The notes: a model not told the origin generated them from the sequence alone. A DNA stretch of 64,000 nucleotides from a virus (IMGVR_UViG_2868108522_000001:22546-86545), one strand, 5' to 3'; positions 1 to 64,000 are shown, counted from the first letter of the stretch. Numbers and translations: made by a program.

Positions 1-34
1 GACTCATCCCACCCGCCAAACAGGAGCGTGCAGC

Positions 35-271
35 ATGACCGACCTGCCCGCCGACGACCGGCTGCGCGCCTTGGTCCGCCAGGCCCTCACCGACGCCCGC
101 ATCTCCCAAGCCGAGATCGCCCGCCAGTTGGGCGTGTCCACCAAGCACCTCAGCCACATGCTCACCGGCCGCGCCCACCTCACCCTCACCTGGGCCGAAG
201 GCATCCTCGGTCTCTGCGGCATGAACCTGCAACTCGCCATCCAGCCCGACCAGCCCAGGAGTGCCGCATGA
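35..271 (+). CDS. XRE-family HTH transcriptional regulator
   Basis: ISQAEIARQLGVSTKHLSHMLTG HTH motif; ATGA overlap with the next gene. Confidence 0.85.
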   Translation: MTDLPADDRLRALVRQALTDARISQAEIARQLGVSTKHLSHMLTGRAHLTLTWAEGILGLCGMNLQLAIQPDQPRSAA

Positions 272-555
272 CCGACCTCCCGACCAGCCTGCCCTGCAAC
301 TGGGCTCGGACCCGCCAGCCGCATCCGCCGCACGACTGGGAGCCGCAGCCCGGCATGGTCCCCGTCCACTGCCCGGGGCGCCGCCAAGGGGACACGGACG
401 AGCCAGAGCTGACCGCCGAGGAAGCCCGTACCCTCGCCGAGCACTACGAGGAGTGCCCGCAGTACGACAACCCGACCGCTCCGCACTGTCACTGCGAAGG
501 CATCAACCAGGCCGACGACAACTACTGGACCGAACCGCCCAACCTCAATGGCTGA
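268..555 (+). CDS. Hypothetical phage protein (Cys/His-containing)
   Basis: ATG at 268 overlaps the upstream stop; AGGAG upstream. Confidence 0.6.
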   Translation: MTDLPTSLPCNWARTRQPHPPHDWEPQPGMVPVHCPGRRQGDTDEPELTAEEARTLAEHYEECPQYDNPTAPHCHCEGINQADDNYWTEPPNLNG

Positions 556-634
556 CCGCTAGAACACGGAGAAGACCATCAAGAACCACAGCAACACCGC
601 CGCCCTAGACGCCATCGCATCCTTCACCAACATC

Positions 635-844
635 ATGACCGTCCGTTACGCCGTCGGCAGCCACCCACACGCCGTCGACGTACTCACCGGCGGTTTCAGC
701 CTTGCCGACCACCTCCAACGACTGGACCCCGCTAGCAGCGGCAGCGAGAAGGAGTGGGTCACATTCATGCTCAAGGCCGGCGGCGAGATCGCCCTGCGGG
801 ACAGCAGCATCATCGCCATTGAAATGCCCGCGGTAGAGCCGTAA
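635..844 (+). CDS. Hypothetical protein
   Basis: Plausible composition; followed by a terminator. Confidence 0.5.
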   Translation: MTVRYAVGSHPHAVDVLTGGFSLADHLQRLDPASSGSEKEWVTFMLKAGGEIALRDSSIIAIEMPAVEP

Positions 845-867
845 ACCCAGCCCGACCAGCGGCACAG

Positions 868-903
868 AAGCCCCGCCGCTCAAATCCGGGTGGCGGGGCT
901 TTC
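868..903. terminator. Intrinsic (probably bidirectional) terminator
   Basis: AAGCCCCGCC...GGCGGGGCTTT inverted repeat between convergent genes. Confidence 0.7.
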
Positions 904-1015
904 GTTGCGCTCCGTAGTCGGCGGCGCTCTGGTGCAGAGTTCGTTACATCCCGGGCGTAACTATCTCTGCAAGATCACCGGACGACTGTTAACGCAGCGT
1001 ATAACCGGCATGCGG

Positions 1016-1339
1016 TCAGAACGTGCCGGTGCAGGCGAGGCAGACGTGCGACTGCTCCCAGGTGGCCCGCTGCGCCTCCGCCCACTGCACCGCCTTGTAC
1101 ACGACCGCACCCCAGCCCGCCCCACCCGCGGCGATCAGCAGGCCGAGCAAGATCGCGCCCTCCGTCAGGACCAGGACGCCGACGGCGATCGCGATCAGCG
1201 CCGCCCAATACGAGACCTTCGGCCGGGCCGGCGGCGCGTACTTCGCCTTCAACGGCGACTCCGCAGGCAAGCTCTGCCAGTAGTGCGGCAAGTCGGCGAC
1301 GTTCGGGGACGAGCACTTCGGCGACGGGCAAGCGATCAC
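1016..1339 (-). CDS. Small two-TM membrane protein with split Cys pairs (CPSPKC...CLAC)
   Basis: Hydrophobic stretch YWAALIAIAVGVLVL...LLGLLIAAGG; start placed at GTG 1339. Confidence 0.65.
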   Translation of the reverse strand: MIACPSPKCSSPNVADLPHYWQSLPAESPLKAKYAPPARPKVSYWAALIAIAVGVLVLTEGAILLGLLIAAGGAGWGAVVYKAVQWAEAQRATWEQSHVCLACTGTF

Positions 1340-1505
1340 AGCGACCCCCGGGATGCGGCGTAGTGGGGGCAGCAGGGTCGTGGGGTACCGGGCAGTACGG
1401 CAAGCAGGCTGCGGGCAGTGTGGGCCGGGCCACAGAACGGCAGCCGCAGGAGTCTCGCCTGTCGCAGGGGGAGCGCTTGAGTAGCTGGGCAACTCCAGAG
1501 TGAAC

Positions 1506-1546
1506 CTGTAGAGAGGACTACAGTTCGTGTGTAGTCTGGTCTACAG
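1506..1546 (+). promoter_or_regulatory. Two palindromic operators TGTAG-N6-CTACA upstream of the GNAT/HTH pair
   Basis: CTGTAG-agagga-CTACAG (1506-1523) and TGTAG-tctggt-CTACA (1530-1545). Confidence 0.7.
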
Positions 1547-1578
1547 ATGGAGCGGGGGTCGCTCCGGAGGGGACCAAC

Positions 1579-1911
1579 ATGCTGACGATCACCACCCGCA
1601 CCGGCGACTACTACGGCGACGGCAGCAGCAACCACATCTGGGAGACCCGCGACGCCGACGGCCAGCTCATCGCCGAACTCTACGTCTCCACCGACCGCCA
1701 CGAGATCATGAACATCTGGGTCGACGAAGACCACCGCGGCGAGGGCCACGCCCGCGCCCTCTACGAGGCGGCCACCGACCAGATGAACGTCTGCCATGCC
1801 CCCGCTGCCCACCGCAGCCCCGAGGGCAACGCGTTCGCCGAGGCCGTCGGCGGCCCCACTGTCGCCCCTTACGCCTGCGACTGCTACGCCTGCGACTCTC
1901 TGGAGGACTGA
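1579..1911 (+). CDS. GNAT-family N-acetyltransferase
   Basis: Acetyl-CoA motif A NIWVDEDHRGEGHARALY; GGAGG RBS. Confidence 0.75.
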   Translation: MLTITTRTGDYYGDGSSNHIWETRDADGQLIAELYVSTDRHEIMNIWVDEDHRGEGHARALYEAATDQMNVCHAPAAHRSPEGNAFAEAVGGPTVAPYACDCYACDSLED

Positions 1912-1914
1912 CCC

Positions 1915-2277
1915 ATGCAGCAGTACGAACTTGAAGCGTGGCTCGGCGACGACCACGACCTCAGTGACGAGCAGATCGTTGAACTCTTGCAGGCCGCCCA
2001 CGAGATTGAAGAGCAGTACCCGGACGAAGACGACCGCGACGACCGTGAATCTGCGCTCACCGCTGCGTACCGCCTGATAGTCGAGGCCCCGGAGGACCTC
2101 ATTGCCGAGTTGGCCCAGGAGCGCGCCCGAGCTCGCGCAGCCGAGCGGAAGGCTCTCGTTGCCCTGCGGCAGATCGGTGTCACCCGCATCGGCAACGGCG
2201 ACGCCACGGAGGCCGGGTTCGCACACCAAGCAGGCGTCGACCGGATGGCTGTTCGCAGGTGGCTCGGCAAGCGCTGA
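1915..2277 (+). CDS. Acidic protein with C-terminal HTH
   Basis: C-terminal EAGFAHQAGVDRMAVRRWLGK; 3 nt after the GNAT stop. Confidence 0.7.
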   Translation: MQQYELEAWLGDDHDLSDEQIVELLQAAHEIEEQYPDEDDRDDRESALTAAYRLIVEAPEDLIAELAQERARARAAERKALVALRQIGVTRIGNGDATEAGFAHQAGVDRMAVRRWLGKR

Positions 2278-2279
2278 TC

Positions 2280-2320
2280 ACGACGAGGTCCCCGCCCGAT
2301 CCGGGCGGGGGCCTCGTCGT
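2280..2320. terminator. Intrinsic terminator
   Basis: ACGACGAGG-CCCCGCCCG / CGGGCGGGG-CCTCGTCGT long hairpin between convergent genes. Confidence 0.75.
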
Positions 2321-2324
2321 CTGC

Positions 2325-2645
2325 TCAGCCGCGGGGCGCCGGAACCTCCGTCACCTCGAACGGCGCCGGCAGCGGCGGCAACGCCACACGCAACGCCCGC
2401 CCCAGCAGGGCCCGCGCCGTAATCTCCCACTCCGCCACTGGCCGGCCCGCCGGCCGCACGAACAGTAGGGAGCCGTCCGGGCGCTGGAACGTGCCACCCG
2501 TGAAACGGGGCTCCGCCTCGATCTCCACCACCTCCACGCCGTGCTCGGCCAAGAGCTGGGGGAGTGGGGCGTTGAGGAGGTGATCTGTCGACAAAGGGGC
2601 GGGCGCTAACGACGTGGTGCCGCTACTCTTCATGGAGAGCTCCAT
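2325..2645 (-). CDS. Hypothetical protein
   Basis: ORF track; start uncertain; structured leader upstream. Confidence 0.55.
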   Translation of the reverse strand: MELSMKSSGTTSLAPAPLSTDHLLNAPLPQLLAEHGVEVVEIEAEPRFTGGTFQRPDGSLLFVRPAGRPVAEWEITARALLGRALRVALPPLPAPFEVTEVPAPRG

Positions 2646-2794
2646 CCTTGACGGGGTCGGGGTTACAGGTCAGCGAGTCGCCACTCGCTGGTCGAACTGG
2701 CCGGGCGGTCGCCACCGCCCGGCCGTTCGCGTTCATGGAGAGAAGTTTTCGCCGCCCTCTTGATCAAGTCAAACGATGTGCACCGATGTGCACG

Positions 2795-3205
2795 TCAGTG
2801 CGGCAGCACCTCGTCGAGGTACTCCTGAACCGGCCCGTACAGGCCGTAGGGCACGTACTCCTTGATCTTCGAGTGGGCGACCCAGGCGACCGCGTCCAAC
2901 TCGTCCTCGTCGGCCACCCGGGCCTCACCCTGGACGGGCGTGCACGCGGTGTAGAACATCTCGCGACCCGACTTCGGGTGCGACTCCAGGTAGCCGATCT
3001 GCCGGTCCGACGTCACAACCAGCCCGGTCTCCTCCGCGGTCTCCCGGACCGCTGCCTCCGCGGCGGCCTCGCCGTCCTCGATGGCGCCGGCCGGGAACTG
3101 CCAGAGGAGATCCCCCTCGCCGACGCGGCGGCGCACCATCAAGACGCGCCCCTCATCGACAATGATCGCTGCGGAGATGCCGGGCTTCTTGGTCTCGGTG
3201 GTCAT
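2795..3205 (-). CDS. Nudix hydrolase
   Basis: Nudix box FPAGAIEDGEAAAEAAVRETAEETGL. Confidence 0.92.
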   Translation of the reverse strand: MTTETKKPGISAAIIVDEGRVLMVRRRVGEGDLLWQFPAGAIEDGEAAAEAAVRETAEETGLVVTSDRQIGYLESHPKSGREMFYTACTPVQGEARVADEDELDAVAWVAHSKIKEYVPYGLYGPVQEYLDEVLPH

Positions 3206-3840
3206 ACGGTCGCCTCCAGGGCGCTGAGGATGGGCGGGAAGATCTGGTCTGCGGGGATGAAGCGGGTCAGGGCGGTGCGCGGCACCCAGGTGACGTCGAC
3301 GTTCTCGAGCGGGTCCCGGTTCGACGCGTCGCCTGCCAGATGGTCCGCTAGGTAGTACGAGGCCACCACACCTGTGACGGGGTGGACGCGTTCGCCGAGC
3401 TGCTCGCGGATGGTGCAGTGCACGCCGGTCTCGCCGTGCGTCTCCTGCACCGCCACCGTCGACGGGTCCGCCCCAGGTTTGACCATGCCTGCGGGGAACT
3501 GCCAGCGAAGCTCGCCGTCACCGCGCCGGCACACCAGCAGGATGTCGTCGCCGCGGACCACGACCGCTATCGCCACCCGCAACGCCTGCGCCTCAATGCG
3601 AGGTGCCGGGGGGCGCAGTAGGAGAGCGAAGCGGTGTCTCACGTCGTCCTTCGCCTCCCTGTGAGCGATGTCCAAGATCTGCTGCACCTCGGTCCGGTGA
3701 ACCATGTCGGGGCTGGCGTGCCACCGGCTGATGGTCCGTTCGCTGATCCCGAGGTGTTCGGCGAACGCCTCGTTCGTCATCCGCATCGCCTGCTGCAAGA
3801 GGCAGGCCGACCGGCCGGTCCAGGTCTCTACAACGTCCAT
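3202..3840 (-). CDS. HTH-Nudix fusion protein
   Basis: N-terminal MTNEAFAEHLGISERTISRW HTH; degenerate Nudix box FPAGMVKPGADPSTVAVQETHGETGV; overlaps the next gene. Confidence 0.88.
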   Translation of the reverse strand: MDVVETWTGRSACLLQQAMRMTNEAFAEHLGISERTISRWHASPDMVHRTEVQQILDIAHREAKDDVRHRFALLLRPPAPRIEAQALRVAIAVVVRGDDILLVCRRGDGELRWQFPAGMVKPGADPSTVAVQETHGETGVHCTIREQLGERVHPVTGVVASYYLADHLAGDASNRDPLENVDVTWVPRTALTRFIPADQIFPPILSALEATV

Positions 3841-3922
3841 CGTGACGGCTCCCGTGCTCGTGGCGCTCGGGTCTGGCGGGGCGGCGACAGGCCGGTGTCA
3901 CCGCCATGTCAGGGCAGGGCTG

Positions 3923-4258
3923 TTATGGCGTGCTGGTGTCCTCGGCGTGGCCTTCTGCCGTGCGCGCGTTGGGCGTTGGCTGGACGGCATGCTCACTCTT
4001 CCGCCGCTTCGAACTCCGGCCCCGCGCGATCGCTTCCGCCCAGGCGTGGCTCCGCCCGAACAGGTCGCCTACTTGCGCCCACGTGCGACCCGGATAGAGC
4101 CCCTGCACGGCGGCTCGCTGGATCGCATAGAGGGCCTGGTCGCTAGCCGCCAGCGCCTGACGTGCTTCAAGGGCGGCGCGGCCCCTGGCGAGCAGGTCGT
4201 CGATGGCTGCAACTTCGGCGACTTTGGCCTCCAGGGACTCCGTGAACGCATCTGTCAT
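3923..4258 (-). CDS. HTH repressor divergent from the conjugation-like operon
   Basis: RTWAQVGDLFGRSHAWAEAIA HTH; probably leaderless (TACTCT-like -10 just upstream of ATG 4258). Confidence 0.65.
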   Translation of the reverse strand: MTDAFTESLEAKVAEVAAIDDLLARGRAALEARQALAASDQALYAIQRAAVQGLYPGRTWAQVGDLFGRSHAWAEAIARGRSSKRRKSEHAVQPTPNARTAEGHAEDTSTP

Positions 4259-4274
4259 TGGCCCAGAGTAGAAG

Positions 4275-4337
4275 TCAACACGCCAGTTCTCAAGACGGTG
4301 TTGACACCGACTCAGGAACTCTTCAAGATGGTGTTGA
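4275..4337. promoter_or_regulatory. Divergent promoter with repeated operators TCAAGAYGGTGTTGA
   Basis: Copies at 4290-4304 and 4323-4337 plus a half site at 4275; TTGACA(4301)-N17-CAAGAT rightward promoter overlapped by both operators. Confidence 0.7.
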
Positions 4338-4465
4338 AGCGAACGGCGCTCCACCGCCCGAAGCTCCAGCAGTCGCTCCACCGGCTGCACCAAAAAAGCG
4401 GCCCCAGCTCAGGGACTCCACTCCCTGGCCAGGGCCTCACCACCAGGTTCTAACAAGGAGATCCT

Positions 4466-5074
4466 GTGGCTACGCAGAAGCTTATCCCGGCGCCGACGTG
4501 CGCCGACACGGCGGGCACCGTCCCGCTGAACCCGGCCGCCGCCGAGGCGCTGCGCCGACTGGAGCTGGCGCTGACCACCCCGGACGCCGCGACCGTCGAG
4601 AAGGTGCGCGTTGCCCTCGGCTACCCGGTCGGCTGGAAGCCCAACCGGCACCTCGGCGAGACCGCGACGTACCTGACCGTGTGGTCGCAGATGGAGCTCA
4701 ACGACCTGTTCGAGCAGGTCGGCGGCACCGTCACGACCCGGCAGGTCGAGCGCAGCACGTCCGACGGCTCCAGCTCCTGGACCGCCACCGAGATCGCCCT
4801 CACCGTGAAGGTGCCCGACGTCGGCTCCGTCGAGATCGTCACCGACATCGAGGACGACCCCGAGTGCGGCTACCGGACCGACATTCCCGTCGTCGCCGTG
4901 GCCCGCTACCGGGACGCCGAGGCGCGCGCCAACGAGCTGATCGTGAGCGCGAGGACCGGCAGCATGTCGGACCTGGACGCCGATGACCTGGCGCACAACG
5001 TCGACTTGATGGCCGGCTACCGTACCGTCCTCGCCAAGGCGGGCCGGCTGGACCTGATCGGCGGAGCGTCGTGA
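4466..5074 (+). CDS. Hypothetical protein, first gene of the AICE-like operon
   Basis: AAGGAG RBS, GTG start, high GC3. Confidence 0.75.
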   Translation: MATQKLIPAPTCADTAGTVPLNPAAAEALRRLELALTTPDAATVEKVRVALGYPVGWKPNRHLGETATYLTVWSQMELNDLFEQVGGTVTTRQVERSTSDGSSSWTATEIALTVKVPDVGSVEIVTDIEDDPECGYRTDIPVVAVARYRDAEARANELIVSARTGSMSDLDADDLAHNVDLMAGYRTVLAKAGRLDLIGGAS

Positions 5075-5346
5075 CCGCCCCCGACGAGCGGGACCTGCTG
5101 GTCTTCGCCCTCTACCACGTACTGATCGCCACGTCCCCGGACGACGGAGACCGGGCCGGGATGGTGACCCTCCGCCTCGCGGACGGCCGGTACGTCGGCG
5201 ACGTGTGGCTGTCGACGCCGGACCTGAAGCGAATCACCGGCCAGCTGTCCGACGACGAGTCGGATCTCCCGGCCGTGGCCGACGCCGACGCCGACGATGT
5301 GGTCCGCGCCGCCGAAGCCTTCCTCCGGAACGGCGGCGCATCGTGA
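5071..5346 (+). CDS. Hypothetical protein
   Basis: GTGA coupling on both sides. Confidence 0.7.
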   Translation: MTAPDERDLLVFALYHVLIATSPDDGDRAGMVTLRLADGRYVGDVWLSTPDLKRITGQLSDDESDLPAVADADADDVVRAAEAFLRNGGAS

Positions 5347-5576
5347 CGGAGCGGGAGCGGCGGGAGCGGCTGCGGGCGACGACTGAGCGCATCGTGGCCG
5401 GGCTGCCCGCCTGGGACGGCGAGTCGCCGAAGCTGCTGGTCACGTTCACCGACCCGGAGACCCAGACGCGGATCAGCCACTGGTTCGTCCCGGCCACCGC
5501 GGCGCCCCTGTCGCAGGCCGAGCCTCAGCCGTCGGGCCGCACCCGGCGCCTGCACGCCGTACCGGACGCGTCATGA
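5343..5576 (+). CDS. Hypothetical protein
   Basis: GTGA coupling. Confidence 0.6.
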   Translation: MTERERRERLRATTERIVAGLPAWDGESPKLLVTFTDPETQTRISHWFVPATAAPLSQAEPQPSGRTRRLHAVPDAS

Positions 5577-5746
5577 CGGACGCCGAACGCGAAGCGATGC
5601 GGCAGAAGGTCAAGGAAGCCAACCGGCAGTCCTCCAACCGGCCCCGCTAGGGCCCCTGTACCGCCGCGGTCGGCGGTGTCCAACCCCCGTCCCGCCGGCC
5701 GCGGTATTCCACCCCATCCCTGCCTGACCAGTAGAGGAGTACCCCC

Positions 5747-5968
5747 ATGCCTGCTTCCACCCCGTCTGTCTGGCCGGTGGGTGTCGTAGCCCGCTACCGG
5801 ACCGTCGGCGGCGCCGACGTCGACCTGACCGGCGACGGCAAGTGTGTCCGCGTCCGCTGCTCGGGCTGCGGCGTCGGCGGCGACGACGCCTACTACCCGC
5901 CCGCCGCCCACCGGCTCGCCGAGAAGCACGCCGGCAAGTGCCGCCGCGTGGCCGCACCCACCGCCTGA
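5747..5968 (+). CDS. Small Zn-binding protein of the type found in Streptomyces mobile elements
   Basis: CSGCG...AEKHAGKC motif; GAGGAG RBS. Confidence 0.65.
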   Translation: MPASTPSVWPVGVVARYRTVGGADVDLTGDGKCVRVRCSGCGVGGDDAYYPPAAHRLAEKHAGKCRRVAAPTA

Positions 5969-5997
5969 ACCCACCGAAGAAGCCCAGGAAGGACGAA

Positions 5998-6279
5998 GTG
6001 GCTACCACCATCGACAGCCTCATCACCGACTACGCCCAGGACATCGCCTCCGAGGCTGGCCTGGATGCCGCGGACTACCAGCGGACCGCCGCCGGCCTCG
6101 CCAGCCTCCTCACCGACACCGCCGCCGACATGCCCGCCGGCCAGGTTCGCGACTGGCTGACCGACGCCGCAGCCGACTTGGACGCCTACCACCGCGCCAA
6201 CGCCAGCGGAGACCAGGCGCGCACCCTCCTCACCCAGGTCGACGCCCGCCTCTACGAGGCCCACTACGACCTGACCTGA
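5998..6279 (+). CDS. Hypothetical protein
   Basis: GGAAGGA RBS, GTG start. Confidence 0.6.
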   Translation: MATTIDSLITDYAQDIASEAGLDAADYQRTAAGLASLLTDTAADMPAGQVRDWLTDAAADLDAYHRANASGDQARTLLTQVDARLYEAHYDLT

Positions 6280-6320
6280 ACCCCCACCCCACGCACCGCC
6301 GACTCAAGAAAGAGCCACCC

Positions 6321-6551
6321 ATGTCTCCGTTCCTGTTCTCCGCCGACCACGCCCACACCGACCTGGGCCGCCGGGCCCGCGCCGCCACCCTGGTCGGCGA
6401 AGAGGCCGTCCTGCCGATCGCCTACCTGTTCGCCGAGTACGCCGCCGCCAAGGCCCGCGGCGACCGGGCGCGGGTCGCAGAGATCCGCCTCGCCGCCGAC
6501 CCCGAGCTGGTCGCCGAGCTCGACGGGTTCGACGAGCCGGCCGCCGCCTGA
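6321..6551 (+). CDS. Hypothetical protein
   Basis: TGATG coupling to the next gene. Confidence 0.6.
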   Translation: MSPFLFSADHAHTDLGRRARAATLVGEEAVLPIAYLFAEYAAAKARGDRARVAEIRLAADPELVAELDGFDEPAAA

Positions 6552-6931
6552 TGGCCACGGTCGAGATCGTTTCGTTCGGCTTTCTGCACGCCGAGGCTCC
6601 ACAGGCCGACATCGTGCTGGATCTTCGCCGAGCGTTCCGTGACCCGCACGTGGACCCGCGGATACGGCAGCTCACCGGCCGGGACCGGGCCGTCCGCCAG
6701 GCCGTACTCGACACCGCCGGGGTCCGGCAGCTCCTGAAGACCACCACTCGGCAGGTCGCCGCCTACGCGTCCGGGCCGTCTGCCGACCGGATCGTCATCG
6801 GCTCCGGCTGTGCGGGCGGAAGGCACCGCTCCGTCGTCGTCGCCGATCAGCTTGCCCGCCGGCTCCGACGACGCGGCCACACCGTCACCGTCACCCACCG
6901 CGACATCCGCCGCCCCGTCGTACAGCGCTAA
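6551..6931 (+). CDS. RapZ C-terminal-like domain protein
   Basis: VSFGF...ADIVLDLR...DP...LTGRD and GCAGGRHRSV motifs. Confidence 0.8.
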   Translation: MATVEIVSFGFLHAEAPQADIVLDLRRAFRDPHVDPRIRQLTGRDRAVRQAVLDTAGVRQLLKTTTRQVAAYASGPSADRIVIGSGCAGGRHRSVVVADQLARRLRRRGHTVTVTHRDIRRPVVQR

Positions 6932-7021
6932 CCGATCAGCCTTCGCCGGCCACTCCTGGGCCTGTGCTTCGAAGCAGGCGAAGGCACTGCACCACCCGAC
7001 CACTACCGAGAGGAACCCGAT

Positions 7022-7204
7022 ATGCGCGAGAACGACCTGGACAGGGCGCTGCGGCAGCACAGTGAGGCCGTCCGCGAGGAGCGAACCCAGCTGGCCAACG
7101 ACGCCCTGCGTGCCGAGGGAAAGCCGCTGAAGCACTGCGGTGTCGAGGCCAAGTCGAACCGTCACGGTGACTGGGTGTGCCGCCGCTGCGGCGACATCTT
7201 CTGA
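7022..7204 (+). CDS. Small Zn-ribbon protein
   Basis: HCG...CRRCG; AGGA RBS. Confidence 0.55.
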   Translation: MRENDLDRALRQHSEAVREERTQLANDALRAEGKPLKHCGVEAKSNRHGDWVCRRCGDIF

Positions 7205-7300
7205 TCCCGCACCCAGCCCTGGCCGACCGATCACGGGTCTACCGCCTCAAAGCAGGCCAGGGCACGCACCAGCCCGCATTCACCGACTGTAAGGAACCTC

Positions 7301-7492
7301 ATGCCCTACACCACGACCTATCGCTACACGGCCGACGTGAAAGACCGCCAGACCGACCGCACCGGCGTCGTCGAGGGCGAGGTGACCGTCGGCAGCTCCG
7401 AGGGTCACACCGGGGCCCGTCGCCTCGTGCAATCCCGCTACTCCCGCCAGGGGCTCATCGTCACCGACGTCCGCTTCCGGCCGACGCGCTGA
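7301..7492 (+). CDS. Hypothetical protein
   Basis: AAGGA RBS. Confidence 0.55.
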   Translation: MPYTTTYRYTADVKDRQTDRTGVVEGEVTVGSSEGHTGARRLVQSRYSRQGLIVTDVRFRPTR

Positions 7493-7530
7493 CCGACTGC
7501 CAGCCCACCCCACCAGAGAGAGGAAGATCA

Positions 7531-7731
7531 ATGAGTTACAGGAAGGGCGACCTGGTGATCGTGGTCGCTGCAGGCCCGGAGAACGAGGGCACGGTCGGCA
7601 AGATGGGTGTCGTCGTCGACGGCGGCGCCCTGTCCGGCGGCGACGTGTCCGTGAGGGGTATCGACGCCTGGCCCGTCGAGGCGATCAAGGGCTACCGGTC
7701 GTACACGCCCAACCAGCTGCGGAAGGCGTGA
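7531..7731 (+). CDS. Small KOW/SH3-like hypothetical protein
   Basis: RKGDLVIVVAAGP...GKMGVVV pattern. Confidence 0.55.
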   Translation: MSYRKGDLVIVVAAGPENEGTVGKMGVVVDGGALSGGDVSVRGIDAWPVEAIKGYRSYTPNQLRKA

Positions 7732-7922
7732 GCGCCGTGACCTGGTTCCGCCGCCGCCCCAAGACCGCCGCGACTGTCGCCGTCGACCTGGATGTGGCCC
7801 GTCGTGCCGCCGAAGCCGTCAACCGCGGCGACGTCGACGAGGCGAACCGCATCGTCAACGCCACCACCGACCCGCAAGCGCACGCCTTCGAGGCGTTCCG
7901 CTTCATCGACGTGGAGGCCTGA
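7728..7922 (+). CDS. Hypothetical protein
   Basis: GTGA and TGATG coupling. Confidence 0.6.
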   Translation: MSAVTWFRRRPKTAATVAVDLDVARRAAEAVNRGDVDEANRIVNATTDPQAHAFEAFRFIDVEA

Positions 7923-8119
7923 TGCCGGTCACGTTCCGCAAGAGCTTCCGGATCCTGCCCGGCGTCCGCATCACCATCAACCGCCAGTCCTGGTCCATCA
8001 CCGTCGGACCCAAGGGCGGGCCCAAGCGCACCTGGTCCAGCACCGGCCAGACCACCACCAGCTACGACCTGCCCGGCCCGTTCGGCTACCGCTCCACCCG
8101 CCGCCGCAACCACCGCTGA
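7922..8119 (+). CDS. DUF4236-like protein
   Basis: FRKSFRILPGVRITI...S.TVG...LPG pattern. Confidence 0.75.
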   Translation: MPVTFRKSFRILPGVRITINRQSWSITVGPKGGPKRTWSSTGQTTTSYDLPGPFGYRSTRRRNHR

Positions 8120-8139
8120 TCGAAAGGACTTCGACCGTC

Positions 8140-9519
8140 ATGACTGCCAGCCCGCCGAAGGTGAACGGCCACGCACGGCCGCCGGCCCTGCAAGTACTGG
8201 GGGACTGGCAGCCCGTCGCCGCCGAGACCGAGCCCGTCGAGGAACAGCGCAGCCCCGAGCCCGAGCCGGCCAAGGCCGAGCCCACAGCGGCCGACGTCGA
8301 GGTGGCCCGCGCCAGGGCATGGGCCGAGGCCGAGGAACGGCGTGTCGCTGCTGAGGCCGCCAAGGACGAGCGGCGGATCAAGGCCGAGGCCGAAGCCGAC
8401 GCCATCCGCGTGGAGGCCGAGGAGGACGCCCGCAAGGTACGCCTCGCCAACGACCGGGCCGAGCGCAAAGCGCGCGAGGACGAGGCCGCGTCCGAGGCGC
8501 GGATCGCCGAGCACAACAGGCGCCGCGACGAAGCCGACCGGGCCCGGGAGCGCGCCGCCCGCGAGGACGCCGAGCAGCAGCAGACAGAGACCGAGAAGGC
8601 CAAGGTCGTCGAGAAGTCCAGCAAGCGGTGGCGCCGCGTCGCCCTCGGCTTCTACGCCCTGTGCGCCACCGTCGCGCTGCCCGTGCAGATGGCCGCGTTC
8701 TGGGACCCGAACGCCAAGTACCTGCTCGTCGCCCCGATCTTCATCGAGGTCATCGCTCTCGTCGCTCTCGTCGGTGCCGCAGCCGCCGTCACCGACGGGC
8801 GTCCGCAGTGGCACTACCGGCTCGTCGCCTGGGCCGGCGCCCTCACCGCCGCCACCATCAACGCCGTCCACGGGCTCGGCGCGTTCGACGCCGCCACCGC
8901 GTTCGGCACCGCCCTCGCCTCCGTCGCCGGGCCCGGCATGTGGGACCTCCACGAGCACGGCCGAATCCGCAAGCGCGACGGCGTCCCCACCCGCGGGGAG
9001 CGGAAGGCGGCGGAGAAGGAAGCCAAGCGGATCGCCGCCGAGAAGGCCGCGGAGGAGAAGCGTCGGGCCGCCGAGAAGAAGGCCGCCGACGAGGCCGCGG
9101 CGGAGGCCGCGAAGCAGCTCGCGGAGATGCGCCAGGCGGAGTTCGAGGACGTGTGGAAGCACGCCCGGAAGCTGGCCGCAGCGCTCGGTGAAACGACCGT
9201 GACCGAGGCTGTGTGGCGGCGCGCGCACAAGGACATCCGCGGCGCCGACCCCGGCGAGGACGCGGAGACGATCCGGGCCCGCAACGCGGCCGAGACGAGG
9301 GTCGAAGCGGCCCGCCAGAAGCGCCCAGTGAACACCCTCAGCAAGACCACGTCGTCGCAGGTCGATCAACAAGTGCCCCCTCGCCCTCGTCGCGGTCACG
9401 CAGGGGGCCCGAAGGTGCGCGGAGTGCGACGCCCGAACGACTCGCAGAGGTACAGCAGCGGGGCCCGAAAGCAGATGTCGCTGACCGCAAAGAGCAGCTC
9501 GTCCATGGAGACGAAATGA
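8140..9519 (+). CDS. Spd/SpdB-like coiled-coil membrane protein (plasmid-spreading type)
   Basis: Long Ala/Glu/Arg coiled coils around four TM segments; lies upstream of TraB. Confidence 0.7.
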   Translation: MTASPPKVNGHARPPALQVLGDWQPVAAETEPVEEQRSPEPEPAKAEPTAADVEVARARAWAEAEERRVAAEAAKDERRIKAEAEADAIRVEAEEDARKVRLANDRAERKAREDEAASEARIAEHNRRRDEADRARERAAREDAEQQQTETEKAKVVEKSSKRWRRVALGFYALCATVALPVQMAAFWDPNAKYLLVAPIFIEVIALVALVGAAAAVTDGRPQWHYRLVAWAGALTAATINAVHGLGAFDAATAFGTALASVAGPGMWDLHEHGRIRKRDGVPTRGERKAAEKEAKRIAAEKAAEEKRRAAEKKAADEAAAEAAKQLAEMRQAEFEDVWKHARKLAAALGETTVTEAVWRRAHKDIRGADPGEDAETIRARNAAETRVEAARQKRPVNTLSKTTSSQVDQQVPPRPRRGHAGGPKVRGVRRPNDSQRYSSGARKQMSLTAKSSSSMETK

Positions 9520-10019
9520 ACGCATCGAAGATAGGCGTCACCTACGTCCTGACGCACCCCGAGTTCGGCTCGGTGAAGGTGGGCGTCACGACTTACGGAT
9601 CACGCCGAATGCGAGACCTCTGGCGCCGTCAGGGATGGGTTCCGTACAAGGAGCTCCACCTCGTCTCCAAGCCTCTCGCCGAGACCGTTGAGCAGAACGT
9701 CCTGCTGCAACTCCGACACCGCTTCAACATCCCCGCACACCTCACGCATGACCTCATGCCCGAAGGGTGGACCGAGACCGTGAGCGCTCGACTCATGAGC
9801 CCGGACGCCGTCTGGGAGCTGGTCTGCCTGGAGGCGGGCGTACTCCAGATGAGCCCTTCCGTGGGCGCCTTCAAGCCCACTTCGCACCGACCGCCCAGCT
9901 CCTACCGACGCACCAAGGGCGATACACCCAAGTACCACCCGATCGCCCGGCTGCTGGCCAGCCAGGAGCGCCGGATCCTTCCGAAGACCGCCAAGAGCAC
10001 TCGCCCGAACGCCAACTAA
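9516..10019 (+). CDS. GIY-YIG/T5orf172-like nuclease domain protein
   Basis: YVLTHPEFGSVKVGVT...R...GWTETV pattern. Confidence 0.55.
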   Translation: MNASKIGVTYVLTHPEFGSVKVGVTTYGSRRMRDLWRRQGWVPYKELHLVSKPLAETVEQNVLLQLRHRFNIPAHLTHDLMPEGWTETVSARLMSPDAVWELVCLEAGVLQMSPSVGAFKPTSHRPPSSYRRTKGDTPKYHPIARLLASQERRILPKTAKSTRPNAN

Positions 10020-10042
10020 CCCACCTCCTGGAGAAGATCGAA

Positions 10043-10633
10043 ATGAACGTCACCCTTCGTCGTATCGCCGTGTCGGGCAGTGCCGCGGTTGCCGTCCTCG
10101 GCGGTGCCGCCACCATCACCCTGGCTGCCCCCTCGCCGGCTTCCGCTGCCGTCTCCGAGCACGTCGTCGAGCGGGCCGTCACCGCCCCCGTCACGATGCC
10201 CGACGGGCGCACGATCCGGATCACTGGCATGGGCGGCTACGGCCACCACGCCACCGACAAGCACATCGCCGTCGTCGCCGGATTCAAGACCGACACCCAG
10301 CCGGGTGGCCTCGACGGAATCACCAACGGACTCACCCCCGACAACTCCGGCACGGGCGCCCAGCTGCAGAACCCGCAGCAGGTCCCGGCCGGCTATCCGC
10401 AGAACATCCAGACCCAGGCATCCGGCGGCACGATCGGCGTCACGGTGGCTGTCGGCGTAGGCCTTCTGATCGGCGTGATCGTCATGCTCAAGCGGGGCTC
10501 GATGAAGTTCATCCAGGCCGCCGCGTGCATCGCCCTCGGCGTGTACCTCGCCCCCACGTTCGTCGGCCCGCTCGTGCAGCAGCTCGGCGGATCCGTCGGC
10601 GTCGGCCTCGGCAACGTCTGGTCCGGCTTCTAG
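10043..10633 (+). CDS. Exported/membrane protein (signal peptide plus C-terminal TMs)
   Basis: RR-hydrophobic-ASA signal peptide; two C-terminal hydrophobic helices. Confidence 0.75.
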   Translation: MNVTLRRIAVSGSAAVAVLGGAATITLAAPSPASAAVSEHVVERAVTAPVTMPDGRTIRITGMGGYGHHATDKHIAVVAGFKTDTQPGGLDGITNGLTPDNSGTGAQLQNPQQVPAGYPQNIQTQASGGTIGVTVAVGVGLLIGVIVMLKRGSMKFIQAAACIALGVYLAPTFVGPLVQQLGGSVGVGLGNVWSGF

Positions 10634-10695
10634 GCCACACCCCTCCTGCGGGGCCCGCACGGGCCCCGCCCCCCGACTCTGGAAGGACACGGCCT

Positions 10696-12951
10696 GTGGC
10701 CACCGAGACCGAACCCGTCGAGCAGCAGATCCCGCCCATGCCCACCGACCCGCCCACCATCCCGCGCAAGCAGCGGATCGACACCGTGAAGCTGCAGGCC
10801 AAGGCCGCCTACGGCGAGCAGAAGCAGAACGTTCGGCAGCGCCTCGCCGCCTGGTTCGCCACCGCTGACATCGACGACCAGAAGCTCGCCGAGCAGGTCG
10901 TCGACAACAAGCGCCGCCAGGCCCAGCGACAGGACGACGAACTCCTGCGCCAGGTCGGCCGCGTCAACAGCCGACTCGCCCAAGCGCGCATAGACGCCGC
11001 CCGTCGCGGAGAGGAGACCAGCCCCCAGGTCGAGCGGATCAAGGGCGAGCTGGCCGCGCTGCAGGCCCGCGTCGAGACACGAGCCGCCGAAGGCCCCGCG
11101 GTCGCGGTGATGCCGCCCACCAACAAGGAACTGGACCGGGCCCGCTGGACGAAGAAGGCAACCCGGGTCGCCGCCGTCCTCGCTGGCGGCTACGGCTACC
11201 TGCACGGCATCGCAGTCGAACCAGCCCTCCTGCTGCTGTCGATCCCGGCCGGTGGCTTCGGCTGGTGGTTCCTTTCCCGCCCGCACGTTGAGGACAGCAC
11301 GGAGGCGGGTGCCCCTTTCCTGCAGACCCCGGCCCTGCCCGCCACGTTCCTGGCGGACCCGACGCAGGCCGGGGGAGCGATGAGCGTCGGATCGCACGTC
11401 GTCATGAACGTCGAGCAGCTCGCCGAAGGCGCCAAGCCGTTCCCGCTCAGGACCGTGTCCACGCCGCAGCAGCTCGCTGAATGCGTGCTCCTCGCCGCCC
11501 GCGCCGAGAACGTGCCGATCGTCGAGGTGGCGGACGTGCAGCGGCAGCCGTGGGGGTGGCAGTGCGTCGTCCGCGTCGGCGAAAGCACCCCCGAAGCGAT
11601 CATCGCCAAGTCGGGGGCACTGGAGACCCGGTTTGACCTGCCCACCAACGGGGTCCGGCCGCAGCCGCTCCGTGCCCGCCGCGCCTGCGCCATCCTCCGC
11701 CTCGTCGACGGCGACCCGTTCGCCACCGCACCCGGCCTGCCGTACCGGGCACCCAAGTCCCTGTCGATCACCGGCCGGTTCAGGATCGGCACCAGCGTCG
11801 GCGGCGACCCGCTCGAACTGTCCCTGGCCGGTGTCATGGGCCTGTGGGTTGCCGCCTCCGGTGGCGGCAAGACCGGCATCCTCCAGGCACTCGCCGAAGG
11901 AGTCACCGCCTGCTACGACAACATCACCATCGACTGCGACCCGCACGGTGACGGCCTCGAAGACCTCGGCGACGCCGTCCGGATCACTGCCCGCTCCAAC
12001 GAGCAGATCGAAGCCGTCCTCCTGTTCTTCCTGGTCATGTCGAAGGCCAGGGCGCGGCTGCGGGCGAAGCTCGGCATGGGCAAGAAGTGGAAGCCGTCCG
12101 CATCCCACCCTGCCGTCACGATCTTCATTGACGAGTTTCCGAAGCTGTCCGACCTGGCCAAGCTCCTCGCCTTCGACCTGCTCCTCGTCGGCCGCAAGGA
12201 GCTGATTGAGGTGCAGTACGCCTCCCAGGGCGGCACGACCCGCTACCTCGGCGAGAACATCGCCCAGATGATGGCCCTCAAGGCCGTCGGCCCCTGCAAG
12301 GTCGGCGACACTCGCGCCGTGTTCGGCGACGACTCCGTCCGCGAGGGCTACCTGCCGCACAAGCTCAGCCCCGCCACCGATACCGACGCCAAGGATGCTG
12401 GCCATCTCTTCATCCAGGGCGTGCCCGGCATGGCCGACGAGCCGATCGAGTACGCCATCCACGAAGCACCCTCCGACGTGCTGCGGAAGCTAGCCGCGGA
12501 GCGCGCCGACGCCGGACTCCTCGACCCCGACCAGGACAGCCTCGACGGCATGCGCGGCGTCGACCTGCCCGAGTACGCCGAGGCGGAGTACGACAAGCAG
12601 GGCGACCTTAAGAAGCCGGCCCCGGTGTCACTCCTCACGTGGGAGCAGCTGCTGCGCCTGTGCGATGCCGAACCGCCCGCCGGATCGGAGCTGACGGACG
12701 GTCCGGCGCGGGCCGCGGTCGAGGACTCGGTCGCTGTCATGGAGAAGGCTGGCGTGGACCGGATGAAGACCGAGCCGCTGCTGGCCGCCCTGCACGAGTT
12801 CGACCCGGAGACCTACGGCGAGCTGGGTGTCGACGAGTTCAAGGCGCTGATGAAGCAGGCGGGCGCCGGGTCGCCCATAACGCTCGGGCCGATCGGTGAG
12901 GAGAAGAATCCGCGCGGCTTCAAGCGTGATCGACTCCGCCACCTGCTGTGA
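10696..12951 (+). CDS. traB: FtsK/SpoIIIE-family conjugal DNA translocase (Streptomyces TraB-like)
   Basis: N-terminal TM, Walker A AASGGGKT, Walker B IFIDEFP, ASQ motif, C-terminal wHTH-like region; GGAAGGA RBS. Confidence 0.8.
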   Translation: MATETEPVEQQIPPMPTDPPTIPRKQRIDTVKLQAKAAYGEQKQNVRQRLAAWFATADIDDQKLAEQVVDNKRRQAQRQDDELLRQVGRVNSRLAQARIDAARRGEETSPQVERIKGELAALQARVETRAAEGPAVAVMPPTNKELDRARWTKKATRVAAVLAGGYGYLHGIAVEPALLLLSIPAGGFGWWFLSRPHVEDSTEAGAPFLQTPALPATFLADPTQAGGAMSVGSHVVMNVEQLAEGAKPFPLRTVSTPQQLAECVLLAARAENVPIVEVADVQRQPWGWQCVVRVGESTPEAIIAKSGALETRFDLPTNGVRPQPLRARRACAILRLVDGDPFATAPGLPYRAPKSLSITGRFRIGTSVGGDPLELSLAGVMGLWVAASGGGKTGILQALAEGVTACYDNITIDCDPHGDGLEDLGDAVRITARSNEQIEAVLLFFLVMSKARARLRAKLGMGKKWKPSASHPAVTIFIDEFPKLSDLAKLLAFDLLLVGRKELIEVQYASQGGTTRYLGENIAQMMALKAVGPCKVGDTRAVFGDDSVREGYLPHKLSPATDTDAKDAGHLFIQGVPGMADEPIEYAIHEAPSDVLRKLAAERADAGLLDPDQDSLDGMRGVDLPEYAEAEYDKQGDLKKPAPVSLLTWEQLLRLCDAEPPAGSELTDGPARAAVEDSVAVMEKAGVDRMKTEPLLAALHEFDPETYGELGVDEFKALMKQAGAGSPITLGPIGEEKNPRGFKRDRLRHLL

Positions 12952-13175
12952 CCAATATGTGAGGTATGCACGGCTGATCGGTCGCAGATCAGCCGTGCTC
13001 ACACCGCAACACCGCAGGTCAGCGACCGCTCCCGCTCTCGCTCCGTCAACGCTCAGGGCTCGCTCCGAGCGGCACCCGATCAGGCCCTGCGCGGTCGCCG
13101 ACCTGCACCTCTCCGGGGCGAGCAGTCCCGATCAGCAAGAACAAACCATCACAAACCAGAAACGGAGATCACCGC

Positions 13176-13589
13176 ATGTCTGAGAAGTTCGAGCCCACGA
13201 AGAAGGGCGCCCGGGACCTCACCCGCTACCTGGACCGCCGCGGCAAGGGCACCACCGTGTACACGGTCGCCGAAGGCCGCGACTGGGGCCTCGGAAGCGA
13301 GCGCGTCTACAACAAGCACACCTTCACGGGCCGCTCGTGGGGCAGCGCCAACTGGACCACCGGCCACTACTCGCCGACGACGCTGCTGAGCAACTGCGGC
13401 ACCGTCTACACCGAGCCGCCCCGCGGCGCCCGCTACCTCGGCGACCGCGCCCCTCAGGTCGCCGGCCCGCTCGGCAACGACGACTACGAGGGGATCTTGG
13501 ACGAGGACGAACTGCGTGGCCTGGAGAAGCAGGCCCGACAGACGTCGAACCCGAAGACCCGACGGCGCCCCGGCATCTGGCGCGTCTGA
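13176..13589 (+). CDS. Hypothetical protein
   Basis: GGAG RBS; high GC3. Confidence 0.75.
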   Translation: MSEKFEPTKKGARDLTRYLDRRGKGTTVYTVAEGRDWGLGSERVYNKHTFTGRSWGSANWTTGHYSPTTLLSNCGTVYTEPPRGARYLGDRAPQVAGPLGNDDYEGILDEDELRGLEKQARQTSNPKTRRRPGIWRV

Positions 13590-13613
13590 CCCACCCACCC
13601 GAAGGAGATCACC

Positions 13614-13796
13614 GTGCAGTACACCCACCAGTCCGTCCGTGACCTGGTCGACGCCAAGCGGCGCGGCGACAGGGCGGCGGCAGACCGCATCACGGCCGAC
13701 GTCACAAGGCGCTACGACGCAGGGCAGGCAACGGGCGACGAGATCGTCGAGCTGGGCCAGGCCGACGTGCGCGTCCGCTTCGGATCGGGGGAGTGA
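13614..13796 (+). CDS. Hypothetical protein
   Basis: AAGGAG RBS. Confidence 0.65.
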   Translation: MQYTHQSVRDLVDAKRRGDRAAADRITADVTRRYDAGQATGDEIVELGQADVRVRFGSGE

Positions 13797-13969
13797 CCGC
13801 GATGCTGACCCTGCGCGCGGCCATCGCCGCCGGATTCACCCACACCGAGATCTACACAGCGGCCACTCAGCCGAAGTAGCTCCGCCCGGGGCGCCCCTTC
13901 ACAGCCTGGCAGCCACAGGGGCGCCCCGGTCCCCACGCCCACCCGAAGATCGACGAGGAGACCCTCATC

Positions 13970-14155
13970 ATGCCCCAATCCATGACCGACCAGGACTGGG
14001 AGGCGCAGAACGGCAGCCTCTCGCCCGAGCAAGTCCAGGCCCGCAGCCTGTGCTGGTGCTGCCGCGGAAACGGCGTCTTGTTCACCGCGTTCGGCGGTGT
14101 GCAGCGCCGGGTGCCCTGCCCCGAGAAGTGCGACAACGGCAAGGCCCGCCGATGA
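13970..14155 (+). CDS. Small Zn-finger protein
   Basis: CWCCRGNG...CPEKCDNG. Confidence 0.65.
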   Translation: MPQSMTDQDWEAQNGSLSPEQVQARSLCWCCRGNGVLFTAFGGVQRRVPCPEKCDNGKARR

Positions 14156-14655
14156 GCACGGCGACGATCACTCCCGCGCCGCCCGTCCTCGACCTGGACG
14201 CCCGACTCGCACTCGTCGACGCTGCCATGACGATCCGCCTGGACCAGGCCGCGGTCGCGTTCGAGGTGAACACGGCGCACCTGCCCGGCGCCGACCCGGT
14301 ACCGCACATCGCCGAGACCCTGCCGCACCCGCCGACCACCGCGCCCAGCCCGTACCGGACGCCGCTCGCCGACCTGCTCCACCGGGCCCGCACCCGGATC
14401 GAAACCGACGGCTGGTGCCGCGACGCCGCCTTCGACGAGGCCGGCGCCGTCTGCCCGATCCGGGCGATCCGGCTCGAAGCCCGCGGCGACCGGGACCTCG
14501 CCCACGACGCATGCGTCGCCCTCCTCGACGCCATCCAGGAACGCTTTGCCGACGCCGAGACGATCCCGTCGTGGAACCGGCAGCAGACCAGTGCCGGCCC
14601 CGTCCTCGCAGCCTTCGACCGCGCCACCCACCACGCCCACACCCGCAATCAGTAG
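14152..14655 (+). CDS. DUF6197-like protein
   Basis: RIETDGWCR...GAVCPIRAI...WN...VLAAF pattern. Confidence 0.6.
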   Translation: MSTATITPAPPVLDLDARLALVDAAMTIRLDQAAVAFEVNTAHLPGADPVPHIAETLPHPPTTAPSPYRTPLADLLHRARTRIETDGWCRDAAFDEAGAVCPIRAIRLEARGDRDLAHDACVALLDAIQERFADAETIPSWNRQQTSAGPVLAAFDRATHHAHTRNQ

Positions 14656-14664
14656 GAGACCCGC

Positions 14665-14877
14665 ATGCCGAACGCCGACCAGGCCCGCGAGAACGCGATC
14701 CGCGTCCTCATCGCCTCACAGAAAGCCGACCGCGCCGGACGCGCCGCCGACCCCGTCCACCGGCAGGTCGTGCCCGCCCTCGACCAGGCCAAAGCCGCCG
14801 GCTGCAACCTGCGGTCCATTCACGCCGACGCCGACCGCCGGTACGGGCAGTGGCTCATCGACAACGCAGGCCGGTGA
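14665..14877 (+). CDS. Hypothetical protein
   Basis: AGGAG RBS. Confidence 0.6.
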   Translation: MPNADQARENAIRVLIASQKADRAGRAADPVHRQVVPALDQAKAAGCNLRSIHADADRRYGQWLIDNAGR

Positions 14878-14882
14878 CGCCG

Positions 14883-15185
14883 ATGCCCGCCACGATCACC
14901 GTCGACGGTCTCATCCGGCAGCATGCTGTCGCCGTCGCCTACCTCGCCCACGAACCCACCCCGGCCACAGACGTGGGTGCGTTCATCGCGCAGCTCGGCG
15001 CAGTCGCCGACCATCTTCAGGTGGCGGGGATCGTCGGCCACCACGACCTGAAAGCCGCGGCCCGGCTCATCGCCGAGGCTGCCGACGAGCCGTCCCAGCG
15101 GCGCGGCGTACTGCTGCAGCGTGCAGCCCTGTGCCTGTCGGGTGTCGGCGACATGGCCGACGAATACCGGGACATGGTCGCCTGA
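14883..15185 (+). CDS. Hypothetical protein
   Basis: Helical protein, last gene of the operon. Confidence 0.55.
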   Translation: MPATITVDGLIRQHAVAVAYLAHEPTPATDVGAFIAQLGAVADHLQVAGIVGHHDLKAAARLIAEAADEPSQRRGVLLQRAALCLSGVGDMADEYRDMVA

Positions 15186-15377
15186 TCAGCCAGCGACGGC
15201 AGGGCCCCGACCGTCCACGGCCGGGGCCTTCGCCGTGGGCACCGCGCGCGCCATCCACCGGCCGTCCGTCATATAGCGGGGCATCATCACCGGCTGGAAC
15301 CCGGCATCGACCAGTTGGGCGAGGCCCTCGACGCACTCGTCCTCCGTCGCCGCCTGGACGCTCACCCGGATCGCCAT
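15186..15377 (-). CDS. Hypothetical protein (leaderless)
   Basis: CAGACT -10-like hexamer 6 nt before ATG. Confidence 0.55.
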   Translation of the reverse strand: MAIRVSVQAATEDECVEGLAQLVDAGFQPVMMPRYMTDGRWMARAVPTAKAPAVDGRGPAVAG

Positions 15378-15559
15378 GACAGCAGTCTGCCCCGCCCGGA
15401 TGGTGGGCGGGGCAGGAACTGGGGAAGCCGACTACCGGCGTCGCCGCCACGCCCGCCACAGCCGGTACGCCCGGTAGGCGAGCAGCGGCACCAGCACCAC
15501 GGCGACCGCGATGCCCACCCACGGCGGGAGGGAGCCGGAGTCGGGGAGGTAGATGGCGG

Positions 15560-15790
15560 TCACTGGGGTTCCTCGGTTGCTGCTGGGCTCTGCTCTTCGC
15601 GTGTGCGGGAGTCGCCGTTGATGCGGATGCAGATGGTGCGGGCGCGTTCGTGGTTGACGTCTGCCCAGCCGCCGATTTCGCGGAATGAGTGACCGTCGAG
15701 GCGTGCGGCTGCGATGTCGGCGTTGAGTGCGGCTTTGGCGCGCTCAACTGCTGCTGCCCGCTTGCCGAGCTGCTTCTCCCAATCGGTCAT
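15560..15790 (-). CDS. Small HTH repressor
   Basis: GHSFREIGGWADVNHERARTI HTH; divergent from the next operon. Confidence 0.7.
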   Translation of the reverse strand: MTDWEKQLGKRAAAVERAKAALNADIAAARLDGHSFREIGGWADVNHERARTICIRINGDSRTREEQSPAATEEPQ

Positions 15791-15813
15791 GGGGTGGATG
15801 GTCTCACGGCTGC

Positions 15814-15894
15814 TGTCTGTTTCCTAGACGACTTCTGTCTAAGTCGTAGACGGCGGCACCGCCCGCTGTCATGCTGGTGTCTAGAAAGTAGACA
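15814..15894. promoter_or_regulatory. Three operators GTCT(A/G)-N5-TAGAC
   Basis: 15815-15829, 15837-15851 and 15879-15893 in the divergent intergenic gap. Confidence 0.75.
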
Positions 15895-15911
15895 GCCTGG
15901 AGGGGGTTGCC

Positions 15912-16184
15912 GTGATCACAAGGGTGCAGGTCGACATCCCGGTGCCGGATGCGGTGGCCCTGCTGGCCGGCCGTCATCTCCCACCCCGGGTGCGGGCGGC
16001 GGTGGCGGATGCTGCGGAGGCGGCCCGCCTGTATGCCGCCTGCCGCGGCCCGCAGTACACGGAAGCCCGGCAGCTCCTCGAAGCCCGGCTTCGGACCGCC
16101 AACAAGACGCTGGCCGCGCACAATCCTGGGCTCGCCGTGCGGTGGGCCGACATCCCAACCCTCATCACAAAGGAGACCCGATGA
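15912..16184 (+). CDS. Hypothetical protein
   Basis: GGAGG RBS. Confidence 0.6.
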   Translation: MITRVQVDIPVPDAVALLAGRHLPPRVRAAVADAAEAARLYAACRGPQYTEARQLLEARLRTANKTLAAHNPGLAVRWADIPTLITKETR

Positions 16185-16477
16185 CCCCCGACGAGAGGGA
16201 AGCCGTGAAGGCCCGCTTCCGTGCCAGGCTGCAGGCCCGGCGGCAGATGGCCTCCCGCGAGTACCTGCTGAACATGCTGTGCGCCACCAACACCCACGCG
16301 GACGCGGAAGCGATCCTTGACCGCTTCGAGCGGGAAAGCGAGACCAGCAAGCGCCTCAGCAGGGTGATGGACCTGTGCGACGAGATGGAACGCGACGGCA
16401 TCACCTCGGGCGAGCCGTTCACCGTCCGCCGCGTCCACGCCATCGCCCTCGGCGACGACCAGCAGGAGGAGCGATGA
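16181..16477 (+). CDS. Hypothetical protein
   Basis: ATGA coupling, AAGGAG RBS. Confidence 0.65.
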   Translation: MTPDEREAVKARFRARLQARRQMASREYLLNMLCATNTHADAEAILDRFERESETSKRLSRVMDLCDEMERDGITSGEPFTVRRVHAIALGDDQQEER

Positions 16478-16644
16478 GCATTCCCGCCCAGCCGCGTTTC
16501 GTCGTGGAGAAGCACGGGCCCGGCGCCTACTACGTCTTCGACACGGCCACCGGGGTCAGCCGTCACCCGTCCTTCACCCGTCGGGCCGCCCAGAAGATCG
16601 CCGACCGGAAGAACGCCGAGCAGCCCGCCAAGGAGGGGCGATGA
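16474..16644 (+). CDS. Hypothetical protein
   Basis: ATGA coupling. Confidence 0.6.
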   Translation: MSIPAQPRFVVEKHGPGAYYVFDTATGVSRHPSFTRRAAQKIADRKNAEQPAKEGR

Positions 16645-16838
16645 CCCCCAAGAACCGAGCCGCCTTCGTGGAACTGGAACCGACTGGCATGGGCCCTGAC
16701 GAGCTATGGCAGCTCACCGGATTCGTCCGCTGCGACGACTGCGGCTACCTCATGCACACCACGACCCTCGTCACTCTGCCCGACCACAGGTGCACCCAGC
16801 GGCAAGCCCGCCACCGAGACCAGGAGCGGCCGTCGTGA
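16641..16838 (+). CDS. Hypothetical Zn-binding protein
   Basis: CDDCG...HRC; ATGA coupling. Confidence 0.55.
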   Translation: MTPKNRAAFVELEPTGMGPDELWQLTGFVRCDDCGYLMHTTTLVTLPDHRCTQRQARHRDQERPS

Positions 16839-17146
16839 CTGCCGTGACGGCTGCTGACTGGTGGGAGGAGTCCCCGGCGGAAGCGGCAGCCGCCGACCGC
16901 CGGTACTGGACCGACCATGCCGGGGGCGGGGACGCTGAGCCCGTGTTCGAGATCGGCGGCCAGCGGTACGAGGCGGGGGACCGGGTGCGGTTCCCGCGCG
17001 CCGCCACCCGCAAAGACCGAGCCCGCATCTACGAGATCACCGAAGCGGGCCCCGGCGGGATCACCGCCGAGGCCGACGGATGCACCTACCAGCTCAGCCG
17101 GGGCGACATCGCCGCCATCGGCATCACGCACGCAGACGAGACGTGA
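16835..17146 (+). CDS. Hypothetical protein
   Basis: GTGA coupling. Confidence 0.6.
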   Translation: MTAVTAADWWEESPAEAAAADRRYWTDHAGGGDAEPVFEIGGQRYEAGDRVRFPRAATRKDRARIYEITEAGPGGITAEADGCTYQLSRGDIAAIGITHADET

Positions 17147-17157
17147 GGAGATCGGCC

Positions 17158-17331
17158 ATGACCCGCGAGGAGTACGAGGAGAAGCGGCGCCGCCTGGAGG
17201 CAGACGCCGCCGACGCAAAGGCCGCATACAACAGGGCGCGAGCACTGTACGACGGCATCTGCGACGAGCTGCGCAACCTCCGCATCGACTGGCAGGAGCA
17301 GCAGAAGACCGACCGCGCCGCCGAGAAGTGA
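17158..17331 (+). CDS. Small coiled-coil protein
   Basis: GAGGAG RBS. Confidence 0.6.
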   Translation: MTREEYEEKRRRLEADAADAKAAYNRARALYDGICDELRNLRIDWQEQQKTDRAAEK

Positions 17332-17341
17332 CCGCCCCACC

Positions 17342-17372
17342 GAGGGCCCGCACCAGACCGGTGCGGGCCCTC
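17342..17372 (+). terminator. Intrinsic terminator hairpin
   Basis: GAGGGCCCGCACC / GGTGCGGGCCCTC. Confidence 0.7.
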
Positions 17373-17468
17373 ACGCATGCAGTGATCCATCACGCTTTGG
17401 CTACACCGTGGTCACACTGTCTTCACTAGGAGGATGATGCCCATCCCACACGCCAACAGGGGGGCACC

Positions 17469-17969
17469 ATGCTGTTCAATCGAGACCCCGAGAAGGCCGA
17501 AGAGAAGGCTGCGCGCAAAGCCGAGAAGAAGCAGCAGCGAGACGAAGCGGCAGCGCAGCGGGCCAGCGAAAAGGAAGCCCTCAAAGAGTGGCGCCGCGTC
17601 CACCCGGCCGAGCAGACCATGAACACCGCGGCCATGCTGAAGATGTGGCCTTCTTCCAAGATGGGTGTCACCCAGCTTGGGCCGATCAAAGGCGGGTCCG
17701 CCGAGTTCATCAACGCCGGAGCCCACAGAGCCTGGACGGCTACCCGGCTCATCGCAGGCGTCGCCACCGCAGGCGTGACCGCCGCGGCGACTGGTCGGAA
17801 GAACAAGGGCGCCGCGGTCATCAACGTGACCTTCGGCAATGGGGCCGCCCAGACGTACACGGTCAAGCCTGAGCCGGCGTACCTGAAAGCGGCCAACCAG
17901 TACGTCACGGCGTTCAATGCCCTGGCCGCGCAGCTCGCCGAGGAAGACGACGAGGAGCCGCAGGGCTGA
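17469..17969 (+). CDS. Moron-like hypothetical protein
   Basis: Flanked by hairpins on both sides; TATRLIAGVATAG glycine-rich hydrophobic segment. Confidence 0.75.
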   Translation: MLFNRDPEKAEEKAARKAEKKQQRDEAAAQRASEKEALKEWRRVHPAEQTMNTAAMLKMWPSSKMGVTQLGPIKGGSAEFINAGAHRAWTATRLIAGVATAGVTAAATGRKNKGAAVINVTFGNGAAQTYTVKPEPAYLKAANQYVTAFNALAAQLAEEDDEEPQG

Positions 17970-17984
17970 GCACCGCAAACGCCC

Positions 17985-18016
17985 AGGCCCGGCTGCCCCG
18001 CAAGGCAGCCGGGCCT
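17985..18016 (+). terminator. Intrinsic terminator hairpin
   Basis: AGGCCCGGCTGCC / GGCAGCCGGGCCT. Confidence 0.7.
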
Positions 18017-18118
18017 ACGCATGCTCGCGTCGACTGTGCCATTGGCGTCGAGTGTCAACCCCGTAGTGCACCATTGGCTCAAGCGTCACCCTGCTTCCCG
18101 CGCCATGAGGAGCCTGCC

Positions 18119-18841
18119 GTGCACGACAACCCCACCACCGACCTCGACGGTTACGACTGGCCCGTCTGTGCCGCCCCGAACTGTGGGCGTCAGCTTTGGG
18201 CCAACGAGACCGGCCGCTGGGCCTGCCGCCCCTGTGAGGACGCGACGAGTCAGCGGATAGCCGATCTGCCCGCCCTGTTCCGCCAGCTCGACACCACGGC
18301 GATGCTGATGCGGGGCGCGCGCCGGCCCGGCGGATCCGGTGGCACCGGCAGCAAGACGCCGCCGATCCCGCCCCGGCTGGAAGTCCTTGCCCTGGTTGGG
18401 CCCGGCGGTGTCGCCGCGCGGTTGTCGGCGATTGAGGATGCGTGGCGGGCCGCGCTCGGCTGGACCGTCGCCCCGTGGCGCGGCAGCCCCGCGCAGGCAG
18501 TGCCGCACCTGATCGGCTTCCTGGCCAACAACCTCCTGTGGGCGTGCTCCAGCTACGAGGAGGTCGGGCAGGACATCGACGACCTGCGCCGTCTGCACGC
18601 GGAGTGCAAGGCGATCGTTGACGGTGACCGGCGTCCCGGCCGGGTCAAGATCGGCCTGTGCCCGGTGCGCGTCGACGACCAGCCGTGCGGGACGCCGTTG
18701 ACTGCGACCGCCGCCAGCCACCGCGTCCGCTGCCCCAGCTGCGGGACACGGTGGGAGACGCTGGGGGAATGGCGGGAACTCCGCGCCGCACAAGACGCCG
18801 TGACCGAACAGCAGGAGCAGCAGGAAGAGGTGGCCGCATGA
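18119..18841 (+). CDS. Actinophage Zn-ribbon protein (possible late regulator)
   Basis: CAAPNC...CRPC and CPV...CG...CPSCG motifs; GAGGAG RBS. Confidence 0.75.
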   Translation: MHDNPTTDLDGYDWPVCAAPNCGRQLWANETGRWACRPCEDATSQRIADLPALFRQLDTTAMLMRGARRPGGSGGTGSKTPPIPPRLEVLALVGPGGVAARLSAIEDAWRAALGWTVAPWRGSPAQAVPHLIGFLANNLLWACSSYEEVGQDIDDLRRLHAECKAIVDGDRRPGRVKIGLCPVRVDDQPCGTPLTATAASHRVRCPSCGTRWETLGEWRELRAAQDAVTEQQEQQEEVAA

Positions 18842-19155
18842 CGCCCAGACGTGTTTCGCGCCGCCCATACGGTTGCCCGCCTACCTTCCCGATGGGTGTC
18901 GAGAAGACCCGTAATCTCGAACTCGCGCAGGCGCAAGGCAGGCCCCTCGTAAGCACCTGCCCCCTGCACTCCTACCCAGCGCCAGACGATGCTGTGTGGG
19001 AGTTCGACGAAGTCCAAAGCGTATGGGTCGTCTCCTTCTACCCCTGCGAGCATCGTGGCTACCCGCAGTGGCCTGCTGCCAGCCATCTACTCGGCGAACC
19101 GGTAGCCCACGCCCCAAGGCGGCCCTGGTGGCGGCGGCTCATGGGCGCCAAGTGA
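18838..19155 (+). CDS. Hypothetical protein
   Basis: ATGA/GTGA coupling. Confidence 0.45.
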   Translation: MTPRRVSRRPYGCPPTFPMGVEKTRNLELAQAQGRPLVSTCPLHSYPAPDDAVWEFDEVQSVWVVSFYPCEHRGYPQWPAASHLLGEPVAHAPRRPWWRRLMGAK

Positions 19156-19385
19156 CTGCTCCGCTTCCGCACGCGGCGGACAGTCTGCCGATCGTGACCG
19201 CGAACGACGGGCAGCCGTACCTGCCGTGCGAAGCCGTCCTCGTCCTCCTGCGGGCCATCGCCGATTCCTGCCGGAACCTCGCCGACGACCCCGACTGCGA
19301 CCTTCACACCGCCGGGACCGCCATCGACATCGAAGCCGACACCCTCGAATTCCGCGCCATCGCAGCCACCCAGGAGACGTCGTGA
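19152..19385 (+). CDS. Hypothetical protein
   Basis: GTGA coupling. Confidence 0.6.
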   Translation: MTAPLPHAADSLPIVTANDGQPYLPCEAVLVLLRAIADSCRNLADDPDCDLHTAGTAIDIEADTLEFRAIAATQETS

Positions 19386-19774
19386 GCGACATCGCCGACT
19401 TCCTCCGCGCCCGGTACGCCGAACAGCGGGCGCTCGCCCTCGCGGCCAGCCCCGGACCATGGCAGGCCAACGACGAACACGACGAGGTGATCGCCGTCGA
19501 CGGCATCACCGTCGCCGAAGGGTTCGCACTCAGCGGGCGGCAACTGCGAGCCACCGTCGACCACATCGCCGCCCACAACCCGACCGCCGTCATCGCCGAC
19601 CTCGACGCCAAGCTCGCCATCGTCGACCTCATGGACCGGACACTCGTCGCGGCCGAAGGGGACACCGAAGTCGACCACTACGCCGGACTCAGTGCAGCAG
19701 AAGAGACCCTGTGCCGCCTCGCCCAACCGTTCGTCGAGCACCCCGACCACAAGGGCGAGGAATGGGCGCCGTGA
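19382..19774 (+). CDS. DUF6221-like protein
   Basis: FLRAR...PGPW...HIAAHNPTAVIAD.DAK..I...LAQPF.EHPD...W pattern. Confidence 0.75.
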   Translation: MSDIADFLRARYAEQRALALAASPGPWQANDEHDEVIAVDGITVAEGFALSGRQLRATVDHIAAHNPTAVIADLDAKLAIVDLMDRTLVAAEGDTEVDHYAGLSAAEETLCRLAQPFVEHPDHKGEEWAP

Positions 19775-19817
19775 GCGCCGTGAAGCAAGTAGAACCGTAG
19801 ACGGAAACTACGAGTAC

Positions 19818-19846
19818 TTGACTGAAAGTGCGAGTATCTGTAATCG
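19818..19846 (+). promoter_or_regulatory. Candidate late-operon promoter
   Basis: TTGACT-N17-TAATCG in an AT-rich gap preceding a long unidirectional operon. Confidence 0.45.
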
Positions 19847-19941
19847 TGATCCTTGATCGTGGAACACGAGTCACCACACGCTTCTGGAGCCCCCGCCGTG
19901 AACACCCCGGCGGGGGCCTTCTCGTATCCGGGGGAGGTGCT

Positions 19942-20223
19942 GTGGTCGCCTACCCCAACCCGCCACTGGACGAGATCCACTTTGCGCAGGTCGACGGCAA
20001 CGACGACATCGGTGACCTCTGGGAGGCCGCCAAGGTCGCCGAGGTGAAGCCCGGCACCATCCGCGTCTGGGTCACCCGAGGAAAGATCGAACCCATCCTC
20101 GATGGCGAAGCAGGCCAGTACTTCCACCTCCCCACCATCCGGGCAGCAGCAGAAGGCGGAGCCAAACACCGGCCTGCCGACCCCGCCGCCAACAGTCGCG
20201 GCCCCCACGCCCACGCCGCCTGA
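19942..20223 (+). CDS. MerR/excisionase-like HTH protein
   Basis: WEAAKVAEVKPGTIRVWVTRGKI. Confidence 0.7.
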   Translation: MVAYPNPPLDEIHFAQVDGNDDIGDLWEAAKVAEVKPGTIRVWVTRGKIEPILDGEAGQYFHLPTIRAAAEGGAKHRPADPAANSRGPHAHAA

Positions 20224-20506
20224 TCTCCCTGCGTGACGGCTCCCGCAGGGTCGGGCCTTGCAGCGCCCCCAGCGCTCGGCCCCCATGTCCGCCCGGCCTC
20301 TGTGGGGTGGCCGGGCGGACAACAACCCGCAGACGGGCGGCACGGTCACCGCCCCACGTCCCGCCGCCCGACACCCCCGTCCAGGCGGCGGGACACCCCA
20401 ACCCTCTGGAGGCTGCCGTGCCCGACGAATACCTGATCCGGCTCGAAGCCTCCGGCGAAGTCACCCCCGCACCCGACACGGAACCGTCTGAGACCGAGGA
20501 GGAGCA

Positions 20507-20905
20507 GTGACCGCAGGACTCGCCCCCAGCCTCGTCTCCGGCTGGCTCAACACCCTTCGCAGCGCAGGCACCGCCTACCCGGCAGTCGCCGGAACGTTCG
20601 CCCAACTCCACACCGGGGACCCCGGCGCCGCAGGCACCGCCAGCATCAGCGCCGGCTCCACCACCCGGAACAGCTTCACGTTCGCCGCCTCAGCCTCCGG
20701 GTCCGCTCTCGCCCTCAGTGGCGCGCCCGCCGCCTGGACCAACGGCGGCACCAGCGAAACCCTCACCCACATCTCCGTGTGGACCGCGGCCACCGGCGGC
20801 ACCTTCCTGTTCTCCGTCGCCCTCACCGCATCCAAAGCCTGGGCGGCAGCCGACCAGTTCACGCTCACCAGTCTGGGCGCGAGCCTCAGCCCGCAGTCCT
20901 CCTGA
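20507..20905 (+). CDS. Virion fibre/spike-associated protein A1
   Basis: QLHTGDPGAAGT...HISVWTAATGGTFL phage structural pattern; paralog of 22649-23032. Confidence 0.75.
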   Translation: MTAGLAPSLVSGWLNTLRSAGTAYPAVAGTFAQLHTGDPGAAGTASISAGSTTRNSFTFAASASGSALALSGAPAAWTNGGTSETLTHISVWTAATGGTFLFSVALTASKAWAAADQFTLTSLGASLSPQSS

Positions 20906-20924
20906 CCGCCTGGAGGCGTCGGCT

Positions 20925-22337
20925 GTGACGACGTACCTCGCCCAGGCCAACACCGGCGCCGACGCCCTCGCCACAGTCCGCACCGTCACCAAACCCGCCG
21001 GAGTCACCGCGGGTGCGGTCGGCGTGTTCTGGCTCGTCCGCTGGCACGAGTCCGGCAGCTTCCCTGCCGTTACCCCGCCAGCCGGAGCTGTTCTCCGCGG
21101 CACGATCACGACGGCCAGCATGCAAACCCAGTGCTACCTGCACCGGATCGCAGCCGAAACATCGTTCGCGTACTCGTGGACCAGTGGCCGTTGGTCCACC
21201 CTCGCCGCCGTCTGGTTCTCCGGCGTAGACCCCACCGCCGATCTCGCCACCGTGCCCTTCCAGTCGGCGACTGGCAGTGGCACCGCCATCGGCACCCTCA
21301 CCGTCACATCCAACGTGGACAGCGCGCTGGCCTGGCACGTCAACACCATCGACACCTCCGGCGTCACCCACCAGCCGCCCACCGGATTCACCGAAGTCGC
21401 CGACGTTTCGCCGTGGGCATCCGCCTACCGCATCACCGTCGCCAGCGGCAGCCAAGACGCCTCCGGCGCCACCGCCAGCCCCACCACCGCCTGGGCCGCC
21501 GGACTCGTCGCCCTCCCACCCGCCAGCACCGGCGGCGTGACCGGCGACGCCACGCTCGCTGGCACCGCCGGACTCTCCGCGGCAGGCATGCGCGGAAGAA
21601 CGGGCGGGGCAGGGCTCGCAAGCTCCGCCAATCTCGCGGCTGGCGGCGTGCGACGGACCAGCAGCACAGCTGCCGCGGCTGCGACCGCTGGGCTGACAGC
21701 AGCCGGCATGCGAGGCCTCTCCCAGACGGCCGAACTCGCCGCGACCGCCAGCCTGGACGCCGACGGGCACGCCACCGTCTCCGGCGACGCAAGCCTCGAA
21801 GCCGCAGCCGAACTAGCGGGCGCAGGGAAGCGGACCACCGCGGCCGGAGCAGGCGCCACCGCTGCCGTCGACCTTGTGTCCAGCGGCCTGGTCGGCCACC
21901 CCGGACAAGGCCAGCTCGCGGCAACCGCCGACCTCAAGGCCGCAGGACTACGCGCCACCACAACCGCGGCAGGACTCGCCAGCAGCGCGGCACTCACGGC
22001 CGACGGACTGGTCGGCTCGCCGCCCGTCACCGGCGCCGCAGCACTCTCCGCAGCCGGCGTCATCGCCGCGGCAGGCCGGCGCACGACCACGGGCCTGGCC
22101 GTCCTGCAAGCCACGGTGACGCTCACCGCGGCCGGAGCGGCAGCAGGTGCCAGCAGCGCCGGCCTCGCAGCCGCCGCGGTCCTGTCGGCGTCCGGTACGA
22201 CGTCGGGTAGCAGTGACGACATCGAGGTCATCGTCGGCGCCCCCTACAGTCCGTGGGCCGCCGGGCCGCCGCAAGCCTCCCTGTGGGCGTCCCGGCCGCC
22301 GCAGTCGAGCAGTTGGGAGGTGGGTGCCCCGTGGTGA
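20925..22337 (+). CDS. Fibre protein B1: N-terminal globular domain plus about 11 x 20-aa Ala/Gly/Thr repeats
   Basis: Repeats such as GDATLAGTAGLSAAGMRGRT; C-terminal DDIEVIVGAPYSPW. Confidence 0.75.
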   Translation: MTTYLAQANTGADALATVRTVTKPAGVTAGAVGVFWLVRWHESGSFPAVTPPAGAVLRGTITTASMQTQCYLHRIAAETSFAYSWTSGRWSTLAAVWFSGVDPTADLATVPFQSATGSGTAIGTLTVTSNVDSALAWHVNTIDTSGVTHQPPTGFTEVADVSPWASAYRITVASGSQDASGATASPTTAWAAGLVALPPASTGGVTGDATLAGTAGLSAAGMRGRTGGAGLASSANLAAGGVRRTSSTAAAAATAGLTAAGMRGLSQTAELAATASLDADGHATVSGDASLEAAAELAGAGKRTTAAGAGATAAVDLVSSGLVGHPGQGQLAATADLKAAGLRATTTAAGLASSAALTADGLVGSPPVTGAAALSAAGVIAAAGRRTTTGLAVLQATVTLTAAGAAAGASSAGLAAAAVLSASGTTSGSSDDIEVIVGAPYSPWAAGPPQASLWASRPPQSSSWEVGAPW

Positions 22338-22621
22338 TCCCCGCCTCGTCGACTGAGTACGTGCACGTCCCCGTCACCGCACCGGCGGGCACGGACCTCT
22401 CCGGGTCGCCGGTGAAGATCGCCGTGGTGGCGCACGGCGACAACCCGAGCGCCGACGAATGGATGACCGCGGAGTGGGCGGACGGGGTGGCCCGGCTCCT
22501 CGTCGGTCCCGACGGTGGTGCGGTCACCCTCACACGCAGCACCTACCGGGTGTGGATCACCTTCGATCCGCCCGGCGCCGAAAACCTCGTCCGGCTCGCA
22601 GGCTCCCTCACCATCAGCTGA
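22334..22621 (+). CDS. Small beta-rich adaptor C1
   Basis: ASSTEYV...ARLLVGPDGGAVTL...YRVW; paralog of 23870-24169. Confidence 0.75.
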   Translation: MIPASSTEYVHVPVTAPAGTDLSGSPVKIAVVAHGDNPSADEWMTAEWADGVARLLVGPDGGAVTLTRSTYRVWITFDPPGAENLVRLAGSLTIS

Positions 22622-22648
22622 CCTTCCAGCCCGAGGAGGGCAGTCGCC

Positions 22649-23032
22649 ATCGCAGACAACTTGAGCAACACGGCCGAGAACCGCACCGTCGACTGGCTCT
22701 TCGGCTCCTCCACGACCGCCCCGACGCTGCCGCTGAAGATGGCCCTCGTCACCGCGGCAGGCAGTGATGCCGCCGCGGGCACCGAGGTCACCGGCGGCTC
22801 CTACGCCCGCAAGAACATCTCCGTCGCCGCCGCAGTCAACGGAGCCGTCTCCAACTCTGCAGACCTCGTCTTCACCGGCATGCCCGCCTGCACTGTGGTC
22901 GGCTGGGAGATCTGGGACTCGGCCGGCACGCCGGTCCGCTGGTGCTATGGCCCGTTCGACGCGTCCAAGACCGTTGCCGCGGGGGACGAGTTCAAGGTCG
23001 CCGCAGGCGCGTGGACGTTCTCTGCGTCGTGA
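22649..23032 (+). CDS. Virion fibre/spike-associated protein A2 (start ATC 22649 or TTG 22661)
   Basis: GTEVTGGSYAR...SNSADLVF...IWDSAG pattern; GAGGAGG RBS is spaced for the ATC. Confidence 0.75.
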   Translation: MADNLSNTAENRTVDWLFGSSTTAPTLPLKMALVTAAGSDAAAGTEVTGGSYARKNISVAAAVNGAVSNSADLVFTGMPACTVVGWEIWDSAGTPVRWCYGPFDASKTVAAGDEFKVAAGAWTFSAS

Positions 23033-23042
23033 GGAGGCCCTG

Positions 23043-23879
23043 ATGCCGCTCCTCACCACCCTCCAGGACAATTTCAACGATGGCGTGATCGGCCCGAACT
23101 GGGGCGATTCCTACGGTGGTGTCACCGAGACCGGCGGTCAGGCTCGTGTGCCGCTGGTCGCTGGGGCCTACGCCGGCTACCAGACTGGTCGGGCGTGGAC
23201 GCTGGCGGGGGCGTCGATCTATCTGAAGACGCCGGTGCTGCCTGCGGCCTCGACGGGGACGGATGTCGGCGTCCACTTCATGATCACGTCTGCGGTGGAT
23301 GGCACCGGCATCGGCTTCAAAATCAACCGGGTCACCAGCAAGCTGCGCATGCAGTCGAACACGGACTACTTCGACGCTGGCGCCGTCGAGATCACCTACG
23401 ACGCCACGAACCACCTGTGGCTGCGGCTGCGTGAAGACGGCACCAACGTGTACTGGGACACCAGCCCCAACGGGACGACGTGGACCAACCGGCGCACCCT
23501 CGCCACCCCGGCCTGGATCACCGCCGCAGTCGACACCTGCGCGGTGGATCTGTTCTGCTACCGCGACGCCGGGACCACAGACTTCGCTGCTTACGACAAC
23601 GTCAATACGCTGTCGGACGGCGCGGTTGTCACCGGTACCGGCTCCGGCACCATGACCACCGCAGCGACTGGAACGGCGAAGCGCACCGCCACCGGAACCG
23701 GGGCAGGCATCGTCGACACCATGGCAGCCGTCACCGCGCAGGCCGTCTACCACGCCAGCGGGGCGGGCAGTGTCGACACCGACGCCACCGCCACCGCAGG
23801 CGGCACCGACCGCAACGACATCGACACCACCATCGGGCGCCCGCACAGCGGATGGGTGGTGAGCCGGCCGTGGAGGTAG
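23043..23879 (+). CDS. Fibre protein B2: lectin-like N-domain plus about 3 x 20-aa Thr/Ala repeats
   Basis: DNFNDG...HLWLRLREDG.NVYWDTSPNG..W beta-sandwich-like pattern; C-terminal NDIDTTIGRPHSGW. Confidence 0.75.
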   Translation: MPLLTTLQDNFNDGVIGPNWGDSYGGVTETGGQARVPLVAGAYAGYQTGRAWTLAGASIYLKTPVLPAASTGTDVGVHFMITSAVDGTGIGFKINRVTSKLRMQSNTDYFDAGAVEITYDATNHLWLRLREDGTNVYWDTSPNGTTWTNRRTLATPAWITAAVDTCAVDLFCYRDAGTTDFAAYDNVNTLSDGAVVTGTGSGTMTTAATGTAKRTATGTGAGIVDTMAAVTAQAVYHASGAGSVDTDATATAGGTDRNDIDTTIGRPHSGWVVSRPWR

Positions 23880-24169
23880 CCGCGTCGAGCACCGAGTATG
23901 TGCGGGTCACCGCCACCAGCAAGGCGGGCGGCACCCCGATCAGCCCGGCCGCTCCGCCGCAGTTCGCGTTCCAGCCCAGCTCGGTCACCGGCAACCCCGT
24001 GGAGGGGGACTGGTTGGCGGGGGAGTGGGCCAGCCCGCACGCCCGCATCCTCATCGGCCCTAACGGCGGCGCCGTGACCCTGGAGCCCGGCGAGTACCGG
24101 GTGTGGCTCACCTGGGCTGCCGGAGCCGAAACCCCGGTCTACCGGGCCGGAACGATCACCGTCTACTAG
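23870..24169 (+). CDS. Small beta-rich adaptor C2
   Basis: ASSTEYV...ARILIGPNGGAVTL...YRVW. Confidence 0.75.
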   Translation: MEVAASSTEYVRVTATSKAGGTPISPAAPPQFAFQPSSVTGNPVEGDWLAGEWASPHARILIGPNGGAVTLEPGEYRVWLTWAAGAETPVYRAGTITVY

Positions 24170-24183
24170 GAAGTGCCCGCGCC

Positions 24184-24894
24184 ATGGCCGACGACCTGCT
24201 CGTCATCATCCCCACCCGAGGCCGACCGCAAGCCGTCATGCCGATCGTCAGGGCGTGGCACGAGACCGGCGCGACGGCCGATCTGCTGTTCGCGGTCGAC
24301 ACTGACGACCCCGAGCTGTCCGCATACAAGCGCGAGGCGGCGAAGTTCAAGTCGGGCGGGCAGATCCGGTTCACGTTCGGCAAGCGGCGGCGGCTGGTCG
24401 GCACCCTCAACCAGCAGGCCGTGAAGGCGGCCAAGGACTACCGGTTCCTGGCGTTCATGGGTGACGATCACCGTCCCCGCCCCGCCGCGATGCCGTGGGA
24501 TGCCCGCATCCGCGAGTGCCTGTCGGGCGGGCCCGGCATCGTCTACGGCAACGACCTGCTGCAAGGCGAGAAGATGGCCACTGCCGTCGCCATGACCGCC
24601 GACATCGTCCGAACGCTGAACTACATGGCGCCGCCCAGCATGGTGCACCTGTGCGTCGACCTGGTGTGGGTCGACTGGGGGCGCGGCATGGGGCGGATCA
24701 CCTACCTCGACGACATGGTGATCGAGCACCTGCACCCGGCCGCGTCGAAGGCCGAACTCGATGCCGTGTACGAGGAGTGCAACAGCGAGCAGCAGGTGTC
24801 CGCCGACACGGCCGCCTACTACGAGTACCGCGACGGCGGCGGCCTCGAAGCCGACCTTGCCAAGCTGCGGAAGCTCATCGAGGAGGCGGCGTGA
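24184..24894 (+). CDS. GT-A (family 2-like) glycosyltransferase
   Basis: VIIPTRGRP N-terminus, AFMGDDH metal-binding motif, EHLHP. Confidence 0.8.
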   Translation: MADDLLVIIPTRGRPQAVMPIVRAWHETGATADLLFAVDTDDPELSAYKREAAKFKSGGQIRFTFGKRRRLVGTLNQQAVKAAKDYRFLAFMGDDHRPRPAAMPWDARIRECLSGGPGIVYGNDLLQGEKMATAVAMTADIVRTLNYMAPPSMVHLCVDLVWVDWGRGMGRITYLDDMVIEHLHPAASKAELDAVYEECNSEQQVSADTAAYYEYRDGGGLEADLAKLRKLIEEAA

Positions 24895-25157
24895 TCCTCG
24901 CCTGCAAGGGCTGCGGTCGTACCAAGCCTGCCCCCGACGGAACACCGAACGACATCCACCCATCCGAGCACTGCGGAAGTTGCCCGCCATGGGCATGCGA
25001 GACATGCGGGGAGACGTGCAGCGCCACAGCGTTGTGCTCGTGCTGGCTGCCGCTCGACGGAATGGCGCATGCCGATATCAAAGCCCTCTTCGCGGCCGAT
25101 GGCACGTTCAACCTCGGCGGACTGATCGGATCCAGGGGGAGCGATGGGCGTCCGTGA
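24891..25157 (+). CDS. Cys-rich hypothetical protein
   Basis: Multiple CxxC motifs; GTGA coupling. Confidence 0.5.
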   Translation: MILACKGCGRTKPAPDGTPNDIHPSEHCGSCPPWACETCGETCSATALCSCWLPLDGMAHADIKALFAADGTFNLGGLIGSRGSDGRP

Positions 25158-25440
25158 CCACGAAACGCCCCCCTCGACCTGGTGCGATTGGTGGACCGAA
25201 GTCCATGACCTCACCGCCGACATCTCCTACGGCTGGGTTCCGCCGGAACTGACAGCAGACCCCGGCGACCCCAACCCCTGGTTCTGGCACTGGTGCAGCC
25301 AGCAAGGGCAGTGGAATGCGCAGGCCGCGCCCGAGCACTCGCTCGTGGCGCGTCAGCCGCTGCACATGGAGCCGTCCCTTCTGTGGTCGTGCTGCGGGAC
25401 ACACGGATTCGTCCGCAACGGGGAGTGGGTATCAGCGTGA
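25144..25440 (+). CDS. DUF6527-like small metal-binding protein
   Basis: C-terminal PLHMEPSLLWSCCGTHGFVRNGEW. Confidence 0.55.
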   Translation: MGVRDHETPPSTWCDWWTEVHDLTADISYGWVPPELTADPGDPNPWFWHWCSQQGQWNAQAAPEHSLVARQPLHMEPSLLWSCCGTHGFVRNGEWVSA

Positions 25441-26042
25441 CCGCCGACGACGTCATCAAGGCATGGGACCAGGCCGACCCGACCGCGATCCACCCGCTGC
25501 GGCAGGTCTCCGAAGAGGCGTACTGGGAGGCCGGCCGCGCGCAGGCCGACATGCTCGCCACCGTCATCCCCGGCAACGCCAAGGTCATGGACTTCGGATG
25601 CGGTGACGGACGCGTCGCCATCCCCATGGCGGAATGGGGCTACGAGGTGACCGCAGTCGACGCCTCCCAGCGCATGCTCGACCGGCTGTGGAAGCGAGCC
25701 CCCGAACTGACCGCTGTCCAGGCCGACGCCGACGGCGTCGCCGCACACCTCGGCCGCCGCCGCATGGACGCCGTGTACTCCCTCGCCGTCCTCATCCACC
25801 ACAGCTACAGCGACTGCCTGCACATCATCGGCAAGCTGCGGGCCGCGACCAAGATCGGCGGCATCCTCGTCCTCGACTGGCCCGTCTCCGACCAGCCGGC
25901 CGAAGCCGACAGCTGGATCGGCGTCACCACCTGGTCCCGGCAGCAGCAGGCCGACGCGTGCGCCGAGATCGGGCTGGAGCCTGTCGACAGCGGCCTGCCG
26001 TGGGGCGTGTACCGGGCCGTCAAGGCAGGCGTGGGTACGTAA
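25437..26042 (+). CDS. Class I SAM-dependent methyltransferase
   Basis: Motif I VMDFGCGDGR, VTAVDAS, DAVYSLAVLIH, GGILVLD. Confidence 0.9.
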   Translation: MTADDVIKAWDQADPTAIHPLRQVSEEAYWEAGRAQADMLATVIPGNAKVMDFGCGDGRVAIPMAEWGYEVTAVDASQRMLDRLWKRAPELTAVQADADGVAAHLGRRRMDAVYSLAVLIHHSYSDCLHIIGKLRAATKIGGILVLDWPVSDQPAEADSWIGVTTWSRQQQADACAEIGLEPVDSGLPWGVYRAVKAGVGT

Positions 26043-26323
26043 TGGGCGACGCTCCTCCCCTGACGTGGGAAGAACTCAAGCCATTCGAGCAGGAACAAGG
26101 CGGCTACTGGTACTACCCGTCAGGCTGTGACGTTTACGGCAACGGCAAGGTGTGGGTCCGCGTCCCTCGCCCTGAGCAGCCTGGTGAGATGGTCGGCTTC
26201 AAGAACCGGCTCGGCCTCCTACTGCGGGATGTCGAAACGCGTGCGATAGAGACAGGCAATGCCGAGATGGCTGCCTTGGCTGCCCAGTTGAAGCAAGTGG
26301 GGGTCCGATGCGAGTCCTCCTGA
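26042..26323 (+). CDS. Hypothetical protein (lower GC)
   Basis: TAATG coupling. Confidence 0.45.
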   Translation: MGDAPPLTWEELKPFEQEQGGYWYYPSGCDVYGNGKVWVRVPRPEQPGEMVGFKNRLGLLLRDVETRAIETGNAEMAALAAQLKQVGVRCESS

Positions 26324-27189
26324 CTGGCGCGTCGGGCTTCGTCGGCCGCCACCTCCACCGCGCGTTGGCCGATCGTGGCGACGACGTGTTCGCCCTCGAC
26401 CTGCGGCCCACACCCGGCGTGGAAGTCGGTGACGCCCTCGACTTCTTCCGCCACGACGACACCCGCATGGATCTCGCCATCCACTGTGCGGCGATCGTCG
26501 GCGGTCGGGCCAGCATCGACGGCTCCCCGCTCGGCGTCGCCACCAACCTCGCCCTGGACTCCTGGTACATGCGGTGGCTGGTCTGCACCCGCACCCCGCG
26601 AGCCGTCTACTTCTCCAGCAGCGCCGCCTACCCGGTGGAGCTTCAGCAGCCCGGCGACGTGCGGAAGCTGTACGAAGAGGACATCGACCTCGACCAGCCC
26701 GAGCAGCCCGACGCCACGTATGGCTGGGCGAAGCTGACCGGGGAGAAGCTCGCCCGGTACGCGGAGGCGGAGGGCTGCCGGATCCTCGTCCCCCGCCCTT
26801 TCTCCGGGTACGGCGAGGACCAGGACGAGGCGTACCCGTTCCCGGCGTTCACCCGGCGAGCCCGCGAGCACCAAGACCCGTTCGAAATCTGGGGGTCCGG
26901 CGACTCCACCCGCGACTGGATCCACATCGACGACCTCGTCGGCGCCACCCTCGCACTCCTCGACGCCGAGGTGACCGGACCGGTGAATCTCGGCTGGGGC
27001 AGGGCCACCTCGTTCAACGACCTCGCCCGGATCATGTGCGCCGCAGCTGGCTACCAGCCGACGCTGAAGCACCGGCACGACGCCCCGCAAGGCGTCCACC
27101 ACCGAGTGTGCGACCCCAGCCGGATGCTCGACCACTACATGCCCACTGTGACGCTGGAAGAAGGCGTGCGGCGGGCCGTCAATGTCTGA
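26308..27189 (+). CDS. NAD-dependent NDP-sugar epimerase/dehydratase (extended SDR)
   Basis: TGASGFVG Rossmann motif, SSSAAY, YGWAK catalytic YxxxK, RDWIHIDD. Confidence 0.93.
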   Translation: MRVLLTGASGFVGRHLHRALADRGDDVFALDLRPTPGVEVGDALDFFRHDDTRMDLAIHCAAIVGGRASIDGSPLGVATNLALDSWYMRWLVCTRTPRAVYFSSSAAYPVELQQPGDVRKLYEEDIDLDQPEQPDATYGWAKLTGEKLARYAEAEGCRILVPRPFSGYGEDQDEAYPFPAFTRRAREHQDPFEIWGSGDSTRDWIHIDDLVGATLALLDAEVTGPVNLGWGRATSFNDLARIMCAAAGYQPTLKHRHDAPQGVHHRVCDPSRMLDHYMPTVTLEEGVRRAVNV

Positions 27190-27210
27190 CCCCACGGAAG
27201 GCCCGCGCCC

Positions 27211-27489
27211 ATGGCTTCCCCTGTCCCTGACCTGCCCTTGTGGGCATGGAATCTGATCATCGCCATGCAGCAGCACGAAGAGCTGCACGGACGTGAGGAC
27301 ACCTGCCTGAAAGGCGTCCTCCATGCCGTCCCGCCCGAAGTCCTTCAGCAGGCCGAAGCGATCAGCGGCTACGTGAAGAAGGCCAGCGGCCAACAGATCG
27401 CCGACAACGCCATGGAGAAGTGGGGCGGCATTATGGACGCCTTCTTCGGGGCACAGAAGGCCGAGGCCGGGCCGGAGGCCGCGTCGTGA
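27211..27489 (+). CDS. Hypothetical protein
   Basis: GGAAGG RBS. Confidence 0.6.
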   Translation: MASPVPDLPLWAWNLIIAMQQHEELHGREDTCLKGVLHAVPPEVLQQAEAISGYVKKASGQQIADNAMEKWGGIMDAFFGAQKAEAGPEAAS

Positions 27490-27836
27490 CTGAGTCTGTT
27501 GCCATGCCGAACCCGTGCGAGCACGCATGGGAGTACAACAAGCCCGCCCACGCCAGCGCCTCCGTCCGCATCTGCTCCCTCTGCCACCAGATAGACGGCG
27601 AAGAACTGATGCGCACCCTCAACGAGTACGCGACCGCGTTCAAGCAGAAGCCGACGACCCTCGTCTACGCCTGGTCCGACGGCCGCACGTACAGCGTCAT
27701 CGACCAGCCCGGCGGCATCCCCGACAGCGCACGCGAACGCGCCCTCCTACGCGGACTGCTCGGCCACGCCCTGTCGCAGCTCGATCAGTACGAGATCACC
27801 GGACCGCTCGGCATTGCCACCCAGGAGGCGACGTGA
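27486..27836 (+). CDS. Hypothetical protein
   Basis: GTGA coupling. Confidence 0.6.
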   Translation: MTESVAMPNPCEHAWEYNKPAHASASVRICSLCHQIDGEELMRTLNEYATAFKQKPTTLVYAWSDGRTYSVIDQPGGIPDSARERALLRGLLGHALSQLDQYEITGPLGIATQEAT

Positions 27837-28072
27837 GTACGACTGCCGACAGCACCCGCCTCATCAAGACCGTTTGGCGCGGGGAGAAGCCGTGGCACTG
27901 GAAGGCCCTCAAGACCGGGCACGTCCAGCCGTTCGGCTACCGCACCTACTGGCGCAGCCGCTGGCTGTGGCAGATCCACTTCACGCCGGTCCACATCGCC
28001 CGCGACAACAGCCAGTGGGAGATCGGCCTCTGCCTCGGCAAGCGGACGATCTTCCTGCTCTCACACTCCTAG
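27833..28072 (+). CDS. Trp-rich hypothetical protein
   Basis: GTGA coupling, AGGAGG RBS. Confidence 0.55.
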   Translation: MSTTADSTRLIKTVWRGEKPWHWKALKTGHVQPFGYRTYWRSRWLWQIHFTPVHIARDNSQWEIGLCLGKRTIFLLSHS

Positions 28073-28094
28073 CCCACAACCTGGAGTCGGCACC

Positions 28095-28307
28095 ATGCAG
28101 GAAGATCTGAGCCTCTGCGGCTGGGGCGACTGCCAGGAGACGGCCACGACCGCACTCCGCTTCCGCGATCAGCCCGGCCACATCCACAACTGCGACCCGC
28201 ATGCTGCACTCAACCGAGAATGGTCCGACGTGATCGAGTCCGCGCCCATGCCGAACTGCCCGTTCGTGCACGGCGAGATGTGGATCGACATGCCCCGCGA
28301 CCTCTGA
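28095..28307 (+). CDS. Hypothetical protein
   Basis: GGAG RBS. Confidence 0.55.
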   Translation: MQEDLSLCGWGDCQETATTALRFRDQPGHIHNCDPHAALNREWSDVIESAPMPNCPFVHGEMWIDMPRDL

Positions 28308-28325
28308 CCACCCGGAGCCCGCGCC

Positions 28326-28763
28326 ATGGATCTCCACGCCTGGATCACCCAGCAAGTCGACGAGGTCGAGCGACTGATCGAAGAGAACGAGTTCTCGCCC
28401 AGCCAGACGGAAGGCGTCCGCCTCCGCTGCGAAGCCGACCGGCGCATCCTCAACCGGCACCGGCTCGATCCGACAGCCGCCAACAGCTCGTTCGAAGCCG
28501 CATGCGAAGGCTGCGGGCACGAGTGGCTGTGGGACGATCCCGTGCCGTTCGTCGACAACATCAACGACTGCCCCGAGCTGCTGGACCTCGCGCACGCGCA
28601 CGGCATCACGCCCGAGATCCTCGCCAGCCTCGACCGGCCGCAGATCCCTAAGCCGCCGCCGCGCAGCGAGCGCCGCCTCGGCCTCGGCGACATCCTCGCC
28701 ACCCCACCCGTCACCACCAGCCAGGTGCCCGCCGCACTACGCGGACCCCGCTGGAAACCCTGA
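28326..28763 (+). CDS. Hypothetical phage protein (DUF6221-related)
   Basis: RCEADRRIL..H...CEGC...CPELLDLA pattern. Confidence 0.65.
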   Translation: MDLHAWITQQVDEVERLIEENEFSPSQTEGVRLRCEADRRILNRHRLDPTAANSSFEAACEGCGHEWLWDDPVPFVDNINDCPELLDLAHAHGITPEILASLDRPQIPKPPPRSERRLGLGDILATPPVTTSQVPAALRGPRWKP

Positions 28764-28950
28764 CCACCACAGGAGCCCGCGCCATGGCCCATGACGACAA
28801 GAAGGCCACAAGCATCCCGGTCTGCGACCGATGGCTGCACGAAGTCTGGTGGCGAATCGCCCGCTGGCCGGAGAGCGATCGGGCCGCTGGCCGAGTCGCG
28901 CTCGCCGAGTACCACACTCATCGTTCCGCACCCAAGGCGGTGACCGGCTG

Positions 28951-29622
28951 ATGGCCCGCCTGCAGATCCTCGAACTCCCCGAAGGCAGCGGCGACGACCG
29001 GCCGCCCTTCGTGCTCGTCGTCGACCAGGTGCCCGCCAACGGGGACGGATTCGAAGCCCTCCGACGCGACCTGATGGACGACTACCTCGCCGCGCGCACC
29101 GGCGCCCGCGCCGTCCTCGTCTTCGAAGACACCATCGACATCCCCGCCAACGACACCAGCGCCTACCTCCGCGAAGCGGAAGCGACGTGGACCCCGGTCG
29201 ACGAGATGGAAGTACTCCGTCAGCAGGCCAGGCACAGCGAAGAAGCCGAAGCCATCCGGAAGCGCGTCTCCAAGGAACAGAAGGCCGCCCTCACCGACGC
29301 CCTCGGCATGGACGGGATCCGCGACTGGGACGACATCCTCAACGCCGCACGCGGACTCCGCACGCAGCGCGACGCGCAGGCCGAGGCTATCGAGCGTGTC
29401 CGCAACCTGCACCGGCCCGTCGAACACAGAGGGCAGACCATCTGCTGGGAATGCTCCGACTACGACTTCCCCGGCCAGACCACCGACAGCCCGCCCGTCG
29501 CCCACGACCAGTGCGCCACCCTCCGCGCACTCAACGGGCCGTCCAAGTGGTGCTGCGGCCCTGCCTCCGACACCAACGGCATCACGCACCTCGCCGAGTG
29601 CCGAGGCAGACGCGATGCCTGA
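28951..29622 (+). CDS. Hypothetical phage protein
   Basis: High GC3; MARLQILELPEG start. Confidence 0.7.
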   Translation: MARLQILELPEGSGDDRPPFVLVVDQVPANGDGFEALRRDLMDDYLAARTGARAVLVFEDTIDIPANDTSAYLREAEATWTPVDEMEVLRQQARHSEEAEAIRKRVSKEQKAALTDALGMDGIRDWDDILNAARGLRTQRDAQAEAIERVRNLHRPVEHRGQTICWECSDYDFPGQTTDSPPVAHDQCATLRALNGPSKWCCGPASDTNGITHLAECRGRRDA

Positions 29623-29818
29623 CGTGACGGTGAAGCTGTCCGACGGCATCCGCGACATCACCGTCGAGATCACAGGCGCAGACGAAGCACTCCGCCGCGC
29701 CGAAGAAACCGCCATCCGGTTGTACGACGTTGCCATCGCAGGCAGCCCCACCGACAGGCGCGCCGGCTTCGCAGGCTGGTCACCCAGCAGCACAACCGAA
29801 CGCAGCCCCGAGGAGTAG
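29615..29818 (+). CDS. Hypothetical protein
   Basis: Overlapping operon gene. Confidence 0.55.
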   Translation: MPDVTVKLSDGIRDITVEITGADEALRRAEETAIRLYDVAIAGSPTDRRAGFAGWSPSSTTERSPEE

Positions 29819-29820
29819 AC

Positions 29821-30180
29821 GTGGTTCCCGCATCCGTCATGGAGCGCCTCAAGACAGAAGGACGCGCCATAACCATCTACCCCGTCGGGCTCCTCGCCGA
29901 CCTGTCCCGCTTCGTTCACGAAGCAGATAGGGTCGCCGCCCGCCGACACCTCCGCGCATCACTGCATCGCGAGTGGGAGCGGATCAAGGCCCGCAAGTGG
30001 CGCGAGGCGAAGAACTACCTGAACGGCTACCTCGCTGAACACGACACGCTCGGCACCCGATGCGGCACCGGCTGGACGCGAGGGCGTGCACTGCGAGACC
30101 TGGCCCGGCATCTCATCGAGCTCGAATCACTCAAGGAGATCGAGCGGGTCTTCTCCGAGCTGCGCGCGAGTGGACCGTGA
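29821..30180 (+). CDS. Hypothetical protein
   Basis: GAGGAG RBS. Confidence 0.55.
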   Translation: MVPASVMERLKTEGRAITIYPVGLLADLSRFVHEADRVAARRHLRASLHREWERIKARKWREAKNYLNGYLAEHDTLGTRCGTGWTRGRALRDLARHLIELESLKEIERVFSELRASGP

Positions 30181-30470
30181 GCGGCGGCTGGCAGGGTAGC
30201 GACCGCAAGAGCCGACTACCGTCGAACTGGGCGACGATCCGCCGCAAGGTGCTCGACCGCGACCCGATCTGCAAGCTGTGCGGCGTGAGGCCGTCCACCC
30301 ACTGCGACCACATCGAAGCCAAGACCGACGCCCACGCCGAAGACCGACTCCAAGGGGTCTGCGAACCCTGCCACCTGCAGAAGTCCAGCCGCGAAGGCCT
30401 CGCCGCGCAGCGCGCCAACCCGCGGCCCGGACGGACGAGGCCACAGGAACCGCACCCAGGGCTGAGGTGA
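30177..30470 (+). CDS. Terminase-associated HNH endonuclease (HK97 gp74-like)
   Basis: W.TIRRKVLDRDPICKLC...DHI...LQGVCEPCH.QKS; lies upstream of the candidate cos and terminase. Confidence 0.85.
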   Translation: MSGGWQGSDRKSRLPSNWATIRRKVLDRDPICKLCGVRPSTHCDHIEAKTDAHAEDRLQGVCEPCHLQKSSREGLAAQRANPRPGRTRPQEPHPGLR

Positions 30471-30474
30471 CACC

Positions 30475-30672
30475 ATGCCCCGCTGGCTCATCCAATTCCC
30501 CGGAGCCCAAGGCCGCGACGACTTCCGCATCGACGACGACCTCGCCCTCACCTTCAGCGGAGACTGGGCCATCTTCACCGACCAGCACGGCCCCAACTAC
30601 GCACTCCCCGCAGGCCTTGGCGTCATCATCGAACGGGTAGACGAAGACCAGCCCGCGCCGCAGAAGGAGTGA
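30475..30672 (+). CDS. Hypothetical protein
   Basis: GAGG RBS. Confidence 0.6.
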   Translation: MPRWLIQFPGAQGRDDFRIDDDLALTFSGDWAIFTDQHGPNYALPAGLGVIIERVDEDQPAPQKE

Positions 30673-30678
30673 TGACCT

Positions 30679-30915
30679 GTGGCATCCAAGGGACGCGGCC
30701 GGCGAGGCAACGCGGAGACCTTCCGCCGGTACTGGGGCCCGTCGGGCAAGGGCGGCGCACGCATCCGCTGGAATACCCCCGGGGACTGGACAAGGTGCAA
30801 CAGGCTCCTCAGCCGCTACATGGCCGGCCGAGCCCGCGGCTACTGCCAGCTTCTCCACCGGAGGTACACCGGCAGCTACACCGGCAGTCGGGCCAACATC
30901 GGCCGACGACGGTGA
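30679..30915 (+). CDS. Small basic phage protein
   Basis: RRYW...ARIRWNTPGDWTRC...GYCQLLH...TG; AAGGAG RBS. Confidence 0.7.
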   Translation: MASKGRGRRGNAETFRRYWGPSGKGGARIRWNTPGDWTRCNRLLSRYMAGRARGYCQLLHRRYTGSYTGSRANIGRRR

Positions 30916-31015
30916 GGAACCAGCCGACTGTCAGCGGGCGTTGAGACAATAGAACCCCGGCGAGTGCTACCAACACTCCCGGGGCCACGGCCAGCCCTGA
31001 CACGACAGGACCAGC

Positions 31016-31762
31016 ATGCCCAACGCTACACGCCCCACCACCATCACCTGCGCACGCTGCGGCGCGGAGAAGACTGTCGGACGCACCGGCCCGATACCCA
31101 CCTACTGCTCCGCCTCATGCCGGGCCCGCGTCAAAGACGAGAGAGCTCGCGCAGACGGGCGGTACGAAGCAGAGCGGACCGCCGCCCGAGAAAAGACTCG
31201 GCAACAGCGGGAAGTCAACGCACGTCCGTGCCCTTACTGCACCGCGCCCATGGTCAACCCCCAGCGCAAACAGTGCGGCAGGCCCGAATGCAAGCGGGCC
31301 TTCAACGCCGAACGAATGCGAGATTGGAACCGGCAGTACAAGGCTGAGCATGGGCAGTGGTACACCAGGCACCGGCACGGAGAGGCGCAGCGGGTGTACA
31401 TGCGGCGGCGCCGCCAGGAGATCGGGCACTGGAGGCTGCTCTATCCAGCAGCGGCTGCAGCAGCCGACGCACGCAGGCGAGCACTCGTGCAGCAGGCGCG
31501 AACCGACGAGGTGTTCGCACCGCTCGACATCCACGTGCGGGACGGCTGGACCTGCCAGCTGTGCCACGAGCCCATCGACCGAGCCATCGCATGGCCGCAC
31601 CCCAAGAGCCCGAGCATCGACCACATCGTCCCTCTGTCCCGAGGCGGAGCACACGCACTGAGCAACGTCCAGAGCGCCCACCTCGGATGCAACAGCAGCA
31701 AGCGCGACAGGGACATGGAGGCCGCGGTCACCCTCCTCACCCGCCTCGCCGGCCAGGCGTAG
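31016..31762 (+). CDS. HNH endonuclease with N-terminal Zn-finger repeats (homing type)
   Basis: YCSASC and CGRPEC fingers; RDGWTCQLC...DHIVPLSRGG.H..SNVQSAH..CN. Confidence 0.9.
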   Translation: MPNATRPTTITCARCGAEKTVGRTGPIPTYCSASCRARVKDERARADGRYEAERTAAREKTRQQREVNARPCPYCTAPMVNPQRKQCGRPECKRAFNAERMRDWNRQYKAEHGQWYTRHRHGEAQRVYMRRRRQEIGHWRLLYPAAAAAADARRRALVQQARTDEVFAPLDIHVRDGWTCQLCHEPIDRAIAWPHPKSPSIDHIVPLSRGGAHALSNVQSAHLGCNSSKRDRDMEAAVTLLTRLAGQA

Positions 31763-31959
31763 GGCAGTCCACCAGGCTGGCCGCCGGGGCAGGGCAGGCA
31801 TGCATGGCGTGAGGCGCGGCGACGTGGTCACCGTGATCATGGTGCAGCGAGCACAGGTGATCGCTCATGTGAGCCGAACGCTGCACGCCTGAGCCACACG
31901 CGCAAGTCAGGCCTATCGGATCGAAACGGACATAGGGTGCGATGGTGTCGTCACTCCAG

Positions 31960-32065
31960 GTCAGAGGGTCGGGCGGCGCGAACCGGACATAGGGGGCGTA
32001 CCCCCCACCCGTCGTGATCGACAGATCGGCCTCGTATAGCACCTGACATCCCGCCCGGGTTTCCA
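31960..32065. other. Candidate cos/packaging site
   Basis: Non-coding gap between HNH and terminase genes; GGGGG-CGTA-CCCCCC inverted element, CGGCCTCGTA (32027-32036) resembling actinophage 3' cohesive ends, repeated CGGACATAGGG; top strand shifts from C-rich to G-rich here. Confidence 0.55.
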
Positions 32066-32189
32066 AGGTCGCTGACCTGCGGTGATGCGAGCCGACCTGT
32101 CGTCAGGCTGCTCCGCGCACACGTCACGGCATGGTAACGGTGCAGGTGGAAGCCCTGTAGCCGTGACACGGGGCGGCTAGACTGGGGTC

Positions 32190-32831
32190 ATGACCTCGAC
32201 CCCCGCCCCCCGCCGCACCCGGTGTGAGCAGTGCACCGGCCCGCTGCCGTTGATGGCGCGGGCGGATGCCCTGTACTGCGGTGCGACCTGCCGGAAGCGC
32301 GCGAGCAGGGCGCGGATCGCGGTCGAGCAGGAGCGGGTGGCCGGCGAGCAGGCCTCGCGTATCCCGTCCGAGTTGACGGCGCGTCCGCGGTGGGTTCGGT
32401 ACTCGTGGCGGAAGGTGCCGTTGCGGGTCGACGGCCGGTTCGCCTCGGTGGATGACCCGTCGTCCTGGTCGGACTTCCCGACTGTGGCGAAGGCGTCGGC
32501 TGGTGAGGGCGTCGGCTTCGTCCTGACGGCCAGTGACGGGATCGTGGTTGTCGACCTGGACCACGCGGTCGAGAACGGTCGAGTGCTGCCGTGGGCGCAG
32601 GCGATCGTCGACCAGTTGCCGCCGACGTACATGGAGCGCGGCCGGTCCGGTACCGGCCTGCATCTGTGGTTCCGCGGGTCGGTGCCGGCCGGGCGCCGGG
32701 TTCGCCGCGGAGAGGTCGCGATCGAGGTGTACTCCGACCGCCGCTACATGATCGTGGGTGACCGGGTTTCGGGTACGCCCCTCAGTCTTGCCGAGCTGCC
32801 TGACGCGGCCGGTTTGATCGCTTCGCTCTGA
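32190..32831 (+). CDS. Zn-finger plus AEP primase-polymerase (NrS-1-like) domain protein
   Basis: CEQC...YCGATC finger; RW..W..KVP, DPSSW, GVGFV, DLDH (motif I), SGTGLH (motif II), IEVY; leaderless after TAGACT. Confidence 0.85.
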   Translation: MTSTPAPRRTRCEQCTGPLPLMARADALYCGATCRKRASRARIAVEQERVAGEQASRIPSELTARPRWVRYSWRKVPLRVDGRFASVDDPSSWSDFPTVAKASAGEGVGFVLTASDGIVVVDLDHAVENGRVLPWAQAIVDQLPPTYMERGRSGTGLHLWFRGSVPAGRRVRRGEVAIEVYSDRRYMIVGDRVSGTPLSLAELPDAAGLIASL

Positions 32832-32912
32832 CGCCCCGGCGGCGTCCTGCGGGCGTCGTTGTTTCCAGCCCTCTGTGCGCCCTGGTGGCGTGCTCTGACC
32901 CTGGAGGTCGTC

Positions 32913-33353
32913 ATGGGCGCTCGTGGACCTATCGGTAAGCGCTCCGAGGAGCGCATGGGCCATCGCTCAAAGGAAGAGATCGACTCAATCACGAAGGCGC
33001 CGTCGGGGCCACCGACGGACCTACCGGACCTGCCGGGCGCGGACCCGTTGTGGCATCCCATCGCCTCGGACTGGTACCTCAGCCTGAGGGAGTCGGGGCA
33101 GGCGGCGTTCTATCAGCCGTCGGACTGGGCTGTCGCCCGCTACGCCGCGGACCTGATGTCGAAGGTGCTGCTGTCGGAGCGTGGTCCGAACGGCCAGCTG
33201 GTCGCGGCCCTGAACTCGGTGATGTCGTCGCTGTTGACGACGGAGGGGGACCGGCGTCGGGCCCGTATGGAGCTGGAGCGGAAGAAGCCCTCCAGTCAGG
33301 CCGATGCCGATGTGACGGTGCTCGATGACTACCGCTCCGCCTTCGGGGGTTGA
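32913..33353 (+). CDS. Terminase small subunit
   Basis: MGARGPIGKRSEER...WHPIA..W..L..SGQ..FY.PSDW...TEGDRRR. Confidence 0.88.
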   Translation: MGARGPIGKRSEERMGHRSKEEIDSITKAPSGPPTDLPDLPGADPLWHPIASDWYLSLRESGQAAFYQPSDWAVARYAADLMSKVLLSERGPNGQLVAALNSVMSSLLTTEGDRRRARMELERKKPSSQADADVTVLDDYRSAFGG

Positions 33354-35097
33354 GCAGGCGGCCGAGGAAGTCCCTGACGAGATCACCCCCGTCGTCATCG
33401 GGCCCACATGGACGCGCGGCGAGGACGGGTTGTTCGTCAAGCCGGCTTTCACGCTCGGCTGGCACGTTCTGCTGTGGACGGGCAAGAACCTGCAGCATCG
33501 CGGAATGCGGTGGCGGTACACCAGCGAGCAGGTTCGGCTGATCCTTTGGTGGTTCGCCCTGGACCCGGTGACGGGCGAGTTCGCGTACCGGGATGCGGTT
33601 CTCCAGCGCCTGAAGGGCTGGGGCAAGGACCCGTTCGGGGCGACATTGTGTGCCGTCGAGTTCGTCGGCCCCTCCCGCTGGACTGGCCGTATCGCGGGGC
33701 CGAGGGATGAGAGCGGGGTGCCCGAGGGGCAGCCGGTCGGTGAACCTCATCCAGAGCCCTGGGTGCAGGTCGCGGCTGTCTCAAAGGACCAGACCCGCAA
33801 CACGATGATCATATTCGGGTCGCTTTTCACTCCGAAAGCCCGAGCCGAGTACAGCATCGACGTCGGCAAAGAGATCGTCTACGCCCACAAAGGAGACGCA
33901 CGAATCGAAGCGGTGACCTCGTCGCCGCGCGCTCTCGAAGGTGGCCGGACGACGTTCACGCTCCTCAACGAGACGCACCACTGGATCGAGTCGAACCAGG
34001 GCCACGAGATGGCGGCGACGATCGAGCGGAACGCCACCAAGTCGGCGGACGGCTCCGCTCGCACCTTCGCGATTACCAACGCCTTCGAGCCCGGCGAGGA
34101 TTCGGTTGCCGAGCAGACCCGTGACGCCTACGAGGCGGCGGAGGCCGGCCGTGCGGAGGACACGGGGATCCTGTACGACTCGCTGGAGGCGCCGCCTGAA
34201 GCCAAGCTGACGAAGCCGTGGCTGGAGAAGGTGCTCCTGGCAGTCCGCGGCGACTCGACCTGGCTGAACATCCCTCGACTGATCAAGTCGATTCTGGACC
34301 CGCGGAATCCTCCGTCTCGGTCGCGGCGGTTTTGGTACAACCAGATCGTCGCGGCTGAGGATGCGTGGATGGCCCGCTATGAGTGGGATGCCTGCAAGCG
34401 TGATGGCCTTCAGCTCGAGGACGGCGACGAGATCGTGCTGTTCTTCGACGGCTCCAAGAGCGATGACGCGACCGGTCTGTGCGCCTGCCGCATGTCGGAC
34501 GGCTTCGTGACCGCACTAGGCGTCTGGCAGAGGCCGGCGAACTGGCCGTCCCCGAACACGCCGGGCTTCGTGCCGTATCGGGTGCCTCGGGAAGAGGTGC
34601 ACGGTGTGGTGGAGAACGCGTTCGCCCGGTTCCGGGTGTTGGCGTTCTTCGCTGACCCGGGCTCCGGGCAGGACGACGATGACGGCGAGATGTACTGGGA
34701 CGCCTTCATCGACCTGTGGGGTCAGACGTGGGGTCGGAAGCTGGCTTTGCGGTCGGTGGTGTCGGGTCCGAAGGCGCACGCGGTGCGTTGGGACATGCGT
34801 GACCCGAGGAATCAGGAGACGTTCACGGAGGCCGTGAAGCGCACGCACGCCGATGTGCTGGAGCGGACGCTGACGCATGACGGGCACAAGACGCTCCGCA
34901 CACACGTCATCAACGCTCGTCGTCGGACGAACCGGTGGGGTGTGACGATCGGCAAGGAGCACCGTGAATCTGCCCGGAAGATCGACCTTGCGGTGTGCAT
35001 GGTCGGGGCGCGGATGCTGCGCCGGATGATCCTCAACTCGCCGAAGCGCGCCAAGAAGAAGTCGCCAGGCCGGGGGAGGGTGGTGGTGCTGCGATGA
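33325..35097 (+). CDS. Terminase large subunit
   Basis: RLKGWGKD Walker A, LLNETH Walker B variant, FDGSKSDD nuclease, KIDLAV. Confidence 0.95.
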   Translation: MTTAPPSGVEQAAEEVPDEITPVVIGPTWTRGEDGLFVKPAFTLGWHVLLWTGKNLQHRGMRWRYTSEQVRLILWWFALDPVTGEFAYRDAVLQRLKGWGKDPFGATLCAVEFVGPSRWTGRIAGPRDESGVPEGQPVGEPHPEPWVQVAAVSKDQTRNTMIIFGSLFTPKARAEYSIDVGKEIVYAHKGDARIEAVTSSPRALEGGRTTFTLLNETHHWIESNQGHEMAATIERNATKSADGSARTFAITNAFEPGEDSVAEQTRDAYEAAEAGRAEDTGILYDSLEAPPEAKLTKPWLEKVLLAVRGDSTWLNIPRLIKSILDPRNPPSRSRRFWYNQIVAAEDAWMARYEWDACKRDGLQLEDGDEIVLFFDGSKSDDATGLCACRMSDGFVTALGVWQRPANWPSPNTPGFVPYRVPREEVHGVVENAFARFRVLAFFADPGSGQDDDDGEMYWDAFIDLWGQTWGRKLALRSVVSGPKAHAVRWDMRDPRNQETFTEAVKRTHADVLERTLTHDGHKTLRTHVINARRRTNRWGVTIGKEHRESARKIDLAVCMVGARMLRRMILNSPKRAKKKSPGRGRVVVLR

Positions 35098-36563
35098 CCC
35101 TGTCGATTCCCGAGCTGCCGCTGGTGTATCTGTCTGACGAGGAGCAGGCGCTGATCAACCTGCTGCGTGCCGACATGCTGCGGGACCGGTGGGCGCTGCA
35201 GTTGCGGGACGCCTATTTCAACGGCGAGCAGCTGATCCGCGACCTGGGAATCTCGATTCCGCCGCAGCTCAAGGGTCTGCATACGGTGATCGGCTGGCCT
35301 CGGGTGGGTGTCGAAAGCCTGGAGGAGCGCCTGGATTTGGAGGCGTTCCGGTGGGCGGACGGCTCGGATTCGTCGGAGTTGACGGAGATCGCCGAGGCGA
35401 ACGACCTGTTCGACGAGTCGTCGCTGGCTCACCTGGACGCCTTCGTGTACGGCCGGGAGTATCTGGCGGTCGGTTCGGGTGGTTGCGGAACGGATGAGTG
35501 CCCGCCGCTGATCACGGCGGAGTCGCCGTTGGACATGACGCTGATGTGGGATGCCCGCATGCGCATGGGCACCGCGGCGCTCCGCGAGTGCGCCGCCGAC
35601 TCGTACATTGAGGCGGGCCCTGAGCAGCGGATGCTGGTCCTGTATCTGCCGGACCAGACGGTGATGTGCTTGCCGTCGGAGTCGGGAGGCTGGGAGGTCG
35701 TCGACCGGGACGAGCACAAGCTCGGTGTCGTGCCGGTGGTCAGGTTGGCGAACCGGCAGCGAACTGCGGACCGGGTCGGCAAGTCGGAGATCACGCCTGA
35801 GGTCATGTCGATCACGGATGCCGCCTGTCGGCGCCTGATGGGTATCGAGGTCGCGGCCGAGTTCTTCGGGGCGCCAGCTCGCTACATTCTGGGTGCAAGC
35901 GAGTCTGCGTTCCAGGATGCAGAGGGCAACGCCAAGTCGGCGTGGGAAACGTATATCGGTCGGGTGCTCGCGCTGGAGCGGGACGAGGAAGGCAACGTGC
36001 CGGACGTAGGTACGTTCCCCGCCCATGATCCGTCCGGCCAGACGAAGATCATCGATCTGTATGCGCGGATCATGGCGTCGCAGATGTCGGTGGCCCCGCA
36101 CGTCCTCGGCTACAGCAGCGACAACCCAGCCTCCGCAGACGCGATCCGGTTCGCCGACAACCGGCAGGTGAAGAAGGCCGAGCGCCGCATCCGCCGGTTC
36201 GGTGCAGGGTGGCAGCAGGCCATGCGGCTCGCCCTGTGGATCCGTGACGGGGAGCCGCCGGACAAGACGCGTCGCATCGAAACAGTGTGGCGGAATCCGG
36301 CGACACCGACGGTGGCCGCCCAGGTGGATGCCACGGTCAAGCTGGTGCAGGCAGGCGTCCTCCCGGCGGACAGTGACGTCACCCTGGAGATGGCTGGGTT
36401 CACGGAGCCGCAGCGGCAGCGAATCGCGGCGGACCGGCGCCGTGGCGCCGGTCGGGCGGCTGGCAGCGCGCTACTCGACCGTTTCGCCGAGATCCGGGCT
36501 GGCTCGTCTACGGCGAGCACCGAGCCGTCGGAGGCCGACGGTGGCGTCGACGACCTCGGATAG
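35094..36563 (+). CDS. Portal protein (SPP1 Gp6-like)
   Basis: GWPRVGVESLEERL, HKLGVVPVV, GKSEI, NPASADAI, W.NPATPT. Confidence 0.93.
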   Translation: MTLSIPELPLVYLSDEEQALINLLRADMLRDRWALQLRDAYFNGEQLIRDLGISIPPQLKGLHTVIGWPRVGVESLEERLDLEAFRWADGSDSSELTEIAEANDLFDESSLAHLDAFVYGREYLAVGSGGCGTDECPPLITAESPLDMTLMWDARMRMGTAALRECAADSYIEAGPEQRMLVLYLPDQTVMCLPSESGGWEVVDRDEHKLGVVPVVRLANRQRTADRVGKSEITPEVMSITDAACRRLMGIEVAAEFFGAPARYILGASESAFQDAEGNAKSAWETYIGRVLALERDEEGNVPDVGTFPAHDPSGQTKIIDLYARIMASQMSVAPHVLGYSSDNPASADAIRFADNRQVKKAERRIRRFGAGWQQAMRLALWIRDGEPPDKTRRIETVWRNPATPTVAAQVDATVKLVQAGVLPADSDVTLEMAGFTEPQRQRIAADRRRGAGRAAGSALLDRFAEIRAGSSTASTEPSEADGGVDDLG

Positions 36564-37356
36564 CTCACCCGGTGTGGCCCGTTGGCGGTCCGCGCAGCAG
36601 GGCTTGACGGCTCTGCTGCTGCGGGATCTGCGAACGCTGCGGCGGCTGATCAATCCGCGCCGGTTGCAGGCGACGGTGCCCCCGTGGATCGAGGCAGTGG
36701 CCGCTGTGGTGGACCAGTACGCGGAAGTGTCGGCGGCTCTGGCCGCGGACTTCTACGACGGGCAGCGCGCAGACGCCGGTGTGCCGGACGGGTTCACGGC
36801 CCGGCTGGCGGACGCCCCGCCGGGCGAGCAGGTGGACGCGTCAATGCGGTGGGCCACGAAAGACGTATGGGACCGAGACGCCGACGTGGCGACCCCGGTG
36901 CAGCTGGAGCCGCTGGACGTCCGGCTGGAGGCCGCGTTCGTGAAGGCGGACATGGCCACACAGCGTCTTGTGGCTGATGTGGGCCGGGAGACGGTCCGTC
37001 AGGCGGTCAGGCAGGATCGGCAGGCTGTGGCGTATGCCCGGGTGGCAGCGCTCGGCGCCTGCTCCTTCTGCAAGCTCATGGCATCCCGCGGGTCGGTCTA
37101 TGCCACGGCAGAAACCGCAGGTCGGGATGCGAATGACCGGTTCTCCGGTGACGCGTCGGTGGTGAAGTTCCACAACAACTGCCACTGCGGGATCCTGCCG
37201 GTCTTCCGCGGTCAACGGTTCCAACTGTCGCCGCACGCGGCGCGCTGGGACGAGATCTACCGCGAGTACGCCCAAGGCCATCCGGGAGACCAGCTTCGCC
37301 TGTTCAGGCGGGCCCTGGCGGAGCACGACGACCATCCGCTTCCCGGATCTCACTGA
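36541..37356 (+). CDS. Minor head / capsid maturation protein (MuF-like)
   Basis: YARVA...ACSFCKLMASRG.VY...FHNNCHC..P; lies between portal and scaffold. Confidence 0.8.
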   Translation: MASTTSDSSPGVARWRSAQQGLTALLLRDLRTLRRLINPRRLQATVPPWIEAVAAVVDQYAEVSAALAADFYDGQRADAGVPDGFTARLADAPPGEQVDASMRWATKDVWDRDADVATPVQLEPLDVRLEAAFVKADMATQRLVADVGRETVRQAVRQDRQAVAYARVAALGACSFCKLMASRGSVYATAETAGRDANDRFSGDASVVKFHNNCHCGILPVFRGQRFQLSPHAARWDEIYREYAQGHPGDQLRLFRRALAEHDDHPLPGSH

Positions 37357-37419
37357 TCAACCCGGTCGCCCTGGTGGCGGCCTTCCCCTTTTCCACAGCC
37401 CCTGGAGGGCCGATTCGTC

Positions 37420-38079
37420 ATGCCCGAAGAGACCGAGACCAGCGAGCAGCAGACCGACTCCGGCACCGAGGAGACCGTCGACGAGACGGCCACCGAGGAG
37501 ACGGACGGCGCCGAGCAGCAGGAGACCGCCCAGGAGGCGGACACCGGCAGTGAGGAGAAGCCGTTCGACCGGAAGCAGGCCGAGGCAAAGATCCGCAAGG
37601 CGAACTCGGAGGCCGCGAACCTCCGCAAGCGCCTGAAGGAACAGGAGCCTCTGCTCGCCGAGCTGAAGAAGCGCAAGGACGCGGAACTCTCCGAGTCCGA
37701 GCGCCTCAACGAGCAGCTCGCTGCCGCACAGGAGCAGATCACGAAGACGCGGCAGCGGCTGGTCCGCAGCCAGGTGCAGGCCCTCGCCAGCACTGCAACC
37801 CAGGAGCGGGCGGCGTTCGCCGATCCGGCTGACGCGTTCGGCGAGCTCGACCTGGACTCGTACATCGACGACTCGGGCGACATCGACGAGCCCGCCATCG
37901 AGGCGGATCTTCAGGCGCTGTTGGAGCGCAAGCCGCACTGGGCGAAGACCCAGCCCCAGGAGGGCCCGCGGCGTCCCGCGCCGGACCGCACACAGGCGTC
38001 CGGCGCCAACAAGCAACGGCCCCTCAACCCTGCGGACGAGTTCGCGGGGTTCATGAACACGCGGCTTACGCGCCGCTGA
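37420..38079 (+). CDS. Capsid scaffolding protein
   Basis: Acidic N-terminus, coiled coil, located before the major capsid gene. Confidence 0.85.
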   Translation: MPEETETSEQQTDSGTEETVDETATEETDGAEQQETAQEADTGSEEKPFDRKQAEAKIRKANSEAANLRKRLKEQEPLLAELKKRKDAELSESERLNEQLAAAQEQITKTRQRLVRSQVQALASTATQERAAFADPADAFGELDLDSYIDDSGDIDEPAIEADLQALLERKPHWAKTQPQEGPRRPAPDRTQASGANKQRPLNPADEFAGFMNTRLTRR

Positions 38080-38091
38080 AAGAGGTAGATC

Positions 38092-39048
38092 ATGGCGGCT
38101 ACGCCTGCCCTCAAGCTGTCCGACGTCAACGATGCACTTCTGCCCCGCACTCTCGCGGGGCCGATCTTCGAAAAGTCGGTCGAATCCAGCGCGGTCATGC
38201 AGCTGGCCCGTCCGGCTCCGCTCGCCCTGGACGCGACGACCTCGGTTCCGATCCCGCTGGACGTGCCGACCGCCGACTGGGTCGGCCAGGCCGCAAGGAA
38301 GCCGCTGTCCAGCGGCGGTGTCGCGGTGAAGCAGATGCAGGCGAAGAAGGTCGCCGTGCTGATCCCGGTCGCCGAAGAGGTCGTCATGACCAACGCGGGC
38401 GGCCTGTGGACGCAGCTCCAGAAGGATCTGCCGACCGCGTTCGCCCGTGCCTTCGACCACGCGGCGATCCACGGCAAGACCATGAAGGGCGCCACCGGCC
38501 CCTTCGCCGACTACCTGGCGGCCACCGACAACGAGGTCGTCCTCGGTACGGCGCCGCGCGACGAGGGCGGCATCTGGGCCGACTTCGTCGACGGCATGGA
38601 GTTGGTCGTCGATGAGGACTGGGACTACACCGGTACCGTCGCGGACCACCGGCTGAAGCCGAAGCTGCTGCGTGCGACGGACGCGAACGGTCAGCCCATC
38701 CTGGTGGACACGCAGACGCCGGGTACGAACATGGCGGCGGCCGGCACGCTGGTTGGTGAGCCGCTCGCGTACTCCCGCAGTGTGTCGGGTAAGCAGCGTC
38801 GGCAGTCCGCCAGTACGGACACGGGCCTGCGGGCGATCGGCGGCGACTGGAGCCAGGCGGCCTACGGGATCGGCATGGACATCACCGTGCGGATCTCTAA
38901 GGAGGCGACCTACGTCGACGAGGACGGCGGCGTGCACTCTGCGTTCCAGGAGAACCTGGTGCTGCTGCTGGCGGAGGCCTACTACGGCTTCGTCATGGGC
39001 GCCGAGGACGCGTTCGTCCGCTTCACTGGCGCCGCGAGCGGTTCCTGA
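38092..39048 (+). CDS. Major capsid protein (HK97 fold)
   Basis: SAVMQLA...WVG...KK.AVL.PV..E...AFARAFD.AAIHG...GDWS...FQEN.V; ends in SGS. Confidence 0.93.
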   Translation: MAATPALKLSDVNDALLPRTLAGPIFEKSVESSAVMQLARPAPLALDATTSVPIPLDVPTADWVGQAARKPLSSGGVAVKQMQAKKVAVLIPVAEEVVMTNAGGLWTQLQKDLPTAFARAFDHAAIHGKTMKGATGPFADYLAATDNEVVLGTAPRDEGGIWADFVDGMELVVDEDWDYTGTVADHRLKPKLLRATDANGQPILVDTQTPGTNMAAAGTLVGEPLAYSRSVSGKQRRQSASTDTGLRAIGGDWSQAAYGIGMDITVRISKEATYVDEDGGVHSAFQENLVLLLAEAYYGFVMGAEDAFVRFTGAASGS

Positions 39049-40076
39049 TGGGGGCGGTCCCGGCTTCCGCGCCGGGCGGGACCGCCAAGCCGCTGCGGGT
39101 CGTGGCTCGTGTTCACGCGATGCCGCCGGAGCACAACGCTGGGGCCGAGCACATGCTCGTGTCGATGCTTCGGCCGCTGGTGGAACGTGGCCACGACGTG
39201 CAGGTGTGGCTGTCCCGCTACGGCAAGGCCCACCAGGAGTACGACTACCGCGGCATCAAGGTCGTCCCTCTGGAGTCCCGCCTGGACTTCCCGTCGGCGG
39301 TCCGCAAGGCGGACGTGCTGCTGGCGCATCTGGAGACGGTCCCATCGACGGCGTCGCTGGCCCGCGGCTACGGCAAGCCTCTGGTGGTGGTGTGCCACAA
39401 CACGCACCGGCCGACGTTCCGGGATGCTGCGGCGGGCGGGACCGCCTTGGCGGTCTACAACTCGCTCTGGATGGAGCGGGAGGCGGAGCTGTTCTTCGCC
39501 GAGTACCCGAAGGCCATCCGGCCCACCGAGTCGCTGATCGTGCGACCTCCAGTGTTCGCCGACGAGTACGCAACGAAGCCCGGCAAGGCCATCACGCTGA
39601 TCAACTGCAACCCGGAGAAGGGCGGCCGGGTCCTCAAGGCTCTCGCCGAACGGATGCCGGACCAACAGTTCCTCGCCGTGAAGGGCGCCTACGGCCAGCA
39701 GATCCTCCCCGACCTGCCCAACGTCGAAATCGTCGACCACGTCCGCGGCGAGGACATGCGGCAGCGGGTGTATACCCGCACTCGGGTGCTGCTGATGCCG
39801 TCGTCCTACGAGTCGTGGGGCCGTGCCGGCGTGGAGGCGCTCGCCAGCGGCATTCCTGTCCTGGCTCACCCAACGCCGGGCCTGTGCGAGTCCCTCGGCG
39901 AGGCCGGCATCTTCGTCGACCGAAACGACGTCGACGGCTACGAGGCGGTCCTGCGGAAGCTCGCGGCTCCTGCCGAGTACCGGCTGGCGTCGAAGCGGGC
40001 GAAGACCCGGTCCGCCGAACTGGACCCGGCTGCTGATCTGGCGGCGTGGTGTTCGGCTGTGGAGTCTCTGGCCTGA
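39048..40076 (+). CDS. GT-B (family 4) glycosyltransferase, coupled to the major capsid gene
   Basis: GAE N-terminal motif, EKGG, LLMPSSYESWGRAGVEALASGIPV (Ex7E); TGATG overlap with the capsid stop. Confidence 0.92.
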   Translation: MGAVPASAPGGTAKPLRVVARVHAMPPEHNAGAEHMLVSMLRPLVERGHDVQVWLSRYGKAHQEYDYRGIKVVPLESRLDFPSAVRKADVLLAHLETVPSTASLARGYGKPLVVVCHNTHRPTFRDAAAGGTALAVYNSLWMEREAELFFAEYPKAIRPTESLIVRPPVFADEYATKPGKAITLINCNPEKGGRVLKALAERMPDQQFLAVKGAYGQQILPDLPNVEIVDHVRGEDMRQRVYTRTRVLLMPSSYESWGRAGVEALASGIPVLAHPTPGLCESLGEAGIFVDRNDVDGYEAVLRKLAAPAEYRLASKRAKTRSAELDPAADLAAWCSAVESLA

Positions 40077-40086
40077 GGAGGGCGTG

Positions 40087-40497
40087 ATGGCATTCGTCCC
40101 TCCGACCGCGGAGCAGCTCGGCCTGTACCTCGGTCTCGGTGAGATCGACGGAGCGCGGGCGGATCTGCTTCTCGCAACGGCGATCTCGCTCTGCCAGACG
40201 ATCGTGAAGCCTCTCCCTGAGGGCGCTGAGGCGGTTGTCCTGTCGGTCGCGGGTCGTGCCTACGTGAATCCGCAGCAGGTGTCCTACGAGACGATCGGCC
40301 CGATGTCGGTGCAGCGCCCTCAGGGCTCTGGCGGCCTGTACCTGACGAAGGCCGACAAGAGTGCGCTCAAGAGTCTCGCCGGCCGGGGCGGGGCGTTCAC
40401 GATCGACCCGACACCGGCGGAGGCGGATCCGTCGCCGACGTGGCCTGTCGACGACATGGGCTTCGCCGACGAGTTCGAACCGGGCTGGGGCTACTGA
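40087..40497 (+). CDS. Head-to-tail adaptor
   Basis: RAYVNP...ETIGP...GLYLT..DK..L; position. Confidence 0.8.
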   Translation: MAFVPPTAEQLGLYLGLGEIDGARADLLLATAISLCQTIVKPLPEGAEAVVLSVAGRAYVNPQQVSYETIGPMSVQRPQGSGGLYLTKADKSALKSLAGRGGAFTIDPTPAEADPSPTWPVDDMGFADEFEPGWGY

Positions 40498-40868
40498 TGC
40501 CCGCCCCGTACCCGTTCGGGGAGACGGTGCGGATCGTCCGCACCGGCCTGTCGCCGGGCCGTAATCCTCGGGGCCAGCCGCTGCCGGGACCGGACGAGTC
40601 GTTCGACATTCCGGGCTGTGTGGTCGCGCCGAGGGCGGAGACGCCGCAGGTGGGCGGCGAGCAGCAGCAGGAGCGGGACACGGTCATCGTCGGCTGGACC
40701 GTGTATGCGCCCGCCGATCAGCCCGGTATGCCGCTCCGCACCACGGACAAGGCCCGCATCCGCGGCGTCGACTGCGACATCACCGGCGAGCCAGGCGATT
40801 GGGGCCGCTCCCCATTCACTGGCACCCGCGGCGTCGTCCAGTTCGCCGCCGACCGTGTCACCGGCTGA
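40497..40868 (+). CDS. Head-to-tail stopper
   Basis: GETV...PGCVVAP...TVYAP...GEPGDW; position. Confidence 0.8.
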   Translation: MPAPYPFGETVRIVRTGLSPGRNPRGQPLPGPDESFDIPGCVVAPRAETPQVGGEQQQERDTVIVGWTVYAPADQPGMPLRTTDKARIRGVDCDITGEPGDWGRSPFTGTRGVVQFAADRVTG

Positions 40869-40883
40869 CGGAGGGAGGCCGTC

Positions 40884-41213
40884 ATGCCTGGCAGGTTCAA
40901 GCCGAAGCGGAAGGGCATCGGGCAGATGCTGCGTATGCCTGGCATGCAGGCGGAGATGCTGCGCCGCGCCGAGGTCATCAAGGGCATCGCCGTGGCGACG
41001 TCCCCGGTCGATACGGGCAGCTACCGGCCTGGCCTGTACAAGTCGTCGTGGGAGACGGACAGTACCCGGCGTGGTGGCCGCCGCCGGGACCGCGCTGTCG
41101 CCTACGTCCGCAACCCGACCTACTACGCCCGCTGGGTGGAGTACGGCACGGAGAAGGTGCCCGCGCATCACGTGCTGCTGCGGGCAGCCCAGTTGGGTGG
41201 GCGGAACCAGTGA
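40884..41213 (+). CDS. HK97 gp10-like tail completion protein
   Basis: SPVDTG...YA.WVEYGT. Confidence 0.85.
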   Translation: MPGRFKPKRKGIGQMLRMPGMQAEMLRRAEVIKGIAVATSPVDTGSYRPGLYKSSWETDSTRRGGRRRDRAVAYVRNPTYYARWVEYGTEKVPAHHVLLRAAQLGGRNQ

Positions 41214-41602
41214 CCGTGGTCGTCGACATTGAGGGTGAGCTGATCCCTCGCGCGCAGGCCCGCTGGCCGGACGCCGTGGTCCGGGACGAGCTGGACAACG
41301 AGCTGCTCAACGAGCTGCCGACGATTCAGATCACGCAGGTTCCGGCTGGGGAGCTTGCTGCCAGCAGGCTGGCCCGAATGCTCGTCGACATCGACGTGTA
41401 CGCGGCCACCCGCCAAGCAGCGTTCGACTTGGCCCGCGAGACCGTCACGTGGGTGGAGCGGGAGCTGCGCGGCTCGACCACCAGCACGCTGACCATCGGC
41501 CGCGCCGGTGTCGTCACCCTGCCCGCCGCCCGGCCCTACGAGAACACCGCCCTGCGTCGCGTGGGCGGCACCTTCGAGATCTTCTGTCACCCGGTCTCCT
41601 GA
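41210..41602 (+). CDS. Tail terminator
   Basis: LVDIDVYA.TR..A..LA; located before the major tail gene. Confidence 0.75.
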   Translation: MTVVVDIEGELIPRAQARWPDAVVRDELDNELLNELPTIQITQVPAGELAASRLARMLVDIDVYAATRQAAFDLARETVTWVERELRGSTTSTLTIGRAGVVTLPAARPYENTALRRVGGTFEIFCHPVS

Positions 41603-41675
41603 CCGGCTGTTCGGCCCGCGCCAGGCCCTTTCAGTACCCGCCCGTGCGCGGGCTTCACGCATGTCTGGAGACATC

Positions 41676-42263
41676 ATGGTCAACATCACCCGCGCTGCGG
41701 ATCTGCTGGAGGTCGGTGCGAACGGCGCCGGCTGGACGGCGCCGTTGGGCACGACGTCGCCGGGCGATCCGGCGATCCAGCCGCTGGCGCCGTGGCTGCC
41801 TCTCGGCGCCATCTCGGACGACGGTCTGGTGCAGGGCTTCGAGGAGGACTCGGAGTCGTTCACTCCGTGGGGTCTGACGGCACCGATCCGCACGTCGATC
41901 ACCTCGTCGCTGCGGACGTTCGGGCTGACGGTGTGGGAGACGGGCCGGACGACGGTGCAGGCCCTGCAGTACCGCCTGGACACCGCGGACCTCACCCCGG
42001 TCGACGGGCTCACCTCGTTCGCGGAGACCGCGTCCCCGTCGCCGGACCGGCGGGCGTTCTGGTTCGTCGTCCTCGACGGCGACAACTTCCAGCGCGGCTT
42101 CTACTGCCCCGAGGCGGAGATCACCGAGCGGTCCGACGTGACGCACAAGCAGGATGAGGTCGCTGGCTACGAGTGGACGATCACTTGCTACCCGGACTCG
42201 GCCGGCTTCACGGTCTACCACTTCGACCGGGTGCCTGAGACCGAGGCGTACACCGGGTCCTGA
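41676..42263 (+). CDS. Major tail (tube) protein
   Basis: LGAISDDGL...PWG...EITERSDV...YEWTIT.YP; ends in TGS. Confidence 0.88.
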   Translation: MVNITRAADLLEVGANGAGWTAPLGTTSPGDPAIQPLAPWLPLGAISDDGLVQGFEEDSESFTPWGLTAPIRTSITSSLRTFGLTVWETGRTTVQALQYRLDTADLTPVDGLTSFAETASPSPDRRAFWFVVLDGDNFQRGFYCPEAEITERSDVTHKQDEVAGYEWTITCYPDSAGFTVYHFDRVPETEAYTGS

Positions 42264-42357
42264 GCTGGTGGGCGGGCCGATCACCGTCGGCGCGGGCCCG
42301 GCCCGCCCACCTTCCCCCCTTCCTTGCCCGCGCCTTTTGAGATGAGGAGCCCGCGCC

Positions 42358-42786
42358 GTGGCCAACACGAGCAGCAGCACCAGCAGGAAGCCGCGCACCG
42401 CGGCCCGTGCCGCATCCCGCCCCGCCACCCGTCGGGCGGCCGAGCCGGACGTGGAACCGGAGACCGACGACGTCGAAGTGTCGGCTGCCGAAGCCCAGGA
42501 GATCGAAGCTGACGGGTACGTCACCGCCGAACTGTGCGGGGAAGATGTGCAGGTGGTGCCGCCGTCGATGTGGCGCGCCTCCTGGCAGCGCGCCCTCAAC
42601 CAGGGGCAGATCGACACCTTCGCGCAGAAGGTGCTCCACCCGGACGACTACGAGTACTACCTCGAGGTCGACCCGACGATGAACGAGTGGGTGGCGTTCG
42701 TCGAGGACGCGAGCGCCCGGTCGGGGGAGCCGCTGGGAAAGTCCAGGGGACGGTCGCGATCTGGCGGACGCACCCGGAGGCGGTAG
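42358..42786 (+). CDS. Tail assembly chaperone (gpG-like)
   Basis: Lies between the major tail and tape measure genes; carries a slippery site. Confidence 0.8.
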   Translation: MANTSSSTSRKPRTAARAASRPATRRAAEPDVEPETDDVEVSAAEAQEIEADGYVTAELCGEDVQVVPPSMWRASWQRALNQGQIDTFAQKVLHPDDYEYYLEVDPTMNEWVAFVEDASARSGEPLGKSRGRSRSGGRTRRR

Positions 42787-43190
42787 AAGCCGACCTTCAG
42801 GACCGCCAGTACGACATCGCGGACGTCCTCACAGGGCGGCGGTCGTGGCGGTGGCTGCGGGTGCTCATCGAGCACCTGCCGCCCGAATCACACACCATGA
42901 CCGCCCTCCGCAACGAGCTCACGCCGGAGCAGTTGGCGGCCCAGGCGGACAAGGGTGAGCCGGAGAAGGCTCCCTGGTCGCAGCAGGAGCAACTCCTCGC
43001 CGCCGCGGTGGACGCGGTACGCCGCCTGGAGTGGACGCTGATCTGCCTGAACGTCGACAAGAAGTCGAAGCGGCCGGATCCACCGGAGCCGATGCGCCGG
43101 CCCGGGGCGGGGCCGCGGAAGAAGAAGGCCACGCTCACGAAGACGTCGGCAAACACCCTGTTCGAGCTGCTGCAAGGGGGCGCCGCATAG
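42735..43190 (+). other. Programmed -1 frameshift (G GGA AAG, 42735-42741) giving the gpGT chaperone ending at 43190
   Basis: Lambda-type slippery heptamer in frame; the -1 frame is open to 43190. Confidence 0.85.
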
Positions 43191-43212
43191 GGGCGCTGGG
43201 AGGAGGCTCCTG

Positions 43213-46200
43213 GTGCCTGCCATCTCCGTTGGCTCCGTCGAAGTCGATGTTCTGCCCAACGCGACTGGTATCACCCGGCGGATGCAGCGGGCCGTCTTGC
43301 CTGCCGCGAATGAGGTGGGCGAGGAAGTCGGCCGCGTCATGGGCCGGTACATCTCCTCCGGGATCGCTGACGCGGTACGGGACGGCGTCCGGAACGGCGC
43401 CCGCGCCGCCCAACCGGCGGCCACCAGGGGCGGGCAGCAGGCGGGCGGCGCGTTCGCCCGGTCTCTGAAGGCCCGGCTTGAGGCCGCGTTCCGCAGCATG
43501 CCCAAGTTGAACGTCGGCCTGAACGACACGGGCGTCGACGCGGACCTGGCCCGGCTGCGGGCCAAGCTGGAATCCCTGGCCGGCAAGACCATCGGTATCG
43601 ACATCGATGCAGAGACGGCCCGTGCCCAGGCTGCGGACATCGAGGAGCGGTTGCGCCGGATCGGCGCCGCACACCCCAACGTCGCCGTGCGCGCGGACAC
43701 TGCGGCGGCTATCGCCCAGCTGAAGCTGTTGCGGGAGCAGATCGACGAGGTCAGCCGCGATCCGGCACACATTCGTGTGGAGACGGACGGCACTCTCGGC
43801 ACGAAGCTGCGCGCCGCGGTACAGCAGGCTGAGGCGTCTCTCCCGAACGTCAACATCGGCGCTGACACCACTCCGGCGCAGGTTGAGATCGCCCGGCTGC
43901 GTGCCCAGTTGACGTCGCTGCGGGACGCCAGGATCGGCATCGACATTGACGCTGCGACGGCCATGTCGCGGCTGGAGGAGGTACAAGCCCGACTGCAGCG
44001 GCTGTCTGCGTCGGATGCCGACGTCGCTGTCCGTGTGGATGCTGGGGCTGCCGCAGCTCAGCTTGCCGCACTGCAGGTGCAGGTGAGCCGCCTGGATGGG
44101 CGCACGGCCCGCATCGACATCGACACGAGCTCGGCGGCATCGCGCATGCAGATGCTGATCACCGCGGCGGTCGCTCTGGGTCCGGCGCTGTTGCCGGTGC
44201 TGCCGGTGGCGGCGGCTGGTTTGGGTGCGATCGCGGCGGCGGCGACGGCTGCGGCGGTGGGTGTCGGTTCGATCGCTCTGGTGGCGGTGCCTGCGTTCAT
44301 GCAGATGGGCAAGGTCATGCAGGCGCAGAAGGCCGCCCAGGATGCATCGACGCAGGCATCACTGCAGGGTGGCCAGGCCGCGTCGCAGGGCGCGCAGAAG
44401 GCGCTGCAGATGGCGGGCGCCCAGCAGTCGCTGGCGACGGCGCACCGCAACGCTGCCCGGCAGATCGCGCAGGCGGAACAGGGCGTGTCTGATGCGGTCC
44501 GTACCGCTGCGGAGGCCAACGAGCGGGCCGCCGACCAGGTCAAGCAGGCCAAGCAGTCGCTGGCGGACGCGGTGCAGCAGGCCGCGGACCGGCAGCGGCA
44601 GGCCGCCGAGCAGGTGGCGACAGCCGAGGAGTCCCTCGCGGACGCCCAGCGGGACGCTGTCCGGGCTCAGGACGATTTGAGTCAGGCCCGCCGGGAGGCG
44701 GCGCAGGATCTCGCCGACATGGAGTCGCGGCTGGCGAACGCGAAACTGTCGGAGCGGGACGCGACACTGGCCGTGCAGGAGGCGGAGCAGAAACTCCGCG
44801 CCGTACAGGCCGCGGGCGCCAACGCCTCCGAGCTGGACCGACAGCGCGCCCAGCTCGCCTACGACCAGGCCGTGCAGCGGCTCAAGGACCAGACGGCCGA
44901 GACGAAGGATCTGGCTGCGGAGAAGCAGGCCGCGGACAAGGCCGGCGTGGACGGGTCGGAGCGGGTCCGGGATGCGCAGGAGCGGCTGCAGGACGCGGAG
45001 AAGCGGGTTGGCGACCAGCAGAAAGCGCTGACCAAGGCTCGCCAGGATGCGGCCCGGCAGCAGGTTCAGGCCCAGCGGGACATTGCCGAGGCGCAGAACG
45101 ATGTGGCTGAGGCGCAGCGGAATGTGGCCCGCACTCAGGAAGACGGCGCGAGGTCTGTGGCCCGCGCCCAGGAGCAGCTCGTTTCGGCGCAGCAGTCGGC
45201 TGCGGATTCGATCGCATCAGCGCAGCGGCAGATCGCCTCCGCGTCGCAGTCTGCGGCCGGGGGCGTTGATCAGGCTGCCCTGGCGCAGCAGAAGTACCAG
45301 CAGGAGCTGGCGAAGCTGACTCCGGCCGCGAGGGAGACGTATGACGCTTTCCTGGGGTTGAAGAGCGCGTTCGGGGCCTGGTCCAAGAGCTTGCAGCCGG
45401 CTGTGATGCCGATCTTTACGCGGGCGATCAACGGGCTGAAGAACAGTCTTCCCGGGCTGACCCCGTTTGTGCTGGCTGCGGCGGACGCCATCGGCCGGCT
45501 GCAGGACCGGGCGTCGGCCGGGTTCAAGTCGCCGTGGTGGAAGGAGTTCAAGGCCGACCTGGAGAGCTCGGTGGGTCCGGCGATCGAGGGGCTCGGCATC
45601 TCCTTCGGCCGGATCTTCAAGGGGATGGCGGGGGCTATCCAAGCGTTCCTGCCGCACATCGATTCGATCTCTCAGCGGATGCAGGACATCACGGGCCGCT
45701 TCGCGAACTGGGGCACCGGCCTCAAGGGGTCGCCTGAGTTTGAGCGGTTCCTGGACTACAGCGCGGACATGGGCCCTCGTCTGAGCGGTGCGCTGAGGGA
45801 GCTTGCCGGGGCAGTCCTGTCGATCGCTAAGGCGCTGGAGCCGGTTCAGGGGCTTGTGCTGGGCGCCGTGGAAAAGACGTCAGAGGGGATCGCCTGGCTG
45901 GCAGAGAAGGCTCCGTGGCTGGTGCAGACGATCTGGGGCATCACGGCGGCGTTCACTGCCTGGAAGATCGCCATGTGGTTGTGGGCTGCGGCGATGAAGC
46001 TCGCCGCGATCGCCTACAAGCTGTTCGACGCAGCCCTGAAGATGTCCACCTTCGGATGGATCGTTACCGCGATCATCGGCATCGTCGCTGTGGTCATCCT
46101 GCTGTACACGAAATGCGAGTGGTTCCGGGACGCGGTCAAGGCCGTGTGGGCGGCGATCAAGACGGCGGCGCTCGGCCTGTGGGACTGGCTGAAGGGGCCG

Positions 46201-47841
46201 TTCGCCAGCTTCTGGACGAGTACGCTGCCGAACTTCTTCAAGTCCGGCTGGTCCAACATCAAGAACTGGGTGCTGTACCCGATCCGGGACTTCTTTACGA
46301 AGATCATCCCGGGGTGGGCGACCACACTGAAGAACAAGGCGGTCGGGGCGTGGAACGGAACCCGTGACGGGCTGAACACCGCCTGGTCAAAGATCAAGTC
46401 GTGGGTGCTGTATCCGATCCGTGACTTCTTCACCAAGACCGTCCCGGGCTGGGGTACCTCCCTGAAAGACAAGATGATCGACGCTTTCGAGGCTGCGGCG
46501 TCGGGCATCAAGACCGCCTGGGACAAGGTCAAGAAGTACGCCAAGGAGCCCATCCAGTACGTGGTCGACGTCGTGTACAACAACGGCATCCGCGGCGTCT
46601 GGAACAAGATCGCATCCGCGTTCGGTGCGGACAAGTTGCCGTACTTCAAGTTCGCGTCCGGCGGCATCATGCCTGGCTACACGCCTGGCCGGGACGTCCA
46701 CACCTTCTACTCCCCGACCGGTGGCGGCCTCGCCCTGTCCGGCGGCGAGGCCATCATGCGGCCCGAGTTCACCAGGGCCGTGGGTGCCGGGTTCGTCAAC
46801 ACGATGAACTCGGTTGCCAAGTCCCGTGGCTCGCAGGGAGTGAAGGCCGCGCTCGCCCCGGTGTTCGGCGGGAACCCATCGACGCCGACGGACACGTCGC
46901 TGAAGTACGCCTCCGGCGGCACGTTCCCGATGCAGCGGTTCGCGGACGGAGGCGTGTTCGGGTGGATCAAGGACAAGGCGTCGGCGGCGCTCGGTGTCGG
47001 CTCCGCAGCCTGGAACAAGATCAAGGAGGGGGCGTCGTGGCTGGGTGACACCCTCGAGCGGTCGGCTCGGGCTGGCGTCAAGAACGTCGTCGACCCGCTG
47101 CTGAAGTCCTTCCCCGGCATGGACACCGGCTTCGGGAAGATGATCCGCAAGATCCCCGACAAGATCATCGACACGCTGTTCGGGTACGCCAAAGAGGCCG
47201 ACAAGAAGGGCGGCAGCGGCATCGGCGGCCCCCGCATCGCCGCAGCACTCAAGTGGGCGAAGACCCAGAACGGCAAGCCCTACCAGTGGGCAGGCAACGG
47301 CAACCCCTCGTGGGACTGCTCCGGATTCATGTCGGCGATCGAGTCCGTCATCCGCGGGCAGCAGCCGCACCGCCGCTGGGCGACGATGGCGTTCTCCGGA
47401 AAGACGGCACCTCCCGGATGGGTCTACCACGGCAACAGCCCATTCAAGATCGGCATCACCAATGCCGGTGTCGGCCACACCGCGGGCACCCTCGGCAAGA
47501 CCAACGTCGAGAGCAGGGGCGGCGATGGCGTCATCGTCGGCAGCCGAGCCCGAAGCTACAAGGACTCGCTGTTCACCAGCTGGTACGGCTTCGAGCCCGG
47601 CAAGTACGACAACGGCGGCATGCTCCAGCCCGGCTTCAACCTCGCCTACAACGGGACGGGCAGGCCGGAGCCGGTGCTCACCGGGCGCCAGTTCAACGAC
47701 GTCATCAGCGGTCGAGGCGGCCCGGACCTCAGCGACCTGTCGCTCAACGTCTACGTGGGCAACGAGAAGATCCGCGACATCGCACGCGTGGAAGTCCTCG
47801 ACTCGCAGCAGCAGCTCGTCCAAGTCATCAAGTCCAGCTGA
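43213..47841 (+). CDS. Tape measure protein with C-terminal NlpC/P60-like peptidase
   Basis: 1542 aa, coiled coil, Trp/Phe periodic repeats, GKPYQWAG...WDCSG...GH. Confidence 0.93.
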   Translation: MPAISVGSVEVDVLPNATGITRRMQRAVLPAANEVGEEVGRVMGRYISSGIADAVRDGVRNGARAAQPAATRGGQQAGGAFARSLKARLEAAFRSMPKLNVGLNDTGVDADLARLRAKLESLAGKTIGIDIDAETARAQAADIEERLRRIGAAHPNVAVRADTAAAIAQLKLLREQIDEVSRDPAHIRVETDGTLGTKLRAAVQQAEASLPNVNIGADTTPAQVEIARLRAQLTSLRDARIGIDIDAATAMSRLEEVQARLQRLSASDADVAVRVDAGAAAAQLAALQVQVSRLDGRTARIDIDTSSAASRMQMLITAAVALGPALLPVLPVAAAGLGAIAAAATAAAVGVGSIALVAVPAFMQMGKVMQAQKAAQDASTQASLQGGQAASQGAQKALQMAGAQQSLATAHRNAARQIAQAEQGVSDAVRTAAEANERAADQVKQAKQSLADAVQQAADRQRQAAEQVATAEESLADAQRDAVRAQDDLSQARREAAQDLADMESRLANAKLSERDATLAVQEAEQKLRAVQAAGANASELDRQRAQLAYDQAVQRLKDQTAETKDLAAEKQAADKAGVDGSERVRDAQERLQDAEKRVGDQQKALTKARQDAARQQVQAQRDIAEAQNDVAEAQRNVARTQEDGARSVARAQEQLVSAQQSAADSIASAQRQIASASQSAAGGVDQAALAQQKYQQELAKLTPAARETYDAFLGLKSAFGAWSKSLQPAVMPIFTRAINGLKNSLPGLTPFVLAAADAIGRLQDRASAGFKSPWWKEFKADLESSVGPAIEGLGISFGRIFKGMAGAIQAFLPHIDSISQRMQDITGRFANWGTGLKGSPEFERFLDYSADMGPRLSGALRELAGAVLSIAKALEPVQGLVLGAVEKTSEGIAWLAEKAPWLVQTIWGITAAFTAWKIAMWLWAAAMKLAAIAYKLFDAALKMSTFGWIVTAIIGIVAVVILLYTKCEWFRDAVKAVWAAIKTAALGLWDWLKGPFASFWTSTLPNFFKSGWSNIKNWVLYPIRDFFTKIIPGWATTLKNKAVGAWNGTRDGLNTAWSKIKSWVLYPIRDFFTKTVPGWGTSLKDKMIDAFEAAASGIKTAWDKVKKYAKEPIQYVVDVVYNNGIRGVWNKIASAFGADKLPYFKFASGGIMPGYTPGRDVHTFYSPTGGGLALSGGEAIMRPEFTRAVGAGFVNTMNSVAKSRGSQGVKAALAPVFGGNPSTPTDTSLKYASGGTFPMQRFADGGVFGWIKDKASAALGVGSAAWNKIKEGASWLGDTLERSARAGVKNVVDPLLKSFPGMDTGFGKMIRKIPDKIIDTLFGYAKEADKKGGSGIGGPRIAAALKWAKTQNGKPYQWAGNGNPSWDCSGFMSAIESVIRGQQPHRRWATMAFSGKTAPPGWVYHGNSPFKIGITNAGVGHTAGTLGKTNVESRGGDGVIVGSRARSYKDSLFTSWYGFEPGKYDNGGMLQPGFNLAYNGTGRPEPVLTGRQFNDVISGRGGPDLSDLSLNVYVGNEKIRDIARVEVLDSQQQLVQVIKSS

Positions 47842-47850
47842 GGAGGTCAC

Positions 47851-50079
47851 ATGGCGATCCCCGGAAACCTCCTCAGCCAGACCACGGAGAGCGTCGACCC
47901 GAACACTTCCGGGTGGACGACGCTGCTCAACGCGACGATCAGTAAGGGGGGAGGCGGCCGGAACGGCGACGGCTGCCTCCTCGTCAAATCGGTGGCGGCA
48001 GGCGAAACCCGGGCTCGCACTGTCTCCTCCTACCCGGTCACCGCCGGAACCACCTACCAGGCCTTCGCCGACGCCTCCGGCGCCACCGTCCCCGAACGCA
48101 TCGGCATCCGCTGGCTCAACGCCACCGGAACCGAGATCAGCATCACCTGGTCGCTGGTCACCATGGCTGCCGCAGCAGCTTGGCATCGCATCAGCGTGGC
48201 CGGTACAGCACCGACCGGCACGGCCAAGGCGCAGGTCGTGCTGTCGACGATGACGCCCGCCGCACCGAACGTCATCTCGTACTTCGAGAACGTCTACCTC
48301 GGCCTGCCGATCCGCACGACAGGCAATCTCTTCGGGTTCGGCACCGAGTCGACGGAGATCGACGCATCCGGGTGGACATCCGAGGTCAACGCGACGATCA
48401 GCCGGCAGGTGCCGGTCGTGTCCTGGTCGGTCGACTGGTACTGGGCGGGCGGACACACCCTCGCCGTCACTGCCGCCGCGGCAGGTAACGCTGCGGCGGT
48501 CGCCGTGGACCGTCCGACTGTCACCCCGGGCGTCGAATATCTGGCTTACGCCTACCTGCAGCCGCCGACCCTGTCGTCGGTGGCGTGGCTCGAGTTGCGG
48601 TTCTACGACTCCAACGGCAACCAGATCCAGGTCACGCGGGCGACGCTCGCGCCGCCGGGTACCGGCTTCTACCGGCAGCTGCTGTCGGCGGTCGCACCGG
48701 CGTCGGCAGCCACCTGCGGGATCGCGGCCGGTTTGGACGGGGCTGCGGCAGGGCAGGTGCTGCGCCTGGAGACGGTCGTCGTCAAGTCTCTGGTCCCGCT
48801 CGTCACGGGCACCGTCCTTCCGTACTCAAGTAGTAGCTTCGAGCAGGGCACGGGCGGCTGGTCGGTGGCGTCGGGGCCTGCCACGCTGGCCCGGTCCACG
48901 CCGTGGGGTGCCGCCGCCTACTCCGGCAACTACTCGCTCACCGTCACGTCGGCGACGGCGGCCACGTCGACGCTTCGATCGCCGCTCGCCCCGGTCGTGG
49001 AGGGCGTGAACTGGAGGGCGCAGATCATCGTCCGGCACTCTGCCGGATCGTGGACGTCAGCGACGGTACGCGTCCGCTGGTACGACGCGGGCAGTGCCAG
49101 TCTGGGCACGAGCACGGGTGTCGCCTACGCGGTGCCGCCCGGCTCCTGGTATCTGCTGACGTCGGACGCGGTCGCCCCCGCAGGCGCCACGCAGGCGGCG
49201 GTCGAGGTTGTGGCCGTCGCCGCTTCTACGGCGTCGGTGCTGTGGGTGGACGGGGTCGCCCTGTGGCAGGTGCTGCCCCTGACCGCCGTGGAAGCCGTCT
49301 CGGCCGACGGATACGTGCAGGTGACGCTGCGGGAACTGCCCGCCGACTATCTGGTCAGCCTGTACCGGATCACCCCCGACGGGGCGCGCACCCTTGTGCG
49401 GGGCCCGGACGGGCTGATCAACCAGCAGCCGGTCACGAGTGACGTCATGGTGCTGGAGGACCACGAGGCGCCGCTCGGCGTCGACGTGTCCTACCGTGTC
49501 GAGCTGTACAGCAGCCCCGGAGTGCTCGCCTCCACCCGCTCCTCGGACCCGGTACTGCTGATCCACGCCGACATCAACGTGGCCTGGCTGAAGGATCCCG
49601 GGAATCCGCAGCGGAACGTGCGGGTGCTGGTGCAGAAGGCGCCGGAGTGGGAGCGGCCCATCGAGCAGGCCACGCACGTGATCCGCGGACGCCGCAACAA
49701 GGTCATCCTGTCCGGCAGGCGGCAGGGCCTGGAGGGCGACCTCGCCATCTGGACCCGCACCGATGCCGAACGGCAGGCGCTCCACCTGCTCCTCGACTCC
49801 GGCAACACCCTGCTGTGGCAGGCCGCACCCGGCATGGGCGTCACCGACATGTACGTGTCTGTCGCCAACATCAGCGAAGGCCGGGTCACGCACCTTGCCC
49901 AGGAGCAGTGGCGGACGTGGACGCTGCCGCTCACCGAGCAGGACATGCCGGTCACGGTCGGCGTGAACGGGGCAGCTGGCCGCACTTGGCAGGACGTGCT
50001 CACCGAGTTCTCGACCTGGGCGGACCTTCTCGACGTGTACGGCACGTGGGAGGCCGTGTGGCTCGACCAGCGGGGGTGA
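47851..50079 (+). CDS. Distal tail/minor tail protein with three carbohydrate-binding-like repeats
   Basis: Three repeated N-terminal beta domains (e.g. IRWLN, LRFYD, VRWYD...APAGA) and a Dit-like C-terminus. Confidence 0.75.
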   Translation: MAIPGNLLSQTTESVDPNTSGWTTLLNATISKGGGGRNGDGCLLVKSVAAGETRARTVSSYPVTAGTTYQAFADASGATVPERIGIRWLNATGTEISITWSLVTMAAAAAWHRISVAGTAPTGTAKAQVVLSTMTPAAPNVISYFENVYLGLPIRTTGNLFGFGTESTEIDASGWTSEVNATISRQVPVVSWSVDWYWAGGHTLAVTAAAAGNAAAVAVDRPTVTPGVEYLAYAYLQPPTLSSVAWLELRFYDSNGNQIQVTRATLAPPGTGFYRQLLSAVAPASAATCGIAAGLDGAAAGQVLRLETVVVKSLVPLVTGTVLPYSSSSFEQGTGGWSVASGPATLARSTPWGAAAYSGNYSLTVTSATAATSTLRSPLAPVVEGVNWRAQIIVRHSAGSWTSATVRVRWYDAGSASLGTSTGVAYAVPPGSWYLLTSDAVAPAGATQAAVEVVAVAASTASVLWVDGVALWQVLPLTAVEAVSADGYVQVTLRELPADYLVSLYRITPDGARTLVRGPDGLINQQPVTSDVMVLEDHEAPLGVDVSYRVELYSSPGVLASTRSSDPVLLIHADINVAWLKDPGNPQRNVRVLVQKAPEWERPIEQATHVIRGRRNKVILSGRRQGLEGDLAIWTRTDAERQALHLLLDSGNTLLWQAAPGMGVTDMYVSVANISEGRVTHLAQEQWRTWTLPLTEQDMPVTVGVNGAAGRTWQDVLTEFSTWADLLDVYGTWEAVWLDQRG

Positions 50080-50082
50080 CCG

Positions 50083-51174
50083 ATGTATCCCGTCTCTGAC
50101 CGGTTCCTCGCCCGGCTCGCCGAATCCCACCGTGTCGCCACCGAAGTGACGCTGTTCCTCACGGACGGCAGCGTCGTCGACTTGGAGCACACGGGCGGCA
50201 GCGTCACCGTTGACCGCGGGCAGGCGATCCGCCGCACCTGCACCGTCACCGTGCCCGACCCGGCCCTGATCCCGCGAACCCCGTCGGATCAGCTAGCCAC
50301 CTACGGCGCCCGACTGCGGGTGGCCCGCGGAGTCGAGTACGGGGACGGCAGCCAAGAGCTGGTGCCGGTCGGCGTGTTCCGACTCGACAGCGTCGAAGGA
50401 GACGTCAGCGAAGGCCCGGTCAGTCTCCAGGGCAAAGACCTGTCCGCGTGCATCGCCGACGACAAGTTCACGACGCCGTGGACAGCCTCCGGCACCGTAC
50501 TCGGCGCCATCACCGCCCTGGTACAGCGGTCCCTGCCAGACGCCGAAATCATCGCGGCGATCTCTGATGCGGCGATCGGGCGGCGGGTCTTCGACGTTGA
50601 AGGCGATCCGTGGGCGGCCTGCCAGGAGATCGCCGCAGCAGCAGGCGCCGAGGTGTACGCCACCGCCGACGGCCAGTTCACCGTCGCCATCCTCCCCGAC
50701 CTGCTCACCACCATCCCAGCCTGGGAGATCGCAGCCGAAGAGGGCGGCACCTACATCACCGCCTCCCGCGGCATGGCCTCCGACCGCGTCCACAACGGCG
50801 TCCTGGCCCGCGGCGAAAACACCAGCGAGAACATTCCGCCGGTGTCGGCGCTGATCACCGACGACGATCCGGGCAGCCCCACCTACTGGGGCGGCCCGTT
50901 CGGACGCAGGCCGATGTTCTACAGCTCGTCGACGCTTACCACGACCGGCGCCTGCCAGGCCGCGGCACGCCTGAAGCTGGCCGCCGCCAGAGCCCCGAAC
51001 GCCACCGGCGACATTTCCTCCCTGCCGAACCCGGCGCTGGAGCCGGGCGATGTGCTGCGGATCGTGCACCCGGACGGCAGCCGCGAACTCCACCAGGCGG
51101 CCTCGTTCACGGTGCCCCTCGACGAGGGCGGCGACTTTCCGATCTCTACCATCTCCGCGAAGGAAGACTCGTGA
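50083..51174 (+). CDS. Baseplate hub protein (DUF5047-like)
   Basis: GGSVTVD...IRRT...PNPALEPGD; position. Confidence 0.75.
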   Translation: MYPVSDRFLARLAESHRVATEVTLFLTDGSVVDLEHTGGSVTVDRGQAIRRTCTVTVPDPALIPRTPSDQLATYGARLRVARGVEYGDGSQELVPVGVFRLDSVEGDVSEGPVSLQGKDLSACIADDKFTTPWTASGTVLGAITALVQRSLPDAEIIAAISDAAIGRRVFDVEGDPWAACQEIAAAAGAEVYATADGQFTVAILPDLLTTIPAWEIAAEEGGTYITASRGMASDRVHNGVLARGENTSENIPPVSALITDDDPGSPTYWGGPFGRRPMFYSSSTLTTTGACQAAARLKLAAARAPNATGDISSLPNPALEPGDVLRIVHPDGSRELHQAASFTVPLDEGGDFPISTISAKEDS

Positions 51175-51770
51175 GCGTGCACCGCGACCTCGCGTGGGCG
51201 CTGAAACAGCAGGCCCAGCGGGTGGGGGAGCAGGCCCCGTCCGTGCGCGGCGCCGACTGGCGGCAGGCCGTCGTGACCGCAGTCGGCACGGACGGCACGG
51301 TCGCGGCCGACGAGATCCCCGCGATCCGCTGCCTGCAGTCCTACCTCGCACCTGCTGTCGGCGACGTCATCGTCATCTCCCAGTCCTCGATGGGGAACTG
51401 GCTGGCGCACGGCCGCCTCACTTCGACCACCCCGGCCTGGACGACGCTGCCACTCGCCGGTGGCTGGACCGCGAACGCCTCCTACTACGCGCCCGCCTAC
51501 CGGCTGTGGGGTGACGGTACTGCCAGCCTGTGCGGCCTCGCGCAGATGTCGGGGACGCTCACCTCCGGTACGACCGTTGCGACGCTGCCGCTGGAGGCCC
51601 AGCCGGCGGCTGGCGTGAGGGCCGCCGTGCAGGTCGCGATCGGCTACTTCGGCGCGATGACGATCTCCACCAACGGCGCGATCCAGCTCGGGGACTTCAG
51701 CGGGACCCTCCCCACCACCGGCAACAAATACGCGGAGTACGACGTGTTTGGCCGCTACCGGCTCAAGTAG
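51171..51770 (+). CDS. Minor tail protein
   Basis: YLAPAVGDV...W..LPLAGGW...TLP..AQP. Confidence 0.7.
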   Translation: MSVHRDLAWALKQQAQRVGEQAPSVRGADWRQAVVTAVGTDGTVAADEIPAIRCLQSYLAPAVGDVIVISQSSMGNWLAHGRLTSTTPAWTTLPLAGGWTANASYYAPAYRLWGDGTASLCGLAQMSGTLTSGTTVATLPLEAQPAAGVRAAVQVAIGYFGAMTISTNGAIQLGDFSGTLPTTGNKYAEYDVFGRYRLK

Positions 51771-51783
51771 AAAGGGGGCGCTT

Positions 51784-52467
51784 GTGCCCACCACGGATCG
51801 ATACGGGCAGGGTGTACAGATCGCGTCCCTGGCCGACGCGCCGAACGCTGAGACTCTCGCCAGCAACATCGCCAACGCGATCGTCGAACGGTCGGCGATG
51901 CGCTTCGCGTCGGCGTCGGCCCGCAACGCCACCCTGACGGCGCCGGTTGCGGGCATGCAGGCGTGGCTGAACGACACGAAGCAGCTCACCGTCTACGACG
52001 GCACCCAGTGGCTGATCGCCGTAACCGCTACGGCGGGCATGCAGTCGTGGACACCGACCTGGTCCACGGACACCGGCCAGCACCTGCCGATCTTCGGAAA
52101 CGCGGACGTGCGCTGCAAGTTCATGCAGCTCGGACCCGCAGTCTTCTTCAACATGTGGGTCGAGTTCGGCTCCACCACGAACTTCGGGGCCGGCGTGACG
52201 ACGGGCGACAACTGGAGGTTCTCCCTCCCCAAGACCCCGAACGTCACCTCCATCACCGTGGGCACCTGCCACCTGTTCGTCGGGTCGCTCACCCGGGCCG
52301 TGTCCGGGCCGGCCCTCATCAACTCGGCTGGCTTCCTGAACTTGTACATCGGTTCTGGCCCGTCTAACGGCAACGTCGCCAACGGCGGCGTCGTCGACTC
52401 CCTGTCGCCGTTCACGTGGGGATCAGGCGACCGCCTGTCCGTCGTCGGCCAGTACGAAGCCGTCTAA
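51784..52467 (+). CDS. Minor tail / receptor-binding protein
   Basis: FASASARNA...P..GMQAW......YDG..W, WTPTW, FSLP. Confidence 0.7.
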   Translation: MPTTDRYGQGVQIASLADAPNAETLASNIANAIVERSAMRFASASARNATLTAPVAGMQAWLNDTKQLTVYDGTQWLIAVTATAGMQSWTPTWSTDTGQHLPIFGNADVRCKFMQLGPAVFFNMWVEFGSTTNFGAGVTTGDNWRFSLPKTPNVTSITVGTCHLFVGSLTRAVSGPALINSAGFLNLYIGSGPSNGNVANGGVVDSLSPFTWGSGDRLSVVGQYEAV

Positions 52468-52530
52468 CCCGCCTCACTACCCGTCGCCCCGCCTGGTTTG
52501 GCCGGGGCGTTCCGCATCTCTGGAGGCCTG

Positions 52531-53496
52531 ATGGCCGCACCGCTGCCCTACGCGACGTTCCTCCGCGTACTCCGCGCCGAGGGCTTGACCGTCATCGAGC
52601 ACAAGACCGACGGGAGGTCCCCGGCAGACCACAACCGCAACCACAAGGGCGCCTGGGGCCCCGTCCACGGTGTCCTGCTGCACCACACCGTGACGTCCGG
52701 CCACGACCGCACGATCGAAATCTGCCGCACCGGACACAGCACCCTGCCCGGCCCGCTCTGCCACGGCGTCATCTGCAAGCAGGGCCACATCCACGTGGTC
52801 GGCTACGGCCGCGCCAACCATGCCGGGCTCGGCGACGACGACGTCCTCCAGGCCGTCATCAACGAGCACGCCCTGCCGCCGGACAACGAGGCGAACACCG
52901 ACGGCAACCGGCACTTCTACGGCTTCGAGTGCGAGAACCTCGGCGACAACAAGGACCCCTGGCCCGCCGTCCAGGTCGACGCGATGGTGCGCGCGGCGGC
53001 GGCCCTGCTCCGGGCCCACGGCTGGAACAAGAACGGTGCTGGCGCCATCTCCGCGATCGCGCACGCCGAGTGGCAGCCCGGCAAGGTCGACCCCCGCGGC
53101 CCCGGCTACCCCGGGCACGCCGGTATCCGCTCGCGCGTCGCCGAGCGGCTGAAGCACCCCGCCTCGTGGAGCCCCGGCAGCACGGCTCCGACGAAGCCGA
53201 CCACCCCCAACCCCCCTCAGGAGGAAGACATGGATGCAGGAGACGTCTGGGGTTTCCACGGCAAGCTCCCCGACGGCAAGCCGGACCCCGCCGACGTACT
53301 CGCCTACGTGCGCGGCACCAACGGCTCCGTCCGGGCCGTCGCCGAGAAGGTCGACGCGCTCACGGCCAAGGTCGACGGCGTGGAGCGGCAGCCCCTCACC
53401 GACGACCAGGTCGCGGCGATCGCCTCCGCGGTCGCCGCCCATCCGGCGCTGGCGCAGTCCATCGCCGACACCCTCGCCACCCGCCTCAAGGACTGA
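52531..53496 (+). CDS. Endolysin, N-acetylmuramoyl-L-alanine amidase
   Basis: LLHHT, LPGPLCH, GRANHAG, YGFECEN, H.EW..GK.DP Zn-amidase motifs. Confidence 0.92.
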   Translation: MAAPLPYATFLRVLRAEGLTVIEHKTDGRSPADHNRNHKGAWGPVHGVLLHHTVTSGHDRTIEICRTGHSTLPGPLCHGVICKQGHIHVVGYGRANHAGLGDDDVLQAVINEHALPPDNEANTDGNRHFYGFECENLGDNKDPWPAVQVDAMVRAAAALLRAHGWNKNGAGAISAIAHAEWQPGKVDPRGPGYPGHAGIRSRVAERLKHPASWSPGSTAPTKPTTPNPPQEEDMDAGDVWGFHGKLPDGKPDPADVLAYVRGTNGSVRAVAEKVDALTAKVDGVERQPLTDDQVAAIASAVAAHPALAQSIADTLATRLKD

Positions 53497-53499
53497 CCC

Positions 53500-53862
53500 A
53501 TGAAGATCTTCGGCAGAGAGCCTGCCCTCATCATCGCCACACTGTCTGCAGGCCTGTCCCTGCTGGTCACGTTCGGGTTCGGCCTGTCGGCGGAGCAGGC
53601 GGGTGCCATCGTCGCCGTCATCTCCGCCGTCTTCGCCGTGGCTACCGCCCTCATCACCCGACCCATCGCCCCGTCGGCGTTCACCGGACTCGTCGCCGCG
53701 GTCGCCGCACTCCTCGCCGCCTACGGCCTCGACCTGTCACCGGAGAAGATCGGCGCTCTCAACGCCGTCGTCCTCGCCGGACTCGCCCTCCTCACCCGCG
53801 GCCAGGTCGTCCCGTCCAGCCCGAGTACCCCGGCGACGGCCGAACCCCCGCGGGCGGTCTGA
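53500..53862 (+). CDS. Holin
   Basis: FGREPAL start, four hydrophobic segments, follows the endolysin. Confidence 0.8.
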   Translation: MKIFGREPALIIATLSAGLSLLVTFGFGLSAEQAGAIVAVISAVFAVATALITRPIAPSAFTGLVAAVAALLAAYGLDLSPEKIGALNAVVLAGLALLTRGQVVPSSPSTPATAEPPRAV

Positions 53863-54305
53863 TGCCGTGCCGTGCGGCCCGGCGGCTGTACAAGACGCTG
53901 GGCCGCCGCGGCTGCTTCCTCCTCATCCTCGGCACCGGCAAAACCTGCTGGGGCCTGTCCTTCCTCTTCGACCCGCCCGCAGACCACGGACTGAAACTGC
54001 TCACCGACGCGTGCAGCCTCCGGCACTGGGCGTGGCTGTGGATCGTCGCCGGACTCGTCACCGTCGGCTCCGCGTTCCTCCGGATCGGACGCGACAGGAT
54101 CGGTTTCGCTGTCGCCCTGATTCCCCCCACGGTGTGGGCAACCGCCTACACGACCGCCGTCATCAGCGGCTACTACTCCCGCGGCGCCTACGTCGCACTC
54201 TGGTATCTCACCTCCCACGTGGGGGTCATCCTGTGGGCGGCCACGGTCCCCGAGTACTCGGTCCCCCGCGCACCGAGGCCTGCCCGGAGAGGCAAGGCCG
54301 CATGA
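53862..54305 (+). CDS. Membrane protein (lysis cassette)
   Basis: Multiple TM segments; TGATG coupling. Confidence 0.7.
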   Translation: MPCRAARRLYKTLGRRGCFLLILGTGKTCWGLSFLFDPPADHGLKLLTDACSLRHWAWLWIVAGLVTVGSAFLRIGRDRIGFAVALIPPTVWATAYTTAVISGYYSRGAYVALWYLTSHVGVILWAATVPEYSVPRAPRPARRGKAA

Positions 54306-54661
54306 ACACGGCAGCCATCGTCGTCACGGTCCTCGGGTCGGTGCTCACACTCGTGGGCGTCTCGTTCACCGCCCGCGCCACGACCCGAGCCGCCCAGGCC
54401 ACCGCTCGGGCGAATACGGCGGCGGCACAAGCGGCGGCCGAACCCAACCAGCGGGCCGCAGACTTGGCAGCCTTTCAAGCGATCCGCAGCGACATGCAGG
54501 AAGAGATCGAGGAACTCCGCACGGAGACGAGATCGATGAGATCCCTGGTGCGGAGCTTCGCCGGCTACGTCCTGGACTTGACGACGCAGATGCGCCGCAA
54601 TGGCATCGAACCTCCGGCGCCACCTGCCCGCGTCGACGAGTACAACCGAACTGGAGTCTGA
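54302..54661 (+). CDS. TM plus coiled-coil protein (lysis cassette)
   Basis: N-terminal TM, coiled coil, GIEPP end. Confidence 0.7.
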   Translation: MNTAAIVVTVLGSVLTLVGVSFTARATTRAAQATARANTAAAQAAAEPNQRAADLAAFQAIRSDMQEEIEELRTETRSMRSLVRSFAGYVLDLTTQMRRNGIEPPAPPARVDEYNRTGV

Positions 54662-54663
54662 GC

Positions 54664-54840
54664 ATGCCTGACCCGATCCCCCTCCAGCCCCGGCAGGATC
54701 CGGGCGCCGCGGATGCCCGTTCGCTCGAGCAGATGGGCCGCATCGACCCGCAGCCCATACCCGAACCCGCCACCCAGCCGTTCCAGGAACCGGTCTACCC
54801 CGACCTGCCCGACGGGTACATGCCCGACGAGCCCGCATGA
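54664..54840 (+). CDS. Small Pro-rich protein
   Basis: 58-aa ORF MPDPIPLQPRQ... read from the sequence; GGAG RBS. Confidence 0.5.
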   Translation: MPDPIPLQPRQDPGAADARSLEQMGRIDPQPIPEPATQPFQEPVYPDLPDGYMPDEPA

Positions 54841-54843
54841 CAA

Positions 54844-54874
54844 CGCCCCGCCCTCCACACGGAGGGCGGGGCGC
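54844..54874. terminator. Bidirectional terminator ending the late operon
   Basis: CGCCCCGCCCTCC-acac-GGAGGGCGGGGCG. Confidence 0.8.
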
Positions 54875-54884
54875 TTCGTCGCGC

Positions 54885-55544
54885 TCAGGGCGCGAGCTGC
54901 TTCTTCACCTCGGCGACGTTCGGGCCGGAGTCCGTGGACGGCATCTGCCAGCGGTGCGCCTTGTTCTCACCGTCGATGTAGATCAGCGTGCCGCCCTTCG
55001 CCTGCTCGGGTGTCAGGTCGAAGACTTGGGCCCGCCACTGGTAGGCGCCCGGCTGTACTGGGTCGGCACCGTTGTACTTGTCCAGTGTCACGTTCGTCGA
55101 GTTGCCGCTGTCCCAGCCGATCATCTCGCCGTCCGGGGCCATCCATGTCCAGCCGCCGCCGCTGATCGGCGCCGGCTCGTCGGCGGCGACGTCAGCCGTC
55201 GCCCGGTCCTTCATGGTGACCACGGCGAACACCCCGTTCGTGGCGGTCTCCCCAGAGGCATCCTTGGCGAAGACGACCGTGTCCGGGGTGATCTCCAGGA
55301 CGCCGGTTCCGCCGTCGCCCGCCGTCTGGGCTGACTTCCCCAGCGCCAGGCCCTCGCCGCCCTCCGAGGCGCCTGTGGACCCACCGCTAGGCTCGCCGCC
55401 TCCCGTCGGATCGCCACTCGACGTCGGCTCCCCAGGAGCGGACGTGCTGGGCTTCTCCGCCGGCTTGTCGTCGTCCCCGCCGCCGCACGCAGTGAGGGCC
55501 GCCAGGAGCAGGATGGCCGTAGCCGCAGTCGCTCGTCCGCGCAC
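54885..55544 (-). CDS. Lipoprotein
   Basis: Lipobox LTAC after a hydrophobic signal; low-complexity linker. Confidence 0.85.
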   Translation of the reverse strand: MRGRATAATAILLLAALTACGGGDDDKPAEKPSTSAPGEPTSSGDPTGGGEPSGGSTGASEGGEGLALGKSAQTAGDGGTGVLEITPDTVVFAKDASGETATNGVFAVVTMKDRATADVAADEPAPISGGGWTWMAPDGEMIGWDSGNSTNVTLDKYNGADPVQPGAYQWRAQVFDLTPEQAKGGTLIYIDGENKAHRWQMPSTDSGPNVAEVKKQLAP

Positions 55545-55549
55545 GCCGA

Positions 55550-56191
55550 TCAGCCCCAGCCGCCGAGGAAGTCGCCGTTGAGCTGCGCCGAGCAGATGTT
55601 GTAGTCCCCGGACGCGTGGCCCTTCTTTGTCTCGCCGTCGACGGTCACCGAGCAGTTGATGTCGCCACCGCCCATCAGTTGCGCGTTGACCTGGTACCAG
55701 AGCGCTTCGTCGTCAAGCTTCAGCGTCTTCTCGAACGGCAGCCCCTTACCGGAGCGGCTGTCACTGTCGGAGCCGTAGTTGATGTCCACACCGGACGGCG
55801 CCGACCCCCACACCTTGAACACCACCTCACCCGACGGAGCGTCCGCCTCCTCGGCGGCGGGCGGATCGGCGGGCTTGTCATCGGCCTTCGGCTTCACCGT
55901 CTTCGTCACGGTGACCGTGGGCGCCGGCTTCGACTCGTCCTTCGCCGGCTTCGCCGCGGCTGCGGTCTCCGTGACGGTGACCGTCGGCTGCGGCTTCGCG
56001 TCCGCGCTCGTCTTCTCCGTCTCACTACCACCCGCGGCGCCGATACCGACGCCGACGAACAGAGTGAACACCGCGGCCGGGATCACGATCCGCTTCCGCG
56101 CCCACTTCGGGCCCGCCGACGGCGGCTGCGGAGGCATCGGCGGCTGCCCCGGGACCGGCGGCTGCTCAGGCGGCGGCTGATTGAACGACAT
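55550..56191 (-). CDS. Membrane-anchored protein with an MmpS-like C-terminal domain
   Basis: Pro-rich N-terminus, TM, PTVTVTET repeats, INCSVTVDG...C. Confidence 0.8.
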   Translation of the reverse strand: MSFNQPPPEQPPVPGQPPMPPQPPSAGPKWARKRIVIPAAVFTLFVGVGIGAAGGSETEKTSADAKPQPTVTVTETAAAAKPAKDESKPAPTVTVTKTVKPKADDKPADPPAAEEADAPSGEVVFKVWGSAPSGVDINYGSDSDSRSGKGLPFEKTLKLDDEALWYQVNAQLMGGGDINCSVTVDGETKKGHASGDYNICSAQLNGDFLGGWG

Positions 56192-56582
56192 GGTCCCCCC
56201 AAGGTTGAACGTTGGAACACGGTAGAGCAGATGTGAGGGAACTGTGAGGGCGGGTTACCGGTCTGTGACATAGGCGTCCCATCCAAACGGGCGCACTGTG
56301 TCGCCTCACTGCCCGTCTCGTTCACTAGTGGTGACCGACTACTTCTGCATCCGCTGCGCCGAAGCCCGGCTCGGGCCGGCCGCCGCCAGGGAGGCTCGCC
56401 GCAGTGCAGCCGCCGCCCCACGCTTCGCCCCGGAGCAGGTTTCCTCCCTCCAGGCTCTCTTTCGATCGGCGCGAACGCCCGGCGTGGACGTCGGCACCGC
56501 CCGGCGCTGCGAGGGGTGCGAGGTCGATCCGTCGCATAGCGCATAACGCCCGCAGCGGTGCTGGTGATTGGTCGGGGGTGGA

Positions 56583-56625
56583 CTCTCGATAACATGCCAT
56601 ATCGCGGGCGAAAAAACGGTACAAT
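56583..56625. promoter_or_regulatory. lox/crs-like inverted repeat next to the promoter of the recombinase operon
   Basis: CTCTCGATA-ACATGCCA-TATCGCGGG (8-bp asymmetric spacer); TACAAT -10 at 56620, 5 nt before ATG. Confidence 0.55.
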
Positions 56626-56630
56626 TAGGC

Positions 56631-57056
56631 ATGGCTGATGACTCGAACACGGCACCCGATACGGCTCGCGTCTTCCCTCTGGCGGACATCCTGTCTGTCA
56701 CCACGGGCCTGATGCTCACACGCCGCACTCCCAGCCCTGGCGCGGCACTCGACGAGATCTTCCAGTACATGACCGGCGAGAAGCTCGCGTGGTGGCAGGC
56801 GCCGCGCGCCGCCGACGCGTGTACTGACGCGTTCATCCAGCAACACCCCTTCCTGGCAGACCTGAAGCCGCCCAAGGTTCACAAGAGCCCCATCGGCAAG
56901 GCGACGCTTCTCCTGTGGCTCACGACCGCCGAGCTGAAGCACGGCACCCAGCTGCCCGTCGAGCCGCTGACCGATTGGGTGCGCCAGGACTCGGGGCAGG
57001 AACTCTTGGACCGCATCGAGCTGGTGAACCTGCCGTCAGTCGAGGCGGGACCGTGA
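56631..57056 (+). CDS. Conserved-looking hypothetical protein
   Basis: F.LADILSVTTG...YMTGE.L...Q.PRAA..C....QQHP.L; leaderless. Confidence 0.75.
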   Translation: MADDSNTAPDTARVFPLADILSVTTGLMLTRRTPSPGAALDEIFQYMTGEKLAWWQAPRAADACTDAFIQQHPFLADLKPPKVHKSPIGKATLLLWLTTAELKHGTQLPVEPLTDWVRQDSGQELLDRIELVNLPSVEAGP

Positions 57057-58072
57057 CCGCCCTTGTCCAGCATCAGCCGGACGCCCTCCCTGCCGCCTAC
57101 GACGCTGCGACGCTCGCCGTCCTGGCCGCCATGGAAGAGGCAGCCGAGAAGCACCTCGACGCCATCCGCCCCCACAACACCAAACGCGGATACGCCAACG
57201 ACTGGGCGCTGTGGGAGGCGTTCCACGACTGGCTGGGGGAGCGCACCGGGCACCGCATCGCGTCGACCAACGTCACCAAGGGCACGCTCGTCGGCTTCGT
57301 CGTCTGGCTCGACACCATCAAGCTCGCCGCACCCAACAGCATCGACCGCAGGATCACCGGCGTCACCGTCACCGCCCGGAACGAACACGGGGTAGAGGTC
57401 CCGAAGGCCGCCACCGTCGCCGCGCGGCAAGCGCTCAAGCCGCTGAAGAACGATCCCGAACGGCAAGCGCGCGGCAGGGGCAAGGCCGCCGCCGTCACCC
57501 CCGAACAACTCCGGCAGATGAACGCTGCCGTCGCCGACGGACTCACCGGACTACGCGACCGCGCCCTCTGGCTCATGGCCTTCGCCATCGCTGGCCGCTC
57601 CGCCGAAGTCGCCGCGCTCCGCGCCGAGGCGATCGTCCACGTCAGCCAAGGACTCGAAGTCCACGTCCCCGCCGTGAAGGGCCGCCCGCCACGGGACGTC
57701 GTCGTCGGCTACGGCAAGAACCCCGACACCTGCCCCGTCCGCGCCTGGCTCACCTGGCGTGCCGCCGCAGGAATCTCCACTGGGCCCGCCTTCCTGCCCA
57801 TCACCGTCCACGGCCGCCTCGGCGACCGCGCCCTCAGCCCGGAAGCGGTCCGGGAGATCATCGCCCGCAACGCCGAACGCGCTGGCCTCTCCGTCCGGCT
57901 CACCGGCCACTCGATGCGGGCCGGGTTCATCACCACCAGCCGGCGGGCCGGGAAGCGCGAAGAGAAGATCCGCGAACAGTCCGGCCACGCCGAGAACAGC
58001 CCTGCCTTCTGGGGCTACATCCGCGAAGCCGACAAGTGGACCGACGCCGCATCGGAGGACATCGGGCTGTGA
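57053..58072 (+). CDS. Tyrosine recombinase (Cre/resolvase-like)
   Basis: NTKRGY..DW SAM-like N-domain; RDRAL...GRSAE, K, GHSMRAG, GH, YIR catalytic set. Confidence 0.92.
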   Translation: MTALVQHQPDALPAAYDAATLAVLAAMEEAAEKHLDAIRPHNTKRGYANDWALWEAFHDWLGERTGHRIASTNVTKGTLVGFVVWLDTIKLAAPNSIDRRITGVTVTARNEHGVEVPKAATVAARQALKPLKNDPERQARGRGKAAAVTPEQLRQMNAAVADGLTGLRDRALWLMAFAIAGRSAEVAALRAEAIVHVSQGLEVHVPAVKGRPPRDVVVGYGKNPDTCPVRAWLTWRAAAGISTGPAFLPITVHGRLGDRALSPEAVREIIARNAERAGLSVRLTGHSMRAGFITTSRRAGKREEKIREQSGHAENSPAFWGYIREADKWTDAASEDIGL

Positions 58073-58536
58073 CAACCCCAAGCGACCAAGCGGCCATCGA
58101 GGTGCTCAAGCAGCGGGACTACGTGTGCAGCATCTGCCGCGAGACAAAGGTCGGGACCGAGTTCCGCTGGAGCCTCTACAAGCGCGACAGCTACTGCAAG
58201 GTCTGTCGTCGCGCGAAGGACAGGGAGCGCTACAAGAACAGCAACGGCGCAGGGAAGGATCGGGTCTTCGACCAGAGCCTCCGCCGCCTCTACGGCATCA
58301 CCCTGGTTCGGTACAACGAGATGCTGGCGGAGCAAGGTCACCTCTGTGCCCTTTGCGGGGAGAAGCCGGAGACAGACCGGAGGATGCACGTGGACCACGA
58401 TCACGCGACGGGCAAGATACGCGCCCTCCTGTGCCACCACTGCAACCTGCTGTTGGGCAATGCCAAGGACTCCGTAGACAGGCTGAAGCAGGCGATTGCC
58501 TACCTGGAGGTGCATGGCCAGCGACCTGCCGCCTGA
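58069..58536 (+). CDS. Endonuclease VII domain protein
   Basis: YGIT..Y..M...Q...CALC...VDHDH.TGKIR.LLC..CN..LG. Confidence 0.9.
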   Translation: MTTPSDQAAIEVLKQRDYVCSICRETKVGTEFRWSLYKRDSYCKVCRRAKDRERYKNSNGAGKDRVFDQSLRRLYGITLVRYNEMLAEQGHLCALCGEKPETDRRMHVDHDHATGKIRALLCHHCNLLLGNAKDSVDRLKQAIAYLEVHGQRPAA

Positions 58537-58543
58537 CCACGGC

Positions 58544-58577
58544 AACGCCCCCGCGGCCAGTCGGCTGCGGGGGCGTT
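58544..58577 (+). terminator. Intrinsic terminator
   Basis: AACGCCCCCGCGGCC / GGCTGCGGGGGCGTT. Confidence 0.75.
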
Positions 58578-58810
58578 CTGCTGTCCGTCGGGGTCTAGCC
58601 CCACCATGTGTCGCTCATGGCGCCTCCCCATGTAGGTGCGGCCTGCCGAGGGGTTACTCCCCACGCCCCGAGGGGTCGCTGCGAACGAGGCAGGCCGCCC
58701 AGACACGGTAGACGGAAGACGCCCGTCCTGTCACCGGCCGTGCCAAACTGGCCTCGGCCCCGTCGCGCATCCCCCGTCGCGACGGGGCTACCTGCTGGAA
58801 GGATGCTGCT

Positions 58811-59179
58811 GTGGGTGACGAGTTGCGCAGCTTGGTGGGCAGTCGACGGCGCGAGGTCGGCTTGTCGTACCAGTCCCTGGCCGCTGCGTGTCAGGAGTTT
58901 GGCGGGGCCGCGGCGGTGTCGTCGGGCTGGCTGCACCGCCTGGAGACGGGGGCTCCGATCAACGCGCCGTCCACCGACGCTCTGGATGCACTGGCCGCGG
59001 CTCTCAGGCTGGAGCCGGCACGGCTGCGCGAGGCTGCCGCCGCGCAGTTCTTTGGCGTTCGCGTGGACTGGGAGGCGTCGGGTGAGGCGGCTGACCTGCT
59101 CCGCATGGTGGGCGCTCTGCCGGAGCCTCAGCAGACTGCGCTGGTCGAGCTGGTCCGCGTGATGGCAAAGGACTGCTGA
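58811..59179 (+). CDS. XRE-family HTH regulator
   Basis: RREVGLSYQSLA...SSGWLHRLETG. Confidence 0.8.
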   Translation: MGDELRSLVGSRRREVGLSYQSLAAACQEFGGAAAVSSGWLHRLETGAPINAPSTDALDALAAALRLEPARLREAAAAQFFGVRVDWEASGEAADLLRMVGALPEPQQTALVELVRVMAKDC

Positions 59180-59394
59180 GCAGCTGCCTGCTCTGACATT
59201 CTGGTGGTGGTCACGCTCGTCTGCTTGCGGGAAACCGGGGCGCCCGAGATGGTGTCGGTGATAGCCGGGCGGGCCGTAAGCGCTGACGCGCAGCGAGCGG
59301 TGCTCAGTGGTCGTGGTTTCGGTGCTGCCACCGTGGCGCGACGGCCAGACTCCGAGTGTCCTCCCCTGAGACGTGGGGGAGGGCACTCGCGTGG

Positions 59395-59628
59395 TCAGGT
59401 GTTGTAGAGCGCTGTCTTGGGTCGGACAGCTTGCCCCGGGTACATCACACCCAGCCGGCGCTCCAGCCGCATCTCCATCTCGCGCGCAGCTTCCGCGCCC
59501 GCCGCATCTCCCGACCCGAGTAGATGCGCCACGTAGTGCAACGCCCGCGCTTCACCGACCGTAAGCAGCGGCAGCAGGTCCCCACCCTCGTCCAGCAGCG
59601 CCGACAGTTCCTCATCCCCAGGTTCCAT
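59395..59628 (-). CDS. Hypothetical protein
   Basis: ORF track. Confidence 0.45.
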   Translation of the reverse strand: MEPGDEELSALLDEGGDLLPLLTVGEARALHYVAHLLGSGDAAGAEAAREMEMRLERRLGVMYPGQAVRPKTALYNT

Positions 59629-59679
59629 GCCCCGGCCAACGCGTGCACCCCCGCCGCGGTACGGGCTCCGGCGGGTCCG

Positions 59680-59865
59680 TCACCTGTTTGGCGGCGCATG
59701 CAGCAGTCGGGCCAGCCTGGACCGCGCCGTAGCCACGTCCACGTCGTCGGTCGGAGCCTGCTCCAACGCGCGCAACGTCGCCCAAGCCTGAGCGCCGGTC
59801 AGGTACAGGGAGTAAACGCCCTCGTCGTCGGTGGGTTCGGCAACCGCTTCCTGGAATGACTTCAC
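59680..59865 (-). CDS. Hypothetical protein
   Basis: ORF track. Confidence 0.4.
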   Translation of the reverse strand: MKSFQEAVAEPTDDEGVYSLYLTGAQAWATLRALEQAPTDDVDVATARSRLARLLHAPPNR

Positions 59866-59904
59866 GGTGACGGCAACGGGGCGGACACCGAAGAGGTCAC
59901 GGGA

Positions 59905-60090
59905 TCACCCCTTCGCCGTCAGCAGTTCCCCGGGCTTGACGGCCACCTCGTCGATGTCGGTGGCCCCGGCCGCCTCCAGTTCCTTCCGCCGCCGGTCGGC
60001 GCTGATTCGGTCGTAGGCGACGGCGGAGGCCCGCGGGGTGCCGTCGGGGTCGGTCCAGGTGAAGCTGTAGCTCTGCATCGTGATCGGCAT
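59905..60090 (-). CDS. Hypothetical protein
   Basis: WTDPDGTPRAS.VAYD; leaderless ATG. Confidence 0.6.
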   Translation of the reverse strand: MPITMQSYSFTWTDPDGTPRASAVAYDRISADRRRKELEAAGATDIDEVAVKPGELLTAKG

Positions 60091-60125
60091 GAGGGTATTT
60101 TGCCTGGTGGCACTGTCAGCGGCCC

Positions 60126-60338
60126 CTACTGCTCCCACTCGTCGGGGCCACCGCCCTGCCACTCGATGCCTGCCGACCGGACGACGTCCATGTCGTCGAA
60201 GGACTGGAGCCCGGCCTCTTGGATGAAGGCGGCGACGTCGGTGGTCGTGTAGGCGATGCCGACGAATCGCCCGTTGATGCGGACGCGTCGGCCGCCGTCG
60301 GGGTCGGGCGGGTAGATGACGACGGGGTGATCATTCAT
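60126..60338 (-). CDS. Small hypothetical protein of a Streptomyces mobile-element type
   Basis: VVIYPP...GGRRVR..G..VG.AY...IEW.GGGPD.W. Confidence 0.7.
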   Translation of the reverse strand: MNDHPVVIYPPDPDGGRRVRINGRFVGIAYTTTDVAAFIQEAGLQSFDDMDVVRSAGIEWQGGGPDEWEQ

Positions 60339-60432
60339 GGGTTCAGGGTGGGCGGGATGCTGCCGCCGCGCATGCGGGGCGCCGTGCCCACTCGTAGGCT
60401 GGCTGTGCTCGGGGCTGTCTCGGAGGTTCGTC

Positions 60433-61332
60433 ATGCCCCGCACTATCTGGTCCGGCGCCATCAGCTTCGGTTTGGTCACGGTCCCCATCCACGTCGTGTC
60501 GGCCACCGAGGACCACAGCATCCACTTCCACCGGGTGCACCTGGAGGACATGGCCCGGGTGCGGACCCGGAAGGTGTGCGAGCTGGAGGACCGCGAGGTC
60601 CGCACCGACGAGATCGGCAAGGGCTACGAGATCGCCCGCGACCAGATCGTGCCCATCTCCGACGAGGAACTGCGGGACCTGCCACTGCCAACGGCCAAGG
60701 CGATCGAGATCGTCGCGTTCATGCCGTGGGAGTCGATCGACCCGATCCGCATCGGCGACGGCTACTACCTCGCCCCGGACGGGCAGGTCGCCGCGAAGCC
60801 GTACAAGCTGCTCCGCCAGGCCTTGGAGAGGTCGTTGCGGGTGGCGGTGGCCCGGTACGCCTGGTCCGGCCGGGAACGGTTGGGTCTGCTCCGCGTCCGC
60901 GACGAGGCGATCGTCCTGCACGCGATGCGCTGGCCCGACGAGATCCGCGACCCGTCGCCGCTCCTGCCGCCGCCGGTGGAGCTCACCGACGAGGAGATCG
61001 AGGGGGCGCTCGCCCTCATGGACACCATGACCCGCGACGACCTCGACGCTCCGGAGTTCCGCGACACGTACACCGAGGCCGTGGCGGAGCTGATCGAGGC
61101 GAAGCGCGAGCATCGCGAACCGCCGGCCGCGCCGGAGCCTGCCGCAGAGTCGGGGCAGATCGTCGACCTCATGGCCGCCCTCCAGCAGTCCGTGTCGAAG
61201 GCCAAGGAGTCCCGCGGCGAGAACGCCGAGCACGCGGACGTGCACGAGATGCCGAAGAAGCGGGCCGTGAAGAAGCCGGCGAAGAAGACCGCGGCGAAGA
61301 AGACGGCCCGGAAGCCGCGGAAGTCGGCCTAG
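60433..61332 (+). CDS. ku: Ku DNA end-binding protein (NHEJ)
   Basis: IWSGAISFGLVTVP, KGYE, YYLAP, Y.LL..AL, DLMAALQQS, basic C-tail. Confidence 0.95.
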   Translation: MPRTIWSGAISFGLVTVPIHVVSATEDHSIHFHRVHLEDMARVRTRKVCELEDREVRTDEIGKGYEIARDQIVPISDEELRDLPLPTAKAIEIVAFMPWESIDPIRIGDGYYLAPDGQVAAKPYKLLRQALERSLRVAVARYAWSGRERLGLLRVRDEAIVLHAMRWPDEIRDPSPLLPPPVELTDEEIEGALALMDTMTRDDLDAPEFRDTYTEAVAELIEAKREHREPPAAPEPAAESGQIVDLMAALQQSVSKAKESRGENAEHADVHEMPKKRAVKKPAKKTAAKKTARKPRKSA

Positions 61333-61667
61333 CTCTCGAGGAAGCCGAGCGCACTGTCGGGCCGGCACACGTCGCACGGCTTGACGCCTTCGGTGATGGC
61401 GCGGCGGGCTTCGTCGAGGCTGATGCCGCGGGTGCGCTTGCCCTCGTTCCAGCAGTCGCCGACGTGCACCTGGACGGGCGGGCTGTCCGGGTTGAGGCCC
61501 AGCTCCAGCAGCCAGTCGGGTGGCTTCGGCCGGTCTTGGATGCCGCGCTGCCGTTCGGCTTCCCGCTGCTCGGCGATCCTGATGGCGGCCCGCACTTGGT
61601 CGAGGGTGAGGGCGAGCCACGTCTCCAGGGTGCGGAGTCGCGGCAGGTCAGGCGGCAGGTCGGTCAC
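61329..61667 (-). CDS. DUF6233-like protein
   Basis: DLPRLRTLETW...VHVGDCW...ARRA...GV.PC.VCRPD..LG. Confidence 0.8.
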   Translation of the reverse strand: MTDLPPDLPRLRTLETWLALTLDQVRAAIRIAEQREAERQRGIQDRPKPPDWLLELGLNPDSPPVQVHVGDCWNEGKRTRGISLDEARRAITEGVKPCDVCRPDSALGFLES

Positions 61668-61688
61668 GCCTCCAGCTTGCCCCAAAAA

Positions 61689-61704
61689 TCGAACACGTGC
61701 TCCC
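61689..61704. promoter_or_regulatory. Degenerate actinobacterial SOS (LexA) box
   Basis: TCGAAC-ACGT-GCTCCC versus TCGAAC-N4-GTTCGA; one half site perfect. Confidence 0.45.
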
Positions 61705-61712
61705 ATCAAGGT

Positions 61713-61937
61713 ATGGGCAGATACCGCGTCGACTACCTCACCCCACGGCAGGAGCAGATCCTCCGCGTCATCCGCCAGGTCATCACCGACGACGGTGTCG
61801 CCCCTACCGTCGCCGAGATCGCCGACCAGGTCGGCATGCGGTCCTGGTCATCCGTCCACTACCAGCTGCGCGAGCTGGAAACGAAGGGCGCCATCGTCCG
61901 CGAGCCCCACCAGCCGCGCGGAATCCGGCTCGCATGA
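61713..61937 (+). CDS. LexA DNA-binding-domain-only protein
   Basis: LTPRQEQIL..I......GVAPTVAEI...VG..S.SSV.YQL..LE.KG.I.R...PRGI; no S24 peptidase domain. Confidence 0.85.
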   Translation: MGRYRVDYLTPRQEQILRVIRQVITDDGVAPTVAEIADQVGMRSWSSVHYQLRELETKGAIVREPHQPRGIRLA

Positions 61938-61968
61938 TGACCTGCATGACGACGCGCATGAAGCTCGC

Positions 61969-62166
61969 ATGACTGCCGGCCGCTACCGGGTAACCGTCAC
62001 CATCGACGGCGAGCCGCTGCTCCAGGGCTGGTGGGACGACGAGATGGTGGCCCGCGGCAAGTACACGTCGTGGATCGGCGAGCACGGCAGCCGGCTGGGA
62101 GCCCGCGTCACCCTCGTGGATGAGGGGACGGGGGAGACGTTGACGGAGTGGCCAGACCCTGCCTGA
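61969..62166 (+). CDS. Small hypothetical protein
   Basis: GWWD.E..AR.K..SWIGE.G...ARVTLVD...L..WP. Confidence 0.7.
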   Translation: MTAGRYRVTVTIDGEPLLQGWWDDEMVARGKYTSWIGEHGSRLGARVTLVDEGTGETLTEWPDPA

Positions 62167-62175
62167 TCTGCTGCC

Positions 62176-62358
62176 ATGCTGTCGGCTATGAGCGTCCGCC
62201 CGTTCCCGTCTGCTGCTCGCGCCCGCCGTCAGGTGATGCGCCGCCACGGCAATCAGATCCCCGCCCACCTGCTGCCCGCACCGCGTGACCCGCATGGCGA
62301 GCCGGGCGTGTACGTGCTGTCGACGCGACGCCCCGGCACTGTCAGCGACCCCTCGTAG
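62176..62358 (+). CDS. Hypothetical protein
   Basis: ORF track. Confidence 0.35.
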   Translation: MLSAMSVRPFPSAARARRQVMRRHGNQIPAHLLPAPRDPHGEPGVYVLSTRRPGTVSDPS

Positions 62359-62417
62359 ACTGGTCTGATCCGTTGCTGGCACTAGCAAGCGCGGGTTTGT
62401 AGTGGCTGAGCTGAAGC

Positions 62418-62447
62418 GGCCCCGTCTGGTCACGCAGACGGGGCCTG
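62418..62447. terminator. Terminator hairpin
   Basis: GGCCCCGTCTG / CAGACGGGGCC. Confidence 0.7.
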
Positions 62448-62453
62448 CTGCTG

Positions 62454-62681
62454 TCAGGCCGCGTCGACCTCCGGGTGTCGGACGGCTTTCTTCGCCGCCA
62501 TCTCCACCTCGTACCGGCTCGTCCCTTCGGCTGCCGCGTGCTCGACGACGGCGGCCTGGAAGGTGTCGGCGGCGTCTCGCCATGCGGCGCGGGTGTCGGC
62601 GTCGGGGTTGGCGGTGTAGGCGGCGTGCGCTTCCTCGGCCAGCCGCTCCAAGTTCACAAGATCTTCGAAGGTGTGTGCCAC
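62454..62681 (-). CDS. Small hypothetical protein
   Basis: WRDAA..FQAAV..HA.....RYEVEMA.KKAVRH; TAGGAT -10, leaderless. Confidence 0.7.
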   Translation of the reverse strand: MAHTFEDLVNLERLAEEAHAAYTANPDADTRAAWRDAADTFQAAVVEHAAAEGTSRYEVEMAAKKAVRHPEVDAA

Positions 62682-62690
62682 CCGGGGATC

Positions 62691-62894
62691 CTACGTGGCG
62701 TCGGCGGGTGGCTCGGGTGGGGCTGGCCGTCGCGGGTGCTCGGCACTGTCGCGGCGGACGTACCACTCCATGAAGCGGCGGATCTCTGCTGACCGGTCGC
62801 TGTCCACGCGTGCCGTGGCGTCGCCGAAGTCGGTCCAGAGTTGGTCGTCGACTCCGCGCACGCCGCGCAGCTTCTCCCGGTGTTGATTCGCCAT
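62691..62894 (-). CDS. Ribbon-helix-helix-like regulator
   Basis: RGVRGVDDQLW..F......DRSAEIRRFMEWY. Confidence 0.7.
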   Translation of the reverse strand: MANQHREKLRGVRGVDDQLWTDFGDATARVDSDRSAEIRRFMEWYVRRDSAEHPRRPAPPEPPADAT

Positions 62895-62908
62895 GCGGCA
62901 ATCATGCC

Positions 62909-62962
62909 CGGGTGGTTGACCACCCGTCTAGGGGGTGCGAATATTGGGGTGGTTAACCACCC
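62909..62962. promoter_or_regulatory. Two palindromic operators GGGTGGTT(G/A)ACCACCC
   Basis: 62910-62925 and 62947-62962 (the latter a perfect palindrome) in the divergent gap. Confidence 0.8.
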
Positions 62963-62979
62963 TCTAGCTGGGAGTAGAG

Positions 62980-63159
62980 ATGGCGAAAGTCCTGAAGGTT
63001 GGCGTCGAGATGGGCGGCCTGAGTGACGAGGACACGGTGCCGCTGCCTGACAACTGGGACCAGATGAGCGAAGACGAGCAGGGGAAGTGGGCTGACGAGG
63101 TGCTCGACGTTCACCTCTCCAACAACGTCAACGCGTGGTGGAACGTGGAGGATGAGTGA
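62980..63159 (+). CDS. Small acidic hypothetical protein
   Basis: 59-aa ORF MAKVLKVGVEMGG... read from the sequence; GGAG RBS. Confidence 0.6.
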   Translation: MAKVLKVGVEMGGLSDEDTVPLPDNWDQMSEDEQGKWADEVLDVHLSNNVNAWWNVEDE

Positions 63160-63458
63160 TGGAGGCGCCTGTGGCTAGCCGACCTCTCCGTTGCACGAAG
63201 TGTGCTGGGCAAGTCAGCGTCGTTGAAGACGTCTCCGGAGTTGTCGACTGGGGGCTCGCCCTCGTGGACGACGACGGCACGGTTCGACCCGCCGTCCAGT
63301 ACATGGAGTTCCAGCGAGGCGACCCCATCCGCGCTCGCGCGGTCTGCACGGATCCGGAGTGCGGCCACGAGTGGACGCTCCGTCGGCGCTTCGATCCCCT
63401 CCGGGGCGAGGAGCCAGCGGCGAGTTGGTCGCCCGTCACCGGCACTGGATGGCGCTAA
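63159..63458 (+). CDS. Zn-ribbon hypothetical protein
   Basis: CTKC...CTDPECGHEW; TGATG coupling. Confidence 0.6.
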   Translation: MEAPVASRPLRCTKCAGQVSVVEDVSGVVDWGLALVDDDGTVRPAVQYMEFQRGDPIRARAVCTDPECGHEWTLRRRFDPLRGEEPAASWSPVTGTGWR

Positions 63459-63482
63459 CAGATCGCAGCAGGATCGGTGAGT

Positions 63483-63515
63483 GAAGCCCCGGCCAGGGAA
63501 AGTGGCCGGGGCTTC
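63483..63515. terminator. Bidirectional terminator
   Basis: GAAGCCCCGGCCA / TGGCCGGGGCTTC. Confidence 0.75.
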
Positions 63516-63525
63516 GTCGTGCACT

Positions 63526-63705
63526 CTACGCCGCTGTGGTGATCTCGTCGCGGACGGCGGCCACCCACTCGTCCCGCAGCTCCTCATACCGGGCCCGCGT
63601 CGGCCCCCACAACCAGCCCCCGGTCGCCTCCAACAGGACGCGGATCTCCGCATCCACGGCCGCAGCAGACCGCAGCCCGGGGTGCGGCGAAGAGGAAGGC
63701 GGCAT
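63526..63705 (-). CDS. Small hypothetical protein (leaderless)
   Basis: RSAAAV.AEIR.L...Y.EL..EW.AAVR; promoter TGTCAG-N10-TAGGAT. Confidence 0.65.
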   Translation of the reverse strand: MPPSSSPHPGLRSAAAVDAEIRVLLEATGGWLWGPTRARYEELRDEWVAAVRDEITTAA

Positions 63706-63739
63706 GCCCACGATCCTACGGCGACGGTCTGACAGGCGG

Positions 63740-64000
63740 CTACGAATCGGCGGAGCGGTCGGCAATGTACGTGCCCTTCGCGGGCAACGTCACCACAAGC
63801 CCTCGCTGCCGCAGATCCTCTACGGCTCGCCGAATGGTGCCCACGGCTACTCCGGCCTGTTCGGCCATCTCCCGCTCGCCCTCCAGGCGGGCGCCCGGCC
63901 GCAGCTCACCGGCTTCAATGCGGCGCGCAATCCAGTCCGCGACCTGCTGCCACGCATACACGGGCCGGGTCGGGTCGACGACAGGCTCCTGATCACCCAT
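63740..64000 (-). CDS. GntR-family winged-HTH regulator
   Basis: QVADWI...I..GEL.PG.RL..ERE.A...GVA..T.RRA...L...GLV......GTY. Confidence 0.9.
   Translation of the reverse strand: MGDQEPVVDPTRPVYAWQQVADWIARRIEAGELRPGARLEGEREMAEQAGVAVGTIRRAVEDLRQRGLVVTLPAKGTYIADRSADS

Follow-up and report, generated by a model that had tools for sequence, protein, structure and literature searches.

Results and discussion

The stretch of viral DNA analysed here (64,000 nucleotides, called the window) belongs to a temperate Streptomyces siphophage in which, as we propose, a GT4-family glycosyltransferase O-glycosylates the C-terminal tails of the major capsid protein and the tail tube protein, while a trio of enzymes encoded upstream tailors the glycan. 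Judging by the sequence comparisons given below, we consider this account probable rather than secure. The GT4 gene is coupled to the capsid gene, and both virion proteins end in a short Ser tag like that of the few phages known to be glycosylated, so the phage family probably coats its particles with sugar.

The mechanism we envisage is simple. Late in infection the head operon would produce the capsid protein together with the translationally coupled, soluble GT4 (GT-B fold, EX7E motif). The enzyme would take a nucleotide-sugar from the host and place the first sugar on a Ser or Thr residue of a short, flexible C-terminal tail that is common to the capsid (...T-G-x-x-S-G-S) and the tail tube (...Y-[TS]-G-S), and each subunit of both proteins would end up bearing a glycan on the particle surface. 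Where the trio is present it would elaborate this glycan, i.e. the SDR enzyme would provide a rarer nucleotide-sugar, the GT-A enzyme would add it and the methyltransferase would O-methylate the product. The identities of the genes, the capsid-GT4 coupling, the intact catalytic motifs, the joint inheritance of GT4 with Ser-ended capsid and tail tube proteins and the terminal dipeptide shared with Che8 and Corndog can be read from the sequences, whereas we infer that GT4 acts on the tails, which residue it modifies, with what sugar, what the trio does and what the phage gains. If the account is true, the gain may lie in a shielded particle or in a change of adsorption.

The head operon and its coupled glycosyltransferase

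The major capsid protein (38092-39048, + strand, 318 aa) is of the HK97 type (PF05065, 3e-20; phrog_10, 6e-40). Its stop codon TGA (39046-39048) shares one base with the start codon ATG (39048-39050) of the next gene, and the resulting TGATG overlap (39046-39050, + strand) is indicative of translational coupling. The same overlap is found in 10 out of 15 GT4-linked loci, and one more has ATGA. The coupled gene (39048-40076, + strand) encodes a 342-aa glycosyltransferase that Pfam and PHROGs place in the GT4 family (GT-B), our candidate for the initiating enzyme. Its N-terminal Glyco_transf_4 and C-terminal Glycos_transf_1/Glyco_trans_1_4 domains all exceed the gathering score (PF13692, 51.5 bits against a cut-off of 27; PF00534, 43 against 26.4; PF13439, 29.9 against 28.5), and the best PHROG, phrog_26352 (2.8e-170), is labelled 'unknown function'. 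An EX7E motif is the mark of retaining GT4 enzymes. Here it is formed by E255 and E263 (39810-39836, + strand), both invariant in alignments of 12 and 17 homologues, some of them only 45-50% identical; the catalytic motif is intact and, as far as sequence can tell, the enzyme looks active. A role as a defence or conflict GT4 directed against phages was considered and rejected, as the match to PF20706 spans only residues 235-290, the generic GT4 core.

The C-terminal tails

The translated capsid protein ends in ...FTGAASGS, and its last seven residues, TGAASGS (residues 312-318; 39025-39045, + strand), are the proposed O-glycosylation tag. In the alignment this tail runs past the conserved end of the fold, ...FV[KR][YF]T; the capsid of the Rothia phage Spartoi stops at ...FVKYTI. 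In the last 8 residues Ser and Thr account for 47%, as opposed to 16% over the whole protein, and the tail reads TGTPSGS in 47 of 80 viral-contig relatives. The tail tube (major tail) protein (41661-42263, + strand, 200 aa; PF25681, 2e-13; phrog_117, 5e-37) ends in ...EAYTGS, and its tail AYTGS (42246-42260, + strand) is the proposed second acceptor. No other protein called in the interval from 20 to 55 kb has a Gly-Ser terminus. The base rate in 5132 crude ORFs of the same genome is 0.92% for Gly-Ser, 0.27% for [ST]-Gly-Ser and 8.2% for Ser.

Of the 110 unique GT4-linked capsids, 96 have S as their last residue, 10 have T and 4 end in GSA, and all 94 unique tail tube homologues end in Ser (TGS in 59, SGS in 20); these counts overstate independence because the sequences are kin, representing perhaps 3-5 independent lineages and not hundreds. 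The most divergent GT4-linked lineage, with a capsid only 38% identical, has the termini ...PARS (capsid) and ...PPGS (tail tube).

Synteny of capsid and GT4 genes

The GT4 gene lies directly downstream of the window-type capsid gene in all 36 genome-contig loci. The order is the same in 14 out of 14 loci of the genus sample, where capsid identity ranges from 38 to 86%, and in both loci of the class-level sample, which come from one genome. Viral contigs with at least 1 kb of downstream sequence give the same picture (76 out of 76); 64 of these pass the strict criterion, and in the other 12 the stop-to-stop frame extends back over the capsid gene. The GT4/capsid family was seen here only in prophages and uncultured viral contigs.

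A second capsid type, only 23-28% identical to the first, carries its own GT4 (47-49% identical) and accounts for 5 out of 41 genome loci. Viral contigs with a second-type capsid of at least 65% identity and sufficient downstream room have a GT4 in 34 out of 35 cases, and in the sole exception the capsid ends in ...KTA. Most prophages with the second capsid also retain the resident GT4 and a tail tube ending in Y[TS]GS.

Relatives without a glycosyltransferase

As a control we used 19 capsid relatives without a glycosyltransferase within about 10 kb; the 180 ORFs of at least 150 aa in these neighbourhoods gave no glycosyltransferase Pfam match. The control capsids end in Ser in 4 out of 19 cases, and none of the 8 control tail tubes ends in Ser or Thr. 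In the complete genome of Spartoi, where no glycosyltransferase is annotated, the capsid ends in ...KYTI and the tail tube in ...YMT.

Phages without a linked GT4 can have a terminal Ser as well. One control capsid ends in ...AAGS though no glycosyltransferase is found within about 10 kb. Distant relatives of the second capsid type lack GT4; among them, 5 whole records, including 2 that are at least 98% complete, gave no PF00535 or PF00534 match, yet their tail tubes end in ...YFT or ...YFS, so a terminal hydroxyl residue alone predicts nothing.

Several statements of a sequence-only reading that preceded this work can now be judged. The GT4 gene was said to lie in the head operon, coupled to the capsid gene by TGATG, and both gene calls and Pfam agree; the two Gly-Ser termini it named are those of the translations. 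It had also asked whether a terminal Gly-Ser and the GT4 gene co-occur in related prophages, and a terminal Ser or Thr indeed accompanies the gene in 106 out of 110 capsids and in all 94 tail tubes. Equal frequency of terminal Ser in relatives lacking glycosyltransferases was to count against the idea; in the control set it is much rarer.

The upstream trio

Approximately 12 kb upstream of the capsid and GT4 genes there are three further genes, all on the + strand. The first (24184-24894, 236 aa) encodes a member of a mostly viral family (phrog_14945, 3e-47, labelled 'glycosyltransferase'), and it is the proposed extender of the glycan. It has no Pfam match, GT2 included, even at E<=1, and none in NCBIfam. 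The AF2 model of the protein (pLDDT 96.2, pTM 0.93) has a GT-A fold: Foldseek matches it with probability 1.0 to K4CP, WrtF, SpsA, TarS and hyaluronan synthase (TMq 0.50-0.64). In the family alignment (120 sequences) D94 never varies and D95 and H96 hardly do, which corresponds to an acidic DxD-type motif. The source annotations of some relatives call them GT2 or GT-A, and relatives also occur fused to methyltransferase domains.

The adjoining gene (25425-26042) encodes a 205-aa class I SAM-dependent methyltransferase of the Methyltransf_25/11 type (PF13649, 1e-13; PF08241, 7e-12) with the SAM motif ...DFGCGDG. The third gene (26308-27189, 293 aa) encodes an extended-SDR NDP-sugar epimerase/reductase (PF01370, 9e-34; 117 bits against a cut-off of 20.9) with a TGASGFVG nucleotide-binding motif and a YGWAK motif (catalytic YxxxK). 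Among solved structures it comes closest to GDP-L-fucose synthase and GDP-mannose 3,5-epimerase (6e-20 to 2e-18). An assignment as GDP-L-fucose synthase (Fcl/GMER) was dismissed, with 83.9 bits for NF047922 against a cut-off of 500. The host genome has no Gmd above cut-off (best score 41 bits against 415) to supply such an enzyme with GDP-4-keto-6-deoxymannose.

The trio is complete in 8 out of 13 relatives and absent or partial in 5. Its genes are on the late strand, with replication-type genes on one side and the terminase on the other, away from the integrase (57053-58072) that is part of this prophage. GT-A homologues in large (130-kb) Streptomyces phages adjoin nucleotidyltransferases.

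The sequence-only reading was right about the nature and strand of the three genes, as judged by Pfam, PHROGs and the structural model; its start for the methyltransferase, 25437, is the fifth codon of the call beginning at 25425. It went further in proposing that the phage may produce and methylate a sugar donor of its own. Comparative evidence favours the core of the reading, glycosylation of the virion by the phage's own enzymes, while the part played by the optional trio in tailoring the glycan is circumstantial, and the methyl group is at least as likely to go onto the transferred glycan as onto a donor. The reading had also noted that two fibre proteins end in Ser. This holds for two small Gp80-like proteins (20507-20905, ending in ...PQSS, and 22661-23032, ending in ...FSAS), each followed by a large ORF (these end in W and R), in what is probably a fibre-like cassette (20507-23879, + strand; PF23140, 4e-23; phrog_240). 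Gp80-like genes are found in only 1 out of 13 relatives, and since they are missing from the other 12 we left them out of the proposed system.

Alternative explanations

The enzymes could instead modify the host envelope, e.g. a wall teichoic acid-like polymer or a lipid-linked precursor, as TarP does in Staphylococcus, and the Ser tails would then be unrelated; the purpose might be to block superinfection or to keep progeny from sticking to debris. The fold matches of the GT-A protein include TarP and TarS, and an optional trio in a prophage with an integrase resembles a moron, which suits the trio more than GT4. Such a role accords poorly with a GT4 gene that sits within the head operon, start/stop-coupled to the capsid gene, has persisted while capsids diverged to 38% identity and is present in a second copy where a foreign capsid has been acquired. 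Neither the GT4, the GT-A protein nor the SDR enzyme matches a PADLOC defence model, and the only match among the four proteins is to the generic methyltransferase domain; the location of the trio, on the late strand and away from the integrase, also speaks against envelope modification, which we regard as unlikely. We give about the same small weight to a division of labour in which GT4 glycosylates the virion and the trio serves phage DNA, a small molecule or another virion protein such as the Gp80-like fibres. The incomplete occurrence of the trio among GT4-bearing relatives is in line with this, as are the nucleotidyltransferase neighbours in the 130-kb phages, a fold match between the GT-A protein and the nucleoside glycosyltransferase AvpGT, and a further match of the GT-A protein to phrog_2675, labelled 'DNA methyltransferase'. 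That label, however, stems from Pas34 of phage phiAsp2, itself noted as a putative O-methyltransferase with a Methyltransf_24 domain, and the GT-A domain of phiAsp2 sits between homologues of Che8 gp108 and gp110. Moreover, no hydroxymethylase-type or base-modification gene was found with Pfam and PHROGs between 20.9 and 54.3 kb, or with PHROGs alone elsewhere in the window, and the fibre variant has to face the fact that 8 relatives have the full trio whereas 12 out of 13 have no Gp80-like genes.

A quite different possibility is that the Ser tails serve assembly (capsomer or tube contacts, or recognition by a protease), with GT4 as a passenger acting on another substrate and the co-occurrence reflecting shared ancestry. 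The relatedness of the GT4-linked sequences, with its inflated counts, and the Ser-ended minority of glycosyltransferase-free capsids are what one would expect in this case. On the other hand, the pattern returns with an unrelated capsid type bearing its own GT4, in phage TurkishDelight with its double GT4 and in Che8 and Corndog, whose enzymes are of another kind altogether, and the tail extends past the conserved end of the capsid fold. We therefore think a pure assembly role very improbable, and retain glycosylation of the capsid and tail tube tails by GT4 as our preferred explanation.

Comparison with known systems

In the work of Freeman and colleagues, glycans are reportedly located at the C terminus of virion proteins. 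Precedents for virion O-glycosylation are the mycobacteriophages Che8 (gp108-110), Corndog (gp35-38) and Myrna (Freeman et al. 2023, Cell Host Microbe 31:1216), and passages in papers citing this work state that the Che8 and Corndog glycosyltransferases modify the capsid and the tail tube (PMC11256854, PMC12363180, PMC11600133, PMC13313380). The precedent that the sequence-only reading had drawn from Che8 stands up well: the capsid and tail tube end in ...NKTGS and ...YSDGS in Che8 and in ...PLVGS and ...IKGDS in Corndog, i.e. both proteins have a short Ser tail. Three of these tails end in Gly-Ser, and that of the Corndog tail tube ends in Asp-Ser. As in the window, a methyltransferase is encoded together with the glycosyltransferases, and in Corndog it lies with three glycosyltransferases within the head operon itself. 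The enzymes are nevertheless different. Those of Che8 and Corndog are GT2, GT25-like and TylF/Methyltransf_24 proteins (gp108 and gp35 for Methyltransf_24), and their clusters have no SDR; the window, from a phage of a Streptomyces host, has a capsid-coupled GT4 (GT-B), a distinct GT-A family, a Methyltransf_25/11-type enzyme and an SDR. BLASTP of GT4 and the GT-A protein against the Che8 and Corndog enzymes gave no match at E<=0.01, and hhalign with the GT-A family profile gave probabilities of 16% against Che8 gp109 and 0.3% against Corndog gp36. As the enzymes have no sequence or profile similarity, the link to these phages rests on analogy.

The Streptomyces phage TurkishDelight encodes a GT4 (gp20, 38.5% identical) between its major capsid and major tail genes, and both products end in Ser (...GSTS and ...CVAS, respectively). 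On the other hand, gp20 (678 aa) consists of two GT4 modules fused in tandem, and the capsid (575 aa) is unrelated; gp20 is annotated as a glycosyltransferase, and the literature searched reports no function for it. In the Actinoplanes phage phiAsp2, the N-terminal half of Pas34 belongs to the GT-A family of the window (35% identity, 9e-38) and is joined to a Methyltransf_24 domain of the family shared with Che8 gp108 and Corndog gp35. This fusion supports the view that the GT-A protein and the methyltransferase form a working pair. Pas34 is flanked by homologues of the N-terminal half of Che8 gp108 (5e-12) and of gp110 (1e-24). The phiAsp2 cluster (Pas33-Pas35) differs from the window in that it has no GT4, has Che8-type glycosyltransferase neighbours and follows the tail genes, and the capsid ends in ...GCCP despite the Che8-like cluster, which counts against the tag reading. 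TarP of Staphylococcus aureus prophages (PDB 6h1j, 6h4m) resembles the GT-A protein as a soluble, prophage-encoded enzyme of GT-A fold, but the TMq is only 0.52-0.55 at 8-9% identity, and the substrate of TarP is the wall teichoic acid of the host.

Taken more broadly, we speculate that a tail of small residues ending in Gly-Ser could be a portable 'glyco-tag' to which actinobacterial phages have come repeatedly by way of unrelated enzymes (GT4 in the window, GT2/GT25 in Che8 and Corndog), with a single GT4 reading two structurally unrelated virion proteins. This generalization is tentative, and we would sooner bet against it than for it. If it is true, the two enzymes of a double-GT4 prophage should each recognise a tag of their own, one reading ...TTAAS at the end of the imported capsid and the other ...Y[TS]GS at the end of the resident tail tube, and a minimal enzyme with a tag of at most 7 residues could serve for cytoplasmic O-glycosylation of the C terminus of any protein. 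Glycosylation of phage virions as such is already known; what appears to be new here, judged from the gene content, is a variant with a capsid-coupled GT4 whose enzymes are not homologous to those of the mycobacteriophages.

Layout of the prophage

The window corresponds to G000:C1:2808947-2872946 of a single-contig genome of 8.41 Mb, with a G+C content of about 69%, and carries a siphophage-type prophage, the close relatives of whose phage genes occur in Streptomyces genomes. Codon-bias gene calling together with Pfam and PHROGs scans places small and large terminase genes at 32955-35097, followed by the portal gene (35094-36563), a VG15-family protein that PHROGs labels a head maturation protease (36574-37356), the scaffold (37420-38079), the major capsid protein (38092-39048), a glycosyltransferase of GT4 type, here called GT4 (39048-40076, plus strand), adaptor, closure, neck and terminator genes (40084-41602), and the tail tube (41661-42263). 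The tape measure gene (43213-47841) comes after the tail tube and is preceded by chaperones; tail proteins, endolysin and holin lie on its 3' side, and a tyrosine integrase is found at 57053-58072. No tRNA genes were found in the window. A scan of 19000-38500 returned no promoter-like sites and six terminator-like sites against 7.0 expected from shuffled sequences, and it is thus uninformative about operons in this region.

A few features of the surrounding genes deserve to be mentioned. Residues 682-1493 of the tape measure protein (1542 aa) also match the 'endolysin' family phrog_971 (4e-97), and residues 1354-1375 show the weak start of an NlpC/P60 match. An endonuclease VII-like gene (58102-58536) and a gene for a Ku-like DNA-end-binding protein (60433-61332; phrog_4873, 1e-62) lie just past the integrase. 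To the left of the late genes, at 2795-3840 and 10696-12951, there are genes for two NUDIX hydrolases and for an FtsK/SpoIIIE-like protein (phrog_12531, 4e-64), an arrangement similar to that of Streptomyces integrative conjugative elements; these genes may belong to the prophage or to an adjoining element. A duplicated cassette, consisting of a small Gp80-like 'fibre I' protein (PF23140) and after it a large ORF, of 470 aa in one copy and 278 aa in the other, is located 5' of the terminase at 20507-23879 and not in the tail operon; it is present in only one of 13 relatives.

A glycosyltransferase gene coupled to the capsid gene

The start codon of GT4 overlaps the stop codon of the capsid gene as TGATG, as the sequence-only reading had described, and translation confirmed the capsid end ...FTGAASGS and the tail-tube end ...EAYTGS on which that reading was built. 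The protein passes three GT4-type Pfam models, and both glutamates of its E255-x7-E263 motif are kept in all aligned homologues, at identities as low as 45%; the PHROGs label of the family (phrog_26352) is 'unknown function'.

Screening one genome per species gave 41 GT4 loci (69-92% identity), all in Streptomyces. A capsid gene of the window's type lies directly 5' of GT4 in 36 of them, including one (L021) with about 600 nt between the two genes, while in the remaining five a different capsid (tblastn identity 27-28%) precedes two GT4 genes, of which the first is an additional one, 47-49% identical, and the next is the resident one. Within the genus the capsid is present in 16 of 401 sampled genomes; GT4 follows it in each of the 14 loci from genomes other than G000 whose capsids are 38-86% identical, and not in the two loci at 30% identity. 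The capsid was also found in more than 400 viral-contig stretches, and among 80 contigs at 74-94% identity GT4 is present in all 76 that have at least 1 kb downstream, 12 of which were flagged merely as the open frame extends back across the capsid gene. The TGATG overlap itself occurs in 10 of the 15 loci compared (L043-L057, the window's own included), with ATGA in one more. Judged from these neighbourhoods, GT4 is very tightly tied to the capsid. In a phage collection from which very close records were possibly excluded, megablast of 37400-42300 gave no match, the best capsid match was 36% identical, and TurkishDelight was the sole record matched by GT4 (tblastn).

Serine tails of capsid and tail tube

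The proposal under study is that GT4 O-glycosylates the C-terminal serine tails of the two proteins. The 110 unique complete capsids of the window's type end in S (96), in T (10) or in ...GSA (4), and 72 of them have SGS as the last tripeptide. Ser and Thr occupy 47% of their last eight positions compared to 16% overall, and in the alignment this tail extends past the conserved end of the fold, ...FV[KR][YF]T. The tail tubes are more uniform, as all 94 unique sequences end in S (TGS in 59, SGS in 20), and this residue is invariant despite a mean column conservation of only 0.79. As a base rate, a C-terminal Gly-Ser is found in 0.92% of 5132 crude ORFs of the host genome, and [ST]-Gly-Ser in 0.27%; among the prophage gene calls at 20-55 kb, Gly-Ser ends are confined to the capsid and the tail tube.

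Relatives without a neighbouring glycosyltransferase served as controls. A class-level sample of 401 genomes contained 22 with a capsid relative, and outside G000 an adjacent GT4 was found in only one of these genomes (two loci). Seventeen other class-sample relatives and the two loci at 30% identity gave 19 controls, for which about 10 kb on each side was taken; G662 (capsid cut at the contig end) and G467 (a fragment) were dropped, and the locus of G689, a class-sample genome marked as unpublished, was left out of all counts. None of the 180 ORFs of at least 150 aa in these flanks has a glycosyltransferase Pfam match, in a scan that used a crude ORF filter on several short contigs and did recover GT4 in the positive control L203, whose tail tube ends ...PPGS. 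The sequence-only reading had asked whether terminal Gly-Ser in capsid and tail-tube homologues goes together with GT4 across relatives, and a Ser/Thr tail does: the capsid ends in S or T in 106 of 110 cases with GT4 versus 4 of 19 controls (...DHS, ...AAGS, ...NAS and ...AIS, none in T). Of the eight control tail tubes that were recognised, all have A or P as the last residue and none has S or T. Rothia phage Spartoi, the closest cultured relative, has no annotated glycosyltransferase among 56 annotated genes; the capsid of this phage stops at ...FVKYTI and the tail protein at ...YMT.

A second capsid type

An unrelated capsid, the one found at locus L025, offers a natural replicate. At 65% identity or more, GT4 comes right after it in 34 of the 35 viral contigs with room downstream, and the linked capsids end ...TTAAS, ...THQS, ...TAAS or ...GPNS; the lone contig without GT4 (L243) has a capsid ending ...LKTA. 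No GT4 was found in 36 contigs at 55-59% capsid identity (L248-L283), 31 of which have at least 1 kb downstream, and their capsids carry long basic C-terminal tails such as ...RRSRS, ...GRSTK and ...RKSE. Five whole records of this group, including two with a completeness of 98% or more, lack any PF00535 or PF00534 match. The tail tubes of these GT4-less relatives end ...YFT or ...YFS, which counts against the proposed reading and means that a terminal hydroxyl residue alone is not diagnostic; in the sequences compared, the signal is a small-residue tail ending in Ser.

In some prophages of this family (L025, L026, L040-L042 and L204-L241, e.g. L204:8001-10700) the unrelated capsid has been swapped in together with its own GT4 and the resident GT4 is kept, so that two GT4 genes stand side by side. 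The incoming capsid has the end ...TTAAS, and most of these prophages retain Y[TS]GS as the end of the tail tube, an arrangement that would fit one GT4 per tag.

The upstream genes and the rival reading

Three further genes on the plus strand lie upstream of the head operon. The first (24184-24894) encodes a 236-aa protein that has no Pfam or NCBIfam match and matches the 'glycosyltransferase' family phrog_14945 (3e-47). Its AF2 model from 120 diverse homologues has a GT-A fold with a pLDDT of 96 (an earlier model from 17 close homologues, pLDDT 50, was discarded), Foldseek matches it, among others, to K4CP, the WrtF fucosyltransferase, SpsA, TarS/TarP and hyaluronan synthase (TMq 0.50-0.64), and D94, D95 and H96 are conserved among the 120 homologues. 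The family profile gave only chance-level matches among PDB sequences. The family comprises 2845 cluster representatives at E<=0.001, is mostly viral according to its language-model neighbours, and includes members fused with a GT2 domain or a methyltransferase. Homologues 36-41% identical (H63-H122, e.g. Blueeyedbeauty 58120-58758 and Jay2Jay 15579-16208) are carried by Streptomyces phages of about 130 kb and Arthrobacter phages of about 194 kb, where they often adjoin a heptose-1-phosphate adenylyltransferase-like nucleotidyltransferase (by annotation), a sign that these large phages may encode a pathway for sugar activation.

The other two genes encode a class I methyltransferase (25425-26042) and an extended SDR (26308-27189). 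In the window 530 nt (24895-25424) separate the GT-A gene from the methyltransferase gene, and in relatives the two abut or are 48-249 nt apart. This spacer is overlapped by a Trp-rich ORF of 98 aa (25144-25440) with no family match. The case for the suggestion that the phage makes its own sugar donor is circumstantial: the TGxxGxxG and YxxxK motifs of the SDR are intact, but the protein is not assignable to one sugar, as it comes closest to GDP-L-fucose synthase and GDP-mannose 3,5-epimerase yet scores far under the equivalog cut-off. A GDP-fucose pathway was set aside for this reason and because the host genome has no Gmd above the cut-off.

In a survey of 13 relatives that covered as much as 20 kb on the upstream side (10 kb for one, at a contig end), all three genes are present in eight, the GT-A and SDR genes alone in one, the methyltransferase gene alone in one and none in three, so that the trio is a frequent yet dispensable companion of the GT4 module. 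The full-trio relatives all end in S (8/8) and three of the four without the GT-A gene end in T; a link between the trio and Ser over Thr was set aside, since the sequences are too few and too closely related.

The main rival explanation is that the substrates are host wall polymers. It applies mostly to the trio, for which a role in tailoring a virion glycan is plausible, the chances being about evenly balanced. The link between GT4, capsid and tail tube is strongly backed by the comparative evidence and quite likely holds. The counts of related sequences overstate independence and amount to three to five independent lineages. The statement as a whole, in which the phage glycosylates its virion through GT4 and the trio tailors the glycan, we regard as moderately probable, a little less so than the GT4 link. 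The candidate system is widespread among Streptomyces prophages; if confirmed, it would extend virion glycosylation to a widespread prophage family, add a second, unrelated enzyme class that glycosylates virions, and suggest that the common C-terminal Ser tag is what the enzymes recognise. The tag would allow glycosylated phages to be predicted from their sequence by a simple rule that can be tested, and is possibly a tool for sugar-tagging proteins.

Comparison with known systems

Freeman et al. (2023) are said to have placed mycobacteriophage virion glycans at the C terminus, and reportedly point to putative glycosyltransferases in Streptomyces phages. In the literature searched, glycosylation of phage particles has been shown experimentally in a few mycobacteriophages only. 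A search for virion glycosylation in Streptomyces phages returned only a Rhodococcus-phage paper in which glycosylation is speculative, and the main texts of the Jabs preprint and the Claus/Corndog cryo-EM preprint do not mention virion glycans. According to passages in citing papers (PMC11256854, PMC12363180, PMC11600133, PMC13313380), the virions of Che8, Corndog and Myrna are glycosylated, capsid and tail tube being modified by phage glycosyltransferases; Che8 gp110 and Corndog gp38 are essential, and cluster O phages have an O-methyltransferase gene 5' of three glycosyltransferase genes.

In the deposited records the Che8 capsid and tail tube end ...NKTGS and ...YSDGS, and those of Corndog ...PLVGS and ...IKGDS, respectively. 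Che8 gp108 is a fusion of GT2 and Methyltransf_24/TylF domains, gp109 is a GT2 and gp110 is GT25-like; their counterparts in Corndog, gp35-38, lie between the portal and capsid genes. These enzymes have nothing detectable in common with GT4 or the GT-A protein of the window, so the likeness is one of logic, not of descent.

Two other phages carry relatives of the window's enzymes. In TurkishDelight, a Streptomyces phage of 94 kb, gp20 (L001:7945-9981; 678 aa) consists of two tandem GT4 modules, and its gene is flanked by those for the major capsid and major tail proteins. The capsid, of an unrelated type, ends ...PGSTS and the tail protein ...FCVAS, and gp20 makes this cultured phage a candidate case of virion glycosylation. 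In phiAsp2, Pas34 combines a GT-A domain of the window's type (35% identity, 9e-38) with a Methyltransf_24 domain, and its neighbours Pas33 and Pas35 resemble the N-terminal half of Che8 gp108 (5e-12) and Che8 gp110 (1e-24), respectively. This cluster offers the strongest connection of the window's GT-A/methyltransferase pair to a proven case of virion glycosylation, but the phiAsp2 capsid ends ...GCCP. Phage virion glycosylation as an idea is already in print; what would be new here is a different enzyme class, a GT4 whose translation is apparently coupled to that of the capsid, and a putative sequence rule based on a shared C-terminal tag.
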